From Gemmatimonadales bacterium (GTDB lineage: Bacteria > Gemmatimonadota > Gemmatimonadetes > Gemmatimonadales > GWC2-71-9), in contig JBOHSH010000114.1 of the NCBI GenBank assembly GCA_050733195.1, forward strand, positions 5,389 through 69,388: a stretch of 64,000 nt of DNA, in the 5' to 3' direction. The position numbers and the translations under genes were made by a program. Below are positions 1-64,000 of this stretch, piece by piece. Numbering within the stretch: position 1 is the first letter of the stretch; each line of letters begins with the position of its first letter. The notes below the pieces were generated by a model. That model was not told the DNA's origin. It ran no database searches and was given only the letters and a program-made list of their open reading frames with translations.

Positions 1-532
1 AGCTGCCGGTGACGGCGAGCCAGCCCCCGACCGGCGCGATCGCGAGCGACAGCCCGAGCCAGAAGTGCGGCCACCAGGTAAAGCGCTTGGAGAGGCTGTA
101 GGTCATCACCCACCCGAGGGCGAGCGGGGAGAGCGCGAAGCAGAGCGGGTTCAGCAGGTAAGCGGACCACCCGAAAATCGCCGCGGCCACGGCGACCGAC
201 ACCCACGCCTGCGCCAGCGTCAGCTTGCCCTGGGGCAGCTCACGGATGCTCGTGCGTGGGTTCGCTGCGTCGAACTCGCGGTCGGCGATCCGGTTGAACC
301 CCATCGCCGCCCAGCGCGCCGCGGCGAAGGCGACGGTGACGAGGGCCACGATGCGCGGCGTGACCGGTGCCTGGAAGGAGGCCGCGACCACGCCGAGGAG
401 GGCGAACGGCAGCGCGAAGAGGGTGTGCGGGAGCTTGACGAAGTTGAGGTAGCGAACGAGGAGGGACTCGCCCGCGAGCGTCTGGCCTTCGCGGGGAGAG
501 TTGGAAACACCTGGCAACGCGGGCACGCCCAT
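1..532 (-). CDS. UbiA-family aromatic prenyltransferase (4-hydroxybenzoate polyprenyltransferase-like), C-terminus beyond window edge
   Basis: Absent from the ORF track because it runs off the edge. My translation from ATG 532 gives MGVPALPG..LVRYLNFVKLPHTLFALPFALLGVVAAS..GFNRIADREFDAANPRTSIRELPQG..WPHFWLGLSLAIAPVGGWLAVTG, with a UbiA-type Asp-rich motif and several TM helices. It lies directly downstream of ubiE. Confidence 0.75.
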   Translation of the reverse strand, partial: MGVPALPGVSNSPREGQTLAGESLLVRYLNFVKLPHTLFALPFALLGVVAASFQAPVTPRIVALVTVAFAAARWAAMGFNRIADREFDAANPRTSIRELPQGKLTLAQAWVSVAVAAAIFGWSAYLLNPLCFALSPLALGWVMTYSLSKRFTWWPHFWLGLSLAIAPVGGWLAVTGS

Positions 533-540
533 CTCGCTCC

Positions 541-582
541 CTAGCCCCTAGCCTAGCCCCTAGCCCCTAGCCCCTAGCCCCC
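541..582. repeat. tandem heptamer array (CCCCTAG)n, about 6 units
   Basis: ctag cccctag cctag cccctag cccctag cccctag ccccc read directly. It lies between the ubiE stop and the ubiA-like start. The ubiE stop TAG (567-569) is inside the array. Confidence 0.9.
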
Positions 583-1295
583 TCGTGAATAGCACATACC
601 CCGCCGAGCAGCAGCCGATACCGCACCGAGCCGAATCCCGCCGCTTCGAGGCGCATGCGCAGCCCGTCGGCGTCGGGGAACAGCTCGACCGACGCTGGCA
701 GGTAGGTATACGCGTTTCTATGTTTCGAGATCAGTCGTCCGATCAGCGGCAGCACGCGCCGGAAGTACGCGAGATACACTCCCCGGAGCAGCTGTCGGCG
801 CGGGGTGGTGAACTCGAGGATCACGAGTCGCGCGCCGGGCTTGAGCACCCGCGCCAGCTCCCGGAGGCCGGCATCGAGATCGACGAGGTTCCGCACCCCG
901 AAACCCACCGTCGCGCCGTCGAACGTCCGGTCGCCGAACGGCAGCTCGAGCGCGTCCGCGTTGCACGGCACGACGCGCGCCGCCTTCCCGCGGCCCTGCA
1001 CCAGCATCTCCTGAGCGAAATCGGCGGCGACGACCCGCCCGCGGAACTTGGCGCGATTCGCGAGCTCGGCCGCGAGATCCAGCGTGCCCGCACAGGCATC
1101 CAGGTAGGTGCCGTCCGGCCTCGTTTCGAAGTCCAGACGGTCCACCGTCAGCCGTCGCCACCGGCGATCGAGGTTCGCGCTGAGGAGATGATTGAGGAGG
1201 TCGTACCGGGGCGCGATCGAGCGGAACATCCCCCGCACGTAGTCCCGCTTCTGCGGCCCGCTGGTGACCGGTAACTCCCTGTCCGTGGCGAACAT
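567..1295 (-). CDS. ubiE: demethylmenaquinone / ubiquinone C-methyltransferase
   Basis: 242 aa. Carries the UbiE/MenG N-terminal signature KRDYVRGMFRSIAPRYDLLNHLLS and the SAM-binding site LDACAGTLDLA; length is typical. Confidence 0.9.
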   Translation of the reverse strand: MFATDRELPVTSGPQKRDYVRGMFRSIAPRYDLLNHLLSANLDRRWRRLTVDRLDFETRPDGTYLDACAGTLDLAAELANRAKFRGRVVAADFAQEMLVQGRGKAARVVPCNADALELPFGDRTFDGATVGFGVRNLVDLDAGLRELARVLKPGARLVILEFTTPRRQLLRGVYLAYFRRVLPLIGRLISKHRNAYTYLPASVELFPDADGLRMRLEAAGFGSVRYRLLLGGVCAIHEGARG

Positions 1296-1363
1296 AGCCG
1301 CCGAATGTAGCCCGCCGGGATGCCGGCTGGCAACTCGCCGTCCAGGGCTTCGCGACGCCGGCC

Positions 1364-1996
1364 GTGGCTGAGCCCTCTCCGCCAGGCCAGAGCCCTCTCC
1401 CCGCCGACCTCCGGACCGCCACCGACCAGGAGGTGGTGCGCGAGGCCCGGAAGGGCGCCGACGCCGCGCACCGGGAGCTGGTGCGGCGGTACGAGCGCCC
1501 CGTGTTCTCGCTCATCTACCGGATGGTACGGAACCGCGAGCTCGCCGAAGACCTCTCGCAGGAGACGTTCATCAAGGTCTTGAACGCGCTCGAGTCCTAC
1601 CGCCCCGAGTTCAAGTTCTCGTCCTGGGTCTTCAAGATCGCCAACAACGCGGCGATCGATCACTTGCGCCGGCGCGAGCTCGACACGCTCTCGCTGGAAG
1701 GCTCTCCGCACGCCGAGACTCCGCAGATGATCGAGGCCACCGCGCTCCAGATCGGGGAGCGGGGCGAGACCGCGCTCGAGGCCGTGGAGAACAAGGAGCT
1801 GGGCGGAGAGATCGAGCGCGCCATCGCGAAGCTCCGCCCCGAGTACCGCACCTGCATCCTGCTGCGCCACGTCGAGGGCCGCGCCTACGAGGAGATCGCC
1901 GAGATCCTGAATCTCCCTCTCGGCACGGTGAAGACCTACATCCACCGCGCGCGAAACGAGCTGCGGATCGCGCTCGCACACCTGAAGACCGAATGA
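1364..1996 (+). CDS. ECF (sigma-24 type) RNA polymerase sigma factor
   Basis: 210 aa, GTG start. Region 2 (HRELVRRYERPVFSLIYRMVRNRELAEDLSQETFIKV) and the region 4 HTH (RAYEEIAEILNLPLGTVKTYIHRARNEL) are both present. Confidence 0.9.
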   Translation: MAEPSPPGQSPLPADLRTATDQEVVREARKGADAAHRELVRRYERPVFSLIYRMVRNRELAEDLSQETFIKVLNALESYRPEFKFSSWVFKIANNAAIDHLRRRELDTLSLEGSPHAETPQMIEATALQIGERGETALEAVENKELGGEIERAIAKLRPEYRTCILLRHVEGRAYEEIAEILNLPLGTVKTYIHRARNELRIALAHLKTE

Positions 1997-1997
1997 A

Positions 1998-2037
1998 AGA
2001 ACCCAGAACCCAGAACTCAGAACTCAGAACGCAGAAC
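1998..2037. repeat. tandem heptamer array (AGAACYC)n, about 6 units
   Basis: agaaccc agaaccc agaactc agaactc agaacgc agaac, immediately after the sigma-factor stop (1994-1996). Confidence 0.9.
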
Positions 2038-2092
2038 TTTCAGTTTGGAACGTGAAACCCGCACGTGAACCGTGCCGTACTGGGGGACGCTT

Positions 2093-2683
2093 ATGACGAA
2101 GCGCTGGCCGATTAACCATTTGACGGCGGACGATCTCGACGCGTTTCACTCTGCGTCGTCGACGGTCGAAGCTCGCGTGCACCTCGCCGAGTGTGACGAG
2201 TGCCGCGCGATGGTGGAGATGGATCGCCTCGTGGTCGGGGCGCTGGCCGCTCTGCCGTCATTCGCTCCAGGAGAGGATTTCGCGGATCGCGTGCTCGCGG
2301 GCGTCCGTGCTCCGGCGCCACTGGTCGTGCGAATCCTCCGTCCGGTCGGCCTGGCCGCGCGCGGGCGGCTCGCCGCCGCGGCGGTCCTCGCGATCGGACT
2401 CGGAGCGAGCATCGTCTGGTCTCTCTTCAATCGGGAACTCCTGCTCTCGTGGGTCCAACTCGCCGCCGTGGAAACCGGCCGGGCACTCTGGCTGGGTGTA
2501 CGAGTGGTGGCGACGAACCTGACCTCGCAGCCGTGGTATCTCCCTCTTCGCGAGTTCGCCTCCTCCCCTGGGCGCCTCGTGTTGCTGGTGGGAGGCTCGC
2601 TGGTCGGGTACGTCGTCGCCCTCGTCGCCCTGCGCAGACTGCTCACCCTGCCCTCCGGGCCGGTTTCCCATGTCAACGGCTAG
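2093..2683 (+). CDS. putative zinc-binding (ZAS-type) anti-sigma factor, membrane anchored
   Basis: Has the H-x3-C-x2-C motif HLAECDECRAMV near the N-terminus, followed by hydrophobic segments. It lies directly downstream of the ECF sigma. ATG 2093 is preceded by GGGGGA; the track start GTG 2072 is an alternative. Confidence 0.7.
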   Translation: MTKRWPINHLTADDLDAFHSASSTVEARVHLAECDECRAMVEMDRLVVGALAALPSFAPGEDFADRVLAGVRAPAPLVVRILRPVGLAARGRLAAAAVLAIGLGASIVWSLFNRELLLSWVQLAAVETGRALWLGVRVVATNLTSQPWYLPLREFASSPGRLVLLVGGSLVGYVVALVALRRLLTLPSGPVSHVNG

Positions 2684-3911
2684 CCGCTTTCTGATCGTCG
2701 GGGCGTCGCTTCTCGCGGCGCCCCCCCCGGGCCCGGTCGCGGCCCGCGACCGCGAAAGCCTTCCAGCGTCGCTCGAGCGCCTGCTCGGCCAGCTCCCGTT
2801 CTCCTCGCGGCTCCGCGGCTCCGAGGTCGCGCCCCAGGCTGTTCCGGAGGCCCCGGTGGGGGGCCCGACCGTCGACCTGCAGACCCTCGGCGACCCCGTC
2901 GCCCTCGAGCGCCGGCTGCGTCGGCTCCTCGAGGTCGAGCCGGGGAAGCTCGCGCTTACCGTGGCGGGGGGTCGCGCCCGGCTCGGCGACTTCTCGGTGG
3001 GCTCGAGCGAGACCTTCACCGGCCACCTGCTCGTCCTCCGGGGCCAGCTCGATCTCTTCGGGCGGGTTACGGGCAACGTCGTCTCCCTGGATGGCGACAT
3101 CGTGATGCACTCTGGCGCCACCGTGGACGGCGACGCGCTCGCGCTCGGCGGGCGCATCCAGGACCGGGGCGGGGTCATCCGCGGAGAGCAGCGGGCCCTC
3201 GGCGCCACCCGCGAACCGGTGTCGGCGCCGCGGCCCGCCGCGACGCTCGCGCTGCTTCGTGCGGCCGGGCTCACCGGCGTGCTGCTCACGCTGCTCGTGC
3301 TCGGCGCCGGATGCGTCCTCTTCGCCAGGCCGAACCTCGAGATCGTGTCGGATACGGTGAGCCACAGCTTCCTCCGCTCGTTCTTCGCCGGGCTGCTGGC
3401 CCAGGTGCTCGTCATCCCGACGTTCGGCATGCTGATCACCGGGCTCGTTCTGAGCGTCGTCGGCGTCCTGCTGGTCCCGTTCGTGGTGGTGGCGCTGCCG
3501 CTCCTCGTCCTCGCCGCGGTGGTCGGCGGATTCATCGCGGTGGCCCACGCGATGGGGGAGACCCATCTTCGCCGCCGCATGGCTGCGGGCGTCGTGGTGG
3601 GCTCCGCCAACAGCTACCGGTACCTCGCGATCGGCCTCACGGGCGTGGGCCTGGTCTGGCTGATCTGGGTGGCCTTCGGCTGGGTACCCATCGCGGGCGG
3701 GCTCGTCTTCGCGGTCGCCGCGATCGCCACCTGGCTCCTCGCGACCGTGGGCTTCGGGGCCTGCCTGCTGTCGCGCGCGGGCGTGCAGCCCGGGTTCGCG
3801 GGTCGCTACATCCCGCCGGAGGCGATGACCGACGAATACCTCTGGGCCACTCCCCAGTTCGGCGTCACCGCGGTGAAGCGACCCCCTCCGAAGCAGCGGG
3901 GTGAGCGGTGA
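2670..3911 (+). CDS. membrane protein with bactofilin-like (polymer-forming beta-helix) domain
   Basis: 413 aa. Signal-like N-terminus, then the repeat region FTGHLLVLRGQLDLFGRVTGNVVSLDGDIVMHSGATVDGDALALGGRI. The C-terminal half is several TM helices. It overlaps the anti-sigma stop by 14 nt. Family assigned from memory. Confidence 0.55.
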   Translation: MSTASRFLIVGASLLAAPPPGPVAARDRESLPASLERLLGQLPFSSRLRGSEVAPQAVPEAPVGGPTVDLQTLGDPVALERRLRRLLEVEPGKLALTVAGGRARLGDFSVGSSETFTGHLLVLRGQLDLFGRVTGNVVSLDGDIVMHSGATVDGDALALGGRIQDRGGVIRGEQRALGATREPVSAPRPAATLALLRAAGLTGVLLTLLVLGAGCVLFARPNLEIVSDTVSHSFLRSFFAGLLAQVLVIPTFGMLITGLVLSVVGVLLVPFVVVALPLLVLAAVVGGFIAVAHAMGETHLRRRMAAGVVVGSANSYRYLAIGLTGVGLVWLIWVAFGWVPIAGGLVFAVAAIATWLLATVGFGACLLSRAGVQPGFAGRYIPPEAMTDEYLWATPQFGVTAVKRPPPKQRGER

Positions 3912-4768
3912 CACGTCCTGTTCCCGGCGCGCTGCTCGCTCTCTCCTGGCTCGCCGCCGCGCCTCTCGCCGCGCAGACGATGCGCGAGTTCAGCTACGAA
4001 CGGGGGCTCCGGGGCGAGCGACGGCTCCGCGCCGTGATCGAGTTCGCCGCCGGCTCGCTGCTCCTCCGGGCCGCGCCGCGCGAGCGGCTCTACGGGTTCT
4101 CCCTCCGCTACGACGCCGACCGGTTCGAGCCGGTGGGCACCTTCGATCCGAAGGGCGGCGAGGTACGGCTCGGCGTCGAGAGCACGCGGCGCGGAGGCGT
4201 ACGAGTCGGGCGGAAGGACGCGCTGCCGCAGACGGCGGTGGTGGAGCTCGCGGCGGAGGTCCCGCTCTCGGTCGACCTCTCGCTCGGCGCGGCGGAAAGC
4301 CTGGTCGAGCTGGGCGGCCTCTCGCTCACCGATCTCTCGCTCAAGACCGGCGCCAGCCGGACCGAGGTGCGGTTCTCCACGCCCACGCGGGGGGACTGCC
4401 GTAATGCCTTCGTCGCTTCGGGTGCCGGCGAGGTCGAGATCGTCGGTCTCGGCAACAGCAGGTGCCGCTACTGGCGATTCGACGGCGGCGTCGGCGCCGT
4501 CACCGTCGACCTGGCCGGGGCCTGGACCGCCGATGCGCGGCTCGTGATGGAGATGGCGCTCGGGGGCACCACGCTGGTGATGCCCCGCGAGCGGGGGCGG
4601 GGCATCGGCGTGCGCATCAAGGTGAGCGGCTTCCTCGCGGGATTCGAGGGGTCCGGCTTCCAGAAGCGCGACGGGGCCTGGTACTCGCCCGGATACGACC
4701 GCGCCGGGCACAAGGTGGACGTGCAGGTGACCGGCGCGCTGGGCGGCGTCAAAGTGGAGTGGAAATAG
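3908..4768 (+). CDS. secreted beta-rich protein (LiaF/DUF2154-DUF4097 toast-rack-like), hypothetical
   Basis: 286 aa. Signal peptide LSWLAAAPLAAQ, C-terminus ..GHKVDVQVTGALGGVKVEWK. GTGA start/stop overlap with the upstream gene. The domain call is tentative. Confidence 0.5.
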   Translation: MTRPVPGALLALSWLAAAPLAAQTMREFSYERGLRGERRLRAVIEFAAGSLLLRAAPRERLYGFSLRYDADRFEPVGTFDPKGGEVRLGVESTRRGGVRVGRKDALPQTAVVELAAEVPLSVDLSLGAAESLVELGGLSLTDLSLKTGASRTEVRFSTPTRGDCRNAFVASGAGEVEIVGLGNSRCRYWRFDGGVGAVTVDLAGAWTADARLVMEMALGGTTLVMPRERGRGIGVRIKVSGFLAGFEGSGFQKRDGAWYSPGYDRAGHKVDVQVTGALGGVKVEWK

Positions 4769-4821
4769 GAACAAGGGTCTCGACTGGCCGCGAAGGACCG
4801 ATTCCACTACGTTGGGCCCCC

Positions 4822-5364
4822 ATGCGCGGACTCGTGCTGACCTCCCTCAAGCAGTTCGTGACCACGACCCTCGGCGAGCCGGCGTGGACCCAGCTCCTCG
4901 CCGATGCCGGCCTCGAGGGAAAGCTTTATCTGGTGAGCGATACCTATCCCGACGAGGACGTGGTGGGCCTCGTCACCGCGGCGTCCACGCGCACCGGCAT
5001 CCCCGCGCCCGACCTGGTCCGGAAGTTCGGAGAATTCCTGGTGCCCGGGCTCGTGCACACCTACCGGGCGTTCATCAAGCCGTCCTGGCGCACGCTCGAC
5101 TTCATCGCCGAGGTCGAGGACCACATCCACAAGGCGGTGCGGCTTCGCGAGCCGGAAGCGGCGCCGCCGCGCCTTCGCGCCACCCGCACCACTCCCACCC
5201 AGGTCGTGGTGCACTACGATTCGCCGCGACGCCTCTGCCCGCTGGCGGAAGGAATCGTGGCCGGCGTCGCCGCCCATTACGGCGAGCGCGTGAACATCAC
5301 CCAGACCAGCTGCATGGTCCGCGGCGATCCCGCCTGCGTTCTGGTGGTGGATCTGGTCGCCTGA
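4822..5364 (+). CDS. stand-alone H-NOX (haem NO/O2-binding, HNOB) domain protein
   Basis: 180 aa from ATG 4822, which is residue 121 of track ORF 4462..5364. It aligns by eye to Tt H-NOX and the sGC beta N-terminus: MRGLVLTSLKQFV, proximal His in EVEDHIHKAV, AAPPRL, and haem-propionate motif Y-x-S-x-R (HYDSPRRL). Confidence 0.85.
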   Translation: MRGLVLTSLKQFVTTTLGEPAWTQLLADAGLEGKLYLVSDTYPDEDVVGLVTAASTRTGIPAPDLVRKFGEFLVPGLVHTYRAFIKPSWRTLDFIAEVEDHIHKAVRLREPEAAPPRLRATRTTPTQVVVHYDSPRRLCPLAEGIVAGVAAHYGERVNITQTSCMVRGDPACVLVVDLVA

Positions 5365-5384
5365 GCCGTTGGCTCCCCGGCTCC

Positions 5385-6509
5385 CTAAGAGATCACCGGC
5401 AGCGAGAAGGTCCGGGACCTGGCCTCGGCGTGGACACGCTCCGCGACCGAAAGGAGCGCGAGGGAGGCAATGCTTCCCGGATCCGCGACGAGGGCCGGCC
5501 GGCCCTGATCGGCGGCCTCGGCGAGGCCCGGCGACAGAGGTACTTCGCCCAGCAGCGGCACGCCGAGCTCGTCCGCCAGGCGCTTCCCGCCGCCCTCGGC
5601 GAAGAACGCGAACCGCCGGCCGGTCTCGGGGTCGGTGAAGCCGCTCATGTTCTCCACGATGCCGAGCACGGGCACGTTCACCCGCTCGAACATCTTCGCG
5701 CCCTTGAGCGCGTCGCCCACCGCCATCTCCTGCGGCGTGGTCACGATGATCGCGCCGCCCACGAGCACCGACTGCACCAGCGAGAGCTGCGCGTCGCCGG
5801 TGCCGGGAGGCATGTCGACCAGGAAGTAATCGAGCTCGCCCCACTCCACGTCGCGCAGGAACTGCTGGATCACCTTCATGATGATCGGACCGCGCCAGAT
5901 GGCGGGCGCATCGCGCTCCACCAGGAACCCGATCGACATGAGCTTGACGCCGTGCGCCTCGAGCGGCTGGATCCGCCCGCCCACGACCATGGGCCGGTCG
6001 AAAGTCCCGAACATCAGCGGGATGTTGGGACCGTAGATGTCGGCGTCCATGAGCCCGACGCGGAAGCCGAGCCGGGTGAGGCCGATCGCGAGATTCGCGG
6101 CGACCGTCGACTTTCCGACCCCGCCCTTTCCCGAGCTCACCGCGAGCACCCGGCCGAGCTGGGCGATCTCGGTCGGGACCGGAGCGGGCACCGCTCCCGT
6201 CGATTGCGGCATCGCGCCGGGCGGGGCGCCCGGCGGAGCGTGCGTGGTGCGCGCCGGGCCGGCGGGATCGGTGACGGTGATCTTGACCGCCTCCGCCTTC
6301 ACCCCCTCGACCGCCTTCACCGCCGCGCGGGCTTCTCGCACCAGGGTGGCCGGATCGTCTTTGGCGAGGAGGAAGCTGAAGCTCACCCGGCCATCGTCGC
6401 CGACGGCGAGGTCGCGGATCATGCCCGCAGAAAAGACGTCGTTGTCGAGGCGGGGATTCCGGATGCGGGCGAGGGCGGCGAGGACGCGCGCCTCGAGCGA
6501 CTCAGTCAC
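5385..6509 (-). CDS. apbC: Mrp/ApbC/NBP35-family P-loop ATPase (Fe-S cluster carrier type)
   Basis: 374 aa. DUF59/MIP18-like N-terminal domain, deviant Walker A SSGKGGVGKST, and DMPPGTGD. There is no cysteine anywhere in the protein, so the CxxC motif is missing. Confidence 0.85.
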   Translation of the reverse strand: MTESLEARVLAALARIRNPRLDNDVFSAGMIRDLAVGDDGRVSFSFLLAKDDPATLVREARAAVKAVEGVKAEAVKITVTDPAGPARTTHAPPGAPPGAMPQSTGAVPAPVPTEIAQLGRVLAVSSGKGGVGKSTVAANLAIGLTRLGFRVGLMDADIYGPNIPLMFGTFDRPMVVGGRIQPLEAHGVKLMSIGFLVERDAPAIWRGPIIMKVIQQFLRDVEWGELDYFLVDMPPGTGDAQLSLVQSVLVGGAIIVTTPQEMAVGDALKGAKMFERVNVPVLGIVENMSGFTDPETGRRFAFFAEGGGKRLADELGVPLLGEVPLSPGLAEAADQGRPALVADPGSIASLALLSVAERVHAEARSRTFSLPVIS

Positions 6510-6518
6510 GGAGCGGAT

Positions 6519-6752
6519 TCAGATCGCTTCGACGGCGCGGACTTCCGGGACCATCTGCCGGAGCCGGGCTTCGATCCCCTGGCGCAGGGTGATCGAAGAC
6601 GCCGAGCAGCCGGAGCAGGTCCCCCCCAGCCGGAGGGTGAGCGTGCCGTCGGCGTCGTCGAAATCCACGACCTCCACGTGCCCCCGATGGGAGGCGATGT
6701 AGGGTCGGAGCGTGTCGAGGGTCTGTTCGATGCGTTCGAGTGTGTCCGGCAT
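6519..6752 (-). CDS. NifU/Nfu C-terminal domain protein
   Basis: 77 aa. Typical Nfu domain LRPYIASHRGHVEVVDFD..LTLRLGGTCSGCSAS containing CxxC. Confidence 0.85.
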   Translation of the reverse strand: MPDTLERIEQTLDTLRPYIASHRGHVEVVDFDDADGTLTLRLGGTCSGCSASSITLRQGIEARLRQMVPEVRAVEAI

Positions 6753-6755
6753 ATC

Positions 6756-6779
6756 CTGTCCGTCTGTCCGTCTGTCCTG
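6756..6779. repeat. tandem octamer array (TGTCCGTC)n, about 3 units
   Basis: ctgtccgtctgtccgtctgtcctg, just upstream of the nifU-like start. It is the reverse complement of the GACGGGCA/GACGGACA units at 55554. Confidence 0.6.
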
Positions 6780-6789
6780 AAAGATAGTC

Positions 6790-7815
6790 TTACGCTCTCG
6801 GTATCGAGGCCAGGTAGCCGCGCGCCGCGGTCAGGACCTGGGATTGCACGTCGGCCAGGGAGCCCTCGACCGACAGGCCGGCCGCGTGCACGTGGCCGCC
6901 CCCGCCGAACGGCCGCGCGAAGGCGGCGACGTCGACGTCGCCCACCGATCGGAGGGAGACCTTGATGCGCCCCCGGGAGATCTCCCGGAACATGAGCGCC
7001 ATGCGGGTGCCGGAGACCGACCGGGGAAACTCCACCACCCCATCGAGGTCGTCCACGGAGACGTCGTGCCGCTCGATGGCGCCCGGAGGCACGGTTACCC
7101 AGGAGAGCCCGACGTCCGGCTCCACCACCAGGGTCTGCAGCGCTTCGGCGAGCAGCCGGGGCCGGCCCGGCGGCGCGTTGGCGTAGACGTCGAGGTAGAT
7201 GTCCTCCGGGTCGAGCCCTCCCCGCTCGAGGAGCTCGGCGGCGATCCGGAGGGTGCGCGGATGGGTGTTGCTGAACCGGAACCCGCCGGTATCGGTGAGC
7301 ACGGCCACGTACAGGGCGCGGGCGGCCGCGGGGACAATCGGCCACTGGTTGGCGAGGGCGATCTCGCAGACCAGCTCACCGGTCGCCGCAGCCCCGGGGT
7401 CGAGGTAGCGCGGCCCCGGCGGCAGCGTGCCGGGGCTCACGTGATGGTCGATGCAGGCCACGGGGACGCCCCGCTCCGTCACCGTGGACGCGAGCATCCC
7501 GAGGCGGCCGAGATCGGAGATGTCGAGGACGACGATCACGTCGGCCTGCCGGAGCGCGCGGACCGCGTTCTCCGTCTGGTCGACACCCGGAAGATCCTCG
7601 AAGAGAAAGCCGAAGCGTCCCGCGGTGGGGCTCGGGTTGGCGATCGTGACGTCGAGGCCGCAGCTCCGAAGCAGATGCGCGAGTCCCACCTCGCTGCCGA
7701 GCCCGTCGCCGTCGGGATTCACGTGGGTGGTGAGCGCTACCCGCCTCCCCGGAACGCAGAGCGCGGCCAGCTCCTGCGCCGCGGTGAGCTTCTCGGCCGA
7801 GAGAGTGATGGACAT
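6790..7815 (-). CDS. nrnA: DHH/DHHA1 phosphoesterase (NrnA-like oligoribonuclease / pAp phosphatase)
   Basis: 341 aa. Motifs HVNPDGDGLGS, DHH (CIDHHVS) and the DHHA1 motif GGGGHVHAAG. Confidence 0.8.
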   Translation of the reverse strand: MSITLSAEKLTAAQELAALCVPGRRVALTTHVNPDGDGLGSEVGLAHLLRSCGLDVTIANPSPTAGRFGFLFEDLPGVDQTENAVRALRQADVIVVLDISDLGRLGMLASTVTERGVPVACIDHHVSPGTLPPGPRYLDPGAAATGELVCEIALANQWPIVPAAARALYVAVLTDTGGFRFSNTHPRTLRIAAELLERGGLDPEDIYLDVYANAPPGRPRLLAEALQTLVVEPDVGLSWVTVPPGAIERHDVSVDDLDGVVEFPRSVSGTRMALMFREISRGRIKVSLRSVGDVDVAAFARPFGGGGHVHAAGLSVEGSLADVQSQVLTAARGYLASIPRA

Positions 7816-7836
7816 GCCGCGAGGAACATAACAGGC

Positions 7837-7867
7837 GGTGACGGTGGTCGGTTGACGGTCAACCTTT
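7837..7867. repeat. GGTGACG/GGTTGAC heptamer cluster with palindrome GGTTGACGGTCAACC
   Basis: ggtgacggtggtcggttgacggtcaaccttt. The permease stop TGA (7859-7861) lies inside it. The motif CGTCAACCTTT recurs at 20111 and 62991, with a variant at 59305. Confidence 0.75.
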
Positions 7868-9292
7868 CAGTTTGCTCTTCCTCACCCCGTAGAGGAAGTA
7901 GATCACGAGCCCGATCCCGAGCCAGACCAGGAGCCGGATCCAGGTGCGGATCGGCAGGGCCTGCATCAGGTAGAGCGAGGAGATCACGCCCATCGGCGCC
8001 ACGAACCACACCCACGGCGTGCGGAACGGCCGGTGAAGCGTCGGCTCCCGGACCCGGAGCACCATCACACCGGCGGACACGATGGCAAAGGCCAGCAGAG
8101 TCCCGATCGACACGAGCGAGGCCGCCTCGCGGACGGTCAGGAAGCCGGCCGGAATGGCAACCGCGATGCCGATCACGATCTGGGTGATCCAGGGGGTGCG
8201 GAACCGCGGGTGGATCCGCGACACCCAGGCCGGGAGCAGCCCGTCGTTCGACATCGAGAAGAACACGCGGGATTGCCCGTAGAGCTGCACCAGGATGACC
8301 GACGAGAGCCCGGCGATCGCGCCGATGGTGATGAGGTCGGCCAGCATGCCGAGCCCGGCGGAGACGGCCACCTTCGCGATGGGGTCGGGGACGTCCAGCT
8401 CCCGGTAGGGCACGACGCCCGTGGCGATCGCGGAGACCACGATGTAGAGCACGGTGCAGACCAGGAGCGAGGCGATGATGCCGATGGGCATGTCGCGCTG
8501 GGGATTCTTCGCCTCCTGCGCCGCGGTGCTCACGCTGTCGAAGCCGATGTAGGCGAAGAACACCACGCCGGCCCCGGCGACGATGCCCGAGAAGCCGAAG
8601 GCCTCGCGGGGACCGGCGCTGGGCGGGATGAAGGGCCGCCAGTTGTCGGCGTCGACCGCGCTCGCCGCGAGCGCGATGAAGAGGAGCACGACGCCGACCT
8701 TGATGACGACCGCGACGTTGTTGAGGTTGGCCGACTCCTTGATTCCGATCACCAGCAGTGTCGTGACCAGGGCGACGATGATCACCGCCGGAAGATTGAA
8801 GATCGCCTCGACCTGGCCGCCTCCCGGCAGGTCGACCATGGTTCCCCGCGCCGCCGTGAGCGTGGCGGGAAGATCCAGACCGAGCCGCCCCAGCAGCCGC
8901 ACCATGTACCCCGACCATCCGATCGCGACGGTCGTGGCCGAGAGGGCGTACTCGAGAATCAGGTCCCAGCCGATGATCCAGGCGAAGAGCTCACCGAGCG
9001 TCGCGTACCCGTAGGTGTACGCGCTGCCGGCCACCGGCACGGTGGAGGCGAACTCGGAGTAGCAGAGCGCCGCGAAGACCGAGGCGACGCCCGCCAGGAC
9101 GAAGGAGAGCACCACGGCCGGCCCGGCGTTCTGGGCCGCGACCGTGCCGGTGAGGACGAAGATGCCGGTGCCGATGATCGCCCCGATCCCGAGCAGCGTG
9201 AGATTGAAGGGGCCGAGGGCCCGCTTGAGGCCGTGCTCCGCCGCCGCTTCCGCCTGGAGCGTCGCGATCGGCTTCCGCCGGAAGAGGTTCAT
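7859..9292 (-). CDS. amino acid permease (APC superfamily, cationic amino acid transporter-like)
   Basis: 477 aa. N-terminus LKRALGPFNLTLLGIGAIIGTGIFVLTG followed by about 12 TM helices. Confidence 0.85.
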   Translation of the reverse strand: MNLFRRKPIATLQAEAAAEHGLKRALGPFNLTLLGIGAIIGTGIFVLTGTVAAQNAGPAVVLSFVLAGVASVFAALCYSEFASTVPVAGSAYTYGYATLGELFAWIIGWDLILEYALSATTVAIGWSGYMVRLLGRLGLDLPATLTAARGTMVDLPGGGQVEAIFNLPAVIIVALVTTLLVIGIKESANLNNVAVVIKVGVVLLFIALAASAVDADNWRPFIPPSAGPREAFGFSGIVAGAGVVFFAYIGFDSVSTAAQEAKNPQRDMPIGIIASLLVCTVLYIVVSAIATGVVPYRELDVPDPIAKVAVSAGLGMLADLITIGAIAGLSSVILVQLYGQSRVFFSMSNDGLLPAWVSRIHPRFRTPWITQIVIGIAVAIPAGFLTVREAASLVSIGTLLAFAIVSAGVMVLRVREPTLHRPFRTPWVWFVAPMGVISSLYLMQALPIRTWIRLLVWLGIGLVIYFLYGVRKSKLKG

Positions 9293-9420
9293 GGAATCGA
9301 CCCCGGCGGGGGCAGCTTCTCCTCCGGCGGCGACTTCATCAGCCGGTAGAAGCTCCAGAAGGTGAGGCCGAGCACGAAGGCCCAGCCTCCCAGCATGAAG
9401 ACGAGCGCTCCGGTTCTCAT
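9289..9420 (-). CDS. small single-TM protein, MetS-like small subunit of an NSS transporter (putative)
   Basis: 43 aa, MRTGALVFMLGGWAFVLGLTFWSFYRLMKSPPEEKLPPPGSIP (tail of track ORF 9289..9960). ATGA overlaps with the NSS gene stop (9417) and with the permease start (9292). Confidence 0.5.
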   Translation of the reverse strand: MRTGALVFMLGGWAFVLGLTFWSFYRLMKSPPEEKLPPPGSIP

Positions 9421-11006
9421 ACGGCTCCCTTCCGGGCGGCGCGCCGGCGCCAGGCGGCGCGGATGAGGAAGAGCTGGGCGATCAGGATCCCGAGCATCAC
9501 CGCGCGGGAGGCCCAGCGGGTCGGGTGGTGGGCTTCGTCCACGCCGCGCAGCTGGAGGGTCGGCAGCGCGTCGGTGACAAACCACCAGACCATCATCACG
9601 ATCAGGAAGACCGGCGTGACGTAGGTCATCACGAACTTGTAGAAGCGGGGGATGTTCCAGGCCGCCCCCTCGTGCAGCTCGCGCCACATGTTCTCGGGCC
9701 CCAGGACCCAGACGAAGAGAACCGTCTCCACCAGCGCCAGCACCACCAGCCCGAACGTGCCGGCCCAGTAGTCCCACTCGTCGAGAAACCCGCGGGTGTA
9801 GTACACGATGTGCAGCATGCCGATGGCGAACGCGATCAGCCCGATGGTCCACCCCGACCGCCGCCGCGTCCATCCGAAGTTCTCCTCGAAGAAGCTCATC
9901 ACCGGCGTCGCCATCGACACCGAGGAGGTGATGCCCGCGAAGAAGAGGAGCGCGAACCACATGAACCCGGCGCCGGCGCTCACGACCGGTCCGCCCGGGA
10001 GCCGGTTGAAGACCAGCGGCATCGAGACGAAGCCCAGGTCAAAGCTGCCCGCCTGGGCGATCGCCATGGCGCCCGCGACTCCGAAGAAGGTCACCACCGC
10101 CGGGATCGCGAGCGAGCCGCCCAGCACGACCTCGGCCGTCTCGTTCGTGGCCGCGGTGGCGATCCCGGAGAGGGTCATGTCGTCGGTCCGCTTGAGGTAG
10201 GAGGCGTACGCCTGGAGGCTCCCCATGCCCACCGACAGCGTGAAGAAGATCTGCCCCGCCGCCGCCAGCCACACCTTCGCATCCCAGATCTTGGACCAGT
10301 CGGGCGTGTACATGAAGTTGAGCCCGTCCATCGGCCCGAACGTGGCGGTGGTGCCGTCCGCCGCCGTCACCGTCTGCGGGTCCAGGGTGAGCACCCGGAC
10401 CACCAGGATCGCGGCGAAGAGGAAGAGGATCGGCATCCCGATCTTGGCGAGCTTCTCGATGCCGCCCGAGAGACCGCGCATCAGGACCCAGATGTTGACG
10501 AAGAGGGTGATCCCGAAGAAGAGGAACGGCACCCAGGGGGCGTGCATGCCGCCGGTGTCCGTGAGATCCTGGTAGGACCGGAGGAAGGCGCGCATCGCGG
10601 GCTCGTCGAGCCCCTGCGTGGCGCCGGTGACCGAGAAGAACGTCCAGGCCAGCGTCCACGATTCGATGTAGCAGTAGTAGATGAGCACCACCATCGGCAT
10701 GAACAGGCCGAGCACGCCGAGGTACTTGGCGACCGGATTCCTCCAGATCCCGTCGAACATGCCCGGCACCGAGCCGTGCCCGCGGAGCCCGCCGTGGCGG
10801 CCAACGCCCCACTCGATCCACAGGAGCGGGATGCCGACCACCAGCAGCGCGATGAAGTAGGGGATCATGAAGGTGCCGCCGCCGTTCTCGACCGCCTGCC
10901 GCGGGAAGCGGAGGAAGTTGCCGAGTCCGACGGCGTTCCCCGCCATGGCGAGGATCAAGCCGATGCGGGAGCCCCACTGGGCGCGGGGCGCGGACGCGTC
11001 GCTCAT
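9417..11006 (-). CDS. sodium-dependent neurotransmitter:sodium symporter (NSS/SNF) family transporter
   Basis: 529 aa. Family signature WGSRIGLILAMAGNAVGLGNFLRFP..GGGTFMIPYFIALLVVGIPLLWIEW. Confidence 0.9.
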   Translation of the reverse strand: MSDASAPRAQWGSRIGLILAMAGNAVGLGNFLRFPRQAVENGGGTFMIPYFIALLVVGIPLLWIEWGVGRHGGLRGHGSVPGMFDGIWRNPVAKYLGVLGLFMPMVVLIYYCYIESWTLAWTFFSVTGATQGLDEPAMRAFLRSYQDLTDTGGMHAPWVPFLFFGITLFVNIWVLMRGLSGGIEKLAKIGMPILFLFAAILVVRVLTLDPQTVTAADGTTATFGPMDGLNFMYTPDWSKIWDAKVWLAAAGQIFFTLSVGMGSLQAYASYLKRTDDMTLSGIATAATNETAEVVLGGSLAIPAVVTFFGVAGAMAIAQAGSFDLGFVSMPLVFNRLPGGPVVSAGAGFMWFALLFFAGITSSVSMATPVMSFFEENFGWTRRRSGWTIGLIAFAIGMLHIVYYTRGFLDEWDYWAGTFGLVVLALVETVLFVWVLGPENMWRELHEGAAWNIPRFYKFVMTYVTPVFLIVMMVWWFVTDALPTLQLRGVDEAHHPTRWASRAVMLGILIAQLFLIRAAWRRRAARKGAV

Positions 11007-11010
11007 GGGC

Positions 11011-11174
11011 GTTCCGGGTTCAGGGTTCTGGGTTCTGGGTTCTGGGTGCTGAGTTCTGAGTGCTGAGTTCTCTCGGGGTGGGTTCCTCGTCCTGAAGGGG
11101 AGTCCGGCGTGCGGCGGACGCAGAACCCGAACCCTGAACTCAGAACTCAGAACTCAGAACTCAGAACCCAGAAC
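11011..11174. repeat. inverted pair of heptamer arrays (GGTTCTG/GAGTTCT)n ... (CAGAACY/AGAACTC)n
   Basis: Left arm 11011-11072, spacer of about 48 nt, right arm 11121-11174 which is the reverse complement family. It lies between the guaB stop (11178) and the NSS start (11006). Confidence 0.9.
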
Positions 11175-11177
11175 GCT

Positions 11178-12635
11178 CTACGCGCTGTAATTGGGTGCTT
11201 CGCGCGTGATCGTGACGTCGTGTGGATGCGACTCGCGGAGTCCGGCGTGCGTGATCCGGAGGAACTCCACGTCGCGCCGGAGGGCGGGGATGTCGGCCAC
11301 ACCGCAGTAGCCCATGCCGCTCCGGAGGCCGCCCACCATCTGAAAGAGTACGTCCGCAACGGGCCCCTTGTAAGGCACCCGTCCTTCGATCCCCTCGGGA
11401 ACCATCTTGCCGGGCGAGAGCTCGCCCTCCTGGAAGTAGCGGTCGGCGGAGCCGTCCTGCATGGCCGAGAGGCTCCCCATCCCGCGGATCATCTTGAAAC
11501 GCCGGCCCTCGGCCAGGATGCTTTCGCCGGGACTCTCCTCGGTGCCGGCGAGGAGGGAGCCCATCATCACCGACGAGGCGCCCGCGGCGATCGCCTTGAC
11601 CACGTCGCCCGAGTACTTGATCCCGCCGTCGGCGATGACCGGGATCTCCCCCGCGCCGCGCACGGCATCCTCGATCGCGGTGATCTGGGGGACGCCCACC
11701 CCGGTCACGACCCGCGTGGTGCAGATGCTCCCGGGACCGATCCCCACCTTGACCCCGTCCACCCCGCGCCGTGCCAGCTCCCGGGCTCCCGCCTCCGTGG
11801 CGACGTTCCCGCCCACGAGCTGCACCTCGGGAAACGCCTGGCGCAGCTGGTCGATCGCGCGGAGCACGCCGTCGCTGTGCCCGTGCGCCGAGTCGACCAC
11901 CAGGACGTCCGCGCCCGCGCCCACGAGGATCCGGGCCCGGTCGACCACGTCCGGCGTCGCGCCGATGGCCGCGCCCACCCGGAGGCGTCCGTGCCGGTCC
12001 TTGTTGGCGTCCGGATGCTCCCGCCGCTTGAAGATGTCCTTGACGGTGATGAGGCCCTTGAGGACGCCCTGGTCGTCAACCACGGGGAGCTTCTCGATGC
12101 GATGGCGCGCGAGGATCCGTTCGGCTTCGTCCAGAGTGGTGCCGACCGGAGCGGTGACCAGGTTCTCCCGGGTCATGGACCGCTCGATCGGCTGCTCCAG
12201 ATCGCGCTCGAACTGGAGGTCCCGGTTGGTGATGATCCCGATGAGCCGTCCGCCCCCGTCCACGATCGGCACGCCGCTGATCCGGAAGCGGCGCATCAGC
12301 GCGGCGGCCTCCCGCACCGGCCGCTCGGGCCCGAGGGTGATCGGGTTGAGGATCATCCCGCTCTCGCTCCGCTTCACCCGGTCGATCTCCGCGCCCTGGC
12401 GGTCGATCGTCATGTTCTTGTGGATGATGCCGAGCCCGCCGGCCCGCGCCATGGCGATGGCCATGTCCGCTTCGGTGACGGTGTCCATCGCCGCCGAGAC
12501 GAGCGGAATCGCGAGCTCGAGGCCGCGGGTGAACTTCGAGGCGGTGGAGACGTCGCGGGGATGAACCGTGCTCTTGGCGGGAACCAGGAGGACGTCGTCG
12601 AAGGTGAGGGCGACGCCCGGCCGGAGGGTGCTCAT
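11178..12635 (-). CDS. guaB: inosine-5-monophosphate dehydrogenase
   Basis: [14 protein letters not shown], a CBS pair, and catalytic loop [12 protein letters not shown]. The start is set at MSTLRPG (residue 31 of the track ORF). The upstream extension has no IMPDH similarity. Confidence 0.95.
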
Positions 12636-12721
12636 CCGGAGAACGGCGTGACGATGGAAAGGGGAAGTCGGGGACGGCGCGAGGGGGCCATCCAAAAGTT
12701 TAGGCCTCGCCCCGGGTGAAA

Positions 12722-13105
12722 TCAAGCGTCCGGTTTCGGCTCCTGCGGAGGCGGCGCGGCGAGCTTGTCCCCCTGCGGGGCCGCCGGCCCCGACCCCTCC
12801 TTGAGCGGTGCCGCCGCCTGGAGGGCTTCGTCCACCACGCTCTGCGCCGCCGCCGCCACTCCCTTCATCACCTTGCCGGCGCCGCCCATCAGATCCATCG
12901 TCGTCGAGATGCCCTTGATGGGGATCTTGGCCGCCCGCATCGTGTCCTCGATCCCTTCCGTGATCTTGGCCAGGATGTTGGTGGGCGCGGCCCGCTCGGC
13001 GTACTTGCTCTCCAGGAACTCGACGAAATCCAGGATCTGATAGCCGCGCTGGTCCGACAGCGTCTCGAGCCGCCGGAGGATCCGCTGACGGAGCTGCTCG
13101 TTCAT
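12722..13105 (-). CDS. hypothetical protein (DUF2281-like N-terminus, low-complexity C-terminus)
   Basis: 127 aa. [35 protein letters not shown], with codon usage consistent with coding. No function assigned. Confidence 0.5.
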
Positions 13106-13112
13106 CGGGGCC

Positions 13113-14246
13113 TCACGGCGTCGCCAGCCGCACGAGCTCGACCACCGGGGTCGCGAGATACCGCGTCCGGCCGGCCCGGATCACCACGGTCGCCTCGAGG
13201 TCGTCGAGCGGCTCGAGGCCGACCAGCTCGCGGGCCTGCTCCCGCGTCACCATGACGTACACGAATCCCGACTCCGGCAGGGGACCGCGCGTGAGGAGGT
13301 AGCTCTGACCGAGCGGCATCTCGGGACGCAGCTCGTCGGCCCGCTGATGCGCGAGGAACTGCAGCCGCCAGGTCACCGTCCGCCCGATGAAGCGGGCGGG
13401 ATCGCCGCGAATGTCCGCCGCGGTGATCGCCGGCCTCGGGGGTGGACTTCCCGCGAGCTCGCTCGCCCGCACCCAGGCCTCGAACCGCACGCGGACCCAG
13501 TCGCGATCGGTGGCCGCGATGATACCGTCGAGGGGCGCGTCCAGCCGCGCGATCGCCTGCCCCTCGGGGGCGCGGTACACCGGGGTCCCCCTGCCGACGA
13601 GCACGCGCCGCTCCTCCGGATCCGCGCGGCCGGCCTCCCGCGACGTGTCGCGCGCCGGCGCCTGCGCCGGCGGAGCACTCGCCTCCGCGGGCGGCGCGTT
13701 CACGGGAACGGCGGTGTCCCGACGCGCCGACGTCGTTCCCCCGGTACCGGCGCCGAGGCCCGACGCCGCCGTGACCGCGCGCGGAAGCGACGAGCGCGTG
13801 ATCCAGCCGCTCCGGCGCACGCGCGTCCATCCTCCCCGCGTGCCGACCCGGCGGAAGAGCGCGCCCTCCTCCGCACGCGCCAGCACCATGCCGTCCGGCT
13901 CGGCGCGGACGTTTTCCCCTTCGCCCGACGCGACGATCAGGTCGTAGCCGTCGCGCGTCGTGGGGGAAACCGAACGGGACCAGATCCACCCGTCCAGCAC
14001 GGTCTCAACCCAGTCGCCGCGGCTCCTGCCGGGGGCGATGCGCGTACCCGCGGGCAACGTGGCGAGCCGCACGCCGCCGGGCTCGCGCAGGAACGCCGTC
14101 CGCTGGGCGACCCGTACCGTCGTCTGCGCGGGCAGCGCGGAGACGAGGATGCACGCGGCGAGAAACGAGGCTGGTAGGCCGCGGAAGGGAGGACTAGATT
14201 GCGGCGAAACCGACACGATCCATATGTAGGTGTCACGGAGGAGCAT
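13113..14246 (-). CDS. secreted hypothetical protein with SH3b-like repeats
   Basis: 377 aa. Signal peptide ..FLAACILVSALPAQ, with repeated G(D/G)W(V/T)..V...GW(I)..S segments. ATG 14246 abuts the gpmI start head-to-head; an internal GTG at 14216 is an alternative start. Confidence 0.5.
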   Translation of the reverse strand: MLLRDTYIWIVSVSPQSSPPFRGLPASFLAACILVSALPAQTTVRVAQRTAFLREPGGVRLATLPAGTRIAPGRSRGDWVETVLDGWIWSRSVSPTTRDGYDLIVASGEGENVRAEPDGMVLARAEEGALFRRVGTRGGWTRVRRSGWITRSSLPRAVTAASGLGAGTGGTTSARRDTAVPVNAPPAEASAPPAQAPARDTSREAGRADPEERRVLVGRGTPVYRAPEGQAIARLDAPLDGIIAATDRDWVRVRFEAWVRASELAGSPPPRPAITAADIRGDPARFIGRTVTWRLQFLAHQRADELRPEMPLGQSYLLTRGPLPESGFVYVMVTREQARELVGLEPLDDLEATVVIRAGRTRYLATPVVELVRLATP

Positions 14247-15795
14247 GTCAAACGGTGAAGCCCCCCGCCCGGTGGCGCTGGTGGTGCTGGACGGCTGGGG
14301 CTACCGCGAAGCCCGCGAAGGAAACGCCATCGAGCTCGGTCGCACCCCCGTCTGGCACGGCCTCTGGAACAGCGCCCCCCGCACCCTCCTCGACGCCAGC
14401 GGTCTCGCGGTGGGTCTCCCCGCGGGGCAAATGGGCAACAGCGAGGTCGGCCACCTGAATCTCGGCGCCGGCCGCGTGGTCCCGCAGGATCTCGTCCGCA
14501 TCTCGGAAGCCATCCGCAAGGGCGACTTCTACTGTCTCCCGCCGTTTCACGATCTCGGCGATCACCTCAAGCGATCCGGCGGCACGCTGCACCTGATCGG
14601 CCTGCTCGGCAATGGAGGCGTCCACGCCATCGACACGCACCTCCTCGCGGCCCTCGAGCTGGGCGTGCGCCTCGACGTCCCGCGCATCGCGGTGCACGGG
14701 TTCCTGGACGGCCGCGACTCGCCGCCGCGCTCCGCCCTCGGCTTCGTGCAGACGCTGGTCCGGGAGATGGCCCGGATCGCCGGCGACCGCGCCGCCATCG
14801 CCTCGCTGGTGGGGCGCTACTACGCCATGGACCGCGACCGCCGCTGGGACCGCACGCGCCTCGCGTACGATCTCCTCGTGCACGGCCGCGGCACGCCCGC
14901 CGAGGATCCCGTCGCGGCGATCGCGGCCGCCTACGAGCGCGGTGAGACGGACGAGTTCATCAAGCCGATCGTGCTGATCCGGAACGGCGCGCCCGGGGCC
15001 ACGATGCGCGACGGCGACGGCGTGCTCTGCTTCAACTACCGGAGCGACCGGATGCGCCAGATCGTCCGCGCGCTCGCCCTCGACGACTTCGACGGATTCG
15101 AGCGGAGCGGCCGCCCCCGGCTCCAGGTCGTGACGCTGACGCAGTACGACGAGACGTTCCCCCTGGCGCAGGCGTTCCCGCCGTTCAGCCTCGCCCGCAT
15201 TCTCGCCGACGTCCTCGCCGACCACGGCAAGACCCAGTTCCGGACCGCGGAAACCGAGAAGTATCCGCACGTCACCTACTTCTTCAACGGCGGGCGCGAG
15301 CCGCCCGTCCGGGGAGAGGAGCGGCTGCTGGTGCCGTCGCCGAAAGTGGCGACCTACGATCTCGAGCCGGCCATGAGCGCCGTCGGAGTGACCGACGCGC
15401 TCTGCGCCGCCCTCCGGCGCGGCGACCATCAGTTCTTTCTCTGCAACTTCGCGAACGCCGACATGGTGGGACACACGGGGGTGCTCGAGGCCGCCATCAC
15501 GGCGGTCGAGACGGTGGACGAGTGTCTCGGCCGGATCGTCGCGGCATGCGAGGCGAGCGGCACCGCGCTCCTCGTGACCGCCGACCACGGCAACTGCGAA
15601 GTGATGATCGACCCGGAGACGGGGGGCCCGCACACGGCGCACACGACGAGCCCGGTGCCCTTCGTCGCCGTCAACGCGCCGCTTCCCCGTTTCCGCCAGG
15701 GCGGCGCCCTCTGCGACGTCGCCCCGACCGTGCTCGACCTCCTCGGCCTCGACCGGCCCTCCGAGATGACGGGCCGGCCCCTTCAGCTCGCCTGA
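14230..15795 (+). CDS. gpmI: 2,3-bisphosphoglycerate-independent phosphoglycerate mutase
   Basis: PVALVVLDGWGY, GQMGNSEVGHLNLGAGR and TADHGN. The true start may be ATG 14245 (MSNGEAP). Confidence 0.92.
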   Translation: MSRRSMSNGEAPRPVALVVLDGWGYREAREGNAIELGRTPVWHGLWNSAPRTLLDASGLAVGLPAGQMGNSEVGHLNLGAGRVVPQDLVRISEAIRKGDFYCLPPFHDLGDHLKRSGGTLHLIGLLGNGGVHAIDTHLLAALELGVRLDVPRIAVHGFLDGRDSPPRSALGFVQTLVREMARIAGDRAAIASLVGRYYAMDRDRRWDRTRLAYDLLVHGRGTPAEDPVAAIAAAYERGETDEFIKPIVLIRNGAPGATMRDGDGVLCFNYRSDRMRQIVRALALDDFDGFERSGRPRLQVVTLTQYDETFPLAQAFPPFSLARILADVLADHGKTQFRTAETEKYPHVTYFFNGGREPPVRGEERLLVPSPKVATYDLEPAMSAVGVTDALCAALRRGDHQFFLCNFANADMVGHTGVLEAAITAVETVDECLGRIVAACEASGTALLVTADHGNCEVMIDPETGGPHTAHTTSPVPFVAVNAPLPRFRQGGALCDVAPTVLDLLGLDRPSEMTGRPLQLA

Positions 15796-15798
15796 TCC

Positions 15799-16506
15799 AT
15801 GCGCATCGTCCGCCTCCTCGCCGTGCTCCTCCTGCTCCGCGCTCCCGCCGCCGCTCTGGCCCAGGTGGGGCACGACCCCGCCGGGTCGCCCTACGGGGAG
15901 CTCCGGTTCGGCCAGTTCTTCGGCGCCACCGCGGGTTATTTCGCGGGCGACGGCGGCTCCTTCCGGCTGGCGCCGCACGGCGGGGCGCTCGCCGGGCTCC
16001 GCTACGACTTTCTCGCGGCGGGCACCATCACCCTCGGGCTGGCCGCGAGCCGCGGGACCCTGGAACGCGACGTCATCGACCCCACGGCGTCCGTCGCGAC
16101 GCGGGTGAGCGGGCCGGTCGATCAGTCGGCCACGTTCCTCGAGGGCATCATCCAGTTCAACGTGACGGGCGGCAAGACGTGGCGGCGCCTGGGCCCCTTC
16201 GTGAGCGGGGCGTTCGGCCTGGTGCTGGCGGGGAAGGTGCCCCAGGACTCGAGCGGCTTCTCCTTCCGCACCCGGGGGGCCATCACCCCCGGGATCGGCA
16301 CGAGGATCTTCCTGAGCCAGCGCCTCTTCCTTCGCCTCGAGGCGCGCGCCACTTTCTGGCAGGTGACCTACCCCCGCTCCTTCACCGAAGACCCGGCGGA
16401 CGCGCCCAACGATCCGCCCGTGCTCGAGAACCGCTCCCCGAAGGAATGGATCGTCACGCCCTGGTACTCCGTCGGCCTGAGCTACGCCTTCTACCGCCCG
16501 TTCTGA
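15799..16506 (+). CDS. putative outer-membrane beta-barrel protein
   Basis: 235 aa. Signal peptide LLLLRAPAAALAQ, alternating beta-strand pattern, and an aromatic C-terminus (..SYAFYRPF) typical of OMPs. Confidence 0.6.
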   Translation: MRIVRLLAVLLLLRAPAAALAQVGHDPAGSPYGELRFGQFFGATAGYFAGDGGSFRLAPHGGALAGLRYDFLAAGTITLGLAASRGTLERDVIDPTASVATRVSGPVDQSATFLEGIIQFNVTGGKTWRRLGPFVSGAFGLVLAGKVPQDSSGFSFRTRGAITPGIGTRIFLSQRLFLRLEARATFWQVTYPRSFTEDPADAPNDPPVLENRSPKEWIVTPWYSVGLSYAFYRPF

Positions 16507-16508
16507 CC

Positions 16509-16925
16509 ATGCACATCTCGCTCACCCGCACGATCGGCTTCCGCGCGACCCACCGATACCACCGCGCCGAGTGGAGCGTCGAGAAGAATCGCGAGCGCTT
16601 CGGCGCCGCCGGCGAGGGACACGCGCACGACTACCGGTGCGCGGTCACGGTGACCGGGCCGCTCGACGCCGACACCGAGATGGTCATGGATCTCGCGGTG
16701 CTCGACGGGCTCCTCGCCGAGGAAGTCAACGCGCGGTACGCCGGGAAGCGTCTCGACGAAGACCTTCCCGAGTTCTCGAAGGGCAGGATCCTCCCCACCT
16801 GCGAGGCCCTCGCGGCGCAGATCTGGCTCCGGCTCGACAGCCGCCTCCCGGCCGGCGTCCGGCTGGAGCGGGTCCGGATCGCCGAGGACGCCGACCTCCA
16901 TGCCGACTGCACCGGAGTCGCCTGA
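16509..16925 (+). CDS. queD: 6-carboxy-5,6,7,8-tetrahydropterin synthase (6-pyruvoyl-tetrahydropterin synthase family)
   Basis: 138 aa, the tail of track ORF 15522..16925. GFRATHRY..EGHAHDYRCAVTV..MVMDL..L carries the His and Cys ligands of the PTPS fold. Confidence 0.85.
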   Translation: MHISLTRTIGFRATHRYHRAEWSVEKNRERFGAAGEGHAHDYRCAVTVTGPLDADTEMVMDLAVLDGLLAEEVNARYAGKRLDEDLPEFSKGRILPTCEALAAQIWLRLDSRLPAGVRLERVRIAEDADLHADCTGVA

Positions 16926-17667
16926 GCTCGATCGCCCTCCCAAGCGGGGGGGCAGGATGGCGGACGATGCCGCCGTCGAGGAGGTGCCGGTCTGGCTGGA
17001 GGTGAACGGCGCCCGCGCCGTCACCTGGATGTGCACCCCCGAGCTGCTCGAGGAGCTCGCGATCGGATGGCTCGCCGGCGAAGGCTTCATCACGTCGGTG
17101 GACGACGTTCACCTCCGGCCCTGCGCGACGGACCTGGGCTTCTGGGCCGACCTCCCGCCCGAGCGCGTCGCGGCGGTCCAGGCGGAAGGCCGGCAATCGG
17201 TGCTCGCCTCGGGATGCGGCGCCGTCAGCATCTACCTGGCGGACCCGGGCTCCTTCCGCCCCGCGCCTCCGCGCGGTCCGCCGCCCGAAGTCGAGCGCCT
17301 CCGCGCCCTCTTCAAGGAGCTCTTCGGACGCGGGGTTCGGTACAAGGACACGGGCGGGATCCACGCCGCCGCGCTCACCGACGGCTCCACGCTCCTCGCG
17401 CACGCCGAGGACATCGGCCGGCACAACGCCGTGGACAAGGTGATCGGGTCCCTCTATCTGGCGCGCCGACCCCTAACTGGATTAGGGATGCTCGTCACCG
17501 GACGGATCTCCGCCGAGCTGGCCTCGAAGGCCGCCCGTGCGGGCATCGCCTGGGTGGCCACCCCTTCCGTGCCCAGCACGCTGGCGGTCGAGATCGCCCG
17601 GCGGACGGGAATGACGCTGGTGGGCCGCGCGGTGAGCGGGAGCCCGCACCTGCACCTCCCCGGATGA
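16900..17667 (+). CDS. fdhD: formate dehydrogenase accessory sulfurtransferase FdhD
   Basis: GGIHAAAL..AEDIGRHNAVDKVIG..VTGRISAELASKAARAGI..ATPSVPSTLAVE. The alternative start ATG 16957 would avoid the overlap with queD. Confidence 0.85.
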   Translation: MPTAPESPELDRPPKRGGRMADDAAVEEVPVWLEVNGARAVTWMCTPELLEELAIGWLAGEGFITSVDDVHLRPCATDLGFWADLPPERVAAVQAEGRQSVLASGCGAVSIYLADPGSFRPAPPRGPPPEVERLRALFKELFGRGVRYKDTGGIHAAALTDGSTLLAHAEDIGRHNAVDKVIGSLYLARRPLTGLGMLVTGRISAELASKAARAGIAWVATPSVPSTLAVEIARRTGMTLVGRAVSGSPHLHLPG

Positions 17668-18296
17668 CGAACGGCCTCCCGGCCGGCCGGCCGTCTGGCC
17701 GTCCGGCAACCCGCGCAGCGCTCATCGCCGGAGGCCTGGCGACCCGGATGGGCGGGCTGCCGAAAGGCTTGCTCGAAGTCGGGGGAACGCGCATTCTGGA
17801 TCGGCTGGTGGAGGCCGTGGTCGAGGCCTTCGGGGCGCCGCCCCTCCTCGTGGCCAACGCGCCCGAGTCCGCGGGGTGGCGGGCGGATCTCCGCGCGGTC
17901 TCCGATACCCGGCCGGGCGGCGGGGTCCTCTCCGGGCTCCTCACGGCGGTGCTGGAGACCCCCGCCCCAGTGGTCTGTGTCGCGTGGGACATGCCGTTCG
18001 TCCCCGCCGCTTTACTGGTCGGGCTGGCCGAGGGGCTGTCGGAGCACGACGTCTGTCTCCCGGCGAGCGGCGGGCGCCGCGGTGTGGAGCCGCTCTGTGC
18101 GGCGTACGGTCCCGGCTGCGCGGAGCCGATCGAGCGGGCCATCGCCCGCGGGGACCTCCGCGCCATCGCGTTCCACGACGAGGTCCGGGTGCGGGTGCTT
18201 CCGGAAGAGCAGGTGCGTCGCTTCGGCGACCCGGCCCGGCTCTTCTTCAACGTCAACACGGCGGACGATCTCGCCCTCGCCGACAGGATGGTCTGA
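17664..18296 (+). CDS. mobA: molybdenum cofactor guanylyltransferase
   Basis: 210 aa, the tail of track ORF 17031..18296. AALIAGGLATRMGGLPKGLLEVGG and the DMPF motif. ATGA overlap with the fdhD stop. Confidence 0.85.
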   Translation: MTNGLPAGRPSGRPATRAALIAGGLATRMGGLPKGLLEVGGTRILDRLVEAVVEAFGAPPLLVANAPESAGWRADLRAVSDTRPGGGVLSGLLTAVLETPAPVVCVAWDMPFVPAALLVGLAEGLSEHDVCLPASGGRRGVEPLCAAYGPGCAEPIERAIARGDLRAIAFHDEVRVRVLPEEQVRRFGDPARLFFNVNTADDLALADRMV

Positions 18297-18830
18297 GTGG
18301 GCCGTCTGGTCTCGATCATCGGGCACAAGAACGCGGGAAAGACGACGCTCGTGGCGGCCATCGCGCGCGAGCTGAAGCGCCACCGGCGCACGGTCGGCGT
18401 CATCAAGCACGCGTCGCATCCGGTGGAGGTGGACCGGGAAGGCACCGATTCCTGGCGGCACTTCCACGAAGGCCTGGCTGACGGCGTGGTCGTGGCCTCC
18501 CCCGAGCTCCGGGTGGCGTTCGAGCGGAAGAAGGACGAGTCGGGGCCCGAGGATCTGGCCCGGCGCTACTTCGCCGACATGGACATCGTGCTGGTGGAAG
18601 GGTTCAAGACGGCGCCGGTGCCCAAGATCGAGGTGTGGCGGCGCGAAGTCGCGAAGGCGCCGCTCTATTCGTCGACGCTCCCCAATGCCGCGGACTGGAT
18701 CGCCGTCCTCTGCGATGATCCCCGCTTCTCCGCGCCGGTCCGGGTGCTGCACTTCACGGACACCATGTGGCTCACCGTGATCACGGCCCTGATCCTCGAT
18801 CGGGGCAAGCCGCTCGACCCCGCGCCGTGA
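18297..18830 (+). CDS. mobB: molybdopterin-guanine dinucleotide biosynthesis adapter protein
   Basis: 177 aa. P-loop IIGHKNAGKTTL and ..IKH....vD.eGtDSwrh. Confidence 0.85.
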   Translation: MGRLVSIIGHKNAGKTTLVAAIARELKRHRRTVGVIKHASHPVEVDREGTDSWRHFHEGLADGVVVASPELRVAFERKKDESGPEDLARRYFADMDIVLVEGFKTAPVPKIEVWRREVAKAPLYSSTLPNAADWIAVLCDDPRFSAPVRVLHFTDTMWLTVITALILDRGKPLDPAP

Positions 18831-20089
18831 GCGATCCGGGACCGCTCGCTCCCGCCGAAGCGGCCCGACGCATACTCGCCGCGATTCCGCGACAGCCGGA
18901 GCTCAGGATCCCGCTCGACGATGCGCTGGGTGCCGTGCTCGCGCGTCAGGTGGTGAGCCCGCTCGATATCCCCGCGCACACCAATTCCGCCATGGACGGG
19001 TACGCCGCCCGGTCCGAGGACGTTCGCGGCGCGACCGCGGAGGCGCCCCGGCGGCTCCGTGTCGTCGAGACCATTCCGGCCGGGCGATTCCCCTCCGTCG
19101 CGATCGTCGCCGGTCAGGCCGCCCGCATCTTCACCGGGGCTCCCCTCCCCGAGGGCGCCGACTCGGTGATCCGCCAGGAAGACACCGACCAGGGCGTCGA
19201 GGAGGTGCGGGTCTTCAAGGATCGGGACGCCGGCGTGAACATCCGGCGCGCCGGCGAGGATCTGCGCAAAGGTGATGTGGCGCTCGAGCCCGGCTGCGAG
19301 CTGGGGCCGGCGGAGCTCGGCGTGCTCGCCTCGCTCGCGGTGGCCCACCCGGTCGTCTACCGCCGGCCCCGCGTCGCGATCCTCGGCAGCGGCGACGAGA
19401 TCGCCGACCTGGACCGCCCGGAGGAGATCCTGAGCGGCCGAAAGGTCGCGAGCTCCAACACCCATACGCTCCTCGCGCTCGTCCGCCGGGCGGGCGGGGA
19501 GCCCGTCAACCTCGGCATCGCGGCGGACACCAGGGAGAGCGTGCGCGACCATCTGCTGCGCGGGCTCGAGTGCGACCTCCTCGTCACGACCGCGGGCATC
19601 AGCGTGGGGGAGCACGACCACCTCCGCGCCGTGCTGGGTGAGCTCGGAGCCGACCTCCGGTTCTGGAAGCTCCGCATGCGACCGGGGGCGCCGGTGGGGT
19701 TCGGCATCCTGCGAGGCGTGCCGTGGATCGGGCTTCCGGGCAACCCCGTGAGCACGATGGTGACGTTCGAGCTCTTCGTCCGGCCGGCCATCCGCCACAT
19801 GATGGGCCACTCGCTCCCCTTCCGGCGCGCGGTGCCGGTGCGGGTAGCGGAACCGATCCGGCTGGGACCGCGGCTGCAGCATTTTCTGAGGGGAGTCGTC
19901 ACACCGGGCGGCAACGGCCGGCTCGAGGCGCGGCTGACCGGACCTCAAGGCTCGGGGATCCTCACCTCGATGGTGAAGGCGAACGCGCTGCTGGTGGTTC
20001 CGGAGGGACAGCATGAGACACCGGCGGGCGAGGAGATCCAGGCCGTGCTGCTGGATGACCCGCGGCACGTCGCCGAGCCCCCATGGTGA
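18827..20089 (+). CDS. moeA: molybdopterin molybdenumtransferase
   Basis: SPLDIPAHTNSAMDGYA.., TTAGISVGEHD and GLPGNPVS. GTG 18827 overlaps the mobB stop (GTGA). The track ORF begins 60 nt further upstream. Confidence 0.9.
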   Translation: MSDPGPLAPAEAARRILAAIPRQPELRIPLDDALGAVLARQVVSPLDIPAHTNSAMDGYAARSEDVRGATAEAPRRLRVVETIPAGRFPSVAIVAGQAARIFTGAPLPEGADSVIRQEDTDQGVEEVRVFKDRDAGVNIRRAGEDLRKGDVALEPGCELGPAELGVLASLAVAHPVVYRRPRVAILGSGDEIADLDRPEEILSGRKVASSNTHTLLALVRRAGGEPVNLGIAADTRESVRDHLLRGLECDLLVTTAGISVGEHDHLRAVLGELGADLRFWKLRMRPGAPVGFGILRGVPWIGLPGNPVSTMVTFELFVRPAIRHMMGHSLPFRRAVPVRVAEPIRLGPRLQHFLRGVVTPGGNGRLEARLTGPQGSGILTSMVKANALLVVPEGQHETPAGEEIQAVLLDDPRHVAEPPW

Positions 20090-20092
20090 CGC

Positions 20093-20122
20093 GACGGTCA
20101 ACCCCGTCAACCGTCAACCTTT
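20093..20122. repeat. tandem heptamer array (CGTCAAC)n, about 4 units
   Basis: gacggtcaaccccgtcaaccgtcaaccttt, between the convergent moeA stop and the TerB-like gene stop (TGA 20114-20116, inside the array). Confidence 0.85.
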
Positions 20123-21112
20123 CTCTACCGTCACCGTGCCCTTGAGCGTGGCCATCAACCGGTCGAGGTCCAGGCGCTGCGACTGGGCCCGGATCTCGTC
20201 CTGCACCTTGGGCAGCAGCTCCCGCGCCTCGGTCCGGAACCGGCGGGCGAGCGCTTCGAGGTCCTCCCTGGAGAGCTTGCCTCCCTGCGCGTAGTACTGC
20301 TTGGCGATGTGCCCCAGCGCGTACGTCGAGGCGAAGGCCAGGCCCATCCCCGTCACGGCGCCGGCCGCGCCGCCCGCCACCCCGCCGAACAGCCGGCCGA
20401 GCAGCCCGCGGCCTAACCCGCCCAGGGTCTTGCGCGCGACGCCGTCGAGAACCTGGGTGACCGCGCCGACCCCGAGCGCCCCGAGCAGCACCGTGACCTG
20501 CTGCTGGTCGGGCTTCTGGCCGACATCGGCGCCGATGCGATGCACCAGCCGGAGCTGCACGGGAATGACGGCGAGGGTGGCGAGGGTCTGAGGCAGGAGC
20601 TCGAGCGCCCCGGCCAGGAGCGCGTGCTGCCGGATCATCGCGTCGATCGCGGCGTCCGGCGTGACGGCGGGGATGCCGGCCTGCGAGGGTCTGGGTCCCG
20701 ATCCTCCGCCGCTTTCGAGGGTGAGCGGCGGTCCCGGCAGCGGCGCGGTCGCGAGACCCCTGGCGTCGCGTCCCATGCGCTCCAGGTCCGGGTCCGTGCC
20801 GAGTCCGAGGTGGGTCCGCAGCTCCTCGAGAAAGCGGCGCTCCTGCTCGGAGAGATCGCCGTCGGCGTAGCAGATCGACACCGCCATCTCGTAGGCGGTG
20901 CGCCGGGCATGGGCCGTGGAGATGCTCCGCGCCGCCTCCCCCGCGTCCACGGTCGCGGTGCGGAGCCGGGCGAAGAGGGCGGGCATGTCCGTCACCCCCA
21001 GGTCCTCCATGACCTGCTCGAACTGTTCCTGCTCCTCGGGGGATCGCCCGCCATCCACGCGCGCGGCGAGGAGACAGATCGTCACGATGGCGTCGCGGTC
21101 TTGGTCGCGCAC
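20114..21112 (-). CDS. TerB-like N-terminal domain protein with DUF697-like amphipathic/Gly-rich C-terminal domain
   Basis: 332 aa, GTG start. N-terminus AIVTICLLAARVDGGRSPEEQEQFEQVM..ICYADGDLSEQERRFLEEL (TerB fold pattern). C-terminus LPQTLATLAVIPVQLRLVHRIG..GLGRGLLGRLFGGVAGGAAGAVTG. Assigned from memory. Confidence 0.55.
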   Translation of the reverse strand: MRDQDRDAIVTICLLAARVDGGRSPEEQEQFEQVMEDLGVTDMPALFARLRTATVDAGEAARSISTAHARRTAYEMAVSICYADGDLSEQERRFLEELRTHLGLGTDPDLERMGRDARGLATAPLPGPPLTLESGGGSGPRPSQAGIPAVTPDAAIDAMIRQHALLAGALELLPQTLATLAVIPVQLRLVHRIGADVGQKPDQQQVTVLLGALGVGAVTQVLDGVARKTLGGLGRGLLGRLFGGVAGGAAGAVTGMGLAFASTYALGHIAKQYYAQGGKLSREDLEALARRFRTEARELLPKVQDEIRAQSQRLDLDRLMATLKGTVTVEKG

Positions 21113-21117
21113 AGGGG

Positions 21118-21218
21118 GTTCTGAGTTCTGAGTTCTGAGTTCTGAGTTCTGAGTTCTGAGTTCCGGTCAACTGTCAACGGTCGCCCGTCAACCATCAACC
21201 GTCAACCTCAACGTCACC
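21118..21218. repeat. composite array: (GTTCTGA)x7 followed by (GTCAACN)n
   Basis: gttctga x7 (21118-21164), then ggtcaactgtcaacggtcgcccgtcaaccatcaaccgtcaacctcaacgtcacc (21165-21218). It lies upstream of the TerB-like start and downstream of the DUF2911 gene. Confidence 0.9.
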
Positions 21219-21278
21219 GACTCCAGCGGCAGTTGGCGTAGGAGGGGACGACCTCGCCGCGGGAGCGCGCACGGCCGC

Positions 21279-21806
21279 TCAGGGCCTGATCGTGAACCTC
21301 GCGATCGCCTCGGTCCGGTCCCAGGCGAGCCGGAGCAGCCCGGCTCCACCCTCCAGCGCCTCGATCCGGATCAGAAACTGCTCGACCGTTTCCGGCAGGG
21401 CGGCCGGGGACAGGGACACCCTGGCGACGATGCTGTCCGGATTGAAGTCGAGCCCATAGCGGCCGGCGGGCCGGCTCACGATCAGCACCCAGCGTCCGGG
21501 GGAAGGGGACGGAACCGTGAAGAGGGTGAACCGGCCCGGAGGGATCTCGGCAGCGTCGAAGGCCAGGGTCCGGTCGCTGATGAGCGTGGTCGCTTCATTG
21601 GCGCCGGTTCGCCAGACCCGATCCCACGGCACCAGGGCACCGAAGATCTCCCGTCCCCGCTTCGACGGGCGGCCGTAGTCGATGAGGATAGTGGCCGGAC
21701 CGACACGGGCCCGCGCCGTATCGCGCGGCGAGAGCAGCGGCTGCTGCGCGGCCAGGCTTGCAGGCAGGAGGGTCAAACAAGCCGCCAACAGCATTCGGAA
21801 TCGCAT
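21279..21806 (-). CDS. DUF2911-like secreted protein
   Basis: 175 aa. Signal peptide LTLLPASLAAQ; IDYGRPSKRGREIFG.LVPWDRVWRTGANEATTL matches the DUF2911 pattern as I recall it. Confidence 0.65.
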   Translation of the reverse strand: MRFRMLLAACLTLLPASLAAQQPLLSPRDTARARVGPATILIDYGRPSKRGREIFGALVPWDRVWRTGANEATTLISDRTLAFDAAEIPPGRFTLFTVPSPSPGRWVLIVSRPAGRYGLDFNPDSIVARVSLSPAALPETVEQFLIRIEALEGGAGLLRLAWDRTEAIARFTIRP

Positions 21807-21813
21807 TCGCTTC

Positions 21814-21874
21814 CTAGCTCCCTGGCTCCCTGGCTCCCTGACTCCCTGGCTCCCTGGCTCCCTGGCTCCCTAGC
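21814..21874. repeat. tandem octamer array (CTCCCTGG)n, 7 units
   Basis: ctag ctccctgg ctccctgg ctccctga ctccctgg ctccctgg ctccctgg ctccctag c, in the divergent region between the DUF2911 gene and the htpX leader. Confidence 0.9.
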
Positions 21875-21890
21875 TACTACTTTTCCGCCC

Positions 21891-22017
21891 CGAAGGGGAG
21901 TAGCTCGTCCGTCGGAGGACGGACTGCGGAATCGTCAGGACTGTCGGCCGGACGGCCGGCACGGTTCCGCGGGGCACCGGAGAGCCATGCTGCTCCGGAT
22001 GCAGAGCGAGACCTTCG
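21891..22017 (+). promoter_or_regulatory. yybP-ykoY (Mn2+) riboswitch aptamer
   Basis: The 5' side CGAAGG-GGAGUAGC (21891-21904) matches the invariant GGGGAGUAGC. The 3' side AGCGAGA-CCUUCG (22004-22017) matches ..AGCAAGACCUUU. CGAAGG/CCUUCG form P1. Internal hairpins are GUCCGUC-GGA-GGACGGAC and GCGGAAUC..GGUUCCGC. It sits in the 5' leader of a TerC-family gene, the classic context. Confidence 0.75.
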
Positions 22018-22059
22018 TCGGCCGCCGGAAGGCGGCAGGACGAAGGTCTTTTGTCTTTT
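22010..22059 (+). terminator. intrinsic terminator forming the riboswitch expression platform
   Basis: GACCUUCGUC(G GCCGCC GGAA GGCGGC AG)GACGAAGGUC followed by UUUUGUCUUUU. Its 5' arm contains the 3' strand of riboswitch P1, so the two structures are mutually exclusive. SD GGGGGAG and ATG 22072 follow. Confidence 0.7.
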
Positions 22060-22071
22060 GGGGGAGTGGAC

Positions 22072-22905
22072 ATGAACAACGCCAAGACGTTCCTGCTGAT
22101 GGGCAGCCTCATGGCCCTGTTCCTGCTCGCCGGGCAGCTGCTCGGCGGCTCGAGCGGGCTCGTGACCGCCTTCGTGCTGGGCTCGCTCATGAACTTCGCG
22201 ATGTACTTCTGGTCCGACAAGCTGGTGCTCCGGATGTACCGGGCCCACATCGTGACCCCGGAGCACGAGCCCCAGCTCTTCGCCCTGGTCGACCGGCTGC
22301 GGCAGCAGGCCGGCCTGCCGATGCCGACGCTCGCGGTCACGGAGCAGGAGCAGCCGAATGCTTTCGCGACGGGACGGAGCCCCGAGCGGGCCGTCGTGGC
22401 CGTCACCCGCGGACTCCTTCACTTCCTCCCGATCGACGAAGTGGAGGCGGTGATCGCGCACGAGCTGGCGCACATCAAGAACCGCGACATGCTCATCGCC
22501 ACCGTCGCCGCGGGCATCGCCGGGGCGGTGAGCTACCTCCCGTACCTCCTCATGTTCGGGGGCCGCGACGACGAAGGACGGCATCCGGCGCTCGACCTCG
22601 TGCTGCTGCTGCTCGCGCCGATCGCGGCCACCATCATCCAGCTGGCCATCTCCCGGCAGCGGGAGTTCGAGGCCGACCGGGTCGGCGCGGAGATTCTGGG
22701 GCGTCCCCAGCCGCTCGCGAGCGCGCTCACGCGGCTCGACAAGCTCGCGCACCAGATCCCGATGCACGTGGCGCCCGCGGCGGCGCCGCTCGCGCAGGTG
22801 AATCCGCTCGCGGCCCAGGGACGGGGCTTCAGCAGGCTCTTCAGCACCCACCCGCCTACCGAAGAGCGCGTGGCGGCGCTGCTCGCCCTCGCCGGCCGTC
22901 GCTGA
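22072..22905 (+). CDS. htpX: M48-family zinc metalloprotease HtpX
   Basis: MNNAKTFLLMG.., HELAHIKNRD (HExxH) and ..FSTHPPTEERV. The track start TTG 22051 lies inside the terminator U-tract and is rejected. Confidence 0.9.
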   Translation: MNNAKTFLLMGSLMALFLLAGQLLGGSSGLVTAFVLGSLMNFAMYFWSDKLVLRMYRAHIVTPEHEPQLFALVDRLRQQAGLPMPTLAVTEQEQPNAFATGRSPERAVVAVTRGLLHFLPIDEVEAVIAHELAHIKNRDMLIATVAAGIAGAVSYLPYLLMFGGRDDEGRHPALDLVLLLLAPIAATIIQLAISRQREFEADRVGAEILGRPQPLASALTRLDKLAHQIPMHVAPAAAPLAQVNPLAAQGRGFSRLFSTHPPTEERVAALLALAGRR

Positions 22906-23853
22906 GTGGACCTGCCCACGCACGAGCCGTGGGTCTGGGGGGCGTTCACCGCCCTCGTCGCGGTACTGCTGGTCCTCGACCTCGGGGTCCTCAACCGGCG
23001 GTCGCACACCCTCACGATGAAGGAGTCCACGACCTGGAGCGCCGGGCTCATCACCCTGGCGCTCCTGTTCGGGCTCTTTCTCCTCTGGCAGGAGGGCACC
23101 ACCTCGGCGCTCGAGTACTACTCGGGGTATCTCATCGAGCTCTCGCTCAGCGTCGACAACCTGTTCGTCTTCCTTCTCATCTTCCAGTACTTCGCGGTGC
23201 CCGCGGAGCTCCAGCCGCGGGTGCTCAAGTGGGGGATCATGAGCGCGGTGGTCCTGCGCGGAATCATGATCACCCTGGGCGCGCTCCTCCTCGAGCGTTT
23301 CCACTGGATCACCTGGGTCTTCGGCGGCATCCTGCTCCTCACCGGCATCCGGATGCTCCGGGTCGAGGAGATCCGGATCCAGCCGGAGAGGAATCCCCTC
23401 GTCAAGCTGGTCCGCCGGTTCGTGCCGGTGACGCCCGCGTACGAAGACGCGCACTTTCTCGTCCGCACCCTGGTGACGAAGAGATGGATGGCCACGCCGC
23501 TCCTTCTCGTGCTCGTCGTGGTGGAGTGGAGCGACATCGTGTTCGCGATCGACAGCATTCCGGCCATCTTCGCCGTCACCAAGGACCCGTTCATCGTCTA
23601 CAGCTCGAACGTCTTCGCCATCCTGGGCCTCCGCGCGCTCTACTTCGTTCTGGCGGGGGCGATGGACCGCTTCACCTACCTCAAGCCCGCGGTCGCGCTG
23701 ATCCTCGTCTTCGTGGGGATCAAGATGACCACGAGCGTCTGGATCCACGTGCCGACCCCGATCTCCCTGATCGTGATCGTGAGCCTGCTGGCGATCGGGG
23801 TGGCGGCGTCGCTGCTGAAGCCGCCGGACCGGGAGACCGCCAGCCCCGGATGA
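22906..23853 (+). CDS. TerC-family integral membrane protein (Alx/MeeF-like putative Mn2+ exporter)
   Basis: 315 aa. YSGYLIELSLSVDNLFVFLLIF and ..VVEWSDIVFAIDSIPAIFAVT.DPFIVYSSNVFAILGLRALYF are the duplicated TerC motifs. It starts immediately after the htpX stop. Confidence 0.9.
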   Translation: MDLPTHEPWVWGAFTALVAVLLVLDLGVLNRRSHTLTMKESTTWSAGLITLALLFGLFLLWQEGTTSALEYYSGYLIELSLSVDNLFVFLLIFQYFAVPAELQPRVLKWGIMSAVVLRGIMITLGALLLERFHWITWVFGGILLLTGIRMLRVEEIRIQPERNPLVKLVRRFVPVTPAYEDAHFLVRTLVTKRWMATPLLLVLVVVEWSDIVFAIDSIPAIFAVTKDPFIVYSSNVFAILGLRALYFVLAGAMDRFTYLKPAVALILVFVGIKMTTSVWIHVPTPISLIVIVSLLAIGVAASLLKPPDRETASPG

Positions 23854-25006
23854 CCCGTTCACCCCCCGTTCCCCGTTCCCCGTTCCAGGCCAGGATCCCC
23901 CCGGCGAGATTAGCCACGTTGGTGAACCCGGCTCCCCGGAGCTGGTCGGCCGCCTTCGCGCCGCGCACCCCCGCCTTGCAGTAGACCACGATGGCCCGGT
24001 CGCGGGGGAGCGACGGGAGGTGGTCACCGAGGACGCCGAGCGGCACGAGACGGGCCCCCGCGATTCGGCCGGTCGCCCACTCCTCCGGCTCCCGGACGTC
24101 GAGGAGAAGGGGCGGGTCGCCGGCCGCGAGAGCGGCCTCGAGCGCTTCCGGCTCGATCCATTCGCCGGTGCCGGCCGGCTCGGGCGCGTCGCAGGCGTAG
24201 TGTTCATCCCGGAGCTCGCGGATCTCGCGCGTGCCGCAGGCCGGACAGGCGGGGTCCTTGCGCACGCGCACCGTCCGGAACTCGAGGTCGAGCGCGTTCA
24301 CGAGGAGGAGCCGTCCCACGAGCGGCCGCCCCGCGCCCAGCAGGAGCTTGATCGTCTCGGTCGCCTGGATGGTTCCGATCAGGCCCGGCAGCACCCCTAA
24401 CACGCCGCCTTCGGCACAGCTCGGCACGGAGCCCGGCGGCGGCGCGGTCCGGAAGAGGCAGCGGTAACAGGGCCCGCCGGCCACGCCGAAGACCGACGCC
24501 TGGCCCTCGAACCGGAAGATGCTCCCGTAGACGTTCGGGATCCCGAGGATCACGGCCGCGTCGTTGACGAGAAAGCGCGCGCCGAAGTTGTCGGTCCCGT
24601 CCACGACGACGTCGTAGCCCTCCAGCAGCTCGAGCGCGTTCCCGGCGGTGAGCAGGGTCTCGTGGCATTCCAGCCGGACGTGCGGGTTCACGTCGGTGAG
24701 CCGCCGGCGTGCCGAGGCGAGCTTGGAGCGGCCGACGTCGCTCGTCCCATGGAGCACCTGCCGTTGCAGGTTGCTGAGCTCGACGGCGTCCGAATCCACC
24801 AGGCCGAGGCGCCCGACACCCGCCGCGGCGAGGTAGAGCGCGAGCGGCGAGCCGAGCCCGCCGGCGCCCACGATCAGGACGCTGGAGCGCTTGAGGCGGA
24901 GCTGGCCCTCGGCGCCCACCTCCGGCAGGATGAGGTGGCGGTCGTATCGCACCAGCTCCTCCCGGGAGAGCCCGGGCCAGGGCCGCGCGGCAGTCGCGGT
25001 GGTCAT
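23720..25006 (-). CDS. MoeB/ThiF-type sulfur-carrier adenylyltransferase fused to rhodanese (MoeZ-like)
   Basis: 428 aa. YDRHLILPEVG..VLIVGAGGLGSP, CYRCLF..CAEGGVLG, and a rhodanese domain with VVYCKAGVRG. The last roughly 55 residues after ..GGILAW read through the heptamer array and overlap terC antisense; this tail is probably non-native. Confidence 0.85.
   Translation of the reverse strand: MTTATAARPWPGLSREELVRYDRHLILPEVGAEGQLRLKRSSVLIVGAGGLGSPLALYLAAAGVGRLGLVDSDAVELSNLQRQVLHGTSDVGRSKLASARRRLTDVNPHVRLECHETLLTAGNALELLEGYDVVVDGTDNFGARFLVNDAAVILGIPNVYGSIFRFEGQASVFGVAGGPCYRCLFRTAPPPGSVPSCAEGGVLGVLPGLIGTIQATETIKLLLGAGRPLVGRLLLVNALDLEFRTVRVRKDPACPACGTREIRELRDEHYACDAPEPAGTGEWIEPEALEAALAAGDPPLLLDVREPEEWATGRIAGARLVPLGVLGDHLPSLPRDRAIVVYCKAGVRGAKAADQLRGAGFTNVANLAGGILAWNGERGTGGERVIRGWRSPGPAASAATPPPRSPAGSRSRSGRSGSARGSRRSWSS
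23854..23886. repeat. tandem heptamer array (CCGTTCC/CCGTTCA)n, about 4.5 units
   Basis: cccgttcaccccccgttccccgttccccgttcc, directly after the terC stop. It is translated as ..NGERGTGGER.. within the antisense moeZ-like ORF. Confidence 0.85.
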
Positions 25007-25010
25007 CGCG

Positions 25011-25289
25011 TCATCCTCCCGCGACGGCCGGAACGACCGTGACGACGTCGCCGTCCCGGAGCGGTGTCGAGAACCCGCCGAGGAACCGGGCGTCCTCGTC
25101 GTTGACGTAGAGATTCACGTGGGGATAGACGTCGCCCTTCGCGTCGCGCAGCCGCTCGGCGAGCGCGGGGTATCGGCGTCCCACCTCGCTCACGACCTCG
25201 CCGAGCGTCCGGCCGTTCGCCTGGAGCGTCGAGGCGTTCTCCGCGTGCCGGGCGAGCACCGTGGGGACCTGCAGCGTAATCGGCATCAC
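25011..25289 (-). CDS. MoaD/ThiS-family sulfur carrier protein (C-terminal GG)
   Basis: 92 aa, ending ..DGDVVTVVPAVAGG. ATGA overlap with the upstream ThrC-like gene. Confidence 0.8.
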   Translation of the reverse strand: MMPITLQVPTVLARHAENASTLQANGRTLGEVVSEVGRRYPALAERLRDAKGDVYPHVNLYVNDEDARFLGGFSTPLRDGDVVTVVPAVAGG

Positions 25290-26659
25290 ACCCTCCTGGT
25301 GTCGTTGTTGATCGCGTCGCCGCGGCGTTCCGCGTCATCCGCGTTCCTGGTGTTTCCCTCCGGGGATCCCGCCACGCGGAGCGCGTCCGAGAGCCGCGGG
25401 GCGATGACGGGCATGTCGAGCAGACGCTTCGGCACCGCGTCGGGCGTCTTGAGGCCGTTGCCGGTGATGCAGAGCACGACCTCGTCCTCCGGGCCGAGCC
25501 GGCCCGCCCCGGAGAGCGCCAGCGCGGCCGCGACGGTCACCCCACCCGCCGTCTCGGTGAACACGCCGGTCGTCCGGGCGAGGAGCGCGATGCCCTCCGC
25601 GAGCGCCTCGTCGCTCACCGCCGCCGCCCACCCTCCGCTCGCGCGGATCGTCCGGGCCGCGGCCGCGCCGTCCGCGGGCGAGCCGATCGCGAGCGACCGC
25701 GCGATCGTCCTCGGCGTCACCGGCCGGAGCGGTCCCCCGCCCCGCCAGACCAGGTCCACGATGGGCGCGCATCCCGAGGCCTGCCCGCCGAAGATCCTGG
25801 GCGCTTTCCCGTCGGCGAGACCGGAGGCCACGACCTCGCCGAAGCCGCGACCGAGCTGCGAGACGAGCGACCCGCCGGCCATCGGAGCCACGACCGCCGA
25901 CGGCGTCCGCCATCCGAGCTGCTCGGCGATCTCGAACGCGGTGGTTTTGGATCCCTGCGCGTAGTAGGCCCGCAGGTTCACGTTGACGATGCCCCATCCG
26001 ATGCGGTCCGCGAGCTGGGCGCAGAGCCGGTTCACGTCGTCGTACGTGCCGCGCACCCGGACGACGCGGGCGCCGTAGACCGCCGAGGCGACGAGCTTGG
26101 GCGCCTCGAGATCGTCCGGCACGAAGATCCAGGCCGGGAGCCCGGCCCGCGCCGCATGCGCCGCGACCGCATTCGCCAGGTTCCCGGTGGACGCGCAGGC
26201 CAGCGTGTCGATGCCGAACCCCACGGCGGCGTTGATGGCGGCGGCGACGACGCGGTCCTTGAAGGACAGTGAGGGGTGGGAGACGCCGTCGTGCTTGATC
26301 CAGGCGCGCGCGACGCCGAGCGCGCGGGCGAGGGCGGGCCCTTCGACGAGCGGCGTGAAGCCGGTGTCGAGCGAGAGCACCGGATCGCCCGCGAACGGCA
26401 GCCATTCCCGGTAGCGCCAGAGCGATCGCGGGCGGGCCGCGATCTCCTCGCGGGTGGGAAGCGCCCGCGCGGGATCGTACTGCGGCTCGAGCGGGCCGAG
26501 ACACTCCGCGCAGACGGCCACCGGCGAGGCCGGCTGAACGGTCCTGCACGCATCACAGCGGAGGGGGAGCGGACGAGGAAGTCCGGTCGGGGCGGAGCGG
26601 CCGAGCCTGGCCGCCTGCGTGATGGGGGGAGGTGCTGCAACGAGCAGATGCGAAGACAT
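25286..26659 (-). CDS. threonine synthase-family PLP enzyme with N-terminal zinc ribbon (ThrC or MetM-like)
   Basis: 457 aa. CDACRTV..CAECLGPLEP zinc ribbon and PLP-lysine motif HPSLSFKDRVVAAAIN, in a ThrC-type fold. Confidence 0.85.
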   Translation of the reverse strand: MSSHLLVAAPPPITQAARLGRSAPTGLPRPLPLRCDACRTVQPASPVAVCAECLGPLEPQYDPARALPTREEIAARPRSLWRYREWLPFAGDPVLSLDTGFTPLVEGPALARALGVARAWIKHDGVSHPSLSFKDRVVAAAINAAVGFGIDTLACASTGNLANAVAAHAARAGLPAWIFVPDDLEAPKLVASAVYGARVVRVRGTYDDVNRLCAQLADRIGWGIVNVNLRAYYAQGSKTTAFEIAEQLGWRTPSAVVAPMAGGSLVSQLGRGFGEVVASGLADGKAPRIFGGQASGCAPIVDLVWRGGGPLRPVTPRTIARSLAIGSPADGAAAARTIRASGGWAAAVSDEALAEGIALLARTTGVFTETAGGVTVAAALALSGAGRLGPEDEVVLCITGNGLKTPDAVPKRLLDMPVIAPRLSDALRVAGSPEGNTRNADDAERRGDAINNDTRRV

Positions 26660-26720
26660 GAGCCGGCTCCCTGCTCGCGAGCCGCCGTCTCATGCACCGG
26701 AAACACAGAGCGCCCGGTGC

Positions 26721-26750
26721 CAAAAAGACACGCGGAGCGCGAGGCTTTTT
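26721..26750 (-). terminator. candidate intrinsic terminator in the 5' leader of the ThrC-like operon
   Basis: RNA AAAAAG CC UCGCG CUC CGCGU GU CUUUUU: a GC stem flanked by an A5 and a U5 tract, conspicuous in this GC-rich context. It lies about 60 nt upstream of the start codon at 26659. Confidence 0.45.
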
Positions 26751-26795
26751 AGCGGTTGTTTTACGTGGCCGCAATACGCCGCAAATCGCCACGAG
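26743..26795 (-). promoter_or_regulatory. candidate H-type pseudoknot riboswitch aptamer (SAM-II/SAM-V-like architecture)
   Basis: RNA CGUGGC-GAUUUGCGGCGUAUUGCG-GCCACG-UAAAACAA-CCGCUAAAAAGCC. P1 is CGUGGC/GCCACG. The loop GCGG pairs with the downstream CCGC. The loop is U-rich and the tail A-rich, and the tail A5G is shared with the terminator stem. Confidence 0.3.
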
Positions 26796-26955
26796 CTTCG
26801 ATTGTGAGCACCAAGATGACACGGCGCTCTCCGTTGCGCAAGAGGTCCGAGACGACGCGACACCGAGGCCCCGCGGATTCCGCGTCCGGATCCGGCGAGG
26901 TTCCGCGCACCCGCGGCCTAGATTCGCCCCGCGGGCTCACGATCCGGAAGCCGCA

Positions 26956-27333
26956 ATGGTCTGGCCGCCGCGTCGGGATGGAGAGGTCTCCGCCCAGGCG
27001 CTCATCGACACGCAGTATGCCGATCGAGCCGCTCTCCGCCCGGTGCTCGACGCGCTGATCCGGGCCTCCACCGGGCTCGGACCGGTCGTCGTGCGCGCCC
27101 GCAAGACCTTCGTGTCGCTCGTCACTCCCCGTCGCACCTTCGCGCGAGTGCAGTCGAAGGCGCGGACCCGCGTGGATCTCTGCCTCCGGCTCCCGGAGCA
27201 CACGCCCGTGGGCAGGCTCCGTCGCTCGAAGCTCCATGCCACGATGCCGTTTCAGATCGGGCTCGCCTCGGCGGACGAGGTGGACGCGGAGGTGGTGGAG
27301 TGGCTGCGCCGCGCCTACGAAGCCAATCGCTGA
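26956..27333 (+). CDS. DUF5655/DUF4287-like small protein, hypothetical
   Basis: 125 aa from ATG 26956 (residue 89 of the track ORF). ..RKTFVSLVTPRRTFARVQSKARTRVDLCLRLP...EVDAEVVEWLRRAYEAN. The upstream part of the track ORF is Arg-rich noise overlapping the leader. Confidence 0.5.
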   Translation: MVWPPRRDGEVSAQALIDTQYADRAALRPVLDALIRASTGLGPVVVRARKTFVSLVTPRRTFARVQSKARTRVDLCLRLPEHTPVGRLRRSKLHATMPFQIGLASADEVDAEVVEWLRRAYEANR

Positions 27334-27483
27334 TCCCGCTTCCTCCGCATCATCCGCGTCTGCTGTTCAGGCGCAGTACTGTCGGATAACCGGATTCCGG
27401 GGCCGAATCCGGCACGCGTGGACGCGCGGCGGATCCTAACGTGGAGCGGGAACACCGACCCGCTTCCACCATGAGAGGATCCC

Positions 27484-28683
27484 ATGCGACATCTCCTTCC
27501 CGCCATCCTGCTGTCCGCCGCCGGCTGCGGTCTCGACAGCGAGGTGACCCGGCCGGACCCGCCCAATGCCAAGCTCCGGCCGACGCTGCAGTACGCGATC
27601 GACAAGCTGCCGACCGCCGGCCCGGGAACCAGTCAGGGCGCCGGCATCAACAACCAGGGCTGGGTGGCCGGCTTCACGGGCATGACAGACGGAACCCGCC
27701 AGGCCGCGGTCTGGCGCAGCGGCGCGATCACGCCGCTCGGGACGCTGGCGGGAGGCGCGCACAGCTCGGTCGTCTGGCCGGGCATCAACAGCACCGGCAC
27801 GATCGTCGGGATCTCCCGCACCGCCGAGCCCGATTCGCTCGGCGAAGCGTGGAGCTGCTCGGCCTTTCTCCCCGGCGCCGGCAAGGTCTGTCACGCGTTC
27901 GTGTGGGAGAACGGCGTGATGAGCGCGCTCCCGACGCTCGGCGGCACCAACGGATTCGCCACGGGCGTGAACGCCCGCGGGCAGGTGGTCGGCTGGGCCG
28001 AGACGGCGGTACACGATCCCACCTGCAATGCTCCCCAGGTTCTGCAGTTCCGCGCCGTGCTCTGGGAGCCGCGCACCGGCGCGAAGTCCGAGCTGCCGCC
28101 GTTCCCGGGAGACTCCACCTCGGCGGCGACCGCGATCAACGAGCGGGGCCAGGTGGTCGGGATCTCGGGGGAATGCGACGTCGCGGTCGGACGACGCAGC
28201 GCCATCCGTGCCGTCCTCTGGGAGCAGGGCGGCGTCACGGAGCTCGACGACCTCGGCGGAGAGCTCTGGCACACCCCCATGGCCATCAACGACCGGGGCG
28301 ACGTGGTCGGCTTCGGGAACCCGCCGGACGGCAACGTCGCCGGAGACAGCGTCCGGGCTTTTCTCTGGACGCGCGCGGACGGTATCCGGGACCTCGGCAA
28401 GCTTCCCGGCGACGCGTTCAGCCAGGCGATGAGCATCAACGCGCGCGGGCAGATCGTGGGCGTGTCCTGCGGCGCGGTCTGCCGCGCGGTGCTCTGGGAG
28501 GACGGGGTGCTCTACCGGCTGCAGGATCTCGTGGCACCCGGTTATCCTGATCACCTCTGGTCGGCGCGCAGCATCAACGACGCCGGACAGATCACGGGAC
28601 GGGTGATCGAGGCCGCCACGGGGAAGCTGTTGCCCTATGTCGCGACGCCGATCGCCGCCCCGAGCGCAGGCCGCACGAGGTAG
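27484..28683 (+). CDS. lipoprotein with HAF-family extracellular repeats
   Basis: 399 aa. Lipobox LLSAAGC. About 8 repeats of the form A.(G/A)IN..GQVVG(.S) (INNQGWVAGF, INSTGTIVGI, VNARGQVVGW, INERGQVVGI, INDRGDVVGF, INARGQIVGV, INDAGQITGR). Confidence 0.7.
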   Translation: MRHLLPAILLSAAGCGLDSEVTRPDPPNAKLRPTLQYAIDKLPTAGPGTSQGAGINNQGWVAGFTGMTDGTRQAAVWRSGAITPLGTLAGGAHSSVVWPGINSTGTIVGISRTAEPDSLGEAWSCSAFLPGAGKVCHAFVWENGVMSALPTLGGTNGFATGVNARGQVVGWAETAVHDPTCNAPQVLQFRAVLWEPRTGAKSELPPFPGDSTSAATAINERGQVVGISGECDVAVGRRSAIRAVLWEQGGVTELDDLGGELWHTPMAINDRGDVVGFGNPPDGNVAGDSVRAFLWTRADGIRDLGKLPGDAFSQAMSINARGQIVGVSCGAVCRAVLWEDGVLYRLQDLVAPGYPDHLWSARSINDAGQITGRVIEAATGKLLPYVATPIAAPSAGRTR

Positions 28684-28754
28684 CGGACGGGCGACGGGCA
28701 GGAGCCCCGCACCGGGACGGGGCTCGCGGCCCTTCCGCGAGGCCAGGAGGGGAG

Positions 28755-29105
28755 ATGATCGCCGCACCCGAGCGCAGCGAAGCGGCGGAGTACTACTTCC
28801 GGTACATCGACCTCGTTCCCGCGGGCGACATCCTCACGACGCTGGAGGATCAGCTGCCGGAGACGCTGGGGCTGCTCCGGAGCATTCCCTCCGAGCGCTC
28901 GTTCCACCGGTATGCGCCCGGAAAGTGGAGTATCCGGGACCTCGTGAATCACCTCTGCGACACCGAGCGCCTGTTCGTCTTCCGCGCCTTCTGGTTCGCG
29001 CGGGGATTCGAGAGCCCGCTTCCGAGCTTCGATCAGGGTGTCGCCGCGGCGGGACACCTCATTCACCACACCACGATTCTTCGCGAGCGCTATCTGGCTT
29101 CCTGA
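28755..29105 (+). CDS. DinB-superfamily protein, unusually short (possible internal deletion)
   Basis: 116 aa. It has KWSIRDLVNHLCDTERLF (first His helix) and GHLIHHTTILRERYL (last His helix), but the roughly 50-residue middle segment of typical DinB_2 proteins appears to be missing. Confidence 0.55.
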   Translation: MIAAPERSEAAEYYFRYIDLVPAGDILTTLEDQLPETLGLLRSIPSERSFHRYAPGKWSIRDLVNHLCDTERLFVFRAFWFARGFESPLPSFDQGVAAAGHLIHHTTILRERYLAS

Positions 29106-30775
29106 AGCGGCGGCCCCGCCGCGCCGGCCGGCCGCGACAGCCTCGCGCTCTCCCGGGCCGCGCCGCGGATGGGCAGGGCTGCGTGGTCGTTCTCGGCGGC
29201 GAGCAGGAGGTGGAGCGCGGCATACGCCCGCCACGGACGCCAGCGCTCGGCGAGCGCCTGGAGCGAGCGCGGCCCGCTGAGCCCGGCCGCCTCCAGCAAC
29301 CGGCGATCGCCGGCGGAAAACGCGTCGGGCCAGTGCATCGCCCGCATCACGATCGCGGTCGCCGTGGCCGCGTCGACGTCCTCGATCTCCATCAATCCCT
29401 GCCGCGCCCGGGCGGCACCGGGCTCGAGGCGGAGCCGGCCTTCGGCCATCGCCCGGGCGATCGCGCCGAGCATCCGCGCGCACCGGGGAGCGACGCCGAG
29501 CGCGAGCAGGCCCGGCACGCCCACTTCCGCAACACGGGATTCCGTCGGGGCGAGACGCGTGAGCCCGGGAATCCCGGTATCGATCGGCTCGCCCAGAGCT
29601 TCGATGACCCGCGCGATGGGCGCGGCTCCATTTCCGGCGGCCGCATCCAGGCCCGACAGAACTTCCCGAAGCACGGCCTCGAACCCGTCGAGCACCCCCG
29701 GTATCCGAAGCCCCGGTCGCCGGCGGACCAGCTCGCGGAGTCCGCCCTGCGCCAGGTGCGCGTCGATGACCAGCGGCTCGGCGTCGAGGTCCAGCAGTCT
29801 CCGCACCTTCGCGAGCAGCGGCATCAGCACCGGCAGGAGCGCAGCCGAGACGTGCAGGGTGAGCTCGGCCCGGGCCGCCCGGGTCCGGCGCCATGGACGG
29901 GGGCCGGATTCCTCGACGATCATCACGCCGCACCGGTCCAGAAGACGAACGGTTCGGGCGTATCCCCGGCCGGCCAGCGTTTCCACCGCCGGCAGCGGGC
30001 TCCTGGTCAGACTGCGGAGCAGTGCCTCCCACGCGAGCGGCGCCCGATACGACAGCGTGAGGGAGACCAGCTCCGGGACCGATCCGGAAGCCTCCACCGG
30101 AGCGGCCCGGGCCGCGGCGCGCCGGGAGGCGGAGCGCCGGAGTTCCCCCGGGGCGATCCGGTAGCGCTCCCGGAAGACCGAGTTGAACCGCCGGAGGCTC
30201 TGGAAGCCGCTCGCGAAGGCGATGCGGGTGATGGGAAGCGAGGTCTCCGTGAGGAGCTGCTTGGCGAAGAGCAGGCGGTGGGTCTGGGCCAGCTCGACGG
30301 GCGAGACGCCGAGCTCGCGCTCGAGCGCGCGCCGCAGATGCCGCTCGGAGACGCCCAGCTCCGACGCGAGCTCGGCGACGCTGCGGCCGTTGAGCGCTCC
30401 GGCCGCGATCCGATCCGCCGCCACGCGGGCCAGCCTCGGCACCGCGTCCATCGGCGCGCGGCCCGGCGCCAGCTCCGGGCGACAGCGCATGCAGGGCCGG
30501 AAGCCGGCCCGCTCTGCGGAAGCCGCCGAGTCGAAGAACCGGCGGCGATCGGTGTAGGAGACGCGTGCCGGGCACACCGGGCGGCAGTAGACGCGCGTGG
30601 TGGTGATGCCGACGAAGAAGATCCCGTCGAAGCGGGGATCGCGGGCATTCAGCGCGCGCTCGCAGACTTCCGCGCGCGGGAGCCGTCGGGAATCGGGAGA
30701 CACGACCGTCAATGTAGGCCTTGCCGGCCGCCGGCGGCTGGCCGGATTCGGACCCGGAATCGTCCGGCCCGTCAT
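29090..30775 (-). CDS. bifunctional Ada-type regulator (Zn methyl-acceptor + AraC HTH) fused to AlkA DNA-3-methyladenine glycosylase II
   Basis: 561 aa from ATG 30775 (residue 303 of track ORF 29090..31681). RDPRFDGIFFVGITTTRVYCRPVCPAR, the AraC HTH (SLPITRIAFASGFQSLRRFNSVFR), then the AlkA N-terminal and HhH-GPD regions. Confidence 0.85.
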   Translation of the reverse strand: MTGRTIPGPNPASRRRPARPTLTVVSPDSRRLPRAEVCERALNARDPRFDGIFFVGITTTRVYCRPVCPARVSYTDRRRFFDSAASAERAGFRPCMRCRPELAPGRAPMDAVPRLARVAADRIAAGALNGRSVAELASELGVSERHLRRALERELGVSPVELAQTHRLLFAKQLLTETSLPITRIAFASGFQSLRRFNSVFRERYRIAPGELRRSASRRAAARAAPVEASGSVPELVSLTLSYRAPLAWEALLRSLTRSPLPAVETLAGRGYARTVRLLDRCGVMIVEESGPRPWRRTRAARAELTLHVSAALLPVLMPLLAKVRRLLDLDAEPLVIDAHLAQGGLRELVRRRPGLRIPGVLDGFEAVLREVLSGLDAAAGNGAAPIARVIEALGEPIDTGIPGLTRLAPTESRVAEVGVPGLLALGVAPRCARMLGAIARAMAEGRLRLEPGAARARQGLMEIEDVDAATATAIVMRAMHWPDAFSAGDRRLLEAAGLSGPRSLQALAERWRPWRAYAALHLLLAAENDHAALPIRGAARESARLSRPAGAAGPPLQEAR

Positions 30776-31692
30776 CTGGCCAGGAGCGTGACGCTCGCGA
30801 ACGAGGGCCGCCCGGGCCCGCCGTATCGGGCATCGTCCACGCGCACGGTGCGGCCGGTCTGCTCGGCGAAGGGAAAGCGGGCCCAGTCGAGCAGGTCGAG
30901 GAGCGGCACCGTGCGCCCGAACGAGTCGAGGAGCTCCAGCCGTTTCGGCAATTCTCCGGCGACCGGGCGAAGCCGGGGCGACCGAAACACTACCTCTCCG
31001 AAGCGGTAGGTATCGCCCGCATCGTAGACCACATCGCGCCGCCACGACGCGAAGAACGGCGGGGCGACCATGAGGCGTCGGGGGCCGGGTCGCTCCAGTC
31101 CGAGCGATGTCGCCGCCCCCGATCGCGCCCGGGCGGTGAGCATCACCATGAGGGCGATGTAGACCACCGACGCCCCGACGGCCGCGCGGGCGACGCGCCT
31201 GCCGGCCCGCTCTCCACCGGCGTCGCCGCGGCGGCGGAGCCGGCGTCCCACGATCCAGCCGAGGCCGAGAATGACGAGCAGCCAGGGATCGATGATGAAG
31301 AGGGCGTCGCCGTAGGTCCAGGTCCGGTCGAACGGCATCAGCCAGCGCATCCCGTAGACGTTCATCCAGTCGAGCGCCGGGTGCGTGGCGACGGCGAGGG
31401 CCGACACCAGAAGCAGCTGGCCAGGGCCGGCGTCGCCCTGGCCGCGCCCGCTCCGCCGGCGATCCCACAGCAGCAGGACACCGGTGAGCACGAAGGGGAG
31501 GACGACCAGCGCCGGGATACCGTGCGTGATCCCGCGCCGGAATCCGAGCCCGTGCTCGGTGAAGGCCGCGAGCACATCGAGGTCGGGCGCGTTGGCTCCG
31601 ATCACGAGCGCCGCGGTCGCGTGCCGGGCCCGCCGCCCGAGGCCGGTCTCGGCGAGGGCAGCGCCGACCAGTGTGTGACACAGGTTGTCCAC
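30772..31692 (-). CDS. membrane-bound metal-dependent hydrolase (YdjM/DUF457 family)
   Basis: 306 aa. MDNLCHTLVGAALAE.. and ..GITHGIPAL.. with several TM helices. ATGA overlap with the ada-alkA start. Confidence 0.7.
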   Translation of the reverse strand: MDNLCHTLVGAALAETGLGRRARHATAALVIGANAPDLDVLAAFTEHGLGFRRGITHGIPALVVLPFVLTGVLLLWDRRRSGRGQGDAGPGQLLLVSALAVATHPALDWMNVYGMRWLMPFDRTWTYGDALFIIDPWLLVILGLGWIVGRRLRRRGDAGGERAGRRVARAAVGASVVYIALMVMLTARARSGAATSLGLERPGPRRLMVAPPFFASWRRDVVYDAGDTYRFGEVVFRSPRLRPVAGELPKRLELLDSFGRTVPLLDLLDWARFPFAEQTGRTVRVDDARYGGPGRPSFASVTLLAR

Positions 31693-31731
31693 GACGGACC
31701 CGGTGAGGGGGAGCGCTTACATTAACCTCCC

Positions 31732-32733
31732 ATGGATCCCGTCGCGCTCACCCGCGAGCTGATCGCCATCCCTTCGCCCACCGGCGAAGAGGGCCCGGTC
31801 GCGGAGTTCCTCGCCGGCGTGCTCGAGCGCGAAGGCTTCCGCGTCGTGCGGCAGCCGGTCTCGCCGGGGCGTGTCAATCTCTACGCCACGCTCGACGCCC
31901 CCGTCGTTGTGCTCTCCACGCATCTCGACGTCGTCCCCCCGCACCTGGACGTGCGGGAGGACGACGAGTGGCTCTGGGGACGCGGTGCCTGCGACGCCAA
32001 GGGTCTCGCCGCGGCGATGCTCACCGCGGCGCTCGCGCTCAGGGCCGGCGGGGAGCGCCGGGTCGGGCTGCTGTTCGTGGTGGGCGAAGAGGACGGCTCC
32101 GACGGCGCCCGGGCGGCGGCGGCGCTCGAGCCCCGGGGACGCTACCTCGTGAACGGCGAGCCCACCGAGAACCGTCTCGCCGTCGGCCAGAAGGGCGCGC
32201 TTCGCGTCTCGCTCCAGGCGGCCGGCCGCGCCGCGCATTCCGGGTATCCCGCCGAGGGCGAGTCGGCCGTGGACGCGCTGCTCGACAGCCTCTCCCGAAT
32301 CCGCGCCATCCCGCTTCCCGAGGACCCGCTGCTCGGTCCCTCGACGCTCAACGTGGGTCGCATCGCGGGCGGGGTCGCGCCCAACGTGATTCCGCCCTCG
32401 GCGACCGCCGAGCTCCTGTTCCGAATCGTCGGCGACACGACGGATCTCCGACAGGCGATCCGCGACGCCGCGCACCCGAAGGTCGCCGTGGAGTTTCCCC
32501 TCGAGATTCCCCCGGTCCGCTCCTCGCCCGTGGCCGGCTGGGAGACGACGGTCGTGAGCTACGCCTCGGATCTTCCCTTTCTCGCGCCCTGGGGCGAGCG
32601 CTATCAGCTCGGCCCCGGCACGATTCTGCTCGCCCACACGGCCGAGGAGCGGATCCGGAAGCGCGAGCTCCGCGAAGGCGCGGAGCGGTACGAGCGTCTC
32701 GCCCGGACGCTGCTCGCGAAGGAGGGGGCGTGA
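31732..32733 (+). CDS. M20-family metallopeptidase (DapE/ArgE/LysK-like deacylase)
   Basis: 333 aa. LIAIPSPTGEE.., VVLSTHLDVVPP and WGRGACDAKG. Being first in the DAP operon suggests the desuccinylase step. Confidence 0.8.
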   Translation: MDPVALTRELIAIPSPTGEEGPVAEFLAGVLEREGFRVVRQPVSPGRVNLYATLDAPVVVLSTHLDVVPPHLDVREDDEWLWGRGACDAKGLAAAMLTAALALRAGGERRVGLLFVVGEEDGSDGARAAAALEPRGRYLVNGEPTENRLAVGQKGALRVSLQAAGRAAHSGYPAEGESAVDALLDSLSRIRAIPLPEDPLLGPSTLNVGRIAGGVAPNVIPPSATAELLFRIVGDTTDLRQAIRDAAHPKVAVEFPLEIPPVRSSPVAGWETTVVSYASDLPFLAPWGERYQLGPGTILLAHTAEERIRKRELREGAERYERLARTLLAKEGA

Positions 32734-33782
32734 CCCGCCTCCCCGTGGCGATCCTCGGGGCCACCGGCACGGTGGGCCAGAAGTTCGTGCGGCTGCTGGC
32801 GGCGCACCCCTGGTTCGAGCCGACGGTGCTCGCGGCGTCGGCGCAAAGCGCCGGGAAGCCCTACGGCGAAGTGGTCCGGTGGCGGGAGCCTTCGCCGCTT
32901 CCCGAGGCCCTGGCGGGCCTCACGGTGCGCCGCGCCGACGAGCCTCTGGACGCGACGCTCGTCTTCTCGGCCCTCGACGCCGCCGCCGCAGCCTCGGTCG
33001 AGGAGCAGCACGCGCGAGCCGGCGCGCTCGTCGTCACCAACGCGAGCCCGTGGCGGATGGATCCCGCGATCCCGCTGATCGTTCCGGAGGTGAACGGCGA
33101 CCACCTCGGGATGCTCGATGCCCAGCGGCGGACTCGCGGCTGGAAGGGCGGCATCGTCGCGAACCCCAATTGCTCGACGGCCGCGCTCGTGCTCGCGCTG
33201 GCCCCGCTGCACCGCGCGTTCGCGGTGCAGCGCGTCTTCGTCTCGACGATGCAGGCGGTGAGCGGCGCGGGTTATCCGGGGGTCGCTTCGCTCGACGCGC
33301 TGGGCAACGTGATCCCCTACATCGGCCAGGAAGAGGAAAAGATCGAGCGGGAGACCCGGAAGATCCTGGGAGACTGGCTGGACGACGGGGTGGCGCTCGC
33401 CCCCATCACCGTGAGCGCGCACACCAATCGCGTGCCGGTCGTGGACGGACACATGGAGACGGTCTCGGTGGGCTTCGCCCGCCGGGTGACGCCGGGGGAG
33501 GCCCGCGCCGCGCTCGAGAGCTTCCGCGCCGACGGCATCGTGGCCACGCTCCCTTCCACGCCGGCACGGCCGGTGGAAGTGGACGATCGCCCCGACCGGC
33601 CCCAGCCGCGGCTCGACCTCGATCGCGGCGGCGGCATGACCGTCACCGTCGGCCGGCTCCGCGGCTGCCCGCTTCTCGACGTCCGGCTCGTCGTCCTCGG
33701 CCACAACACCATCCGCGGCGCCGCCGGCGCCGCGATCCAGAACGCGGAGCTGCTCGTGGCGCAGGGTGTGGTGCGGCGATGA
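32730..33782 (+). CDS. asd: aspartate-semialdehyde dehydrogenase
   Basis: VAILGATGTVGQ and the active-site motif IVANPNCSTAAL. GTG 32730 overlaps the upstream stop (GTGA). Confidence 0.92.
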   Translation: MTRLPVAILGATGTVGQKFVRLLAAHPWFEPTVLAASAQSAGKPYGEVVRWREPSPLPEALAGLTVRRADEPLDATLVFSALDAAAAASVEEQHARAGALVVTNASPWRMDPAIPLIVPEVNGDHLGMLDAQRRTRGWKGGIVANPNCSTAALVLALAPLHRAFAVQRVFVSTMQAVSGAGYPGVASLDALGNVIPYIGQEEEKIERETRKILGDWLDDGVALAPITVSAHTNRVPVVDGHMETVSVGFARRVTPGEARAALESFRADGIVATLPSTPARPVEVDDRPDRPQPRLDLDRGGGMTVTVGRLRGCPLLDVRLVVLGHNTIRGAAGAAIQNAELLVAQGVVRR

Positions 33783-35137
33783 TCGTCTGCAAATTCGGGG
33801 GCACCTCCGTAGGGAGCGCCGGGGCGATCCGCCGTCTGGCGGAGATCGTCCGGGGCCGCGCCGCGGAGCGGCCGGTCGTGGTCGTCTCGGCGCTCTCGGG
33901 CGTCACAAACGCGCTGCTCGACCTGGCCGACTCCGTCGCCGCGGCCGACACGGCGGCACTGGACGCGGGACTCGCCGCGCTCGCGGCCCGCCATCGGGCC
34001 GTCGCGGAAGAGCTGGGGCTCGATCCGGCGGTGCCCGCCGAGCTCGAGTGCTCCGCGGCCGCGCTCGGGACCCGTCTCGGCGGCTCGCTCGGTGCTTCGC
34101 CCGACGCGGAGCTGCTCGACCTGATCGCCGGCCACGGCGAGCTCTGGGCGTCGAAGCTCGTCGCCGGCGCCCTGGACGCGATCGGTCTCGACGCGGTCTG
34201 GATCGACGTGCGCGAGGCGATGCTCACCGACGACCGGTTCGGCCGCGCGGCTCCGGACCGGGAGGCCCTGGCCCGGCGCGCCCCCGAGGTCTTCGGCCCG
34301 GCGCTGTCACGCGGCGCCGTCCCCGTCACCCAGGGATACGTCGGCCGCACGGCCGATGGGCGCGCGACGACGCTCGGCCGCGGCGGCTCGGATTTCACCG
34401 CCTCGCTGCTCGGCGCCGCGCTCGTGGCCCGGCGCGTGGAGATCTGGACCGACGTGAGCGGGCTCATGACGGCCGACCCGCGGATCGTGCCGGATGCGCG
34501 TCCGCTCGCGCTCGCGAGCCATCTCGAGGCGGCCGAGCTGGCCGCGTTCGGCGCCCGGGTGCTGCACCCGGCGACGGCCGCGCCTCTGTTCGAGGCGGGC
34601 ATCCCTTGCGTCGTCCTCAATACCTTCGCGCCGGAGGATCCCGGCACCACGATCCTGAGCGATCACCGTCCCGAGCCGGTGGGGACCTCGCCGGTCCGCT
34701 CGATCTCCTGCAAGCAGGGCGTCACCGTGGTCAACGTCCGCGCCCCCGCGATGCTCGACACGCCCGGCTACCTGGCGCGCTTCTTCGCGATCTTCGCCCG
34801 GCTGGACGTCTCCGTGGACGTCCTCGCGACCAGCGAGGTCAACATCTCCTGCACGGTGGACGAGCCGGAGCGCGTGGAGGAGCTGCGCGCCGCCCTCGAG
34901 GAGCTCGGCGAGGTGGAGATCTTCCCGGCGCGGGCGATCATCGGCGTGGTCGGCATCGATCTCCGCGGCACGCGCGGCCTCGCGGCGCGTATCTTCTCGG
35001 CCGTGCGGGGGATCAACATCGAGATCATCAGCCAGGGCGCTTCGGAGATCAACGTCACCTTCGTCGTGCGCGAGGAGGACGGGCCGAAGGCGGTGCGTCT
35101 CCTCCACGACGAGTTCTTCGGCCGGGAAGCGGCCTGA
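33779..35137 (+). CDS. lysC: aspartate kinase
   Basis: MIVCKFGGTSVGS, VVVSALSGVTN and C-terminal ACT domains. ATGA overlap with the asd stop. Confidence 0.92.
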   Translation: MIVCKFGGTSVGSAGAIRRLAEIVRGRAAERPVVVVSALSGVTNALLDLADSVAAADTAALDAGLAALAARHRAVAEELGLDPAVPAELECSAAALGTRLGGSLGASPDAELLDLIAGHGELWASKLVAGALDAIGLDAVWIDVREAMLTDDRFGRAAPDREALARRAPEVFGPALSRGAVPVTQGYVGRTADGRATTLGRGGSDFTASLLGAALVARRVEIWTDVSGLMTADPRIVPDARPLALASHLEAAELAAFGARVLHPATAAPLFEAGIPCVVLNTFAPEDPGTTILSDHRPEPVGTSPVRSISCKQGVTVVNVRAPAMLDTPGYLARFFAIFARLDVSVDVLATSEVNISCTVDEPERVEELRAALEELGEVEIFPARAIIGVVGIDLRGTRGLAARIFSAVRGINIEIISQGASEINVTFVVREEDGPKAVRLLHDEFFGREAA

Positions 35138-35844
35138 TGCGGATCGCGGTCGTGGGCGACGGGCGCATGGGCGCGGCGGTTCGGGCGGAGGCACTCGCGC
35201 GCGGGCACGAGGTGCCGGTCACCCTCGGGCGGCGCGGCAACGACGGCGGCGCCGGCATCACCACGGCGCGGTTCGCCGAGGTCGCGGTGGCGCTCGAGTT
35301 CACCCGGCCCGACGCGGCACCCCGGAACGTCGCCCGGCTCCTCGAGCTGGGCGTGCCCGTCGTCACCGGGACCACCGGCTGGGACGACGAGCTCCCGCGG
35401 CTCCAGGAGCTGGCACGGGAGCGCGGCGGCGCGCTGCTCCATGCCGCCAACTTCTCGATCGGCGTGCAGCTCCTGCTCCGCGCCGCCCGGGAGCTGGCCC
35501 GGTGGAGCGCCCGGTCGGACTTCGACGCCGCGATCGTCGAGCGCCACCACCGCGCCAAGCGCGACGCCCCCTCGGGAACGGCGCTGCTGCTGCAGCGCAC
35601 CGTCCGCCGGGCGGACCCCGGGCGCGAGTATCCCGTCACCTCCATCCGCCAGGGTCACGACCCCGGCAGTCACGCCGTCCGCTGGGACGCCCCGCACGAG
35701 ACGCTCACGCTGGCCCACGAGGTCCGGGACCGGTCCGTCTTCGCGGTCGGCGCCGTGCGCGCCGCGGAATGGCTGGCGCAGCGCCGGGGCGTGTTCACCT
35801 TCGAGGATGTCCTCTTCGGGACGACAGAGCAGGAGGCGTCATGA
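35137..35844 (+). CDS. dapB: 4-hydroxy-tetrahydrodipicolinate reductase
   Basis: RIAVVGDGRMG and ERHHRAKRDAPSGTA. The ATG shares one base with the lysC stop (TGATG). Confidence 0.9.
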   Translation: MRIAVVGDGRMGAAVRAEALARGHEVPVTLGRRGNDGGAGITTARFAEVAVALEFTRPDAAPRNVARLLELGVPVVTGTTGWDDELPRLQELARERGGALLHAANFSIGVQLLLRAARELARWSARSDFDAAIVERHHRAKRDAPSGTALLLQRTVRRADPGREYPVTSIRQGHDPGSHAVRWDAPHETLTLAHEVRDRSVFAVGAVRAAEWLAQRRGVFTFEDVLFGTTEQEAS

Positions 35845-36731
35845 GATTCCCCACCGGATGCGGGACCGCGCTGGTCACCCCCTTCACCACCAACGGGGCG
35901 GTGAACGAGCGGGCGTTCCAGGCGCTCGTCGAGTGGCAGATCGCGGAGGGCGTCGACTTCCTGGTCCCCTGCGGCTCGACCGGAGAGGCGCAGACGCTCA
36001 CGGCGGAGGAGCGACGCCGGGTGGTCGCGCTCACGGTGGAGGTCGCGGCCGGCCGCGTCCCGGTGATCGCGGGGGCCACCAACAACGACACCGCGGCGGC
36101 GGTGGTCGAAGCGCGCGCGATGTGCGCGCTCGGCGTCGACGGCATCATGTCCGCCTGTCCCTATTACAACAAGCCGCCGCAGGCCGGGCTCGAGCGCCAC
36201 TTCCTCTCGATCGCCGACGCCTCCACGCGGCCGGTGATGATGTACAACATCCCCGGCCGGACGGCCGTGAACCTGCTGCCGGCCACGGTCCTCCGGCTGG
36301 CGCACCACCCCAACATCCGCGCGCTCAAGGAGGCGAGCGGCGACCTCCCGCAGATGATGCGGGTGCTTCAGGGACGGCCGGAGGACTTCGCGGTGCTCGC
36401 GGGCGACGACGCCTTCGCGTTTCCGCTCGCGGCGGCGGGCGGCGACGGCGTCGTCTCCGTGGTCTCGAATCAGGTGCCGGCCATGGTCGCGCGGATGATG
36501 CGGCTCTGCGCCGCCGGCGACTTCGCCGCCGCCCGAACACTGCACTTCCAGCTCCTCCCCATCATCGACGCCAACTTCCTGGAGACGAATCCCGCCCCCG
36601 TGAAGGCGGGACTCTTCCTCATGGGCCGGATCGAGAACGTACTCCGGCTGCCGCTGGTGCCGGTCTCCGACGCCACCCGGGCGGCGCTCAGCGAGGCGCT
36701 CGGGCTCGAGGCGGAAGTCGCGGCGTCGTGA
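35841..36731 (+). CDS. dapA: 4-hydroxy-tetrahydrodipicolinate synthase
   Basis: ALVTPF.., VPCGSTGEA, YNIPGRT and the catalytic Lys in ALKEAS. ATGA overlap with the dapB stop. Confidence 0.92.
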   Translation: MRFPTGCGTALVTPFTTNGAVNERAFQALVEWQIAEGVDFLVPCGSTGEAQTLTAEERRRVVALTVEVAAGRVPVIAGATNNDTAAAVVEARAMCALGVDGIMSACPYYNKPPQAGLERHFLSIADASTRPVMMYNIPGRTAVNLLPATVLRLAHHPNIRALKEASGDLPQMMRVLQGRPEDFAVLAGDDAFAFPLAAAGGDGVVSVVSNQVPAMVARMMRLCAAGDFAAARTLHFQLLPIIDANFLETNPAPVKAGLFLMGRIENVLRLPLVPVSDATRAALSEALGLEAEVAAS

Positions 36732-37564
36732 GCGGGCTCGAAGCCCTGATCGAGCGGTTCTTCACCGGCGTCCCCGAGGGCGCCGAAGCGGAGGCGCGCG
36801 GCGCCTTCGACCAGCTCAAGGCCGGGCTGCAGTCCGGCCTGATCCGGGCCGCGGAGCGGGGCGACGACGGGCGCTGGACGGTCAACGCCTGGGTGAAGCG
36901 GGGCATCCTGCTCGGCTTCCGGCTGGGGCGCGTGCAGCCGCTCGCCCAGGCCGGCCCCCTCGCCTTCCTCGACAAGGACACCTACGGCGTCCGCCGCTTC
37001 CTCCCCCAGGACCAGGTGCGCGTCGTTCCCGGCGGCTCCTCGGTCCGCGAGGGCGCGCATCTCGGCGCGGGCGTCGTCTGCATGCCGCCGATGTTCGTCA
37101 ACGTCGGGGCCTATGTCGGCGACGGCACGATGATCGACTCGCACGCCCTCGTCGGCTCCTGTGCCCAGGTCGGCCGGCGGGTGCACCTCTCGGCGGGCGC
37201 GCAGGTCGGCGGCGTGCTCGAGCCGGCGGGCGCCCTGCCCGTGATCATCGAGGACGAAGTGCTCGTCGGCGGAAACTGCGGCATCTACGAGGGCACCATC
37301 GTCCGCCAGCGCGCGGTGCTCGCGCCGGGCACGATCCTGAGCGGGGGGACCGCCGTCTACGACGCGATCCACGACCGGTTCCTCCGGCGTTCCGGCCAGG
37401 ATCCTCTCGAGATTCCGGCCGGTGCGGTCGTCGTGCCCGGCAGCCGCCCGATGAGCAGCGGTCCCGGAGCCGGCGCCGGCATCGCCCTCTACACGCCGGT
37501 GATCGTGAAGTACCGCGACGAGAAGACCGACGCCTCCACTCGGCTCGAGGACCTGCTCCGCTAG
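36728..37564 (+). CDS. dapD: 2,3,4,5-tetrahydropyridine-2,6-dicarboxylate N-acyltransferase (succinyl type presumed)
   Basis: 278 aa. Left-handed beta-helix hexapeptide repeats ([37 protein letters not shown]). GTGA overlap with the dapA stop. Confidence 0.85.
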
Positions 37565-37580
37565 CTCCCTGGCTCCCTGC
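37561..37580. repeat. short octamer repeat (CTCCCTGG) x2
   Basis: ctagctccctggctccctgc fills the whole dapD-yjbQ spacer. The dapD stop TAG is part of it. Confidence 0.5.
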
Positions 37581-37997
37581 ATGCATCACACCGACTACCT
37601 CTGGTTCGAGACCCGCCGCCGTCAGGAGATCCTCGACATCACCGATCGGGTTTCCGCGATCGTCCAGACGAGCGGCGTCCGCGAGGGCTTCGTGCTCGTC
37701 TCGGCGATGCACATTACCGCGTCCGTGTTCGTGAACGACCACGAGTCCGGCCTCTGGCACGACATCCTCCAGTGGCTGGAGCAGACGGTCGCGCCCTGGG
37801 ATCCCGGCCGCTACCGGCACAACGAGACGGGAGAGGACAACGCCGCCGCGCACCTCCGCAGTCTCACGGTCGGGCACGAAGTCATCGTCCCCATCACCGG
37901 CGGGTCGCTCGACCTGGGGCCCTGGCAGCGGGTGTTCTACGGCGAGTGGGACGGCCAGCGCCGGAAGCGGGTGATCGTCAAGGTGCTCGGCGAGTAG
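37581..37997 (+). CDS. yjbQ: YjbQ/UPF0047 family (secondary thiamine-phosphate synthase) protein
   Basis: 138 aa. ..[20 protein letters not shown]...WL and ..[13 protein letters not shown]....PI..G.L.LG.WQ. Confidence 0.85.
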
Positions 37998-38137
37998 TGT
38001 CACTCCGACACGGTCGACTGCCCGACGGAGAGGACGATCCGCGGTCACCCCGATGCAACGTTCGGCGCTTCCCCCGCATCGAATAATCAGTTAGGCCCTT
38101 GCATCGCCCGGCACGTGTTCTGCTACCCGTCGTGGTC

Positions 38138-38539
38138 ATGCGCTCTTTCCCTTCCTTCCTGCTCGCGCTCGGCATGGCCGCGCTCGTCTCCGGCTGCGCG
38201 CTGATCACGCAGGGTGAGCTCGACCAGGAGGTGCGGCTCGCTCCGGGCCAGACGGTCCAGTTTGCCGGCACCGATCTTTCCCTGACCTTTGAGGAGGTCG
38301 TGGACGATTCGCGCTGCCCGAGCACGGCCGTCTGTGTCTGGATCGGCAACGGCGTCGTCAAGATCGAGAGCCGCCGTGGCGAGACGCGGCTCGTGCACAC
38401 GCTCGGCACGCCGTCCGGTCCGCTCGAAGCCGTGAGCGGGGCCTACCGCATCCGGATCCTCGGGCTCGATCCGTATCCCGACGGCGGCCCGATCCCGGAG
38501 GAGGACTATCGCCTCCGGCTGCTGGTCACCATCGATTAG
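38138..38539 (+). CDS. small lipoprotein, hypothetical
   Basis: Lipobox LGMAALVSGC. 133 aa from ATG 38138 (residue 14 of the track ORF). It has a conserved Cys pair (DDSRCPSTAVCVW). No family assigned. Confidence 0.5.
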   Translation: MRSFPSFLLALGMAALVSGCALITQGELDQEVRLAPGQTVQFAGTDLSLTFEEVVDDSRCPSTAVCVWIGNGVVKIESRRGETRLVHTLGTPSGPLEAVSGAYRIRILGLDPYPDGGPIPEEDYRLRLLVTID

Positions 38540-38546
38540 AGGCCTC

Positions 38547-39008
38547 ATGCGCGCAGTGCTCGTCCTGGCGATGCTCCTCCTCGGAGGCTGCGAGCTCATC
38601 ACCGGCCCCGACCAGCCGGCCCGGCTCGAGGATGCGCGCGCGCTGTGGGCCCGGGTCGGACCGAGAGACTACTCCTTCGAGTACACGCCGAGCTGCTTCT
38701 GCGTCCTGGGCGGCCAGCGGGTGCTCGTCATCGTGGACAACGACGCCGTCGTGAGCGCCCGCCACGTCGGCACCAACGACGCGGTGGATGCCGCGCTGCT
38801 CCGGAGCATCCCGACCGTGCCGGAGCTCTTCGACATCATTCAGGACGCGATCGCCAGCCGGGCGTACCGGGTCGAGGCGACGTACGACGCGCACTACGGC
38901 TACCCGGTCCACGCCGGCATCGACTACGACGCGAACGCCATCGACGACGAATTCGGGTTCACGGTGACCGCGTTCGCCAGCCTCGAGCTCCTCGGAGCCG
39001 GCAGGTGA
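38547..39008 (+). CDS. small lipoprotein (DUF6174-like), hypothetical
   Basis: 153 aa. Lipobox AMLLLGGC; YSFEYTPSCFCVLGG..V.V.N..VV resembles DUF6174 as I recall it. Confidence 0.5.
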   Translation: MRAVLVLAMLLLGGCELITGPDQPARLEDARALWARVGPRDYSFEYTPSCFCVLGGQRVLVIVDNDAVVSARHVGTNDAVDAALLRSIPTVPELFDIIQDAIASRAYRVEATYDAHYGYPVHAGIDYDANAIDDEFGFTVTAFASLELLGAGR

Positions 39009-39013
39009 CCCTC

Positions 39014-40276
39014 ATGAGCACTGGCTCCCTGGCCGTCCGGCCGTGCGGCCGTCCGGCCGTCTGTCTCCTCCTCCTGCTCGCCGCCTGCACCGGCCCGAGC
39101 GATTCCCAGGGGCGGCCCCCGCTCCTCACCGCGCTCCCGCGTGACCTCACCGCGGCGGAGCAGCGCATCGCGGCGGCCTCGAATGCGTTCGGCCTCGACC
39201 TGCTCCGGACGGCCGCCGCGGCGAAGCCGTCGGAGAATCACTTCCTCTCTCCCCTGAGCGCCACGATGGCGCTGGGCCTGGCGCTCAACGGCGCGGGTGG
39301 GACCACCCTCGCCGACATGAAGCGGACGCTCCGGCTGGGCGAGGCGGAGATGGCGGCCATCAACGCCGGGTACAAGGGTCTGCTCTCGCTCCTCTCGGGG
39401 CTCGACCCCACCAGCACTCTGACGGTCGCGAACTCGATCTGGCTCGACCAGGGAGCCGGCTTCTACCCCGCGTACCTCGAGACCGCGCGCGAGTGGTTCG
39501 ACGCGGAGGCGCAGGTGCTCGACTTCGGCGCGCCGCAGACGGCGCTGGCCGCGATCAACGGGTGGGTGAACGAGGAGACGCGCGGCAAGATCCCGACCCT
39601 GCTCGACGACATCCGGGGCGACGAGATCGCCTTCCTCATCAATGCCGTCTACTTCAAGGGGAAGTGGCGGACGCCTTTCGATCCCAAGAGAACGAGCAAC
39701 GGCGTCTTCCACGCGCTCGGGGGCGACCAGTCCGTGCCCATGATGCGGCTCGAGCCCGCCGAGCATCGCGTGGCGCAGACCGCCGACGGCCAGGTACTCG
39801 AGATGCTCTATGGGAACGGCGCACTGGTAATGACGATCGTCCTGCCCGCTTCCGGGCGGCCCCTCGCGGAGCTCGTCGCCGCGCTGGACACCGCGAAGTG
39901 GAACGGCTGGACGTCATCGCTCGCGACCGGAAAGGTCGCCGTCACCATGCCGCGGTTCCGGCTCGAGCTCAAGCGCGAGCTGGTGGAGGACCTCACGGCG
40001 CTCGGCATGGGCGTGGCCTTCGACGCCCAGCGCGCCGATTTCTCGGCGATGCGGCCGGTGAGCCCGGGCGCGAACGTCTACCTCACCCGGGTGACCCAGA
40101 AGACCTTCGTGGATGTGAACGAGGAGGGCACCGAAGCCGCCGCCGCCACCTCGGTCGGCGTGGGTGTCACGTCCGCGCCGCCCACCATCACGATCGACCG
40201 CCCGTTCCTGGTGGCGATCCGGGAGCGGTTCGCGGGGACGGTGCTGTTCGTCGGGCTGGTGAATCGAATTCCTTAG
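39014..40276 (+). CDS. serpin-family serine protease inhibitor, lipoprotein
   Basis: 420 aa from ATG 39014 (residue 124 of the track ORF). Lipobox LLLLLAAC, NAVYFKGKWRTPF, the inhibitory-type hinge EEGTEAAAAT, and the C-terminus DRPFLVAIRE. Confidence 0.9.
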   Translation: MSTGSLAVRPCGRPAVCLLLLLAACTGPSDSQGRPPLLTALPRDLTAAEQRIAAASNAFGLDLLRTAAAAKPSENHFLSPLSATMALGLALNGAGGTTLADMKRTLRLGEAEMAAINAGYKGLLSLLSGLDPTSTLTVANSIWLDQGAGFYPAYLETAREWFDAEAQVLDFGAPQTALAAINGWVNEETRGKIPTLLDDIRGDEIAFLINAVYFKGKWRTPFDPKRTSNGVFHALGGDQSVPMMRLEPAEHRVAQTADGQVLEMLYGNGALVMTIVLPASGRPLAELVAALDTAKWNGWTSSLATGKVAVTMPRFRLELKRELVEDLTALGMGVAFDAQRADFSAMRPVSPGANVYLTRVTQKTFVDVNEEGTEAAAATSVGVGVTSAPPTITIDRPFLVAIRERFAGTVLFVGLVNRIP

Positions 40277-40283
40277 GGAGCGT

Positions 40284-40386
40284 GGGTTCGGAGTTCTGAG
40301 TTCTGAGTTCTGAGTTCTGAGTTTGAGGAAGAGGAGACCCGCCCACCCGAGGAACAAGAACCCAGCACTCAGAACTCAGAACTCAC
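40284..40386. repeat. inverted pair of (GTTCTGA)n / (TCAGAAC)n arrays
   Basis: Left arm 40284-40328 (gggttcg gagttct gagttct gagttct gagttct gagtttg agg). Right arm 40355-40386 (caagaaccc agcactc agaactc agaactc ac). It lies between the convergent serpin and GGDEF genes. Confidence 0.9.
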
Positions 40387-40393
40387 GCACCCC

Positions 40394-41560
40394 TCACACA
40401 CTCGCCGCCGCGACGCTGCTCGACACCACCCGATTCCGGCCCAGCGCCTTGGCGTGATACAACCTGGCGTCGGCGATGTGCACGAGGTCGTCGGTGTTGT
40501 CGCCGTCCGTGGGCCAGCAGGAGACTCCGGCACTCACGGTGATCCGGACCCGGTCTTCCCGCCGCGGCACCTTGATCGCCTCCTCGGCCACCGCCTGCCG
40601 GATCGCCTCGATCCGGCTCCGCGCCGCATTGAGCGTCGTCTCCGGCATCACCACGACCATCTCCTCGCCGCCGTAGCGCGCGACCAGATCGCTCCGGCGC
40701 ACCTCCCGCTGCAGGATCGCCGCGACCGTCCGCAGGGCGACGTCGCCGGTGGCGTGGCCGTAGGTGTCGTTGAACCGCTTGAAGTGGTCGATATCGATCA
40801 TCGCCACGGCGAACGACCGGAGATAGCGCTTCGAGCGCCGGATCTCGGCGTTCAGGAATTCCTCGAGATACGCCCGGTTGAAGAGTCCCGTGAGGCGATC
40901 GGTGTTGGACTCCTGCCGGAGCCTCTGCAGGCGGACCACCACGGCGGCGCAGATGCCGGTCATCACCGCGAGCAGGATGAGCCGGGAGAGCTGGTCGATC
41001 CAGGCGAACCGGCCGTAGGGCCAGGGAGCCCACCGGATCGAGTCGAGATCGTGGGCGCCGGCCCACAGCACGATGATCAGATACTGCAGGAAGGCGGTGC
41101 CGCCGGCGATCACCGTCAGGCGGAAGTCGTAGCGGAGGCAGGTCCCGGCGATCGCGAGGAAGTAGAGCTCGAACGCAATCCGGTTGTTCACCGCCCGGAT
41201 CGGCTCGCCGATCACGCCGAGCGCGAGCAGCGCGAAGCTCACCAGCGAGACGTCGAGCAGCACGCTCGCCATCGGGACCCACGGCCGCCGGATGCCGCGC
41301 TCGAGTGCGAGCGAGGCGACCAGCGCGATCAGCGCGGCGAAGAGCGTCACCGCCACGCTCACGTAATGCGGACCCCGGGTGCCCGGCGCCGCGACGATCA
41401 GGTTGACGAGGGGATTCGCCACCAGCAGTGCGACCAGTCCGAGCCGCACCTTCGCGATCCAGGTCTCCGCGCTCAGCCCCGCATCGATGAGGTAGGCGTC
41501 GGGAGGCGTCCAGAGCCGCGTGATCTCGGCGCGGAGCCAGGGCAGGAGATCGCGCATCAC
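40394..41560 (-). CDS. membrane-anchored diguanylate cyclase (GGDEF domain, GGEEM variant, I-site present)
   Basis: 388 aa. About 6 N-terminal TM helices, then DRLTGLFNRAYL.., DIDHFKRFNDTYGHATGD and RRSDLVARYGGEEMVVVMP (RxxD five residues before GGEEM). The GTG start overlaps the ETF-QO stop (GTGA). Confidence 0.88.
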   Translation of the reverse strand: MMRDLLPWLRAEITRLWTPPDAYLIDAGLSAETWIAKVRLGLVALLVANPLVNLIVAAPGTRGPHYVSVAVTLFAALIALVASLALERGIRRPWVPMASVLLDVSLVSFALLALGVIGEPIRAVNNRIAFELYFLAIAGTCLRYDFRLTVIAGGTAFLQYLIIVLWAGAHDLDSIRWAPWPYGRFAWIDQLSRLILLAVMTGICAAVVVRLQRLRQESNTDRLTGLFNRAYLEEFLNAEIRRSKRYLRSFAVAMIDIDHFKRFNDTYGHATGDVALRTVAAILQREVRRSDLVARYGGEEMVVVMPETTLNAARSRIEAIRQAVAEEAIKVPRREDRVRITVSAGVSCWPTDGDNTDDLVHIADARLYHAKALGRNRVVSSSVAAASV

Positions 41561-43194
41561 ATCAACCGGTAGGTGGGACCGCTGCCCCCCTCCCGGGGAG
41601 TCCAGCGCGGGCCGAGCACGTCGGTCGCCTTACAGTCCACGCAGTTCGACGCGTTCACCCGGAGCGTGCCGTCGGGATGCCGCTCGTAGACGCCGGCCGG
41701 GCACACGTGGGTGTAGAACTCCGCCACTTCGGGCGTCACGTCCCGGCCCACCAGGAGGTGTGACGGCATGGTGTCACGGGTGGCGTTTCCCGACTTGAAG
41801 ACCGCGTCGACCTTGCTGAAAGTGAGCCGGTTGTCCGGCGGCGGCGAGGCAGCGGGACGGGCGGGCCGGCGCGGCTCCGCCGCATCGGTCGCCGTGCCGA
41901 AGCGCCAGCCGGGGAATCTCCCGCCGGTCAGGGTCATCAGTCCGGCCTCGAGCCCGGCGCGCACGAACCCGTGCTTGAAGGCGAGCCGCATGTTGCGGGT
42001 GCGCCGCAGATCGCTGACGATAGGGCTTCGTCGGATGAGATCGTCGTAGGCCGAGAGATCGGTCCGCCCGGCCGTGAGGGCGGCGAATGCGGCGCGTGCG
42101 GCAAACACTCCCGATTGCATCGCGTAATGAATCCCCTTGAGGGAGGCGACGTCAACGAGTCCGGCGCAGTCGCCCGCAAGGAGCAGGCCCTCACCCGACA
42201 GTCGTGACGGAAGGCTCCAGTACCCTCCCTCCGGAATCGTCTTCGCCCCCCATTCCAGGAGCTGGCCGCCTTCGAGACGGCTGCGGAAGAAGGGATGCCG
42301 CTTCATCCGCTGGAGCAGCTCGTGCACGTCGAACGCGGCGTCGCGGTGGTCGAGTCCGCAGACGATCCCGAGCGCGATCCTGCCCTCCCCCATTGGATAC
42401 ATGAAGGTGCCGCCGAAGCCGTCGAGCGGCACCGGCCATCCCATCGTATGCACCACGTGGTCGAGCGGCCGCGGTACTTCCCACACTTCCTTGACGCCCA
42501 GGGCGAAGATCTGCGGGTTGGGTGACCCGATGCCCTGCCACTCCTGCCAGGCCTGGCTCAACAGTCCGCGGGCCCCCTCGCAGAGCACGGTGACCTTCGC
42601 GGTGAGATCGGTCGGCGGCTGGAAGCCGTCGCCCGGCTCGCCCGTGCGCGTGAGCCCCGACGCGGCCGTGCGCACCCCGCGAACCCTCCGCCCGTCGACG
42701 AGGAGCGCGGCGGCGGGAAAGCCCGCGAAGAGGTTCACGCCGAGCCCTTCCGCCTGCCCACCGAGCCAGCGCACGATCTCGCAGATCGACGCGGTGAAAT
42801 TGCCGTGGTTCCGCATCGTGGGCGGCGTCGGAATCCGGAACGCCCGCGAGGCCGTGAGCAGGTGGACCCGTTCCCGGTCGACGCGCTGCTTGAAAGGGAG
42901 CTCCGCAGCAGGCAGATCGGGGAAGAGCTCGCGAAAGACCCGGGGATTCACGACCGCGCCGGACAGCGAATGCTCACCCAGGCCGGCCGCCTTCTCGAGG
43001 ACGCCGATGGTGAGGTCGCCCGCGGCCGGATCCTGCCGCGCCAGTCGCGCGAGCTCGATCGCGCCCGAGAGTCCGGCCGGACCCGCACCGACGAACAGGA
43101 CATCCAGCTCGATCGCCTCATCGCCGGGCTGCTCGGAGAGGATCAGCCGATCGAGAGGGAGGCGAGGCTGGTAATCCGCGGGCCGGAAGGTCAA
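41557..43194 (-). CDS. electron-transfer flavoprotein:ubiquinone oxidoreductase (ETF-QO)
   Basis: DVLFVGAGPAGLSGAIELARL (FAD site) and the C-terminal 4Fe-4S region HVCPAGVYE..ASNCVDCKATD. The start is uncertain: there is no in-frame ATG near the FAD motif, and TTG 43194 is proposed. The track ORF (GTG 43320) extends through the heptamer array. Confidence 0.85.
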   Translation of the reverse strand: MTFRPADYQPRLPLDRLILSEQPGDEAIELDVLFVGAGPAGLSGAIELARLARQDPAAGDLTIGVLEKAAGLGEHSLSGAVVNPRVFRELFPDLPAAELPFKQRVDRERVHLLTASRAFRIPTPPTMRNHGNFTASICEIVRWLGGQAEGLGVNLFAGFPAAALLVDGRRVRGVRTAASGLTRTGEPGDGFQPPTDLTAKVTVLCEGARGLLSQAWQEWQGIGSPNPQIFALGVKEVWEVPRPLDHVVHTMGWPVPLDGFGGTFMYPMGEGRIALGIVCGLDHRDAAFDVHELLQRMKRHPFFRSRLEGGQLLEWGAKTIPEGGYWSLPSRLSGEGLLLAGDCAGLVDVASLKGIHYAMQSGVFAARAAFAALTAGRTDLSAYDDLIRRSPIVSDLRRTRNMRLAFKHGFVRAGLEAGLMTLTGGRFPGWRFGTATDAAEPRRPARPAASPPPDNRLTFSKVDAVFKSGNATRDTMPSHLLVGRDVTPEVAEFYTHVCPAGVYERHPDGTLRVNASNCVDCKATDVLGPRWTPREGGSGPTYRLM

Positions 43195-43202
43195 GGGGGT
43201 GC

Positions 43203-43376
43203 TGGGTTCTGGGTTCTGAGTTCTGAGTTCTGAGTTCTGGGTTCTGGGTTCTGGGTTCTGAGTTCTGGGTTCTGGGTTCTGGGTTCCGAATTCTGCCTGC
43301 GTGCAGTTCGCACCCAGCACTCAGAACTCAGCACCCAGCACTCAGAACTCAGCACTCAGCACTCAGCACTCAGAAC
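43203..43376. repeat. largest inverted pair of heptamer arrays: (GGTTCTG/GAGTTCT)x13 ... (CAGCACT/CAGAACT)x9
   Basis: Left arm 43203-43293, an 18-nt spacer, right arm 43311-43376. The nadC stop TGA (43370-43372) is inside the right arm. In one frame the left arm reads QNPEPRT repeats. Confidence 0.92.
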
Positions 43377-44227
43377 AGTTCCAAGGCTATGTCCGCCGAA
43401 TCGACGCTGTTTGTGATCGCTCCGACGGAAACGTAATCCGCTCCCGCGTCCGCGTAGGCGCGGGCGGTCGCGAGCGTCACCCCACCGCTCGCTTCGATCT
43501 CGGTGCGCGGCGCGAGGGAGCGGGCGAGCCGGGCCCACGCGCGGACCGTGTCCGGCGTCTGGTTGTCGATGAGGAGGCGGTCGGCGCCCGCCGAACAGGC
43601 CGCCCGGACCATCGGCTCCGACTCGACTTCCACCAGGCAGGCGAGCGCCCCGCGCCGCCGCGCGTCCTCGAGCGCATCGGCCAGCGAGCGGCCCGACCGC
43701 TCCAATGCCCGCCAGTGATTGTCCTTGATCATCACCGTGCGGGCCAGATCGAGCCGGTGCACCTCACCGCCGCCGGCCACGACCGCGGCGACGTCGAAGA
43801 GCCGGAGACCCGCGGCGGTCTTCCGGGTGTGCAACAGCCTACAGGTGGTGCCGGCGAGGGCGTCGACGTAGGCACGGGTCGCCGTGGCGATGCCCGACGC
43901 CCGCTGCAGGAGATTGAGGAGCGGCCGCTCCGCCCGAAGCACCGCGCCGAGCCCGCCCGACACTTCGCCGATCACGTCGCCTTCGATCCGCTGGCCTTCG
44001 CGTGCGCTCCACGTGAGCGACACCCCGGCGAGCCGGCCGACCGCATCGGCGTACGCGAGTCCCGCCAGCACCGCCCGGCCCCGGCACTCGAGCCTGCCCT
44101 GCACCGTTTCCGCGGAAGAGGAAACGACTTCGGTGGTGAGATCGCGGGAGCCGTCCTCGGCGAGCGCCACCTGCGCGACGCGCCGGGCGTCCTCCGCGAG
44201 GTCGGGCAGCCGTTCCGGAAGAGGCAC
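43370..44227 (-). CDS. nadC: nicotinate-nucleotide diphosphorylase (quinolinate phosphoribosyltransferase)
   Basis: 285 aa. ERPLLNLLQRASGIATATRAYV, LLHTRKTAAGLR and MIKDNH. Confidence 0.9.
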   Translation of the reverse strand: MPLPERLPDLAEDARRVAQVALAEDGSRDLTTEVVSSSAETVQGRLECRGRAVLAGLAYADAVGRLAGVSLTWSAREGQRIEGDVIGEVSGGLGAVLRAERPLLNLLQRASGIATATRAYVDALAGTTCRLLHTRKTAAGLRLFDVAAVVAGGGEVHRLDLARTVMIKDNHWRALERSGRSLADALEDARRRGALACLVEVESEPMVRAACSAGADRLLIDNQTPDTVRAWARLARSLAPRTEIEASGGVTLATARAYADAGADYVSVGAITNSVDSADIALELF

Positions 44228-44228
44228 G

Positions 44229-45218
44229 CTAGTGCTCGGCGCGAGCCTTCCGGATCTCCTCGGTGAGGTGCGGCACGATCTCGAAGAGGTCGCCCACGAT
44301 CCCGTAGTCGGCGATCTTGAAGATCGGCGCGTCCTTGTCGCGATTGATGGCCACGATGACCTTCGACGTCCGCATTCCGGCGAGATGCTGCACCGCGCCG
44401 GAGACTCCCACGGCCACGTAGAGATCGGGGCTCACCAGCCGGCCGGTCTGGCCGATCTGGTCGGCCGCGGGGCGCCAGCCGTCGTCCGTGACCGCCCGCG
44501 TGGCCCCGACGGCGGCGTTGCCGAACGCCGCCGCGAGGTCTTCCACGAGCTTGAAGTTCTCCGCGGCGCGGAGCCCGCGGCCGCCGCTCACCACCACGCG
44601 CGCTTCCCCGAGATCGAGCCGCGCCGAGCCGCCGAGGGTCATTTCCGTCACCACCACGCGGGCGTCGGCGGGAGTGAGCGCCGGCGGCAGCGGCTCCGTC
44701 TTCGCGTCGCGCGGGGACTCGACCGGATCGAGCGCGCCCGGACGCAGCGACACCAGCGCGGGGCGGCCGGAGACGCGGAGCGTGGCGATCAGCTTGCCCG
44801 TGTACACCGGGTGTCGCGCGATCAGCTCGTCGCCCTCGAGCTCGAAGGCGGTCACGTCGGAGGCGAGGCCCGTGCGGAGCCGCGCCGCCGCCCGGGGCGC
44901 GAGGTCCCGGCCCTGCGCGGAAGCGGAGAAGAAGGCGGCCCGGTAGTCGCCGCCCTCGATCACCTGGGCGGCGGTGGCGGCGTACACCTCGGGCGAGTAG
45001 CGGCTCAGGTCGGCCTGTTCCACCACGAACACCCGGTCCGCGCCGTACCGGCCGAGCTGAGCGGCCACCGCCTGAAGACCCTCGGATCCGATGAGGAGCG
45101 CGTGAACCTGGCCGCCGCCGCTGCCGTCCGCCACGCGGCGCGCCGCGGTGACGGTCTCGAAGGCCACCTTGCGGGCGGCGCCGCCCCGCGTCTCGGCGAA
45201 TGCGAACGCGTCGGCCAT
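44229..45218 (-). CDS. etfA: electron transfer flavoprotein alpha subunit
   Basis: 329 aa. C-terminal FAD-binding signature PDLYVAVGVSGAVQHLAGM..SKVIVAIN.D..APIF. Confidence 0.92.
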   Translation of the reverse strand: MADAFAFAETRGGAARKVAFETVTAARRVADGSGGGQVHALLIGSEGLQAVAAQLGRYGADRVFVVEQADLSRYSPEVYAATAAQVIEGGDYRAAFFSASAQGRDLAPRAAARLRTGLASDVTAFELEGDELIARHPVYTGKLIATLRVSGRPALVSLRPGALDPVESPRDAKTEPLPPALTPADARVVVTEMTLGGSARLDLGEARVVVSGGRGLRAAENFKLVEDLAAAFGNAAVGATRAVTDDGWRPAADQIGQTGRLVSPDLYVAVGVSGAVQHLAGMRTSKVIVAINRDKDAPIFKIADYGIVGDLFEIVPHLTEEIRKARAEH

Positions 45219-45970
45219 CAGAGCACCCGCGCCTCTTCACGGAGCAGCCGCACCAGCTCGGTCACCGCCCCCGCGCCTTCGCCGACGATCCGGCCGGCGG
45301 CGCGCTCGGGCGGCAGCGACAAACTCCGCACCTCGACGCGTGACGCCCCGAGCGCCGCGGGACGGGTCTCGATCGGCTTCTTCTTCGCCGCCATGATGCC
45401 CTTGAGCGAAGGGAGCCGCGGCCGGGCGATGCCCTCGTCGATGGTGAGCACGGCAGGAAGCGGGAAGGTGACGGTCTCGGTCGCGCCCTCGAGCTGGCGG
45501 CCGGCCGTGCCGCGGCCCGCGGCGATCTCGAGCGACGTCACCGCGGTGACACAGGGGAGGCCCAGCAGCTCGGCCGTCATCGGGCCGACCGTGCCGTTGC
45601 CGGAATCGGTCGCTACCCGGCCGAACAGGATGAGGTCACAGCCTTCCCCCGAGAGCGCGGCCGCGAGCGCCTGGGCGGTCGCGAAGCCGTCGAAGGGCAC
45701 CTCGGCCGCCGTGAGGTGGATGGCGCGATCGAGGCCCAGGCTCAGTGCCTTGCGCAGGATCTCCAGCACCGCGTCCGGACCGAGACCGACCGCCACGACC
45801 TCTCCGGCGCCCTCCTTCTCCCTGAGCCGGAGCGCGACCTCCGCGGCATAGCCGTCGAAATCACCGAGATCGAACTTGAGTCCCGAGGGGTCGACCGACT
45901 TCCCGTCGGGCGCGACGGCGAATCGCCCCTCGGTATCGGGCACCCGCTTGATGCAGACGGCGATCTTCAC
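45218..45970 (-). CDS. etfB: electron transfer flavoprotein beta subunit
   Basis: 250 aa, GTG start. (M)KIAVCIKRVPDTE.. and ..LILFGRVATDSGNGTVGPMTAELLGLP. Confidence 0.92.
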   Translation of the reverse strand: MKIAVCIKRVPDTEGRFAVAPDGKSVDPSGLKFDLGDFDGYAAEVALRLREKEGAGEVVAVGLGPDAVLEILRKALSLGLDRAIHLTAAEVPFDGFATAQALAAALSGEGCDLILFGRVATDSGNGTVGPMTAELLGLPCVTAVTSLEIAAGRGTAGRQLEGATETVTFPLPAVLTIDEGIARPRLPSLKGIMAAKKKPIETRPAALGASRVEVRSLSLPPERAAGRIVGEGAGAVTELVRLLREEARVL

Positions 45971-45986
45971 CCTGGCTCCCCGGTGC

Positions 45987-47186
45987 CTAGAACGCCGACA
46001 ACCCGGTGATCTCCTCGCCGAGAATCAGGGAATGCATGTCGTGCGTCCCCTCGTACGTGTACACCGATTCCAGATTCGCGAGGTGCCGCATCGAGTGGTA
46101 CTCGGCCAGGATGCCGCTGGCGCCGAGCAGGCGGCGCGCCTCGCGGGCGCATTCGCAGGCCATGTTCACGTTGTTGCGCTTGGCGAGCGACACCTGCTCC
46201 GGCGTCATCGTCTTCGCGTCCTTGAGCCGGCCGAGCTGGAGGCAGAGCAGCTGCGCCTTGGTGATCTCGGTCAGCATGTCCGCCAGACGCACCTGCTGGA
46301 TCTGGGTCTGCCCGATGGGCCGGCCGAACATCACGCGGTTCCGGGCGTACCGCACCGCCTCGTCGAAGCACGCCATCGCGGCCCCGATGGCTCCCCAGGA
46401 AATCCCGTAGCGCGCCTGGGTGAGGCACATGAGCGGGCTCTTGAGCCCGCCGCTCTTCGGCAGCAGGGCGTCCTTCGGGAGGTGCACGTCCTGCAGATGG
46501 ATCTCCGAGGTATCGCTGGCCCGGAGCGAGAGCTTGCCCTTCTGATCGCGGGCGGAGTAGCCCCGGGTGTCGGTCGGAACGATGAAGCCGCGGATGCTCT
46601 TGGAGTCGTCGATGGAGCCGGTCTTCGCCCAGACCACCGCGACGGTCGCCTGGGATCCGTTGGTGATCCACATCTTGGTGCCGTTGAGCACCCACCCGTC
46701 CGCGGTCTCGCGCGCGGTGGTGATCATCCCGCCCGGATTCGACCCGAAATCGGGCTCGGTCAGTCCGAAACAGCCGATCTCCCGGCCGGCGGCGAGGCTC
46801 GGCAGCCAGCGCTTCCGCTGCTCCTCGCTGCCGAAAGTGTAGATGGGATACATCACGAGCGCGCCCTGCACCGACGCGAACGAGCGGATCCCGCTGTCGC
46901 CGCGCTCGAGCTCCTGCATGATGAGCCCGTACGCGACGTTGTTGAGCCCCGCGCAGCCGTACTCCTCCGGCAGATTGGCACCCAGGACCCCGAGCTCGGC
47001 CAAGCCGGGGATCAGCTCCTTCGGGAAGCGGCCATCGATGTAGCACTCGGCGATGACGGGCATGAGGTGCTCGTCCACCCAGGCCCGCACCGTGTCCCGA
47101 ACGGCGCGCTCCTCTTCCGAGAGGAGGGTATCCATCCGATAGAAATCGACCCCGGGGAACTGGGTCGTGGCGGTTCCGGCCGGCAT
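45987..47186 (-). CDS. gcdH: acyl-CoA dehydrogenase, glutaryl-CoA dehydrogenase-like
   Basis: 399 aa from ATG 47186 (residue 244 of track ORF 45987..47915). DFYRMDTLLSEEERAVRDTVRAWVDE.., CFGLTEPDFGSNPGGM, WITNG and YEGTHDMHSLILG. Confidence 0.88.
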   Translation of the reverse strand: MPAGTATTQFPGVDFYRMDTLLSEEERAVRDTVRAWVDEHLMPVIAECYIDGRFPKELIPGLAELGVLGANLPEEYGCAGLNNVAYGLIMQELERGDSGIRSFASVQGALVMYPIYTFGSEEQRKRWLPSLAAGREIGCFGLTEPDFGSNPGGMITTARETADGWVLNGTKMWITNGSQATVAVVWAKTGSIDDSKSIRGFIVPTDTRGYSARDQKGKLSLRASDTSEIHLQDVHLPKDALLPKSGGLKSPLMCLTQARYGISWGAIGAAMACFDEAVRYARNRVMFGRPIGQTQIQQVRLADMLTEITKAQLLCLQLGRLKDAKTMTPEQVSLAKRNNVNMACECAREARRLLGASGILAEYHSMRHLANLESVYTYEGTHDMHSLILGEEITGLSAF

Positions 47187-47228
47187 CTCAACCCCTTGCA
47201 AAAGCTTGATATAGAGCGCTGGAAGATA

Positions 47229-47322
47229 GGGAGCCGGGGAGCCGGGGGCTAGGGAGGAGGACGGGGAACGGGGAACGGGGAACGGGGAACGGGGAAAGGG
47301 GAACGGGGAACGGGGAACGGGG
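47229..47322. repeat. composite array: (GGGAGCCG)x2-GGGGCTAGGGAGGAGG then (GGGGAAC)x9
   Basis: gggagccggggagccgggggctagggaggagg (47229-47260), followed by acggggaac x9 with one GGGGAAA variant (47261-47322). It lies between the marR stop and the gcdH start. The array is open in one frame, which creates the fused 642-aa track ORF. Confidence 0.92.
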
Positions 47323-47338
47323 CCGTCTGCCCGACCGT

Positions 47339-47890
47339 CTAGTCGGTCGAGCGGCGGCCCTCCCGCTTCGTGGGTCCGTTCTGCCGGCGGCGGTTGGCGA
47401 CGCCTGTAGGCGGAGGCAGCTCTCCTCCCGAAGCGACGAGACCCATCGTCTTGAGGAGCTGCGTGACGGCGACCTGCTCTTCGGCCGACAGCCCCCGCAT
47501 AGCGTCGGCGATGGCGCGGGCGTGCGCGGGGAAGATCGAACGGATCAGCCTGGCCCCTTCGCGGGTCAGGGTGACGTACTTGGCGCGCCGGTCCTCCGGG
47601 CATTCCTGCCGGACGACGAAACCCTTCTCGGCCAGCCGGTCCACGAGGAAGGTGATGCCGCCGCTCGAGACCAGGATCCGGCGCTGGATGTCGCCGAGCA
47701 CCATGCGGCCCCGGTGATAGAGGGCTTCCAGGATCGCGAACTCGGTAAGGGAGAGGCCGTGTTGGGCGGCATGGGCGACGGCGTGCGCGGAGACGCTCGC
47801 GTGCGCGCGCGAAAGGATCACCCAGAGCTTGAGGGCGGTCTCCGTGCCGGCGGGAATCGAGGTGTCGTCGATCGTGGTCTGGTCGGCCAA
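47339..47890 (-). CDS. MarR-family transcriptional regulator
   Basis: 183 aa. Winged HTH LSLTEFAILEALYHRGRMVLGDIQRRILVSSGGITFLVDRLEKGFV..DRRAKYVTLT.EG. Confidence 0.85.
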   Translation of the reverse strand: MADQTTIDDTSIPAGTETALKLWVILSRAHASVSAHAVAHAAQHGLSLTEFAILEALYHRGRMVLGDIQRRILVSSGGITFLVDRLAEKGFVVRQECPEDRRAKYVTLTREGARLIRSIFPAHARAIADAMRGLSAEEQVAVTQLLKTMGLVASGGELPPPTGVANRRRQNGPTKREGRRSTD

Positions 47891-48582
47891 TCGGCTCCCT
47901 CCGTCCGGGTGCCAACCGCTCCCTCGCTACTAAGATAATCCCTCCGCACGGCTCCCCCGTCGATACCCACCTCCGCGGCCTTCTCGCGAAAGGCCGGGTC
48001 GTGGGCCAGCGCCTGCCCGGTCTCTGCCTGCCACTGATGGATCATCTCGTGGAGGAATGTCTCCGCGGCCGCTTCCCAGCCGTCGCGCCGGAGGTGCTGC
48101 CGGGAGAGCACGAGCGCCGCGGGGGCCGGTCCGCATGGGGGCCGGAACTCGCCCAGCCGCCTCCGCATCTGGTGCGAGAGGCCGATCCGCACCGGTCCGA
48201 GCGCGCCGCCGAAGTGGCGGTGATTGAGCTCGGCGTGGAGCCACCGAAGCCGTTCGACCAGGCGCGCGTCGCCGGGCCGCGGCACCCCGGCACGGCGCCG
48301 TTCGGGGCCGGGAGGAACGTGCTCGTGCACCGGAAAAGCCGTGAGCAGCCGCTGGGCCGCGAGCCGGGCGGGACGGCGAAGCGCCGGCTTCGCCCAGGTG
48401 ATGATCGCCAGGAGGACACGATCCGGCGCGAAGGCGTAGCCCCGATGCACCCGCAGCACCCCGCGGGCGGTCCGGGTCACCAGCACGCGAGCGTTGCCGT
48501 GCAGCACCACCGGGATGGACGTCGGCAGTCCGAGCCCGCGCAGGCGGCTCTCGAGATCGAGCCCGAGCGCGAGCTGCGTCAC
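47818..48582 (-). CDS. SprT-like zinc metallopeptidase domain protein
   Basis: 254 aa from GTG 48582, which overlaps the upstream stop (GTGA). LHAELNHRHFGG.L and the HExxH motif FLHEMIHQWQ. Its 3' end overlaps the marR start by 73 nt. Confidence 0.65.
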   Translation of the reverse strand: MTQLALGLDLESRLRGLGLPTSIPVVLHGNARVLVTRTARGVLRVHRGYAFAPDRVLLAIITWAKPALRRPARLAAQRLLTAFPVHEHVPPGPERRRAGVPRPGDARLVERLRWLHAELNHRHFGGALGPVRIGLSHQMRRRLGEFRPPCGPAPAALVLSRQHLRRDGWEAAAETFLHEMIHQWQAETGQALAHDPAFREKAAEVGIDGGAVRRDYLSSEGAVGTRTEGADWPTRPRSTTPRFPPARRPPSSSG

Positions 48583-49409
48583 GCCGGCAGCGCCCGCGCG
48601 AACTTCGAGAACCCGGCTGAGGCGAACCGGCCGAGGCCCGAATCCCAGCGGTGGTGCCGGATGTCGACGGCATCGGGGTCGACGCGGATGACGTTGAAGG
48701 CCGCCGCCCGCTGGCCGCGGGTGCGTTCGGTGTGGGTGCTCGCCGTGCTCACGACCACGCGCCCGATCTGTCCGGCGCCCTCTTGATGATCGTGCCCGCA
48801 CAGCACGACGTCCGCGCCGATCGACTCGAGCCGCCGCTGCGCACGCTTCCAGCGGGCGAGCCCCATCCGGCGCGAGATCTCTCCGCGGAGCACGTTGTGG
48901 TGCAGCACGAGATAGCGTGCCGCGCCCGCCGGGGCGGCGGCGAAGGCGCGGCGCACGCGCCCCACCTCGGAGCCGGGGAGGTGTCCCTTCACGGCCATAT
49001 CGTTGAGGTTCCAGGTCATCGATCCGGACGCGATGCCGTGCGCAGTCAGCGCGCCGACGATCACCGCCCCCGGGATCGTGAGAACGGGGGCGAGCTCGTC
49101 ACCGAAGTAGCGGCGGTATTTCCGGTAGAGCGGCGCGGTGCCGAAGATACCGAACGGGCTCTTCCACCACTCGACGTCGTGATTGCCGGGAATGGTATAG
49201 ACGGGCGCCGAGTCGGCCAGGCGCTTCGCGAACGCGAGCGCGCGCTGGAACTCGCCGTGGCGCGCGCGCTGGGTGAGGTCGCCGGAGAGCACGATGGCTC
49301 CCGGCGAGAGGGTGGGAATCAGCGCCTCGAGCGCCTCGATCTGAACCAGGTCGACATCACGACCGAAGTGAATATCGCCGAGGTGGACGACGGGAACGCC
49401 CGCCGTCAC
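48579..49409 (-). CDS. calcineurin-like metallophosphoesterase
   Basis: 276 aa from GTG 49409 (GTGA overlap with the upstream stop). VVHLGDIHFG, LSGDLTQRA, IPGNHDV, LHHN and CGHDHQ. Confidence 0.8.
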   Translation of the reverse strand: MTAGVPVVHLGDIHFGRDVDLVQIEALEALIPTLSPGAIVLSGDLTQRARHGEFQRALAFAKRLADSAPVYTIPGNHDVEWWKSPFGIFGTAPLYRKYRRYFGDELAPVLTIPGAVIVGALTAHGIASGSMTWNLNDMAVKGHLPGSEVGRVRRAFAAAPAGAARYLVLHHNVLRGEISRRMGLARWKRAQRRLESIGADVVLCGHDHQEGAGQIGRVVVSTASTHTERTRGQRAAAFNVIRVDPDAVDIRHHRWDSGLGRFASAGFSKFARALPA

Positions 49410-50770
49410 CAGATCACCCGGACCCGATAGGTGACGGAGGCCTCGCCGCGCGCGGGGACCCGGATACGGAACCGCGTGCGGGTGCTCGAGAGCTTCTGCG
49501 CCGGGGCCGAGCTCGAGAGCACCGACCACTCGCCGCCCCGCTCCTCCAGCACGTCCACCACGACGGCGCTGTCCTTCGCGTTCGCCACCGTCACCCGGTA
49601 ATCGGCGGTCGCGTAGGTCCGGAGGCTATCGCGCCGGGTGGAGAACGCGGTCTGGACACGAGTCGCCGTCAGATCGAAGGCGTTGCCCGCCGGGAGCCGG
49701 ACCTCCTGTCCGGGTGCGACGTGCCCGGCCGACGCCTCGCCGATGAGCTGGAGCCGTCCGCCCTCGTCGGCCTGGTAGAGCCGGTACGAGCCGCCCGGCA
49801 GCGGCAGCTCGCCGAACGGCGCGCCCGGTCGGCGGGTGAGGGTGTAGGTCACCTCGACCGGCACCCGTCCCTCGTTGCCGGCCATGTTGGGTAGGGGCCC
49901 CCAGAACGGGATCTCGCCTCGCACCACGTAGCTCCGCTCCCAGGGCGCGGACGCGGGCTCGAACAGCGCGGCGGAGGTGGTCACGCCGGGCTCGAGGCGC
50001 AGGCGTCCCGGCACCGTATAGAGGTGCGCCTCGCCGACGCCTTCCTCCTTCGCGAAGCCTCCGGCGACCTCGTCCCGCTGCACCGCGAGCGCCCGCTCCA
50101 TGACCGGCATCGGCGGCCGCGGGCCGCGGGTTATGGTCCCCGCCAGGAGCTGCACCTCGGCGTTCTCGACGCGGACGGTGCCGGAGAGAATGGCGGCGCT
50201 GCCGGTCACCCGGGCGCTGGCCCGGCCGAGGACGACGTCGTAGCCGGCCGTCCAGGTGGCGCCGCTCGTGAAGTAGCCCAGCCGGAGCGCCGGCAGCGCG
50301 GCCGCGGTCCGGAGTCCGAGGACGAGGGTGGGGTCGACGAGCACGAGCTCCGGGGGATACAGCGGCAGCCCGGGCCGCTGGAACACGATCCGGCCGTCCT
50401 CGAAGCGGAACCGCTCCGGATCCACTCCCAGCACCGTCGCGCTGACCGTGTCCCAGACGTTGTTGGTCCGGCCGCCGGTGCGGAACCAGATCTGCCGGCC
50501 CACCGCGCGCCGCATGGTGTTCTGTTCGTCCACCGCCGCGTCGTACGCGGCCCCGGTGATCGCGACGCCGGAATCGAGCGGGAAGAGCGTCGAAGGCTCG
50601 AGCAGGCCCAGCGCCAGCCGCTGCGTCGACTGCCCGGACGGCACCGCGACGGTCACGGTGCGCCGCACCAGCACGCGCCCGTCCTGATAGATGGTGAGGC
50701 TCGTCTGCGCCGCGAGCGGGGCGGCGGCGAAGCAGGCGGCCAGCAATGCGGTAACGCGTCCCGTGCTCAT
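49406..50770 (-). CDS. secreted DUF4140/DUF4139-like protein, paralogue A
   Basis: 454 aa. Signal peptide AAAPLAAQ, IYQDGRVLVRRTV, GYFTSGATWTAGYDV and the C-terminus FRIRVPARGEASVTYRVRV. It is clearly paralogous to the next two genes. Confidence 0.7.
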   Translation of the reverse strand: MSTGRVTALLAACFAAAPLAAQTSLTIYQDGRVLVRRTVTVAVPSGQSTQRLALGLLEPSTLFPLDSGVAITGAAYDAAVDEQNTMRRAVGRQIWFRTGGRTNNVWDTVSATVLGVDPERFRFEDGRIVFQRPGLPLYPPELVLVDPTLVLGLRTAAALPALRLGYFTSGATWTAGYDVVLGRASARVTGSAAILSGTVRVENAEVQLLAGTITRGPRPPMPVMERALAVQRDEVAGGFAKEEGVGEAHLYTVPGRLRLEPGVTTSAALFEPASAPWERSYVVRGEIPFWGPLPNMAGNEGRVPVEVTYTLTRRPGAPFGELPLPGGSYRLYQADEGGRLQLIGEASAGHVAPGQEVRLPAGNAFDLTATRVQTAFSTRRDSLRTYATADYRVTVANAKDSAVVVDVLEERGGEWSVLSSSAPAQKLSSTRTRFRIRVPARGEASVTYRVRVIW

Positions 50771-50827
50771 GATCCTACCCCGTTAGTCCGTTTTCCCGGC
50801 GAAGACCGGGGTTCATGGGGTCGGCCC

Positions 50828-52231
50828 TCACAAGGCCCGAACCCGGTATCGCAGGACGGATTCTCCGCGTGCCGGAACGGAGACGCGGAATCTCGTGATC
50901 CCGCCTTCCACTGCCTCTCCGGGAACGGAGCTGGAGATCAGCCTGCTCGTTCCCATCCGCTCCTGGAGCTCGACGATGACCGTCGAGTCGGAAGCATTCG
51001 CGAATCGAACCTCGGCGTTGGCGACGCTGCCTCCGGAAACGGCCGTCGGACGGCCGCTCACGCCGAACACGGTGTCCTGCACCACCGCGGTCTGCGACGG
51101 CATGCGTCGCGCAGTCACCTCCAGGGCGCGTCCCGCGCGAAGGTCGAGCGGTTTGCCCGCATCGAGCTGCTCCGCTCGCGCTTCACCCAGCAGCACGACG
51201 CCACCTGTCGCATCCCGGCCGTACACCCGCACGATGCCGGGGGGAATGGCCCGGGCGCCGAAGGGCTGGTCGGGCGGCCGCTCGAACCGATAGCGGACAC
51301 TCACGGGAAGCGGCTGTTCGACGCCGGTCGTCCACGAATTCGCGCCTTCCGCCTCGATCCGGTAGACGCGCTCGAACGAGGTGCGGACGGGTCCGAACAA
51401 CAAGGCCGAAGTGGACCAACCCGGGGCGAGAGCGTGCCGGCCGGGCACGGGATGCAGTCGGAATCCTCCGATGAGGATTGGGTCGCCCGGAGGGGTGGAG
51501 CCGGCGATACCCTGAGCTACAACGAGCTCCTCCAGGCGGAAGGGCGCCGCAGCGGCCGGCCCGCGCTCTCGCGCGAACGAACTGGCGCGGCCGGCCATCC
51601 CTTCGAGCAGGACAATCTCCGCGCTGTCGGCCCTGATGTCCGCCGAGCTGACGACGGCCCGTCCCGTGATCTCCGCTTCGCGTCCCTCCAGCTGGACGAT
51701 GTAGTCCGCCTGCCAGGTCGCGCCCTGGGAGACGTAGCCGACGACGAGCCGGCTGCGCGCCCGGTCGCTGTCGAGCAGGATCGTGGTCGGACGGCCACGA
51801 CCGGCCAGATCGGGGGGGAACAACGGGACTCCCGGAGCCGTGAGGAGGACCTGGCCGTTGCTCAGTTGAAAGCGCGGCGGGTCGTCTCCGACGACGATCG
51901 CCGACACGGTATCGGGCTGGCCCCCGACCCGGAACAGGATGCGGCGACCCAGCGAGGCGCGGAGGAGCGTCGCTTCCGTGAGCGAGGCGGGGTACCGGAC
52001 CTCGACGACGGTCACACCCGGGTCCAGGGCCACCAGCGTTCCGACGTCCAGCTGCTCCAGCTCGATCCGATGCTGTGAGCGGCCTCGCGGAACGTTCAGC
52101 GGGAGCTCGTGACGCACGAGAACCCGTCCGTCCTGGTAGACGACGAGCTTCGTCTGCGCGGCGCCGCGAACCGGGCCCAGCCCGAGCATCACGGCGATCC
52201 CTGCCGTCCGCATCAGCGGCGCGCCGGTCAT
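50828..52231 (-). CDS. secreted DUF4140/DUF4139-like protein, paralogue B
   Basis: 467 aa from ATG 52231 (ATGA overlap with the paralogue C stop). VYQDGRVLVRHEL, GYVSQGATWQADYIV and FRVSVPARGESVLRYRVRA. Confidence 0.7.
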   Translation of the reverse strand: MTGAPLMRTAGIAVMLGLGPVRGAAQTKLVVYQDGRVLVRHELPLNVPRGRSQHRIELEQLDVGTLVALDPGVTVVEVRYPASLTEATLLRASLGRRILFRVGGQPDTVSAIVVGDDPPRFQLSNGQVLLTAPGVPLFPPDLAGRGRPTTILLDSDRARSRLVVGYVSQGATWQADYIVQLEGREAEITGRAVVSSADIRADSAEIVLLEGMAGRASSFARERGPAAAAPFRLEELVVAQGIAGSTPPGDPILIGGFRLHPVPGRHALAPGWSTSALLFGPVRTSFERVYRIEAEGANSWTTGVEQPLPVSVRYRFERPPDQPFGARAIPPGIVRVYGRDATGGVVLLGEARAEQLDAGKPLDLRAGRALEVTARRMPSQTAVVQDTVFGVSGRPTAVSGGSVANAEVRFANASDSTVIVELQERMGTSRLISSSVPGEAVEGGITRFRVSVPARGESVLRYRVRAL

Positions 52232-53604
52232 CGCGCGCTCACCCTGGCACGAAGGCGGAACATAGCATCCGAGCGCGGCGCAAGGCGGACGTCGAAACGC
52301 CTGCGACGCGGGCCGGTCGCGACGGAGGGAACGCTGCTGGCCAGCACGGTCCATTCGTCGGACCGGAATTCATCGATCTCGACGATGCGGGCGGAGTCGG
52401 CGGTGTTCTCGAGTCGAATGGAGTACTCCACGATCGTCGCCACCGGGCGCACCAGACGGCTCCCGGCAGGACTCAGCGTGGTATCCTGCTCGGTGGCGAG
52501 CGACACCTCCGACCGGTGGGCGCGCACCTCTCCGGTCACGCCGAAGGAAATCTCGAGGGGCTCCGCCCGGTCGGACACGTCGACGAGGGCCTCCCCGGTC
52601 AGGCGCGCACCCTCAGGACGGGTCTCATAGATCCGCGCGGTCCCCGCAGGCCATCCCGCCTCCGGGGCGGGACCGAGAGACGTCACGCGAAAGCCACTGA
52701 CTACCGAGATCGCCGTTCCGGCTCCGGGCGAGGGCCGAGTCGGCTGGTTGGCCGGATTCTCGATCCGGTAGAACCGGTCCACGCTCACCGGGACGGGCGG
52801 GTGAAGCGGCAGCGACACGGTCTCGGCGGGGCCGATGGTGTGTCTGCCCGGCACGGCATAGGCGAGGATCGGCTCCCCGCCGGATCCGCCTGGATCCAGG
52901 GCGGCCTGTCGGGCCTGCTGGATAAACCGCGCGCGCTCGTCCGGTGTTCGGAAACTCGCGGGCGGGATGAACCGCGGAATCGACCCGGCCAGCACGGTGA
53001 CCCGAGCGGAATCGACCTGCAGCGCGTCGGACATGATGACGGCGTAGCTCTCGAGCCGCCCGCGACGGCCTTCCAGGCTGAGCACGTAGTGGGCGTGCCA
53101 GGACGCACCGAAGACGACGTAGCCGATCTCCAGGAGCGAACGCGCGCGCTCACTGCGAACCGTGAGGCGGGCCAGGTGGCCGGCCCCCGCGAGCTCATCG
53201 GGATACATCAGAGTACCCGGCAGCGACTGGACGACGGACCCGTCGGAGAGCTGGTACCGTGGGGGATCGGCCGACAGCACCAGCGCGCTCACCGTATCGC
53301 CGGGGCTCGCTCCCCGGAACACGACGCGCCGGCCCGCCGCCCGCCGAACCAGTGAAACCGGGTCGCCTGCTCGGGGACCCCGAACGGCGAGGATCGTGAC
53401 CCCGGAATCGAGGGAGACGAAGGAGCCAGCCACCCCGTCCTCGAAGGGAAGCGGGATGTCCGAGACGCCGCGCGGAATCTGCGCCACGATGGTCCGCCGG
53501 ACGAACACCCGTCCGTCGGGATAGACCGTCGCCTGGACCTGGGCGTCCAGGGTCGGTGCCGCCAGGCACAGCACGAACAGCGTCCCGAACGATCCAGTGC
53601 GCAT
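52228..53604 (-). CDS. secreted DUF4140/DUF4139-like protein, paralogue C
   Basis: 458 aa. Signal peptide CLAAPTLDAQ, VYPDGRVFVRRTI, GYVVFGASWHAHYVL and FDVRLAPRSDAMFRLRARV. Confidence 0.7.
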   Translation of the reverse strand: MRTGSFGTLFVLCLAAPTLDAQVQATVYPDGRVFVRRTIVAQIPRGVSDIPLPFEDGVAGSFVSLDSGVTILAVRGPRAGDPVSLVRRAAGRRVVFRGASPGDTVSALVLSADPPRYQLSDGSVVQSLPGTLMYPDELAGAGHLARLTVRSERARSLLEIGYVVFGASWHAHYVLSLEGRRGRLESYAVIMSDALQVDSARVTVLAGSIPRFIPPASFRTPDERARFIQQARQAALDPGGSGGEPILAYAVPGRHTIGPAETVSLPLHPPVPVSVDRFYRIENPANQPTRPSPGAGTAISVVSGFRVTSLGPAPEAGWPAGTARIYETRPEGARLTGEALVDVSDRAEPLEISFGVTGEVRAHRSEVSLATEQDTTLSPAGSRLVRPVATIVEYSIRLENTADSARIVEIDEFRSDEWTVLASSVPSVATGPRRRRFDVRLAPRSDAMFRLRARVSAR

Positions 53605-53622
53605 TCTCGAAGCCTCTCGCCG

Positions 53623-53937
53623 TTACGTGCGAGGAGCCCGGCCCCGCAGATAGTCCACGGCGATCCGGGTGAAGATCTCCCGGGTCAGGAAATAGGTGGC
53701 GATCGCGATCACCGCCACCCAGATCCGGCTCCGGGTCTCGAGCCGCATCCCGAGGTAGGCATAGCCGACGACGATCAGGGCGGCGAGGAGGGAGATGCGC
53801 CTGGCCCACGGAGCCGCACGCCGGGCCAGGCGGGTCCGGCAGTCGGGGCAGATGTCGCCCCAGCGAAGGCCCGGCGTCCGCTGTTCGCACTCCGCACACG
53901 GTACCGGCGGCTCAAGCGAGGCGAGCCGCGACCGCAT
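53623..53937 (-). CDS. small zinc-ribbon membrane protein, hypothetical
   Basis: 104 aa. CAEC..(12)..CPDC, followed by two hydrophobic helices. It sits 18 nt upstream of paralogue C and overlaps the IDH gene end by 26 nt. Confidence 0.45.
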
Positions 53938-54925
53938 CCCCGAACTCCCGGGTGGTGGCGCCGCCGCCCAGGTCCGGCGTCCGGACGGCGGCGTCGCGAA
54001 TCGTCGTCACCACGGCCCGGCGGATCCGGCCGGCGGCCTCCCGCTCGCCCAGATGGTCGAGCATCATCGCCGCCGCGAGGATCTGCGCGGTGGGATTCGC
54101 GATGCCCTTCCCGGCGATATCGGGCGCGCTGCCGTGCACCGCCTCGAAGATCGCGGCCGACGTGCCGATGTTCCCCCCCGGCGCGACGCCGAGCCCGCCG
54201 ACGAGGCCCGCGATCTCGTCGCTCAGGATGTCGCCGAAGAGATTGGTGGTGACGATCACGTCGAACCGCTCGGGCCTGAGCACGAGCTGCATCGCGCAGT
54301 TGTCGATGATCAGGTCCTCGCTCTCCACCCGGCCCCGGAACTCCTCCGCGATCCGCTTCCCGACCTCCAGGAAGAGCCCGCCCACCATCTTGAGGATGTT
54401 GGCCTTGTGGACGATGGTGACCTTGCGCCGCCCGTGACTCACCGCGTACTCGAACGCGTAGCGGATGACCCGCTCGCACCCGATCCGGGTGACGATCGCC
54501 TGGGACACGCCCACGGCCCGGGGGTCGTCGCCGACGTGGATGAAGTGCTCGACGCCGGAATACAGGCCCTCGAGATTCTCCCGCACCAGCACGATGTCGA
54601 TGCCGTCGTACCGTCCGGGGAGGATCGTCGCACAGGGCCGCACGTTGGCGTAGAGCTGGAATTCCTTTCGAAGCGCCACATTGACCGAGCGGAATCCTCC
54701 GCCCACCGGCGTGGTGAGCGGCCCCTTGAGGGCCACCCGCCGCTTGCGGATGCTCTCGAGCGTGACCTCGGGGAGCGGATCGTCGGCCCGCTCGACGCCG
54801 GCCATGCCCGCCGGCTGCGGGTCCCAGTCGAACCGCACGTGGGTCGCATCGAGAACGCGGAGGGTCTGCTCGGTGATCTCGGGGCCGATCCCGTCGCCGG
54901 GGATCAGCGTCACCTGGTAGGCCAT
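53912..54925 (-). CDS. NAD-dependent isocitrate dehydrogenase-like (isocitrate/isopropylmalate dehydrogenase family)
   Basis: 337 aa from ATG 54925 (tail of track ORF 53912..55591). [43 protein letters not shown] and [10 protein letters not shown]. Substrate specificity is not resolved. Confidence 0.85.
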
Positions 54926-54927
54926 GC

Positions 54928-55542
54928 CTACGGCTCGACGGGAACGATGGTCGCGAGCGCGACCCGCAGGGCCTGGGTGGCGGTCTCGCCCCGGCCCGGA
55001 GCGCGGGTCCGCCAGAGCACGGTGCCGAGCCGGCCGTCGGTGAGCACGGCGACGAGCGTCACCTCCACGCTGTCGCCGGGCCCGGGGGTGAGCGAGAGGG
55101 CCGCGGGCACGAACGCGTACCGGGCGCCGCTCGCGAGCCCGACGAGCTGCCGGATATAGGTGCGCAGCGGGTCCGGCACGGTCTTTTGCTTCGGGCCTCG
55201 CATTACCGACTGGCCCATCTGGTCGGGGCTCGGCAGGATGCCGGGCGCCCGGGCGGCGATGCGGCGGAGCTCGGCCGGCAGCAGCCAGTTCACCTCGGGC
55301 GCTCGCTCGGTGAGCATCTCGCCCAGCAGCGAGTCGGCCCAGCGCAGCGTGGTCGCGCGATTCGCGGAGGCCCCGCCGGGCAGCCGGGGATCCGTCAGGA
55401 CCATGGTGAGCGGAAGCACCGCGACGCCCTGTCCGGCGAGGGCGGCGGTCACGAGCGGCTGCGGCGGCTCCGGGGGCTGCTGCGCCCGGGCGGCGCAGGC
55501 GGGGAGCGCGAGCATGAGAAGCGCGAGGTGCGGGCGGGACAT
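54928..55542 (-). CDS. secreted hypothetical protein
   Basis: 204 aa. Signal peptide LLMLALPACAARAQ. No recognisable family. Its stop abuts the IDH start. Confidence 0.5.
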   Translation of the reverse strand: MSRPHLALLMLALPACAARAQQPPEPPQPLVTAALAGQGVAVLPLTMVLTDPRLPGGASANRATTLRWADSLLGEMLTERAPEVNWLLPAELRRIAARAPGILPSPDQMGQSVMRGPKQKTVPDPLRTYIRQLVGLASGARYAFVPAALSLTPGPGDSVEVTLVAVLTDGRLGTVLWRTRAPGRGETATQALRVALATIVPVEP

Positions 55543-55553
55543 GAGGAGAAGAT

Positions 55554-55647
55554 AGACGGGCAGACGGGCAGACGGACAGACTTCCCGTCAACCGTTCCCC
55601 GTTCCCCGTTCCCCGTTCCTCGTTCCCGTTCCCCGTTCCCCGTTCAC
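55554..55647. repeat. composite array: (GACGGGCA)x3 then CGTCAAC + (CGTTCCC)x8
   Basis: agacgggcagacgggcagacggacagac (55554-55581), then cccgtcaaccgttccccgttccccgttccccgttcctcgttcccgttccccgttccccgttcac (55584-55647). The SDR stop TGA (55644-55646) is inside it. Confidence 0.9.
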
Positions 55648-56501
55648 TCCAGCGACAGCCCTCCGTCCACGACGATCGTCTGTCCCGTCACATGCCGGGC
55701 CTCCTCGGAGCAGAGGAAGCTCACCACGCGCGCGACGTCCTCCGGCTCGGCGATCCGGCCGAGCACCGAGCTCTTCCGCGCCTTGTCGATCACCTCGGGC
55801 GGGAGCTGCTGCAGGCGCTCGGTCCGGATGAAGCCGGGAGCGACGGCATTGACGTTCACGTTGGCCGGCCCGAGCTCGACCGCCACGGCGCGCGTGAGCC
55901 CCTCGAGGCCCGCCTTGCTCGCGGCGTAGCTCGCCACCCCGAAGCCGGGATGCGCCGCGAGATGGGAGCTCACGTTCACGATCTTCCCGTACCGCTGTCC
56001 CCGGAAGATCGGGGCGACGGCGGAGATGCAATTGAACGCGCCGGTCAAGTTCGTGTCCATCACCTCGTCCCACTCGGCCGGGGTCAGGCGCCAGTGCGCG
56101 CCGTCGTTGGCCACGCCCGCGTTGTTCACGAGGTAGTGGACCGTCTCGAACCGGCTGCGCACCTCCTGGACGAAGCGCTCGACGGAGCTCCGGTCGCGGA
56201 CATCGCAGCAGTCGGCGTAGACCGGCACGCCCATCGCGGAGAGCGTGGTCTCGGTGAGGAGCGCCGTCTCGCGCACGTCGCGGCCCGGCATGTCGACGAA
56301 ACAGAAGGCGACCTTGCACCCCAGCCGCCCGAACTCGAGCGAGACGCTGCGACCGAGCCCGGTCGCGCCGCCCGTGATGAGGGCCACCTTCCCCCCGAAA
56401 CCGCCGCGGGCCAGTGCCGCCGGGTCCGGCTGCTCCAGCACGGCGCCCGACGGTCGGCCTTCCTGCCGCCACGACGGCGTCGTGAATTCGGGAGAGGGCA
56501 T
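55644..56501 (-). CDS. short-chain dehydrogenase/reductase (FabG-like)
   Basis: 285 aa from ATG 56501 (residue 69 of the track ORF). VALITGGATGLGRS, NNAG and the catalytic SYAASKAG. Confidence 0.85.
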   Translation of the reverse strand: MPSPEFTTPSWRQEGRPSGAVLEQPDPAALARGGFGGKVALITGGATGLGRSVSLEFGRLGCKVAFCFVDMPGRDVRETALLTETTLSAMGVPVYADCCDVRDRSSVERFVQEVRSRFETVHYLVNNAGVANDGAHWRLTPAEWDEVMDTNLTGAFNCISAVAPIFRGQRYGKIVNVSSHLAAHPGFGVASYAASKAGLEGLTRAVAVELGPANVNVNAVAPGFIRTERLQQLPPEVIDKARKSSVLGRIAEPEDVARVVSFLCSEEARHVTGQTIVVDGGLSLE

Positions 56502-56586
56502 GGTTCGGGCCAAGGTACGGAGCGCCCTCCGGCCTCGCAAGCCAGCCGGCGTGGAACGCGGAAGCGGCGCGCCGTACATTGTGTGC

Positions 56587-58623
<2,037 letters not shown>

Positions 58624-58626
58624 CGG

Positions 58627-58716
58627 CAGAACGGGGAACGGGGAACGGGGAACAGGGAACAGGGAACAGGGAACAGGGCGTCCCGTTCCCCGTTCACCGT
58701 TCCCCGTTCACCGTCC
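58627..58716. repeat. inverted pair of (GGGGAAC/AGGGAAC)n and (CCGTTCC/CCGTTCA)n arrays
   Basis: Left arm 58627-58678, a 3-nt loop, right arm 58682-58716. It lies between the convergent cstA and MFS genes. The MFS stop (58694-58696) is inside the right arm. Confidence 0.92.
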
Positions 58717-59932
58717 ACCACACCACCGCCCCCACTCCCAGCGCCACCGCCGACGCGACGAGAGCCACCGCCTGGCCCTGGGTCTCGTACATCCATCCGA
58801 ACAGGAGTCCCGCGGGCAGCGCCGCGGCGCCGGCGAGTCCCTGATAGATCCCGAAGGCCCGGCCGGTCCGGACCGGGGCGAGCCGGGTGACGGCCAGCCG
58901 CTCCGCGGGCTCCACGAGGCCGGCGCCGACGCCGTACGCCAGAAACACCGCCACCGCTCCCTCGGCTCCGGCGACCACGGCGAACAGGACCAGAATCCCC
59001 GCATAGACCAGCGAGCCGAGCGCCAGCGACGATCGCACACCGGCCCGGTCCGCCAGCACCCCGCCGGGGTAGCTCGCCACGCTCCGCACGACATGAAGCC
59101 CCGCCCAGGCAAGCGGGATCATCGCAACCGCCACACCCGCCTCCTGGAGCCGGAGCAGCAGCAGCGCCTCCGGAATCCGGCCGGCGCTGAGCAGGACGAG
59201 CACGGCCAAAGGCCCGGTGAACGGGGAACGGGCAACGGGGAACGGTGATGGTTGTCGGTTGATCGGTGACGGTGAATCCATCACCGTACCCCGTTTACCG
59301 TTTACCGTTGACCTTTCACCGTGTCGCCCCAGCCAACGCAGCACCACCGCCAGCACGACTATCGCCGCGACGGCCGGGACCAGGCTCGCGGCTATCACCG
59401 AGCGCGGATCGCTCCCGGCCGAGAGCATGAGCCAGGCGGTGAGCGAGCCGAGCACCGCGCCCAGGTGATCGGCTCCGCGATGCAGCCCGAAGGCCCGGCC
59501 TCGAAGCGGTACTGGAGTGACTCGGGAGAGAAGCGCATCGCGAGCGGGCGAGCGCAGTCCCTTGCCCAGACGGTCGAGCATCCTGAACGCGATCACCTGC
59601 CACGCGGCGGACGCGACCGCGATGAGCGGCCGTACCAGCAGCGCGAGAGCGTAACCGACGGCAATGAGCGGCCTGGTCCAGCCGGAGCGGTCGGCAAGGC
59701 GGCCGCTCGCGACACGCACCGCGGAGGCCGTCAGGTCCGCGGCGCCATCGAGCGCTCCGAGGGCGAGGGCCCCGCCGCCGAGCGGGCCCGTGATGAGCGC
59801 CGGCAGCACGGGGTACACCATCTCGCTCGCGAAGTCGTTGAAGAGCGAGACCGCGCCGAGGCCTTTGACCTCGCGGGGAAGCCTCTCCCCCTCGGCGCTT
59901 GGTGCCGCCCCCGCCCCCGCGGCCTCAGCCAT
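58694..59932 (-). CDS. MFS transporter carrying an in-frame repeat insertion in the central loop
   Basis: 412 aa from ATG 59932 (residue 64 of the track ORF). 6+6 TM layout and an MFS loop motif (GRLADRSGWTRP). The central loop HGERSTVNGKRGTVMDSPSPINRQPSPFPVARSPFT is encoded by repeat DNA. Confidence 0.8.
   Translation of the reverse strand: MAEAAGAGAAPSAEGERLPREVKGLGAVSLFNDFASEMVYPVLPALITGPLGGGALALGALDGAADLTASAVRVASGRLADRSGWTRPLIAVGYALALLVRPLIAVASAAWQVIAFRMLDRLGKGLRSPARDALLSRVTPVPLRGRAFGLHRGADHLGAVLGSLTAWLMLSAGSDPRSVIAASLVPAVAAIVVLAVVLRWLGRHGERSTVNGKRGTVMDSPSPINRQPSPFPVARSPFTGPLAVLVLLSAGRIPEALLLLRLQEAGVAVAMIPLAWAGLHVVRSVASYPGGVLADRAGVRSSLALGSLVYAGILVLFAVVAGAEGAVAVFLAYGVGAGLVEPAERLAVTRLAPVRTGRAFGIYQGLAGAAALPAGLLFGWMYETQGQAVALVASAVALGVGAVVWWTVNGER
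59215..59322. repeat. intragenic inverted heptamer-repeat element (108 nt) inside the MFS gene
   Basis: ggtgaacggggaacgggcaacggggaacggtgatgg..ccatcaccgtaccccgtttaccgtttaccgttgacctttcaccgtg. The units are the same as in the intergenic arrays. The two arms are inverted, and the length is a multiple of 3. Confidence 0.85.
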
Positions 59933-61526
59933 CCAGCTCCATCCCCCAGCGGATGAGCGGGAGCGGCAGCCCGCCGAAGGCGAGCACCGCGTCGTGGAAC
60001 CCGGCGATGCTGAAGGAGGCGCCCGCGACCGCGCGCAGGTCGTCGCGGAGTCGGAAGAGATTCCGTCTCCCGAGGATCGCCGCGCACGCCGAGAGCGGCC
60101 TGCACGCGAGACGCCGAACATCCGCCACCGCGGTGCGGCGCTCGATCGGCAGATGGGCCACCAGATGCTCGATGCATTCCGCCGGCCCGAGCTGTTTCAT
60201 GTGGAGCCCGAGGTCCGCGACGGCGAGGTGGGCATCGCGCAGCAGGAGGACCCGCTCGGCGAGACGTGACGCCGGATCGGGCGCGTAGCCCAGCTCCGCC
60301 ATCACCTCGCTCGCGTAGAGGCTCCAGCCCGCCGTCGTGCTCGGCGACGTGATCTCGCGCCTCACCAGCCGCGCGAGGCCGGCGCGCCGCGCGTCGAAGA
60401 AGTGCCGACCCGGGACGCCGAGCCGGGCGGCGAGCCACTCCAGCCGGCGGCGATCGTGCTCAGCGCGGAGCCAGTCGGCGCTCGAGTGGTCCGGAACCCT
60501 GGCCGGAGCCGAGAGGCGTGCAGAGGCCGAAACGGCGAGCCCCGACGGCCGGTACTCTGCCACCGGCTCCAGCACCGTCGCGAAGGCCGGGGCTTCGGCG
60601 CCCGCGAGCGGCGGCAGCTCCTCGTCGACGAGGCCGGCGGTGCGGGCGAACTCCGCCGAGCCGGCCGCGGCCCGATCCCACTCGACGACGAGATCGTCGG
60701 AGATAATCCCGTCGTGGCGAAGGTCCTCGTAGACGTCCCGCCACGGCCGGCCGGGCTCCACCCGTGCGGCCGCGTCGGCGACCTCGCGCTCGAGCTCGCC
60801 CGTGAGCCGATTGCCGTAGCGCCACAGCTCGGCCGCGTTGTGGCTGCTCGCGTGCTCGTGATGAAGACGCCGGTCGATCTCCTCCTCGCCGATCGCGCAG
60901 GCGGAGGGCTCGGGGTGCGGGGCGATCTCGGTGCGGAGAAAGAGCCGCAGGCGGTCGACCGCCGCTTCCGCCTCGCCCAGGACCTCCGTCACGTCCTCGC
61001 CCGCGCTGATCCAGGCGCCGGCGAAGCGGCGTCTGCTCTCCTCGACGAGCGGTGCAAGCGCGTCGAGCTGCTCTACCGCGGTCTCCACCAGGAGGAGGGG
61101 CGGCTCGACGAGCGTCTCGCGCGCGGCGGTGAAGAAGCCCGGGAGCCCGCCGAGCCGCGCGAGGGCCGCGGCGGCGGTGGCGGAATCGGGTGGACGCTCG
61201 AGGAGGGTGGAGAGGGCGAGGCCGGCGTGCTCGACCCAGAGCGCCGGGTTCCGGATGTGGGGTCGCTCGTGATCGAGGCGGAAGAGCTGCACCCGCAGGT
61301 GGTCGAGGAGCGCCGTCCGGTCGATCTCGTCCGCGAGCTCCTCGACTTCGAGCTCCTCCGCCGCCCCGGCGATCGAGCGCAGCGCCGCCGCGTGCTCCCG
61401 AATCCCCGCCGCATCCCAGGGCGCGAGCCGGCCGTCCTGCTCCGCGATCCCGGCCAGCGTGGCCGCCGCGGGATCGAAATGCCACCAGAGATCGAGAAAG
61501 CTGCGGCAGAGATCGTCGGATGACAT
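59925..61526 (-). CDS. DUF885-like protein
   Basis: 533 aa from ATG 61526 (residue 27 of the track ORF). ..VPGRHFFD.. and ..AGWSLYASEVMAELGY resemble the DUF885 core. The upstream 26 codons are translated (GGGGACT)n repeat. Confidence 0.7.
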   Translation of the reverse strand: MSSDDLCRSFLDLWWHFDPAAATLAGIAEQDGRLAPWDAAGIREHAAALRSIAGAAEELEVEELADEIDRTALLDHLRVQLFRLDHERPHIRNPALWVEHAGLALSTLLERPPDSATAAAALARLGGLPGFFTAARETLVEPPLLLVETAVEQLDALAPLVEESRRRFAGAWISAGEDVTEVLGEAEAAVDRLRLFLRTEIAPHPEPSACAIGEEEIDRRLHHEHASSHNAAELWRYGNRLTGELEREVADAAARVEPGRPWRDVYEDLRHDGIISDDLVVEWDRAAAGSAEFARTAGLVDEELPPLAGAEAPAFATVLEPVAEYRPSGLAVSASARLSAPARVPDHSSADWLRAEHDRRRLEWLAARLGVPGRHFFDARRAGLARLVRREITSPSTTAGWSLYASEVMAELGYAPDPASRLAERVLLLRDAHLAVADLGLHMKQLGPAECIEHLVAHLPIERRTAVADVRRLACRPLSACAAILGRRNLFRLRDDLRAVAGASFSIAGFHDAVLAFGGLPLPLIRWGMELDG

Positions 61527-61654
61527 GGCTGGCTGGGGACTGGGGACTGGGGACTGGGGACTGGGGACTAGGGTTGAGGAGCCAAAACTACCGCGCGCAG
61601 ACAAGTCTCCTAGCTCCCCAGTCCCTAGTCCCTAATCCCTAGCTCCCTACCTCA
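61527..61654. repeat. inverted pair of (GGGGACT)n and (TCCCTAG/AGTCCCC)n arrays
   Basis: Left arm 61527-61579 (ggctgg ggactgg x5 ..ggactagggttgagg), a spacer of about 27 nt, right arm 61607-61654. The nucleotidyltransferase stop TAG (61639-61641) is inside the right arm. Confidence 0.9.
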
Positions 61655-62616
61655 GAGTGGTCCCCCAAACTCGCGCTCCCCCGGTAATCACGGACGATCA
61701 CGTCATTGCCCAGCATGCTCTGCGTGAGCCGAGAGCCATGGATCCGGCAATCGCGGCCCACCAGGGAGTGCGAAACCTCGCTGTCGGCGATGGTGGTGCC
61801 CCGCTCGACGGTGACGTTGGGCCCGATGGTGGAGCGCTCGATGGTGACAGCGTCCTCGATCAGCACGGGCTCGTGAACCGTCACGCCTGCGCCCACGGCG
61901 CCCCGGCGGGCCGCGCCCTTCCGGAGCAGGATCTCGTTGGTCTCGAGCAGGGTATCCAGCTTGCCGCAGTCGTACCACCCGGCCACTTCCGCGGTCCGGA
62001 TCTTCCGGCCCTGTTCGATCATCCACTGGAAGGCGTCGGTGAGGAAGAACTCCCCCTTGTTGGGCGGAGCGGCGAGCACGACGTCGATGCCCTGCCAGAG
62101 CGCCTCGACGTCGCGAATGTAGTAGAGCCCGATGTTCGCCAGCCGGGAGATCGGCTCGCTCGGCTTCTCGACGATGCGGGTCATGTAGCCGTCGCGATCG
62201 GTCACCACGACGCCGAAGCGCTGGTAGTCCTCGACCTCCTTGGCCCAGATGATCCCCGCCGCGTCGGTGCGATGGATGATGGAGAGATCGGCCTCGAAAA
62301 CCGTGTCGACGAAGACGATCATCACCGGGCCGGTCACGAGCGGCCGCGCCAGGTTGACCGCGCCCGCGGTGCCGTCCTGCACCCGCTGCTCGATGTAGCG
62401 GCACGGGATGCCGTAGCGCCCGCTGGCGTACGCCTCGACCTGCTCCTTGAGATGGCCGGTGATGATGATCAGCTCGGTGATATGCACCGGCTCCAGCGTA
62501 TCCATCACCCAGTCCATCACCGGCCGGCCGGCCACCTTGAGCATCGGCTTCGGGATGAGGTGGGTGTGGGGGCGGAGCCGAGTGCCCTTCCCGGCGAGGG
62601 GGATGATGACCTGCAC
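61639..62616 (-). CDS. sugar-phosphate nucleotidyltransferase with C-terminal left-handed beta-helix
   Basis: 325 aa. IIPLAGKGTRLRPHTHLIPKPML (GxGTRxxP), followed by hexapeptide repeats at the C-terminus. Confidence 0.85.
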   Translation of the reverse strand: MQVIIPLAGKGTRLRPHTHLIPKPMLKVAGRPVMDWVMDTLEPVHITELIIITGHLKEQVEAYASGRYGIPCRYIEQRVQDGTAGAVNLARPLVTGPVMIVFVDTVFEADLSIIHRTDAAGIIWAKEVEDYQRFGVVVTDRDGYMTRIVEKPSEPISRLANIGLYYIRDVEALWQGIDVVLAAPPNKGEFFLTDAFQWMIEQGRKIRTAEVAGWYDCGKLDTLLETNEILLRKGAARRGAVGAGVTVHEPVLIEDAVTIERSTIGPNVTVERGTTIADSEVSHSLVGRDCRIHGSRLTQSMLGNDVIVRDYRGSASLGDHSEVGS

Positions 62617-62617
62617 G

Positions 62618-62974
62618 TCAGCTCCTTCCGTACCGGTCCGAGAGCCGCACCAGGTCGTCGAGCTCAGGGGTGGAGGCCTCGAGGACGTCGCTGTCCTGCA
62701 CCGCCTCGAGCTCGTGGATGGTCTTCGGGGTGATGCGGACCGAATCCCCGGGCTTGAGCCGGCGCTCCTCGCGGCCCGCTCCGTCCCCCAGCCAGAGGAT
62801 CAGCTCGCCGCGGAGGACGTGCATCGTCTCGTCCTTCACGTTGTGATACTGGCAGCTCAGGCGGTGCCCGGCGTTCACGTGGAGGACCTTGCCCACGTAC
62901 CGGTCGGTGCGGGCCCAGACCAGCTCGTAGCCCCAGGGCTTCTCGACGCGATACGGCACGCCCGCCTCAGACAT
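62618..62974 (-). CDS. cupin-domain protein (type II phosphomannose isomerase C-terminal-like)
   Basis: 118 aa from ATG 62974. VEKPWGYELVWA...YVGKVLHVNAGHRLSCQYHNVKDETMHVLRG. The track start TTG 62989 lies in the repeat. Confidence 0.8.
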   Translation of the reverse strand: MSEAGVPYRVEKPWGYELVWARTDRYVGKVLHVNAGHRLSCQYHNVKDETMHVLRGELILWLGDGAGREERRLKPGDSVRITPKTIHELEAVQDSDVLEASTPELDDLVRLSDRYGRS

Positions 62975-62982
62975 GAAGGCTC

Positions 62983-63014
62983 CTGTCAACCGTCAACCTT
63001 TACCGTTCTACCGG
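62983..63014. repeat. heptamer cluster (TGTCAAC CGTCAAC CTTTACC GTTCTAC)
   Basis: ctgtcaaccgtcaacctttaccgttctaccgg. The ferredoxin stop TAA (63000-63002) is inside it. It shares CGTCAACCTTT with the loci at 7855 and 20111. Confidence 0.75.
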
Positions 63015-63572
63015 CCTGATTTCGAACGACGGTGGGCTGGTGATGCAGGCGCGGACGCAGGCTCCGCAGCCCACGCACCCCTCCCGCTTGAGCACCGGGT
63101 GGCCGTCCTCGTCGATCGCGAGCGCTTCTTCCCCCACCGGACAGGCATCGGCGCAGACTCGGCAGGGCGTGCCCTGGTACGTGACGCATCGCTCGGGGAC
63201 GAAGGTGAGGGCGGCCATGCGGTGGCCGCGCCACCCGTCGGGCGGGAGGGTGAGCGCTCCGGTCGGACAGGCCTGCACGCACGGCATGTCGTCGCACACC
63301 ACGCAGGGCTGGCTTCGGGGATCGAGGACGGGCGTACCGGCGGCGAGGCCCGCGCTGGTCGGGAGGGCGCTGATCGCGCCCGGCGGGCAGACCGGGGTGC
63401 AGGCGCCGCAGCGGGTGCAGGCCGTGAGGAAGGCGACCTCGGGAAGGGCACCGGGCGGCCGGAAATACTTCTCAGCTACCAGACGCTCTTCGGCCTGCGC
63501 GAGCATCCGCTCGCCCCACGTGCCGATGCTCTGGCGGAAGAAATCGCGACGATCGCCCGGAAGGAGCTGCAC
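63000..63572 (-). CDS. 4Fe-4S multi-cluster ferredoxin-type protein with twin-arginine-like N-terminus (NapG/MauM-like)
   Basis: 190 aa. N-terminal DRRDFFRQ. Four Cys clusters: CTRCGACTPVCP, CVVCDDMPCVQACP, CRVCADACP and CVGCGACVRAC. Confidence 0.8.
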   Translation of the reverse strand: MQLLPGDRRDFFRQSIGTWGERMLAQAEERLVAEKYFRPPGALPEVAFLTACTRCGACTPVCPPGAISALPTSAGLAAGTPVLDPRSQPCVVCDDMPCVQACPTGALTLPPDGWRGHRMAALTFVPERCVTYQGTPCRVCADACPVGEEALAIDEDGHPVLKREGCVGCGACVRACITSPPSFEIRPVER

Positions 63573-63582
63573 GCCCGGGAAT

Positions 63583-64000
63583 CTAGCGGGGTGGGAAGAG
63601 CGGAAAGATCCCCCGGGTGAGCCGCTCCAGGAGCCCCTCGCGGAGCACCGCGATCTGGGGTGACACCCCCGGTCGCTCGTCCGCGGGTGCGGTGTTGAAG
63701 GCGGCGATGACCGCGACGCCGCGCTCGGGCGCGGCGTAGAAGAACGAACGGAATCCCCGCTGGCTCCCGGTGTGCCCGATCAGCCGGATGCCGTCCCGAT
63801 TCCGGATGAAGAAGCCGGTGCCCACCGTATCGCCGGACGTTTCACCCGCCGCGCTCGAGAGCAGCGGACGCCACATCCCCTCGAGCGACGCGCGGGCGAG
63901 CACCGGCGCGGGTCCGGCCGCGGCCGGATGGCGGCCGAGCAGGAAGGCGAGGTAGCGGACCATGTCCCCGATCGGAGCGTTGAGCCCGCCGTTGGAGACC
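63583..64000 (-). CDS. serine hydrolase / beta-lactamase-family protein, N-terminus beyond window edge
   Basis: The reading frame stays open to the window end (..SNGGLNAPIGDMVRYLAFLLG..). GHTGSQRGFRSFFY carries the KTG-like HTG motif of class C/PBP-type serine hydrolases. Confidence 0.65.
   Translation of the reverse strand, partial: VSNGGLNAPIGDMVRYLAFLLGRHPAAAGPAPVLARASLEGMWRPLLSSAAGETSGDTVGTGFFIRNRDGIRLIGHTGSQRGFRSFFYAAPERGVAVIAAFNTAPADERPGVSPQIAVLREGLLERLTRGIFPLFPPR

Follow-up and report, generated by a model that had tools for sequence, protein, structure and literature searches.

The stretch of DNA analyzed here (the window, 64,000 nt, 70% GC) comes from a soil MAG of an uncultured Gemmatimonadales bacterium, and the 60 ORFs in it that were scanned with Pfam, nearly all of the called genes, encode housekeeping families only. 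No transposase, mobile-element or cas gene was found among these or among the remaining ORFs, which have annotations in an independent assembly, are short, or are truncated at the window boundary, in agreement with the original prediction that neither transposase nor cas genes accompany the repeats. Intergenic DNA makes up 5.2% of the window, and approximately 25% of it consists of tandem arrays that are flanked by unrelated housekeeping genes. These arrays are as follows, with the copy number given after each unit and all folds predicted.

539..581, minus (sense) strand: (CTAGGGG)~6, filling the 34-nt gap from the UbiE-methyltransferase stop (567) to the next start (532)
1998..2038, plus strand: (AGAACYC)5.7, the GTTCTGR family on the C/A-rich strand, solitary, 1 nt past the sigma-70 (ECF-type) stop at 1996
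5371..5386, plus strand: (GGCTCCCY)2, in the 20-nt convergent junction of an H-NOX gene and a ParA-like gene
6756..6777, minus strand: (ACGGACAG)2.8 on the sense strand, DHH stop to NifU start
7837..7867, no strand assigned: short GGTTGAC/GGTCAAC palindrome with a CTTT motif; TCA at 7859-7861 is the AA-permease stop codon
11011..11071, plus strand: (GTTCTGG)8.7, hairpin arm, IMPDH stop to SNF-transporter start
11121..11176, plus strand: (CAGAACT)7.9, inverted partner of 11011..11071; whole-junction fold -87.7 kcal/mol, z = -7.6
20093..20122, plus strand: (CGTCAAC)~3, at a convergent junction 24 nt long; the TerB gene stop codon (20114-20116) falls within the final unit
21116..21165, plus strand: (GTTCTGA)7, perfect, solitary, 4 nt from the TerB gene start; sense strand TCAGAAC
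21164..21216, plus strand: (CGTCAAC-like)7.6, concatenated to the preceding array
21807..21877, plus strand: (GGCTCCCT)8.9, the only array at a divergent junction (DUF2911 / peptidase M48); unstructured as RNA, z = +0.4
23864..23889, plus strand: (CCCCGTT)3.7, between the TerC stop and the point where the ThiF-rhodanese domain ends; the ThiF ORF continues through it
37555..37582, plus strand: (GCTCCCTG)3, filling the 16-nt spacer from a dapD-like stop to the UPF0047 start
39029..39065, plus strand: (GGCCGTCC)4.6, within the n-region of a serpin lipoprotein signal peptide
40284..40327, plus strand: (GTTCTGA)6, 5′ hairpin arm, convergent junction of serpin and GGDEF genes
40355..40385, plus strand: (AGAACTC)4, 3′ arm to 40284..40327; junction fold -58 kcal/mol, z = -6.9
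43197..43288, plus strand: (GGGTTCT)13, hairpin arm, nadC-like stop to ETF-QO start
43310..43376, plus strand: (CAGCACT/CAGAACT)9.6, partner of 43197..43288; fold -83.5 kcal/mol, z = -9.2
47229..47247, plus strand: (GGGAGCCG)2.4, octamers (TRF)
47259..47322, plus strand: (GGGGAAC)9, solitary; the sense RNA (GUUCCCC)9 is C-rich and unpaired, z = +1.3
55551..55581, plus strand: (AGACGGGC)3.9, octamers adjoining the gene 54928-55542 at its start
55592..55647, plus strand: (CCGTTCC)8, GGGGAAC on the sense strand, immediately past the SDR gene stop
58629..58678, plus strand: (GGGGAAC/AGGGAAC)7, 5′ hairpin arm, convergent junction of CstA and MFS genes
58682..58719, plus strand: (CCCGTTC)5.4, 3′ arm to 58629..58678, encoding the MFS C-terminus TVNGER*; fold -62.4 kcal/mol, z = -5.9
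59215..59248, plus strand: (GGGGAAC)4.4, inside the MFS gene, central cytoplasmic loop
59283..59322, plus strand: (CCGTTYA)~5, partner of 59215..59248 in the MFS loop; fold z = -3.3
61533..61573, plus strand: (GGGGACT)5.9, hairpin arm, NTP-transferase stop to DUF885 start
61604..61649, plus strand: (AGTCCCT)6, partner of 61533..61573; fold -53.7 kcal/mol, z = -3.8
62983..63002, plus strand: (CGTCAAC)2.9 with CTTT, Fer4 gene stop to the SD and start of a cupin gene

Arrays were detected with TRF and with a separate scan of our own. Simulations under a first-order Markov model, which preserves dinucleotide frequencies, predict 0.06 period-7 arrays (≥3.3 copies, ≥84% match) and 0.02 period-8 arrays in the window, where 18 and 2 are observed, and all other periods are at background level. 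TRF and the scan both recovered every family of the original prediction where it had been placed, namely GTTCTGR (1998, 11011/11121, 21116, 40284/40355, 43197/43310), GGGGAAC (23864, 47259, 55592, 58629/58682, 59215), CGTCAAC/GGTTGAC (7837, 20093, 21164, 62983; short, with 2-3 clean copies), CCCCTAG (539), GGGGACT (61533/61604) and the octamers GGCTCCCT (5371, 21807, 37555, 47229) and GACGGGCA (6756, 55551), with TRF copy numbers from 2.4 to 13. The concatenation of different families within single junctions was likewise found (21116-21216, 47229-47322, 55551-55647). The recurring flank motif CGTCAACCTTT, searched with at most one mismatch, has four matches against 0.24 expected; three are at the predicted places (7857, 20112, 62991) and one is additional (55586), but the proposed variant at 59305 was not recovered at this threshold. 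At 7859 and 20114 a minus-strand gene has its stop codon in the TCA within the motif. Misassembly does not account for the arrays, as the independent assembly GCA_975101925.1 has identical arrays and copy numbers (99.8% identity over 7.6 kb).

The placement of the arrays is less absolute than had been proposed. While 86% of array bases are intergenic, in line with a confinement to gene boundaries, there is more than the single intragenic insertion originally reported, since arrays also extend into the MFS and ThiF ORFs at their 3′ ends, and one lies within the lipoprotein signal peptide. Nor do arrays occupy most gene junctions: of the 67 junctions in total, 29 span 25 nt or more, and arrays are present in 14 of these, comprising 11/21 co-directional, 2/2 convergent and 1/6 divergent ones, and three convergent junctions below 25 nt each contain a short array. 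Across the lineage, 40 of 138 post-stop regions carry arrays (period 7 in 29, period 8 in 7), which in 23 of the 40 begin 0-3 nt from the stop codon. Several window arrays are placed 2-5 nt from called start codons with no SD sequence remaining (11006, 21112, 43194, 61526).

The main structural fact, which the original prediction missed, is that inverted pairs of arrays form long hairpins abutting stop codons. There are six such pairs in the window, all with the G-rich arm first, with predicted folds of -54 to -88 kcal/mol and z-scores of -3.3 to -9.2 (0/200 shuffles folded equally well), whereas solitary arrays are predicted to be unstructured as RNA. The G-rich arm is 5′ in 27 of 34 junction hairpins and reversed in 5, and for GTTCTGR arrays in other phyla a gene abuts the 5′ side in 62 cases versus the 3′ side in 31. 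In the 43197/43310 hairpin each arm has its own dominant variant, so that every unit contains one mismatch; such divergence is to be expected if slippage acts on the arms separately. The two largest hairpins both have a systematic mismatch of this kind in each unit, and this speaks against pairing being under strong selection. In a tally of fold energies (differences above 2 kcal/mol), antisense RNA folds better in approximately 24 junctions and sense RNA in approximately 14, and hence selection on the transcript itself is not evident.

These arrays are long simple-sequence repeats (LSSRs) of 7-nt and, less often, 8-nt units, of the same class as STRR, Xanthomonas GGGAATC and Beggiatoa TAACTGA, and the kinship to STRR first proposed for them is borne out. 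Heterocystous cyanobacteria reportedly contain STRR1-3 as tandem heptamers in non-coding DNA, with several families per genome. GGGGACT is indeed obtained by rotating the reverse complement of CCCCAGT, reportedly the STRR1 unit, so that GGGGACT would be STRR1 on the other strand. The STRR families have in common with the window several tandem-heptamer families per genome in non-coding DNA and, by this identity, the GGGGACT unit, but differ in phylum and GC content, and the other window units are not known to be related to STRR2 or STRR3.

As relayed in PMC4679880 and PMC4692102, LSSRs are head-to-tail tandems of 5-11 nt units, with heptamers dominant, longer than chance and mostly intergenic; they are characteristic of non-pathogens with large, high-GC genomes and have a proposed origin by slippage, and heptanucleotide LSSRs are the most frequent class in such large, high-GC genomes, e.g., of Burkholderia, Actinobacteria and Xanthomonas (Mrazek, Guo & Shah 2007). 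The novelty implied for a GC-rich, non-cyanobacterial genome is undercut by these reports, by the same placement rule in Xanthomonas GGGAATC and by the occurrence of (GTTCTGR)4 at no fewer than 115 loci over many phyla in a genome scan. The window shares the mostly intergenic tandem heptamers and high GC of LSSRs, with several co-existing families and frequent inverted pairs in addition, and differs in its host phylum, Gemmatimonadota, for which our literature search found no such report. In Xanthomonas and in Nostoc, where GGGGA(C/T)T repeats are documented (Rehm 2015, PMC4692102), the heptamers lie near the 5′ neighboring ORF, with the coding strand G-rich after the stop and the non-coding strand before the start; they are rare between divergent genes, have inverted copies, sit at matching junctions of related genomes while varying in length and sequence, and, where they have G-runs, can form G4 structures (PMC4692102). 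Polarity, rarity at divergent junctions, inverted copies, variable occupancy of orthologous junctions and GGGGACT itself recur in the window, which differs in having no four-unit preference, in hairpin pairs as the dominant form, and in that most families (GTTCTGR, CGTCAAC, octamers) cannot form G-quadruplexes. The TAACTGA heptamer of marine Beggiatoaceae is also re-used at many junctions, often a few nt before SD-less start codons, in forward orientation and rarely inverted, its spread being unexplained (MacGregor 2015, PMC4679880), whereas the window arrays are a different unit, anchored mainly to stop codons and often inverted. REP/BIME/REPIN elements are extragenic palindromes at gene 3′ ends with literature roles in mRNA stabilisation and termination, REPs being single 20-40 bp palindromes of conserved sequence with a GTAG or CGTC head and linked to RAYT (PMC2817692, PMC3116915, PMC3733652). 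Co-directional or convergent placement, genome-specific families and inverted pairs making long hairpins are common to both, but the window arms are tandem heptamers that lack a conserved head or loop, and the window shows no RAYT. The arrays are thus an example of an already described, still unexplained class of bacterial repeats, including its polarity rule.

We propose, with moderate confidence, that they are slippage-born LSSRs tolerated at gene 3′ ends and that the paired ones are REP-like transcript-end hairpins. Replication slippage would enlarge the arrays, many of which may gain an inverted copy to give the order gene end, (G-rich units)n, loop, (C-rich units)n, gene end, with each arm homogenised separately. 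The observed placement would arise because arrays survive only in DNA that encodes nothing, filling the spacer from the stop codon on and avoiding promoter-only (divergent) junctions. Their polarity is probably set by purifying selection, in that unstructured, C-rich RNA would be disfavored where it directly follows a stop codon, as would RNA that is G-rich, SD-like or structured where a start codon comes next.

Relatives carry arrays at shared junctions (IMPDH, permease, NTP-transferase and SDR stops) yet the units differ, and the IMPDH stop alone has at least 15 of them. Units turn over quickly at junctions, including whole-cassette replacement by recombination, with a few favored units per genome. 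The re-use of one unit at five or more unlinked junctions in one genome is more than slippage alone can provide. No copy-number change was seen in three close strain pairs, and so slippage is not fast. The recurrence of one unit in many phyla was rejected as a special signal because permuted control heptamers occur no less often (28, 20, and 27 IMG/VR loci versus 8 for GTTCTGR).

Those control counts also fit a purely neutral or selfish alternative, which we regard as unlikely, in which slippage repeats and fold-back copies pile up in the unconstrained DNA of a compact genome with no cellular role, every placement rule being a product of purifying selection. Units are unconserved (36 distinct heptamers in 56 arrays from 59 related loci), the hairpin arms drift apart and sense RNA has no folding advantage. 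By our tally, period-7 density differs several-fold between related genomes, the window and the related locus L330 reaching ~0.3-0.4 per kb and the other loci ~0.05 per kb, and orthologous junctions often have no array (none clear at the IMPDH junction in 32 of 44 relatives), which makes the arrays dispensable and also counts against the role proposed above. This neutral view is at odds with the strict polarity and with the repeated occupation of the same junctions in lineages with different units; within-genome unit sharing needs more than random seeding, and the MFS-loop array persists, as homologues of 58-67% identity carry related arrays in the same loop.

We consider it improbable that the arrays are non-autonomous palindromes that are moved by a RAYT or a comparable single-strand transposase or recombinase whose gene lies elsewhere in the genome, insert beside stops and replace one another. 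Families are re-used at unlinked junctions (GTTCTGR and GGGGAAC at five each in the window, GGCAGGA at five in L330), the L330 copies have the inner stem GGCAGGAACC...GGTTCCTGCC in common with differing loops, the inverted-pair layout and 3′-end location are REPIN-like, and in two strains that are 98.8% identical (L118 and L119) a whole cassette is cleanly swapped at one junction, between the stop codon and a point ~15 nt ahead of the start. This swap, however, adjoins a stretch with 2% SNPs and falls at the border of a homologous-recombination tract, and this accounts for it without transposition; copies have no conserved termini, target duplications or common loops, the in-frame MFS-gene arrays are old rather than recent insertions, and the Pfam scans found no transposase in the window. 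It is very improbable that the arrays are multivalent sites recognized sequence-specifically by an RNA- or DNA-binding protein, or are G-quadruplex/i-motif structures, and regulate translation or transcription of flanking genes, since, despite the SD-less starts noted above (as in the Beggiatoa TAACTGA proposal), the few preferred units per genome and G-runs in GGGGAAC, GGGGACT and CTAGGGG of the kind shown to be G4-capable (Rehm 2015), G-runs are absent from GTTCTGR, CGTCAAC and most units of relatives, copy number shows no preference for four units, the flanking genes are unrelated, and turnover of units at orthologous sites would demand a binding protein changing as fast as the repeats.

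For slippage-born arrays at gene ends, a role of the hairpins at the RNA level is one that we purely infer. U-tract terminators are almost absent from the window, in which TTTT occurs only 12 times and T5 only once in 64 kb, and this leaves room for a terminator-like role of the paired arrays. When transcribed, these would form very stable stem-loops at transcript 3′ ends and may serve as REP/BIME-like punctuation by termination, pausing or 3′-end protection, insulating neighboring genes from one another.

The tandem repeats of the window form a period-7/8 class that is confined to gene ends, anchored at stop codons, polar, and often paired in very stable hairpins, with units that are specific to each genome and are turned over by replacement. 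In DNA whose GC content is 68–74% throughout, TRF returned ~30 entries with a period of 7 or 8 nt and copy numbers up to 12.9, and these were confirmed by eye and by our own periodicity scan. If arrays are required to have 3.3 or more copies and a match of 84% or better, the window holds 18 period-7 arrays where 0.06 are expected by chance and two period-8 arrays where 0.02 are expected, the expectations being taken from first-order Markov simulations that preserve dinucleotide frequencies, while by the same simulations periods 4–6 and 9–12 are at background level in the window. The feature is genuine and restricted to 7-base and, less commonly, 8-base units. Like other long simple sequence repeats (LSSRs), whose units measure 5–11 nt, the arrays join their units head to tail in numbers beyond chance for the genome. 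They are reproduced with their copy numbers in an independent assembly (GCA_975101925.1) that is 99.8% identical to the window over 7.6 kb and ungapped; 15 SNPs separate the two, of which six lie inside the 100-nt junction between the genes for IMPDH and an SNF transporter. An assembly artefact is ruled out by these identical arrays and by similar structures in many unrelated assemblies. The arrays do, however, disrupt short-read assemblies, as exemplified by a Logan contig that terminates within the array of the IMPDH junction.

Genes were called by a codon log-odds model and by an independent composition model, whose stop codons coincide in 64 of 67 cases, and most called genes were confirmed by Pfam, with two corrected. 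The neighbors of the arrays are housekeeping genes, including those for IMPDH, SNF and amino-acid transporters, Moco biosynthesis, the dap/lys operon, ETF, CstA and an MFS transporter, among others; the IMPDH and MFS proteins match, at 100% identity, database entries named 'MAG: ... [Gemmatimonadales bacterium]'. Only 3,303 nt (5.2%) of the window is intergenic. Our scan, which groups arrays slightly differently from the count of 18 and two, finds 22 strong period-7/8 arrays totaling 949 nt, and since 86% of these bases are intergenic, arrays make up about one quarter of all intergenic DNA. As with other LSSRs whose unit length is indivisible by three, they are depleted in coding DNA and enriched between genes. 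Junctions of at least 25 nt number 29 of 67, and 14 of the 29 carry arrays: 11 of 21 co-directional junctions, both convergent ones and one of six divergent ones. Three shorter convergent junctions carry short arrays as well. The arrays are a property of gene 3′ ends and not of promoter regions. The original prediction of STRR-like arrays is borne out at the listed loci, where TRF, inspection and our own scan agree, and so is its remark that no transposase or cas gene accompanies them, as Pfam reveals no transposase, reverse transcriptase, RAYT or Cas protein among the window proteins. Its statement that most junctions are occupied was too strong, given 14 of the 29 junctions of at least 25 nt and 67 junctions overall.

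Some arrays extend into coding DNA, where they involve the following features.

58694–59932, minus strand: MFS transporter gene
59205–59330, within the MFS gene: array-encoded central cytoplasmic loop
23720–25006, minus strand: ThiF-rhodanese ORF
22906–23853, plus strand: TerC gene, convergent with the ThiF-rhodanese ORF

Arrays encode both the C-terminus (TVNGER*) and the central loop of the MFS protein, so that in the window a hairpin lies within the ORF. MFS homologues that are 58–67% identical have related arrays at the same loop with a 7-residue periodicity (VSGER, VNGER, VNGK), and one counterpart lies at 10001–11257 of L330, a related contig syntenic with the end of the window. Seven amino acids correspond to 21 nt, or three heptamer units, and because the homologues share this periodicity the loop array must have resided in the coding region for a long time, changing by 21-nt steps. 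A recent in-frame mobile insertion is rejected, as the homologues have the same length and related arrays in the same loop. The ThiF-rhodanese ORF stays open for ~50 codons beyond its last Pfam domain. It reads through an (AACGGGG) array on the way and shares 134 nt with the 3′ end of the TerC gene. An array that lacks stop triplets can lengthen an ORF and mislead annotation, and this extension or blurring of ORF ends affects the annotation of MAGs. Separately, a serpin-family lipoprotein has a signal peptide whose positively charged n-region, AVRPCGRPAV, is encoded by an octamer array, (GGCCGTCC)4.6 at 39005–39070 (plus strand). The motif (C/G)GTCAACCTTT occurs four times where 0.24 are expected (7857–7867, 20112–20122, 62991–63001 and 55586–55596). 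Two genes on the minus strand, with ends at 7859 and 20114, close their frames as ...AAA GGT TGA within it, and hence these unrelated genes share their last two codons and stop with the repeat element.

Six inverted pairs are present in the window (11011/11121, 40284/40355, 43197/43310, 58629/58682, 59215/59283 and 61533/61604), and in all six the leading arm is G-rich or G/T-rich, whichever strand is read. Folded as RNA they reach −53.7 to −87.7 kcal/mol (z = −3.3 to −9.2; none of 200 shuffles as stable), whereas solitary arrays are unstructured (z at least 0), with (GUUCCCC)9 essentially unpaired. Among junction hairpins of at least 18 bp in the window and seven related loci, the 5′ arm has more G than C in 27 of 34 and the reverse in 5 of 34. 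Across the lineage, arrays are found in 40 of 138 post-stop regions, with period 7 in 29 and period 8 in seven, and in 23 of these 40 the array begins 0–3 nt past the stop codon. The excess of G over C in the first 45 nt after the stop is +9 with an array and 0 without. Stop-codon content was considered as the entire cause of this polarity and rejected, since stop triplets outnumber their complements only about twofold (1.5 versus 0.7 per 45 nt); with several families having no stop triplets, it is at best a partial cause.

The window is very poor in T-runs: across 64 kb, TTTT is found 12 times and T5 a single time, and for this reason canonical U-tract terminators are essentially absent. No U-tract lies downstream of any array hairpin in the window, and the hairpins are therefore not canonical intrinsic terminators, in which a GC-rich stem-loop is directly followed by a U-tract. 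The organism probably leans little on such terminators. In the related locus L240, the first ~110 nt past the IMPDH stop contain (TGGGTGG)n and (CACCACC)n arrays that bracket a canonical terminator, GGATGGCCCGCG...CGCGGGCCATCC followed by TTTTTT, a layout that suggests that arrays are able to grow outward on both sides of a pre-existing terminator stem.

Comparison with relatives reveals what is conserved at these junctions. Syntenic loci were taken via IMPDH homologues (84–89% IMPDH identity), and 120 further metagenome contigs were retrieved with a back-translated C-terminal IMPDH motif. The IMPDH junction of relatives has a recurrent order of stop codon, array, loop, inverted array, SD and start, with units that differ between relatives (CGAGCTAG, GTGGTTC, GGTGNGA, GAGGATT, GTCGTTA, GGAGTGA, GTCGTGA, TGAACGG and AAAGGGG). 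Under strict thresholds, an array is present there in 12 of 44 Gemmatimonadales-like contigs, every unit being different, and in 3 of 63 less similar contigs. Reading L330 against the syntenic 47–63.6 kb of the window, we found that four of six comparable junctions are filled in both with different units, and that L330 uses GGCAGGA at five junctions. A set of 59 related loci (519 kb) holds 56 period-7 arrays with 36 distinct units, and by our own tally arrays are several-fold denser in the window and L330 than in the remaining related loci. The junction position is conserved and the unit is not, each genome has a few favored units, and array density varies between genomes. At the junction before a DHH gene, the related contig L124 (14831–15344) has ~7 tandem copies of a ~70-nt unit (GGTGAGAGGGACCTGTCGAGCGCCTTGACTGGCTGGCATCCTCGCC...) followed by partial inverted copies, while the same junction in other genomes has heptamer or octamer hairpins of far shorter period.

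The tempo of change is seen in closely related contigs. No array changes in copy number in any of three pairs that are 99.6–99.9% identical (window/L001, L118/L120 and L122/L123), and hence the arrays are not hypervariable contingency loci; this stability, together with the housekeeping neighbors, excludes phase-variation SSRs. Between L118 and L119, metagenome contigs that are 98.8% identical, one junction hairpin is wholly replaced (L118 7458–7551), being of the GGAGGCA type in L118 and of the CGAGCTAG type in L119 and, at this junction, also in more distant relatives. The exchanged segment begins exactly at the stop codon and ends ~15 nt ahead of the next start, and at its edge, in the SNF-transporter gene (L118 6258–7430), lies a 1.2-kb tract with 2% SNPs versus ~0.15% elsewhere, which points to import by recombination. 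Cassettes (such junction hairpins) therefore alter by discrete events that travel with homologous recombination. In the otherwise 99.9% identical pair L122/L123, 12 of 19 SNPs fall in the last 270 nt of the overlap (14063–14330), at the end of contig L123 and in the 3′ part of an amino-acid permease gene directly upstream of a hairpin junction, and may mark a hot spot of recombination or strain heterogeneity near a cassette.

The unit itself proved to be a poor guide to relationship. (GTTCTGR)4 occurs at no fewer than 115 loci in a species-level genome collection, in hosts of 30–75% GC that include, among the matches listed, Acidobacteriota, Chloroflexota, Planctomycetota, Verrucomicrobiota, Bacteroidota, Nitrospirota, Cyanobacteria, Vibrionaceae, Patescibacteria, Streptomyces and others. 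Among these listed matches the arrays often lie straight after stop codons, some form inverted pairs, and the gene-abutting side is the 5′ side in 62 and the 3′ side in 31. In IMG/VR, however, GTTCTGR is found at 8 loci and three composition-matched permuted heptamers at 28, 20 and 27, and we reject it as a privileged cross-phylum unit. Any heptamer forms such arrays and the placement grammar is general, so meeting one heptamer array across many phyla does not speak for a shared system, given that the composition-matched controls are just as widespread.

Arrays of this kind are known elsewhere. In passages of two papers (PMC4679880, PMC4692102), heptanucleotide long SSRs (Mrazek, 2007) are described as the commonest long-unit class and as typical of large high-GC genomes, with an origin by slippage proposed. 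GGGAATC repeats in Xanthomonas and GGGGA(C/T)T repeats in Nostoc, whose function is not known, lie nearest their 5′ neighboring ORF, are rare between divergent genes, are found at matching gene pairs of related species, where their length and sequence vary, and include inverted copies (Rehm, 2015; PMC4692102). The window arrays obey exactly that polarity rule (62 versus 31 for GTTCTGR; 27 versus 5 hairpins; 1 of 6 divergent junctions; skew +9). Xanthomonas has a GC content of ~65%. The TAACTGA unit found at 169 junctions in a Beggiatoa relative, for which no mechanism was given (MacGregor, 2015; PMC4679880), is missing from the window arrays, which are anchored at stop codons and not forward-oriented before starts. 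The original prediction located the arrays and their gene-boundary positions correctly and missed the inverted-pair hairpin anatomy, which is richer than it had noted; the novelty it implied for a multi-family system is not supported, as the kind is already known from LSSRs and from the repeats of Rehm (2015) and MacGregor (2015).

Tandem heptamer families were reportedly described in bacteria by Mazel et al. in 1990, and to our knowledge nobody has explained their function and spread. The STRR units, which we take to be STRR1 CCCCAGT, STRR2 TTGGTCA and STRR3 CAACAGT, presumably include GGGGACT (61533–61573), which would be STRR1 on the other strand; no other window family matches them, and the STRR host is a heterocystous cyanobacterium, unlike the present Gemmatimonadales. 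The closest analogue in function is the REP/BIME/REPIN class. The window arrays are likewise extragenic palindromes, often in inverted pairs, at gene 3′ ends. In contrast to REP/REPIN elements, no conserved 20–40 bp sequence with a GTAG/CGTC head was seen, and copies share only the unit and differ in loops and flanks, as judged by inspection. CRISPR, with repeats of 24–48 nt, unique spacers and usually cas genes, is excluded by the 7–8 nt spacerless units and the lack of cas genes in the window. The window contains no tRNA genes, and among known RNA families its sole Rfam match is an unrelated SAM-II riboswitch (SAM_alpha, RF00521; 26729–26802, minus strand; 41.8 bits, with the gathering cutoff at 36) upstream of a PALP-family gene (25286–26521). 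Rfam gives this family as alpha-proteobacterial, while the present host is a Gemmatimonadales MAG.

We propose that the arrays would arise by slippage and inverted duplication, and that purifying selection would disfavor C-rich naked RNA right after stops and G-rich SD-like RNA right before starts and would also keep arrays out of promoters and coding DNA. The main rival, that the arrays are purely neutral or selfish, is rather unlikely in our estimation. The two arms of a hairpin differ in their dominant variant (GTGCTGA versus CAGAACC; GTTCTGA versus CCAGAAC), giving one mismatch per unit, which matches the prediction of slippage within each arm and counts against strong selection for perfect pairing. 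A G-U versus A-C asymmetry test gave no support for selection on sense-strand RNA structure: by our own tally sense RNA has no folding advantage, and the antisense folds better more often.

Dedicated mobile machinery is a quite improbable explanation. In its most specific form, which we consider if anything a shade more doubtful, a trans-acting, family-specific machinery, for which a REPIN/RAYT-like single-strand transposase and an enzyme that adds repeats from a template are candidates, installs and exchanges palindromic cassettes just after stops. If true, it would account for the few units at many unlinked junctions within one genome, for the different units of relatives at shared junctions, and for the clean cassette swap between 98.8%-identical strains. 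Why a genome returns to a handful of units at many unlinked junctions is the one fact left over by all the simple models. A search confined to the window found no RAYT gene among its proteins. Regulation by protein binding or a putative G4 is very unlikely, as G-runs occur only in the GGGGAAC, GGGGACT, CTAGGGG and GGGAGCC families and not in GTTCTGR or CGTCAAC, and copy numbers of 2.4–13 show no preference for four units, unlike the G4-type repeats of Rehm (2015).

The options are narrowed by several comparative facts: relatives retain the junction position but not the unit, the array is anchored at the stop codon, the leading arm is always the G-rich one, each arm evolves on its own, near-identical strains can differ by the swap of a whole cassette, and copy number is stable over 0.1–0.4% divergence. 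Our literature search found neither a report or catalogue of such repeats in the Gemmatimonadota nor a paper with (GTTCTGA)2 or the exact repeat strings, and this case brings the class to that phylum. Slippage origin, a purifying filter and REP-like punctuation form a package to which we give roughly an even chance of being right as a whole, and in which paired arrays, once transcribed, would serve as REP-like punctuation of 3′ ends in a genome without U-tract terminators.

Follow-up and report, generated by a model that had tools for sequence, protein, structure and literature searches.

Bacterial H-NOX genes usually adjoin a gene for a histidine kinase (HK) or for a diguanylate cyclase or phosphodiesterase (DGC/PDE), and all bacterial H-NOX proteins that have been characterised work through a partner protein (PMC8738867). 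The 3-Cys zinc site of H-NOX is able to serve as a redox or oxidant sensor, and haem-independent redox sensing has been reported for the H-NOX of Vibrio cholerae (reviewed in PMC8738867). The best match to the protein studied here, both in sequence and in structure, is HnoX of Shewanella oneidensis (SO2144; 2KII, 4U99, 4U9B), which is likewise stand-alone, about 180 aa long and equipped with an apolar distal pocket. In S. oneidensis, hnoX is co-operonic with the gene of the histidine kinase HnoK, whereas the H-NOX gene at our locus has no adjacent kinase. The V. cholerae protein shares the 3-Cys motif and the proximal His with ours, but it regulates an adjacent HK, and the metal and redox behaviour of our protein is putative. 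The O2-binding H-NOX of Caldanaerobacter (Tt; 1U55) has the same fold (TM about 0.8) and the conserved His, Pro and Y-S-R residues, but it is fused to an MCP, whereas ours stands alone. For the genes upstream at our locus, the closest described systems are the ECF/ZAS pairs SigR-RsrA and SigE-ChrR, which likewise combine an ECF sigma factor with an adjacent HxxxCxxC anti-sigma factor, and the LiaF-type toast-rack proteins of envelope stress. No link between H-NOX and ECF or anti-sigma factors was found in the literature that we searched.

The window, by which we mean the whole 64-kb stretch of Gemmatimonadales DNA that was analysed, contains the following features of interest.

1364-1996, plus strand: ECF sigma factor (SigW/RpoE-like), first gene of a four-gene module
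2093-2683, plus strand: membrane anti-sigma factor with an N-terminal HxxxCxxC motif (ZAS-like)
2670-3911, plus strand: p3, a membrane protein of 413 aa
3908-4768, plus strand: p4, a secreted LiaF-C/toast-rack-like protein of 286 aa, last gene of the module
4769-4821: gap of 53 nt between p4 and the H-NOX gene, left edge of a lineage-specific insertion (synteny break)
4822-5364, plus strand: stand-alone H-NOX (haem NO-binding) protein of 180 aa
5385-6509, minus strand: Mrp/ApbC Fe-S cluster carrier ATPase, which bounds the variable slot on the right
40394-41629, minus strand: GGDEF protein with a multi-TM N-terminus and a GGEEM diguanylate cyclase domain

Sequence searches, residue mapping and the predicted structure agree that the gene at 4822-5364 encodes a genuine H-NOX haem sensor, which stands alone and is of the Shewanella/Vibrio type. 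The first-pass annotation had named its hallmarks and proposed a Pfam search and a structure model as checks, and both bore it out. The motifs EVEDHIHKAV, YDSPR and AAPPRL are all in the translation, and the haem-binding signature is intact. The Pfam HNOB profile (PF07700) matches with 129.8 bits (cut-off 25.5; E=1.2e-37), and the alignment of residues 3-160 to profile positions 2-162 of 163 covers the full domain. In a phmmer search of the PDB, S. oneidensis H-NOX aligned without gaps over residues 1-178 (E about 6e-24). The AF2 model is of high predicted quality (pLDDT 90.4, pTM 0.84), its best Foldseek match in the PDB is 4U9B (TM 0.89), and the top 47 matches consist entirely of H-NOX and sGC beta structures. 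NCBI holds a 100% identical protein labelled 'heme NO-binding domain-containing protein [Gemmatimonadales bacterium]', and the GC3 of the gene (0.88) equals that of its neighbours, which indicates native composition. It is an ordinary member of the H-NOX family.

Its individual residues agree. The proximal His103 corresponds to His103 of S. oneidensis HnoX (mutated in 2KIL) and to Tt His102, and it is invariant in the 17 family members aligned; Y132-x-S134-x-R136 and Pro116 correspond to Tt Y131, S133, R135 and P115 in an alignment with the verified Tt sequence. In S. oneidensis HnoX, His103, Y132/S134/R136, Pro116, Cys139, Cys164 and Cys172 occupy identical positions, although the Foldseek alignment gives the two proteins no more than about 27% identity. 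Residue 161, the fourth Zn ligand in S. oneidensis (His161), is Gln161 in our protein. The earlier observation that the distal Tyr/Trp/Asn residues are missing was correct, as the hydrogen-bonding network W9/N74/Y140 of Tt is replaced by L9/L73/L141, an apolar pocket of the NO type, and positions 9/73/141 are hydrophobic in 17/17 family members aligned. From the conserved ligands and this apolar pocket, we infer that the protein would bind haem, form an Fe(II)-NO complex and exclude O2. At the C-terminus, the Pfam V4R profile gives a marginal match (31.8 bits, cut-off 31), and there is a weak match to the Cys motifs of V4R/MsvR-type proteins.

Upstream, the presence of a same-strand ECF sigma gene was fully substantiated, as the product of 1364-1996 has sigma regions 2 and 4 only (Sigma70_r2, E=2.5e-21; Sigma70_r4_2, E=3.6e-19) and passes the ECF superfamily model TIGR02937 (113 bits, cut-off 42.9); its best named NCBIfam matches are SigW and RpoE, both under the equivalog cut-offs. 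The anti-sigma gene, which likely starts at the ATG at 2093 rather than at the GTG at 2072 of the program-made ORF list, lies directly 3' of the sigma gene in all related loci. Its label as a ZAS anti-sigma factor held with regard to the HxxxCxxC motif next to sigma (HLAECDEC, with HL..C..C kept in the orthologues of three related loci, L129, L130 and L131, where the N-terminal (T)KRWPINHLTADDLDAFH is conserved as well), and among curated profiles NF052375 'anti-sigma factor' is the sole NCBIfam match (31 bits, E=2.3e-7) and falls under its cut-off of 100, and there was no Pfam match at E<=5, zf-HC2 included. Unlike the described ECF/ZAS pairs, the module thus has an anti-sigma factor under curated HMM thresholds, and it also carries two extra conserved genes, p3 and p4. 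The p3 protein, whose position is conserved in all module loci, combines a Gly-rich, beta-solenoid-like N-terminal region with a multi-TM C-terminal half and belongs to no Pfam or NCBIfam family. It had been called bactofilin-like, a label that gained no support, because no bactofilin was found by Pfam at E<=5 or with a 13-orthologue profile against the PDB, in which the best match was an ice-binding beta-solenoid protein (E=0.04). For p4, the toast-rack-like label is backed indirectly by its homologues (more than 484, many with precomputed PF09922 (LiaF-like_C) or PF17115 domains, including many at 52-65% identity), and the LiaF_C matches of p4 itself are weak (Pfam, 12.2 bits, cut-off 29, E=0.17; NCBIfam LiaF_C_term, E=6e-4).

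The four-gene module was found at 48 related loci, with sigma identities of 73-94%, and what lies downstream was counted at the 24 of them with at least 700 nt visible past p4. H-NOX follows p4 at none of these 24 loci (0/24), while an Mrp gene convergent with p4 is present at 12. L129, L130 and L131 have the common order UbiX/D/A/E, sigma-antisigma-p3-p4, (Mrp-NifU-DHH). The module is therefore a conserved Gemmatimonadota unit between the ubi operon and a convergent mrp gene. At the 11 loci with Mrp visible, the slot between p4 and Mrp measures 15-111 nt in six and holds unrelated DNA in five, with no H-NOX remnant in any of them. Nucleotide synteny of the window with L129 and L130 ends at about 4764 and restarts at about 5500 (5503), flanking the H-NOX gene. 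Thus, H-NOX is no part of the upstream ECF module and only in this lineage does it fill the variable slot between p4 and mrp; because the arrangement is unique to the window genome, there is no sign of selection keeping it.

The H-NOX side of the comparison agrees. The five closest orthologues share 73%, 69%, 51%, 47% and 46% identity, and the ECF module is absent from the contexts of all five, which contain arginase/aminotransferase genes, Nramp/MFS genes, an MCP gene, a WYL regulator and ParA-like gene, and LysR/HDOD genes. A survey of orthologue neighbourhoods had been named beforehand by the first-pass annotation as a refutation test of its proposal that H-NOX feeds into the ECF sigma pathway, and that proposal finds no support here, since the orthologues are not linked to the module and the module, across the 24 related loci with downstream DNA, has no tie to H-NOX outside the window genome. 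Partners seen in this H-NOX clade comprise MCPs, histidine kinases, GGDEF proteins, Ser/Thr kinases and ECF systems, and an MCP gene adjoins H-NOX in some Gemmatimonadota relatives (L005, L007, L014). Only about one quarter of 58 stand-alone H-NOX loci have a recognisable signalling neighbour (nearest-neighbour domains: HATPase_c 6+2, Pkinase 3, MCPsignal 2, REC 3+3), and the remaining three quarters do not, so orphan status is typical in this clade.

The earlier description of the immediate surroundings was accurate: H-NOX lies on the same strand behind the ECF sigma/anti-sigma module, 53 nt separate it from p4, the downstream gene is the convergent Mrp/ApbC gene (Pfam ParA/NUBPL, E=6.5e-93, plus FeS_assembly_P), and no adjacent or fused HK, DGC/PDE or MCP exists at the locus, its neighbours being the LiaF-like p4 and Mrp. 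Searches of the 64-kb window with home-made HMMs detected no HK, REC, MCP or STK domain, and ten large ORFs of the window are metabolic. The protein at 40394-41629 (Pfam GGDEF, E=2.7e-50) was the sole match of our GGDEF HMM, as the first-pass annotation had stated; it lies 35 kb from H-NOX, and its candidacy as a remote partner is purely speculative. That the partner is encoded elsewhere is an argument from absence, drawn from the lack of a partner within the window, and a remote partner, which had been offered as a fallback, is the best reading.

Taken together, we think it rather probable that the protein is an independent sensor of NO, and possibly of redox state, which sits in a variable slot, has its partner elsewhere and neighbours the ECF module by accident. 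Following established H-NOX biochemistry, ferrous haem would be held by His103 and the Y-S-R propionate clamp, and NO would be bound in the apolar pocket. Rupture of the Fe-His bond would then shift the two subdomains and alter the binding of the partner protein, which would be encoded outside the part of the genome seen in the window. The conserved Cys139/164/172 triad probably holds Zn and could provide an oxidant-sensing mode, as in V. cholerae H-NOX. The juxtaposition with the ECF genes would be an accident of insertion or relocation, with at most a coupling of expression by read-through over the 53-nt terminator-less gap.

Such coupling might be the whole of the relationship. In that case H-NOX would lack its own promoter and be transcribed by read-through from an autoregulated ECF operon, so that the sensor is made once envelope stress activates sigma; H-NOX would then belong to what the pathway produces, not to what triggers it, again with a partner elsewhere. 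The common strand, the 53-nt gap and the lack of any detected consensus promoter- or terminator-like site in 1200-5600 leave room for co-transcription, and H-NOX may be read through from the ECF operon; the gap shows no stable hairpin (RNA fold z-score +0.70), and the stop codons of H-NOX and the convergent mrp gene are just 20 nt apart. However, consensus scans are weak evidence in a non-model phylum with 70% GC, and the module genes overlap (anti-sigma and p3 by 14 nt, p3 and p4 by 4 nt) or almost touch, a sign that their translation may be coupled, while H-NOX stands at a distance from them. Since the arrangement is moreover unique to the window genome and shows no sign of selection, we regard this explanation as doubtful.

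In three other lineages, too, H-NOX is preceded at a short distance by an ECF sigma gene on its own strand. In Hymenobacteraceae, a sigma/RskA anti-sigma/H-NOX triad is conserved at 15 loci in 15 species with at least three different downstream contexts, and the genes behind H-NOX are of the stress type (CMD/AhpD-like, rhodanese, radical SAM). At L101 and L061, H-NOX comes immediately after the sigma gene, without an intervening anti-sigma gene. These three lineages make a general functional affinity between H-NOX and ECF systems conceivable. The Hymenobacteraceae triad resembles the window in that an ECF sigma/anti-sigma pair precedes H-NOX in the same orientation, and this, together with the stress-type genes behind it, would also fit a coupling of expression. 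However, in Hymenobacteraceae H-NOX directly follows the anti-sigma gene, whereas two genes intervene in the window; the anti-sigma factor there is a Cys-less protein of the RskA_C type and the Cys triad is absent from the H-NOX, whereas the window has both HxxxCxxC and the triad; and the linkage is conserved in 15 species there but unique here.

For these reasons we consider it improbable that H-NOX, once it has bound NO or been oxidised, attaches to the anti-sigma factor through the latter's ZAS-like cytoplasmic domain, or to sigma itself, and thereby alters sigma release. The physical adjacency, the possibility that the anti-sigma HxxxCxxC and the H-NOX Cys triad are both redox-active and the independent pairs just described speak for such an input, but the linkage is missing from the 24 related modules and the five closest orthologue contexts alike, two unrelated envelope genes lie between the anti-sigma gene and H-NOX, the other lineages differ in their ECF groups, in a Cys-less anti-sigma factor of the RskA type and in H-NOX proteins that have no Cys triad, and the literature searched connects H-NOX with neither factor.

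Equally hard to credit is a non-signalling role, in which the protein would buffer or store haem/NO, or serve as a thiol/zinc redox protein free of haem, and would have no dedicated partner. In its favour, most stand-alone clade members have no adjacent signalling gene, the C-terminus weakly matches V4R/MsvR-type Cys motifs and V. cholerae H-NOX is reported to sense redox state independently of haem (PMC8738867). Against it, the proximal His, Y-S-R motif, Pro116 and hydrophobic pocket are invariant across the family members aligned, which indicates that haem-based ligand sensing is under selection; the characterised bacterial H-NOX proteins all have a partner through which they act (PMC8738867); and the sister clades of our protein are fused to kinases. 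Fusions of H-NOX with Ser/Thr kinases were observed in Planctomycetota.

The H-NOX gene downstream of the ECF operon on balance probably encodes an independent, stand-alone sensor of NO (possibly of thiol/zinc redox state), which landed in a variable slot 3' of a conserved ECF envelope-stress operon, may share the transcript of that operon and has its partner elsewhere. The first-pass annotation had proposed that H-NOX feeds into the neighbouring ECF sigma/anti-sigma pathway. The arrangement that it described, an H-NOX gene behind a same-strand sigma/anti-sigma module with a convergent gene downstream, is present as claimed according to ORF calls and Pfam, in a window with a GC content of about 71%:

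567-1295, minus strand: ubiE, divergent, upstream of the sigma gene
1364-1996, plus strand: ECF sigma factor gene, first of five same-strand ORFs that fill 1364-5364
2072-2683 or 2093-2683, plus strand: anti-sigma gene, with two candidate starts
2670-3911, plus strand: p3, third gene of the module, with a 14-nt overlap with the anti-sigma gene
3908-4768, plus strand: p4, fourth gene of the module, with a 4-nt overlap with p3
4822-5364, plus strand: H-NOX ORF (hnoX), 180 aa, 53 nt past p4
5385-6509, minus strand: gene of an Mrp/ApbC-type Fe-S carrier ATPase (mrp), convergent, its end 20 nt beyond H-NOX

The window gene belongs to a well-studied sensor family and is annotated correctly, and the H-NOX hallmarks first noticed in the sequence were confirmed by domain score, PDB alignment, predicted fold and residue mapping. 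The Pfam HNOB model covers the whole domain at 129.8 bits (cut-off 25.5, E=1.2e-37), with a marginal V4R match at the C-terminus, and a protein 100% identical to the window product is listed at NCBI as a 'heme NO-binding domain-containing protein' from a Gemmatimonadales MAG. In a phmmer search of the PDB, residues 1-178 align ungapped to the Shewanella oneidensis H-NOX (E~6e-24); His103 matches the S. oneidensis His103 that is replaced in the H103G structure 2KIL, and Cys139, Cys164 and Cys172 coincide with the S. oneidensis cysteines. A review treats this 3-Cys motif as a zinc site able to sense redox without haem (PMC8738867). The AlphaFold2 model, with a 17-sequence alignment as input, reached a mean pLDDT of 90.4; its best Foldseek match is the S. 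oneidensis H-NOX 4U9B (TM 0.89), and the top 47 matches are without exception H-NOX or sGC-beta structures. Alignment of the family with the O2-binding Caldanaerobacter (Tt) H-NOX, in a sequence identical to 1U4H/1U55, places H103, P116, Y132, S134 and R136 at Tt H102, P115, Y131, S133 and R135, and in place of the O2-stabilising Tt W9, N74 and Y140 the protein has L9, L73 and L141, at positions that are hydrophobic in 17 of 17 relatives aligned. The suggestion that the absence of Tt-type distal residues points to an NO-type pocket thus stands, and we infer NO-type ligand selectivity from these residues.

The upstream proteins were only partly as first labelled. Regions 2 and 4 are both present in the sigma factor, which scores above the cut-off of the ECF superfamily model and is most like SigW/RpoE. 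The HLAECDEC sequence (HxxxCxxC) of the anti-sigma factor and the preceding (T)KRWPINHLTADDLDAFH are kept in three orthologues after correction of mis-called starts; the protein reached no threshold of the curated HMMs (Pfam, NCBIfam), and 'ZAS-like' (resembling zinc-binding anti-sigma factors) is therefore a motif-level statement. The bactofilin-like label of p3 was not borne out, since it has no Pfam match and a 13-orthologue profile gives a weak beta-solenoid resemblance only. The toast-rack-like label of p4 draws indirect support from the LiaF-C/toast-rack-like annotation of its many homologues; its own score is below threshold.

Linkage was assessed from both sides. On the module side, three contigs carry close p4 homologues (L129, L130 and L131, at 74%, 73% and 55% identity), all with the gene order UbiX-UbiD-UbiA-UbiE on the minus strand followed by sigma, anti-sigma, p3 and p4 on the plus strand. 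In L129 a convergent Mrp-NifU-DHH-permease series lies 12 nt past p4, exactly the layout of the window minus its H-NOX gene; in nucleotide alignment, window 6-4764 and 5503 onward are collinear with L129 at 76-84% identity, and the break (4764-5503) brackets the H-NOX gene. In L130 the slot after p4 contains genes for an uncharacterised 143-aa protein and a DUF3800 protein, and the downstream region differs again in L131. A metagenome scan with the p4 alignment added 45 module loci, in which the four-gene order is retained wherever visible. Across the module loci the sigma factor is unusually conserved (73-94% identical), and identity of the anti-sigma factor goes down to 34-75%. Among the 24 module loci with at least 700 nt visible downstream of p4, mrp follows in 12 and H-NOX in none. 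The slot between p4 and mrp (window 4769-5384, with counterparts in L129, L130, L132, L143, L149 and L160, among others) is empty in six loci, where it spans 15-111 nt, and is filled in five others by unrelated DNA of 0.5-3.8 kb; its contents include a 154-aa lipoprotein-like ORF in L132 and 1.5-3.8 kb of other DNA in further loci, and no decayed H-NOX remnant was found in the relatives' slots at E<=10. The module as such (window 567-6509, L129-L176), with the sigma factor, the HxxxCxxC anti-sigma factor, p3 (beta-solenoid/multi-TM) and p4 (LiaF-like, secreted) as its products, is conserved across Gemmatimonadota; it is divergent from a ubiE-ubiA-ubiD-ubiX operon where flanks are annotated (L129-L131) and often convergent with mrp.

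From the H-NOX side, the orthologue at 73% identity is flanked by arginase and aminotransferase genes, that at 69-70% by Nramp and MFS transporter genes, and that at about 49% by LysR and HDOD genes; those at 51% and 47% have an MCP gene downstream, and one at 46% adjoins a WYL regulator and a ParA-like gene. No ECF module stands beside the closest orthologues in the contexts examined. In a neighbour-joining tree the window protein falls in a tight clade with the two orphan orthologues, and this placement, together with the few signalling neighbours, makes orphan status the usual condition in this branch of the family. We also considered recent horizontal transfer, to which composition gives no support: GC3 of the gene is 0.88, native and like that of its neighbours, which is more in keeping with a resident gene that was relocated, or was mobile in its ancestry, than with one recently acquired from a foreign source. 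The proposed input into this ECF pathway thus fails the comparative linkage test, with H-NOX at 0 of 24 module loci and no module beside close orthologues. Gene order across these genomes shows the position of H-NOX next to this operon to be a lineage-specific insertion, which prevents over-interpretation of the locus.

The main rival to an independent sensor with a remote partner is pure expression coupling of hnoX to the ECF operon, which we consider rather unlikely. No sigma-70-like promoter or intrinsic terminator was seen on the plus strand in 1200-5600, a consensus scan that is weak evidence at 70% GC, and RNA folding of the 53-nt gap and of the hnoX/mrp junction was no better than for shuffled sequence, a comparison that is uninformative in this phylum; hnoX may accordingly be transcribed by read-through from the ECF operon. 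Alignment of the ubiE/sigma intergenic regions gave conserved blocks that represent the ubiE start and its minus-strand sigma-70-like promoter, and no ECF-type autoregulatory motif could be defined from it against which to judge a GGAAC directly 3' of the p4 stop codon.

A true H-NOX/anti-sigma link, which fails the linkage test, is very improbable, and the one reason to keep considering it is that sigma and H-NOX genes are juxtaposed independently in other phyla. One such case is found in Hymenobacteraceae, in which 15 loci, from 15 species, have an ECF sigma gene, an RskA_C anti-sigma gene and then H-NOX on one strand (the sigma gene lies outside the 8-kb chunk in four):

L099:114-2346, plus strand: triad example, Hymenobacter armeniacus
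L013, L016, L059, L068, L077, L079, L087, L092, L096, L103, L110, L111, L121 and L123: the other triad loci

The triad is retained while the downstream genes vary (CMD-radical SAM(DUF3641)-rhodanese, convergent XseB/XseA, or rhodanese alone), and its H-NOX is without the Cys triad. In addition, a stand-alone H-NOX directly follows an ECF sigma gene in one Armatimonadetes locus (L101:878-2273, minus strand), and a deltaproteobacterial MAG has the order sigma, H-NOX, Ser/Thr kinase (L061:83-2235, minus strand), with H-NOX overlapping the start of the kinase gene; since neither has an anti-sigma gene between sigma and H-NOX, H-NOX here occupies the 'anti-sigma slot'. With the window, these make four independent same-strand juxtapositions, which hint at an H-NOX clade with a genuine, so far undescribed ECF affinity, of which the window would be one instance: a co-transcribed H-NOX, NO-bound or Cys/Zn-oxidised, would have the ZAS-like anti-sigma factor or sigma itself as its target. 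We consider this scheme very improbable; if it is true, an envelope-stress ECF pathway would gain a cytoplasmic input for gas or redox signals. In the literature searched, no link of H-NOX to ECF or anti-sigma factors was found, nor anything relevant on H-NOX in Gemmatimonadetes. If any such link is real, Hymenobacter, with cultured strains and conserved linkage, would be the test system, and not an uncultured Gemmatimonadales MAG. Several Hymenobacter species carry CMD (AhpD-like, CxxC) and radical SAM/DUF3641 genes downstream of H-NOX (e.g. L121:4836-5957, L096:1582-1920), as does a Gemmatimonadetes contig at a distance of about 4 kb (L005:4498-5882); this may be a recurrent association.

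The locus itself is of little consequence, and the survey behind this verdict has wider value. Histidine kinases (HK), DGC and MCP proteins form the textbook partner set of H-NOX, and partner usage in the sampled clade is much broader. An exhaustive family search with E<=1e-3 as its limit gave 2,457 cluster representatives; the best 150 of these are mostly stand-alone proteins of about 180 aa, with a minority of fusions of about 490-870 aa. A genome contig search with a 5-sequence H-NOX alignment found no relative; a hand-built degenerate DNA pattern of the W89..R122 core, validated on the window and eight loci before the genome scan, found at least 120 genome loci, all encoding a relative at 33-51% identity, in Planctomycetota, Bacteroidota, Gemmatimonadota, Acidobacteriota, Myxococcota and others. 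These loci are a sample in fixed 8-kb chunks, some with gene contexts incomplete at the edges, and were analysed by flanking-ORF clustering, home-made domain HMMs and Pfam checks; the HMMs, made from few seeds, may miss divergent HK, MCP, EAL, HD-GYP and HDOD domains, and nearest neighbours were also scanned with Pfam.

In 50 of the 133 sampled domains (~40%), H-NOX is the N-terminal domain of a Ser/Thr kinase fusion of about 500 aa, for example L024:6139-7644 on the minus strand (HNOB E=9.5e-27, Pkinase E=1.9e-51). Such fusions range over L009-L128, mostly in Planctomycetota (Pirellulales, Kuenenia, Gemmataceae), plus one Acidobacteriota MAG, and no mention of an H-NOX-Ser/Thr kinase fusion in Planctomycetota was found in the literature searched. 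The fusions and the Hymenobacteraceae triad are leads worth following. In a few of the sampled loci an HK/REC, MCP or GGDEF gene adjoins H-NOX. Among the nearest ORFs of the other 58 stand-alone loci, Pfam domain counts were HATPase_c 6, HisKA 5 and REC 3 on the upstream side, and Pkinase, REC and Hpt 3 each and MCPsignal and HATPase_c 2 each on the downstream side; about three quarters are thus without a recognisable signalling neighbour. HK and DGC/PDE neighbours are the norm for H-NOX according to the review literature (PMC8738867). A Candidatus Kuenenia MAG carries two tandem H-NOX-kinase fusion genes on one contig (L018:4027-6700, minus strand), near-identical in the tree, which points to a recent duplication or a repeat in the assembly. 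A 2.9-kb contig labelled Candidatus Nanoarchaeia (L037, JBMFNW010000034.1), probably bacterial and mis-binned, encodes an H-NOX homologue with about 40% identity to the window protein.

As for a remote partner, the fallback of the first-pass annotation, the single GGDEF gene that it had reported at 40394 was recovered by Pfam and a home-made HMM: a multi-TM GGEEM cyclase at 40394-41629 on the minus strand, 35 kb from H-NOX and the only GGDEF protein found in the window. No HK, REC, MCP or Ser/Thr kinase domain was found in the 64-kb window with home-made HMMs, whose few seeds may let divergent members escape. Ten large window ORFs are metabolic or without assigned function. Three large consecutive minus-strand ORFs at 49406-53622 (458, 513 and 464 aa) match no Pfam family at E<=1e-5, although their GC3 is strongly of the coding type. 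On the same strand, a ThiF/MoeB-rhodanese fusion adjoins a PLP-dependent (PALP) enzyme (23720-25114 and 25286-26689), a pair that resembles a sulfur-carrier type biosynthetic pair and is unrelated to H-NOX.

Follow-up and report, generated by a model that had tools for sequence, protein, structure and literature searches.

A translated heptamer-repeat hairpin in the central linker of a Gemmatimonadales MFS transporter as a probable resident, in-place evolving tract

Within the window, that is, the whole 64-kb stretch of DNA analyzed, an MFS transporter gene follows a DUF885 gene, whose stop overlaps the MFS start by 8 nt as was also seen in orthologues, and converges with a CstA gene (Table 1). 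The same DUF885-MFS-CstA synteny was present at the loci L081-L088 and L169 (L numbers designate the orthologues compared below). The product was 100% identical to NCBI MGH7560963.1 (“MFS transporter, Gemmatimonadales bacterium”) and matched PF07690 (MFS_1) over residues 27-241, with E = 1.6e-24 and a score of 86.9 bits (cut-off 33.4). Its assignment to the MFS was based on this match and on the two six-helix bundles with a central cytoplasmic linker in the AlphaFold2 model (pLDDT 88, pTM 0.87). In that model, helices 184-204 and 239-250 flank a coil at 205-238, with pLDDT <50 for residues 210-234. With helices predicted to end at 204 and to resume at 239, the repeat element described below lies exactly between the two halves of the transporter, in the TM6-TM7 linker, and the coil found there agrees with the insertion-tolerant location between the halves given by the first-pass annotation.

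Table 1. Coordinates of the MFS gene, its repeat-encoded linker and the related repeat loci in the window
Feature	Positions	Strand	Description	Basis
MFS transporter gene	58694..59932	minus	412 aa + stop	ORF, translation
N-terminal six-helix half	59324..59932	minus	residues 1-203; helices between 20 and 204	AlphaFold2
Repeat-encoded linker	59216..59323	minus	36 codons, His204-Thr239; disordered, cytoplasmic, TM6-TM7	translation, AlphaFold2
C-terminal six-helix half	58697..59215	minus	residues 240-412; helices between 239 and 408	AlphaFold2, orthologue alignment
Arm A (3' arm in mRNA)	59215..59251		plus-strand units GGTGAAC GGGGAAC GGGCAAC GGGGAAC GGTGATGG	
Central stretch	59252..59277		7-periodic GGTTGTC GGTTGAT CGGTGAC GGTGAAT	TRF 59246-59267
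Arm B (5' arm in mRNA)	59278..59322		plus-strand units CCATCAC CGTACCC CGTTTAC CGTTTAC CGTTGAC CTTTCAC	
Intergenic paired array	58629..58719		between convergent CstA and MFS genes	TRF, inverted repeats
Loci of GGGGAACGGGGAAC (<=1 mismatch)	23868; 47263-47318; 55594-55641; 58633-58712; 59216-59243			

The first-pass annotation had reported a 108-nt element at 59215-59322, in frame inside the MFS coding sequence, and its sequence was found as described. The translation HGERSTVNGKRGTVMDSPSPINRQPSPFPVARSPFT was also recovered from the minus-strand ORF, but its codons occupy 59216-59323, one base off those limits. The proposed construction from heptamers was borne out: all 108 nt are 7-periodic, with about 15 contiguous units, namely about nine CGGNNAN units followed by about six complement units, and the polarity switches near 59276/7. 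TRF resolved period-7 arrays at 59215-59245 (4.4 copies), 59246-59267 (3.0) and 59291-59322 (4.6). The arms are mutually inverted, as had been claimed, around GGTGATGG..CCATCACC (59216-59251 and 59278-59313; 36 nt, 83% complementary, 26 nt apart), and the center carries a small tip hairpin (inverted repeat 59264-59272 / 59278-59286). The mRNA-strand fold of the element reached -56.9 kcal/mol (z = -3.1), which was equalled by 1 of 200 shuffles. Arm A encodes QPSPFPVARSPFT and is built with GGGGAAC, the commonest intergenic unit of this genome. Arm B encodes GERSTVNGKRGTV and retains units homologous to the STVNG arm of orthologues, sharing its codon position and motif with L006, L062, L086, and L087. 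The tract is impure, with at most two identical units adjacent, and the plus-strand arm holds three G-tracts of at least 3 nt (GGGG, GGG, GGGG) and elsewhere only GG.

The units of the element belong to the same family as the intergenic arrays, as the annotation had stated, since 21 occurrences of GGGGAACGGGGAAC (<=1 mismatch) are spread over five loci of the window, where 0.04 were expected by chance. The nearest of the other arrays lies at the end of the MFS gene itself and is laid out as (GGGGAAC/AGGGAAC)n followed by (CCGTTCC/CCGTTCA)n; its right arm contains the MFS stop (58694-58696) and the last six codons (TVNGER). When the window was searched for inverted repeats with arms of 26 nt or more lying within 120 nt, six array loci and a weak non-array pair (33597-33761) were returned, the 59215-59322 element being the only intragenic one among them, and five complementary convergent array pairs exist in the window besides it. 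Period-7 arrays reach a density of about 2.3 per 10 kb, and about 14 of the 15 array loci in the 64 kb of genome examined have no spanning high-GC3 ORF. An Rfam search of the element returned no family at the gathering score, only sub-threshold generic miRNA-hairpin matches. No terminator-like site was detected in 58400-60000, and the promoter scan was likewise devoid of meaningful matches. An independent MAG, GCA_975101925.1, could be aligned over 5318 nt at 99.38% identity with 0 gaps, and the element was unchanged between these two 99.4%-identical MAGs. The contig of the second MAG ends at 58683, the center of the neighboring intergenic hairpin.

About 200 orthologous sequences from related soil bacteria were then compared, and the statistics of the loop were obtained from 81 genome-derived loops and an independent metagenome sample, with a midpoint-rooted NJ tree of the orthologues. 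Short linkers without structure made up 62 of the 132 scored loops (about half of the orthologues). Among the genome-derived loops, 41/81 were of 28 aa or less, had the RGx..DAxGRVFW form and were aperiodic, with a mean fold z of +0.3 and 1/41 below -2; 17 of the 40 longer ones fell below -2, period 7 prevailing among these 17. In the metagenome sample the same threshold was passed by 1/21 short loops vs 15/30 long loops. Significant hairpins in half of the long linkers would fit structural selection too. The ancestral linker was likely of 24-28 aa (RGx...DAxGRVFW), without repeats or hairpin. An ancestral stem in the short-linker orthologues was rejected, their fold z averaging +0.3 and -0.3 in the two sets. 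In some short linkers the RGV codons are weakly complementary to the (V)DA codons over 5-6 bp (GGCGTC/GACGCC), which may be a seed but was not taken as evidence.

In a large Gemmatimonadales clade the repeat arrays begin at one shared codon, just after the TM6 end (VL-R/K-G/S-V), and this start is common to all unit types (GTCAACG, GGTGAGC, GTTGACC, and GAGTCAC). These arrays are one-armed or two-armed and are made of units such as GTCAACG, GGTGAGC, and GAGTCGC, as well as of 8-, 9-, and 11-mers. Orthologues at 55-68% identity carry homologous repeat linkers at the same codon (SVNGQRSTVNG...DRSPFTVDAVG), with which the linker of the window (GERSTVNGK...ARSPFTG) shares the STVNG and RSPFT motifs. 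Hence, the element cannot be upheld as a discrete 108-nt segment inserted de novo and confined to this genome. The annotation had regarded homologous loops in orthologues from repeat-free genomes as evidence against itself; homologous loops do occur, but their source genomes are not demonstrably repeat-free, only array-poor in the local flanks. The idea of an extra segment survives relative to the likely ancestral linker, but the net gain over the short linker of 24-28 aa is only about 15 codons (14-17), and the conserved DAxGRxFW motif was overwritten.

The content of the linker changes quickly. Orthologues with 95-99% identical cores have differing linkers. Across the orthologues, linker length ranges from 23 to 63 aa, and the peptides, rich in R, S, P, G, and T, are disordered. 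In L169, L170, and L084, the flanking coding DNA is 90-92% identical and the linkers are completely different: a decayed tract in L169, 12 direct GGTGAGC units in L170, and in L084 a hairpin of CCGTTGAC/GTCAACGG with reversed polarity. As read from these alignments, linkers turn over at a rate far above that of point substitution. Several GER-type linkers measure 31, 38, 45, and 52 aa, i.e., steps of 7 or 14 aa corresponding to three or six units; this 7-aa ladder was limited to the GER-type series, and lengths among close relatives overall were not clean multiples of 7 aa. Among relatives with 86-94% identity in the N-terminal half, the hairpin z was -6.4 in L086, -5.3 in L089, -2.2 in L087, -0.3 in L090, and +1.6 in L091, and near-perfect hairpins were found elsewhere in L006 (-8.0), L044 (-5.9), L050 (-10), and L163 (-9.1). 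The arms of L087 consist of GTCAACG x4 vs CCGCTCA x4, and the 94%-identical L086 has a near-perfect hairpin; this contrast, together with the direct one-armed arrays of L083, L170, L147, and L014, suggests that the arms homogenize separately.

The surroundings of the repeat linkers were also considered. Only three period-7 arrays were counted in 82 kb flanking the orthologue loci whose linkers are repeat tracts, vs about 2.3 per 10 kb in the window, and a spill-over from locally repeat-rich DNA was rejected, the densities being 0.36 per 10 kb at these loci vs 0.92 at short-linker loci in a small sample of about 5 kb per locus. These array-poor flanks suggest that the linker tract is not simply spill-over and that something may keep the site special. 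A heptamer vocabulary common to the genomes was likewise rejected: intergenic units are genome-specific and only linker units recur across genomes. The GTCAACG unit, including codons ending in A/T despite a GC3 of about 90%, is common to genes with a 4-fold identity of 0.48-0.59, and because these sites are near saturation, neutral turnover alone is no obvious predictor of its sharing.

The reading frame has left a visible mark on the tracts. In L083, base 4 is C or T in all five units whose codon phase would otherwise produce TGA, whereas it is G or A in the remaining 12/12 units, and the mRNA-5' arm of the window shows the same kind of stop avoidance. Units that would give an in-frame TGA or TAA were always mutated, and GGGGAAC yields no stop codon in any of the six frames. 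The view that such elements persist in coding DNA under frame constraint was thus upheld by the stop-avoiding units and by the open frame of 36 codons. No gene was out of frame among about 154 complete orthologues, 74 of which had been found in metagenomes with an N-terminal-half query, chosen so that frameshifted alleles would carry no penalty.

These observations are best explained, with moderate confidence, by a resident and partly decayed pair of inverted heptamer SSR arrays, translated as a disordered linker, evolving in place and filtered by the reading frame. By the same estimate, the element is probably the local version of a fast-changing tract present at the same codon in relatives, and not a fresh mobile insertion. 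A repeat tract would have occupied the codon just after TM6 throughout the large Gemmatimonadales clade; replication slippage within each arm would expand, contract and homogenize the units, and intramolecular template switching between the arms would copy or invert segments, building or restoring complementarity. Selection would act mainly as a filter for an open frame (3n total length, no in-frame TGA/TAA) and a tolerable linker, the hairpin itself presumably being without function. The array-poor flanks of the repeat-linker loci, the GTCAACG unit common to genes near saturation, the significant hairpins in half of the long linkers and the unchanged element in the two MAGs weigh against this explanation.

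Nevertheless, the stem might be selected as a position-specific cis-element between the half-transporters, either as an mRNA stem-loop or as a DNA cruciform. It might cause a translational pause, so that the N-domain inserts before the C-domain is made, or serve as a signal for mRNA stability, processing or structure, its sequence being free to vary while the hairpin or repeat tract persists and is continually rebuilt from tandem units. Unrelated units at the same codon, the z values below -2 in 17/40 and 15/30 long linkers, the near-perfect hairpins of four orthologues, the stable stem in the window, the presence of tracts in array-poor DNA and the heptamer kept at synonymous positions across saturated divergence are all in line with this reading. 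However, 62/132 scored loops are short and unstructured, close relatives run from a near-perfect hairpin (L086) to none (L091), one-armed arrays are common, drift has lowered the complementarity of the arms in the window to 83%, and no Rfam family reached threshold, all of which makes a selected stem unlikely. If true, such a cis-element would explain why the hairpin persists at one codon across the order, why it is present amid array-poor DNA and why the heptamer is conserved at synonymous positions.

It is also quite unlikely that the linker peptide is the object of selection, through its length, charge or flexibility, with the repeats as a means of variation only. The variable lengths and contents among near-identical proteins and the disordered, R/S/P/G/T-rich peptides would suit such an adaptation, but no peptide motif is conserved across unit types and DAxGRxFW was lost in several lineages without obvious replacement.

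A recent MITE-like or RPE-like palindromic mobile element of this lineage, surviving because its length is 3n, was largely refuted and is now very unlikely. The terminal inverted symmetry, the units common to dispersed intergenic arrays, the permissive loop in which 36 codons are translated in frame and the precedent of in-frame palindromic elements in Rickettsia ORFs (PMC10969869) speak for it. Nevertheless, no target-site duplication was found where the annotation had proposed to look for one, the flanks (...aaaggcc / gtcgccc...) being free of direct repeats, and the 36-nt center matched only itself in the 64-kb window at up to three mismatches. Unit, number and spacer all vary among the arrays of the window, so that no element consensus emerges; furthermore, homologous arrays stand at the same codon in orthologues, the net gain is small, an ancestral motif was overwritten, and the 99.4%-identical strain has an identical element. 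A clean empty site with identical flanks was not found among the orthologues, which offer a graded series of arrays instead, and the MITE-like route is therefore unsupported. Of the “MITE-like or slippage-driven” origin originally suggested, slippage describes the changes well, but the MITE-like half lacks a target-site duplication, further copies in the window and an empty site.

A contingency locus, in which slippage of one heptamer shifts the frame and the transporter phase-varies off and on, has just as slight a chance. A unit of 7 nt is not divisible by 3, runs of four identical units per arm are retained mid-gene in several orthologues, one-armed arrays comprise up to 12-17 GGTGAGC-type units, and assemblies break inside the linker arrays of L095, L109, L120, and L157, which could mean population heterogeneity. 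Nevertheless, 0 of about 154 complete orthologue genes were out of frame (a weak test in consensus assemblies), the window tract has at most two identical neighbors and the two MAGs show no length difference. Finally, repeat arrays do break assemblies in these bacteria, but a chimera or mis-assembly of repeat reads, as the annotation had allowed for, has virtually no probability, because the 108 nt are base-for-base identical (0 mismatches) in GCA_975101925.1 along a gap-free alignment of 5318 bases, the reading frame is uninterrupted, and equivalent tracts occur in orthologues from many assemblies.

With the tract taken as resident and evolving in place, the locus constitutes an order-wide natural series of the behavior of short-repeat hairpins inside a gene. 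Repeat hairpins nucleate at one codon, their expansion, inversion and decay far outpace change in the protein around them, and the reading frame sculpts the tracts, every third unit being mutated away from a stop codon. Gemmatimonadales are thereby added to the bacteria known for abundant heptamer arrays; a literature search for heptamer repeats in Gemmatimonadetes/Gemmatimonadota found no relevant report, and, to our knowledge, the origin of such arrays in Xanthomonas and cyanobacteria is still unexplained. As a practical warning, the tracts break assemblies and give odd low-complexity peptides in annotated proteins. Neither a new kind of mobile element nor a new regulatory system is revealed.

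Several known systems resemble the element in part. RPEs are palindromes of about 100-150 nt lying in frame inside genes and translated at structurally permissive sites (PMC10969869); like these and intragenic MITEs, the element is palindromic, in frame, translated and tolerated in a permissive site. Unlike RPEs, which are dispersed mobile copies of family consensus sequences (PMC10969869), it is made of short tandem units, changes in place and has neither full-length copies in the window nor a target-site duplication. Phase-variable loci also hold an SSR with a non-3n unit in an ORF, but here no allele proved to be out of frame and the window tract is impure. The Borg preprint describes rapidly evolving tandem repeats that arose in place within ORFs and add disordered peptide (bioRxiv 10.1101/2022.05.18.492195); the likeness lies in fast in-ORF repeats yielding such peptide, whereas the linker unit is of 7 nt, not 3n, the frame is kept by 21-nt steps or compensation, and the pairs are inverted. 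According to three reports (PMC8794818, PMC8604942, PMC7202029), template switching creates and maintains hairpins, homogenizes the arms of inverted repeats and inverts spacers, and quasipalindrome or template-switch mutagenesis perfects imperfect inverted repeats, also within coding DNA. This fits the co-variation of the arms and the opposite-polarity allele of L084, but it would act here on tandem-repeat arms and combined with slippage.

The closest likeness is to the heptameric G-rich SSRs of Xanthomonas (GGGAATC) and Nostoc (GGGGA(C/T)T; cyanobacterial STRR) described by Rehm et al. (2015, PMC4692102). There, tandem 7-nt units vary in sequence and copy number, 70-75 convergent array pairs per genome are able to form stem-loops, and the arrays are mainly intergenic near ORF ends, some of them over stop codons, only a minority overlapping ORFs, from 7-11% in Xanthomonas to a higher share in Nostoc; G-quadruplex formation is central to that study (PMC4692102). 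A G-quadruplex in arrays of this type would take four or more G-tracts of a G-rich unit. The element shares with these arrays the head-to-tail 7-nt units (at least two in that type, 15 in register here), the convergent complementary arrangement, the dispersed recurrence and a unit, GGGGAAC, resembling GGGAATC and GGGGACT. It differs in that many unit families occur per genome in Gemmatimonadales and in that the window copy lies wholly inside an ORF, translated, orthologously placed across the order and stop-avoiding. The element is thus best read as belonging, within a coding region, to the class of heptamer repeats described in Xanthomonas and Nostoc.

The element at 59215-59322 showed an unbroken 7-nt periodicity, and its top inverted repeat (59216-59251 against 59278-59313) was 36 nt long and 83% complementary, with a spacer of 26 nt. 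The folding energy on the mRNA strand was -56.9 kcal/mol (z = -3.1, scored against shuffled sequence). The codons (59216-59323) lie one base off the limits given in the first-pass annotation and are translated as His204-Thr239. In an AlphaFold2 model of the transporter with 26 orthologues as input (pLDDT 88, pTM 0.87), helices end at residue 204 and restart at 239. Because a low-confidence coil separates them, the element is the central cytoplasmic linker joining the two six-helix halves, which bears out its earlier placement there.

A Gemmatimonadales MAG entry at NCBI matches the transporter protein with 100% identity. A second, independently assembled MAG (GCA_975101925.1) aligned over 5318 nt with 99.38% identity and zero gaps; none of the 33 mismatches fell inside the element, and the copy number of its units was unchanged at this divergence. 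An assembly chimera is thereby ruled out. Periodicity, inverted arms, translation and the second MAG together confirmed a translated, in-frame heptamer-repeat hairpin in the MFS linker.

Approximately 15 heptamer or octamer array loci were found in the window, roughly one per 4-5 kb, and of these only the element lies within an ORF whose GC3 is of coding type to either side of the array. GGGGAAC dimers (at most one mismatch) occurred 21 times at five window loci against 0.04 expected, so the element does share its units with the intergenic arrays. Inverted repeats of at least 26 nt within 120 nt comprised six array loci and one weak non-array pair. The five intergenic pairs lay either directly past a stop codon or in a gap separating convergent genes. 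The unit families were NNNGAAC (e.g. GGGGAAC, TCAGAAC, CCAGAAC), GGGGACT/CCCTAGC and GTCAACC. Since octamer arrays (GCTCCCTG x8.4 and x3, GGCCGTCC x3.9, GGGAGCCG and AGACGGGC) coexist with these, the repeat process is not strictly 7-nt specific.

Repeat arrays of the window and of orthologue linkers; the intergenic inverted pairs could form long hairpins.
Feature	Location	Strand	Description
MFS_1 transporter ORF	58694-59932	minus	contains the element
Element, first part		plus	~9 CGGNNAN units: CGGTGAA CGGGGAA CGGGCAA CGGGGAA CGGTGAT GGTTGTC GGTTGAT CGGTGAC GGTGAAT
Element, second part	after the CGGNNAN units	plus	~6 complement units: CCATCAC CGTACCC CGTTTAC CGTTTAC CGTTGAC CTTTCAC
Inverted pair	11011-11174
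Inverted pair	40286-40385
Inverted pair	43197-43373
Inverted pair	58629-58719
Inverted pair	61533-61649
Single array	539-581
Single array	1998-2038
Single array	21118-21216
Single array	23864-23886		CCCCGTT x3
Single array	47229-47322
Single array	55554-55645
Octamer array	21809-21875
Octamer array	37555-37579
Octamer array	39031-39061
Octamer array	47229-47247
Octamer array	55554-55581
Linker unit GTCAACG/CGTTGAC	orthologues		SVNGQRSTVNG...DRSPLTVDAVG
Linker unit GGTGAGC	orthologues		GERLAVSG
Linker unit GAGTCGC/GCGACTC	orthologues		SRVTS...DSRL
Linker unit GGGAGTC	orthologues
Linker 8-mers	orthologues incl. L081, L109		GGCGGACC
Linker 9-mers and one 11-mer	orthologues
Linker of L169			decayed tract
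Linker of L170	L170:96-1376		long, one-armed, in-frame, ~12 direct GGTGAGC units, 21-nt super-period
Linker of L084	L084:1103-2389		hairpin, CCGTTGAC array first, GTCAACGG array second
Linker of L083	L083:316-1596		long, one-armed, in-frame, 17 GGTGAGC units, 21-nt super-period

The MFS stop codon (58694-58696) and the last six codons (TVNGER) lie within the right arm (58683-58719) of an intergenic paired array, so the transporter C-terminus is repeat-encoded as well; C-terminal tails differed among orthologues. The short CCCCGTT array sits 10 nt past the stop codon of a gene on the plus strand (end at 23853). A convergent ORF on the minus strand also contains it, in its 3' tail, and the GC3 of that ORF falls from 0.91 to 0.51 past the array; the C-terminus of this ORF may have been altered by the repeat. 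Assemblies break at the repeat arrays: the sister MAG contig (L088) stops midway through the intergenic hairpin (window 58683), and four metagenome contigs (L095, L109, L120 and L157) stop inside MFS linker arrays. Additionally, the DUF885 and MFS genes overlap by 8 nt (59925-59932), as in L081-L088 and L169. Because of this overlap and of the DUF885-MFS-(convergent) CstA order conserved across Gemmatimonadales, a putative conserved DUF885-MFS operon is suggested.

A protein search with the transporter returned thousands of relatives, and 80 loci from GTDB genomes, 80 metagenome loci (gathered with the N-terminal half alone as query) and 10 further contigs were sampled. The DUF885-MFS-CstA synteny was kept wherever contigs extended far enough. 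Short linkers of 23-28 aa (RGx...DAxGRVFW) without periodicity or excess structure (z < -2, taken as a significant hairpin, in 2/62) were present in about half of the orthologues; on an NJ tree rooted at its midpoint, the deepest branches belonged to this class. The remaining linkers measured 29-63 aa, with a significant hairpin in 32/70, most of these hairpins having period 7. For every unit type, the arrays began at one shared codon directly after VL-(R/K)-(G/S/T)-V. A distinct repeat type, nested hairpins of ~11-nt GGGGTC(A/G)GACC units, was found in L011 (linker of 171 nt) and at the contig end of L120.

The window linker, GERSTVNGK...ARSPFTG, was recognisably of the GTCAACG/GGTGAAC type. 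The motifs STVNG and RSPFT recur in L006, L062 and L086 and in numerous metagenomic proteins, so the tract is inherited and not private to this genome. It exceeds the short form by only ~14-17 codons net and replaces the DAxGRxFW motif retained by most orthologues.

Linkers differed even between orthologue proteins with 95-99% identical cores. L169, L170 and L084 shared 90-92% identity over ~930 nt of flanking coding DNA, with unlike linkers. Array turnover is thus much faster than point substitution. The L084 hairpin has the reverse polarity of L006 and L086 with the same unit family, which suggests that template switching has inverted segments of the array. L086 carries a near-perfect GTCAACG x4/CGTTGAC hairpin (z = -6.4) and L087, 94% identical to it, GTCAACG x4 opposite CCGCTCA x4 (z = -2.2); the two arms can be homogenised independently. 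One-armed arrays were common (L083, L170, L147, L014).

Successive units of a heptamer array fall in each of the three codon phases. Of the L083 units, the five in the phase that would read TGA invariably have C or T at the critical base, and the other 12 all retain the consensus G or A; in both L083 and L170, every third unit is altered at the base otherwise giving an in-frame TGA. The 5' arm of the window element showed the same stop avoidance, with phase-1 units GGTCAAC and GGGGTAC and with GGTGAxx and GGTAAAC units in safe phases. GGGGAAC and its complement give no stop in any frame. GER-type linkers of 31, 38, 45 and 52 aa form a ladder of three-unit steps. The arrays are thus visibly filtered by reading frame, and the slippage-driven, frame-filtered part of the initial proposal is supported.

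These turnover, arm and frame patterns fit a mechanism in which units would slip within arms, templates would switch between arms, and selection would merely retain the open frame. Template switching is a documented process by which inverted repeats are perfected, homogenised and inverted (PMC8794818, PMC8604942, PMC7202029).

Selection for the hairpin itself seems improbable, because half of the family has no structure and close relatives range from a perfect hairpin to none. Heptamer arrays are nevertheless sparse in the flanks of loci with repeat linkers (3 in 82 kb), linker units recur from genome to genome whereas intergenic units differ, and GTCAACG, A/T-ending codons included, is conserved between genes near saturation at 4-fold sites; these observations leave such selection, or another site-specific cause, some room. 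Such a cause might be a seed provided by the conserved V and D on either side of the linker, whose codons (GTC and GAC) are complementary. Phase variation of the transporter through the linker array is unsupported: the contig ends within linker arrays may reflect population heterogeneity or plain assembly difficulty, but none of ~154 complete orthologue genes was out of frame, including 74 obtained with a query not penalising frameshifts, and the window tract is impure. A de novo MITE-like insertion, whether MITE or RPE, is unsupported, with no target-site duplication at the element edges, no further copy of its centre in the window, no element-wide consensus among the window arrays and no clean empty site among orthologue relatives. 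The element matched neither a known RNA family nor an intrinsic terminator.

For Gemmatimonadota, a literature search returned no description of arrays like these. The element resembles the Rickettsia palindromic elements (PMC10969869) in being in-frame, translated and palindromic, but differs in that their defining mobility features, when tested, were absent. The closest known class is that of the heptameric SSRs in Xanthomonas (GGGAATC) and Nostoc (GGGGA(C/T)T), which, like the window arrays, form convergent inverted pairs; they lie close to the ends of ORFs, and a minority of them overlaps ORFs (PMC4692102). The element is a coding-position case of this already known kind of repeat, and the locus offers a useful natural series for the evolution of hairpin SSRs within genes.
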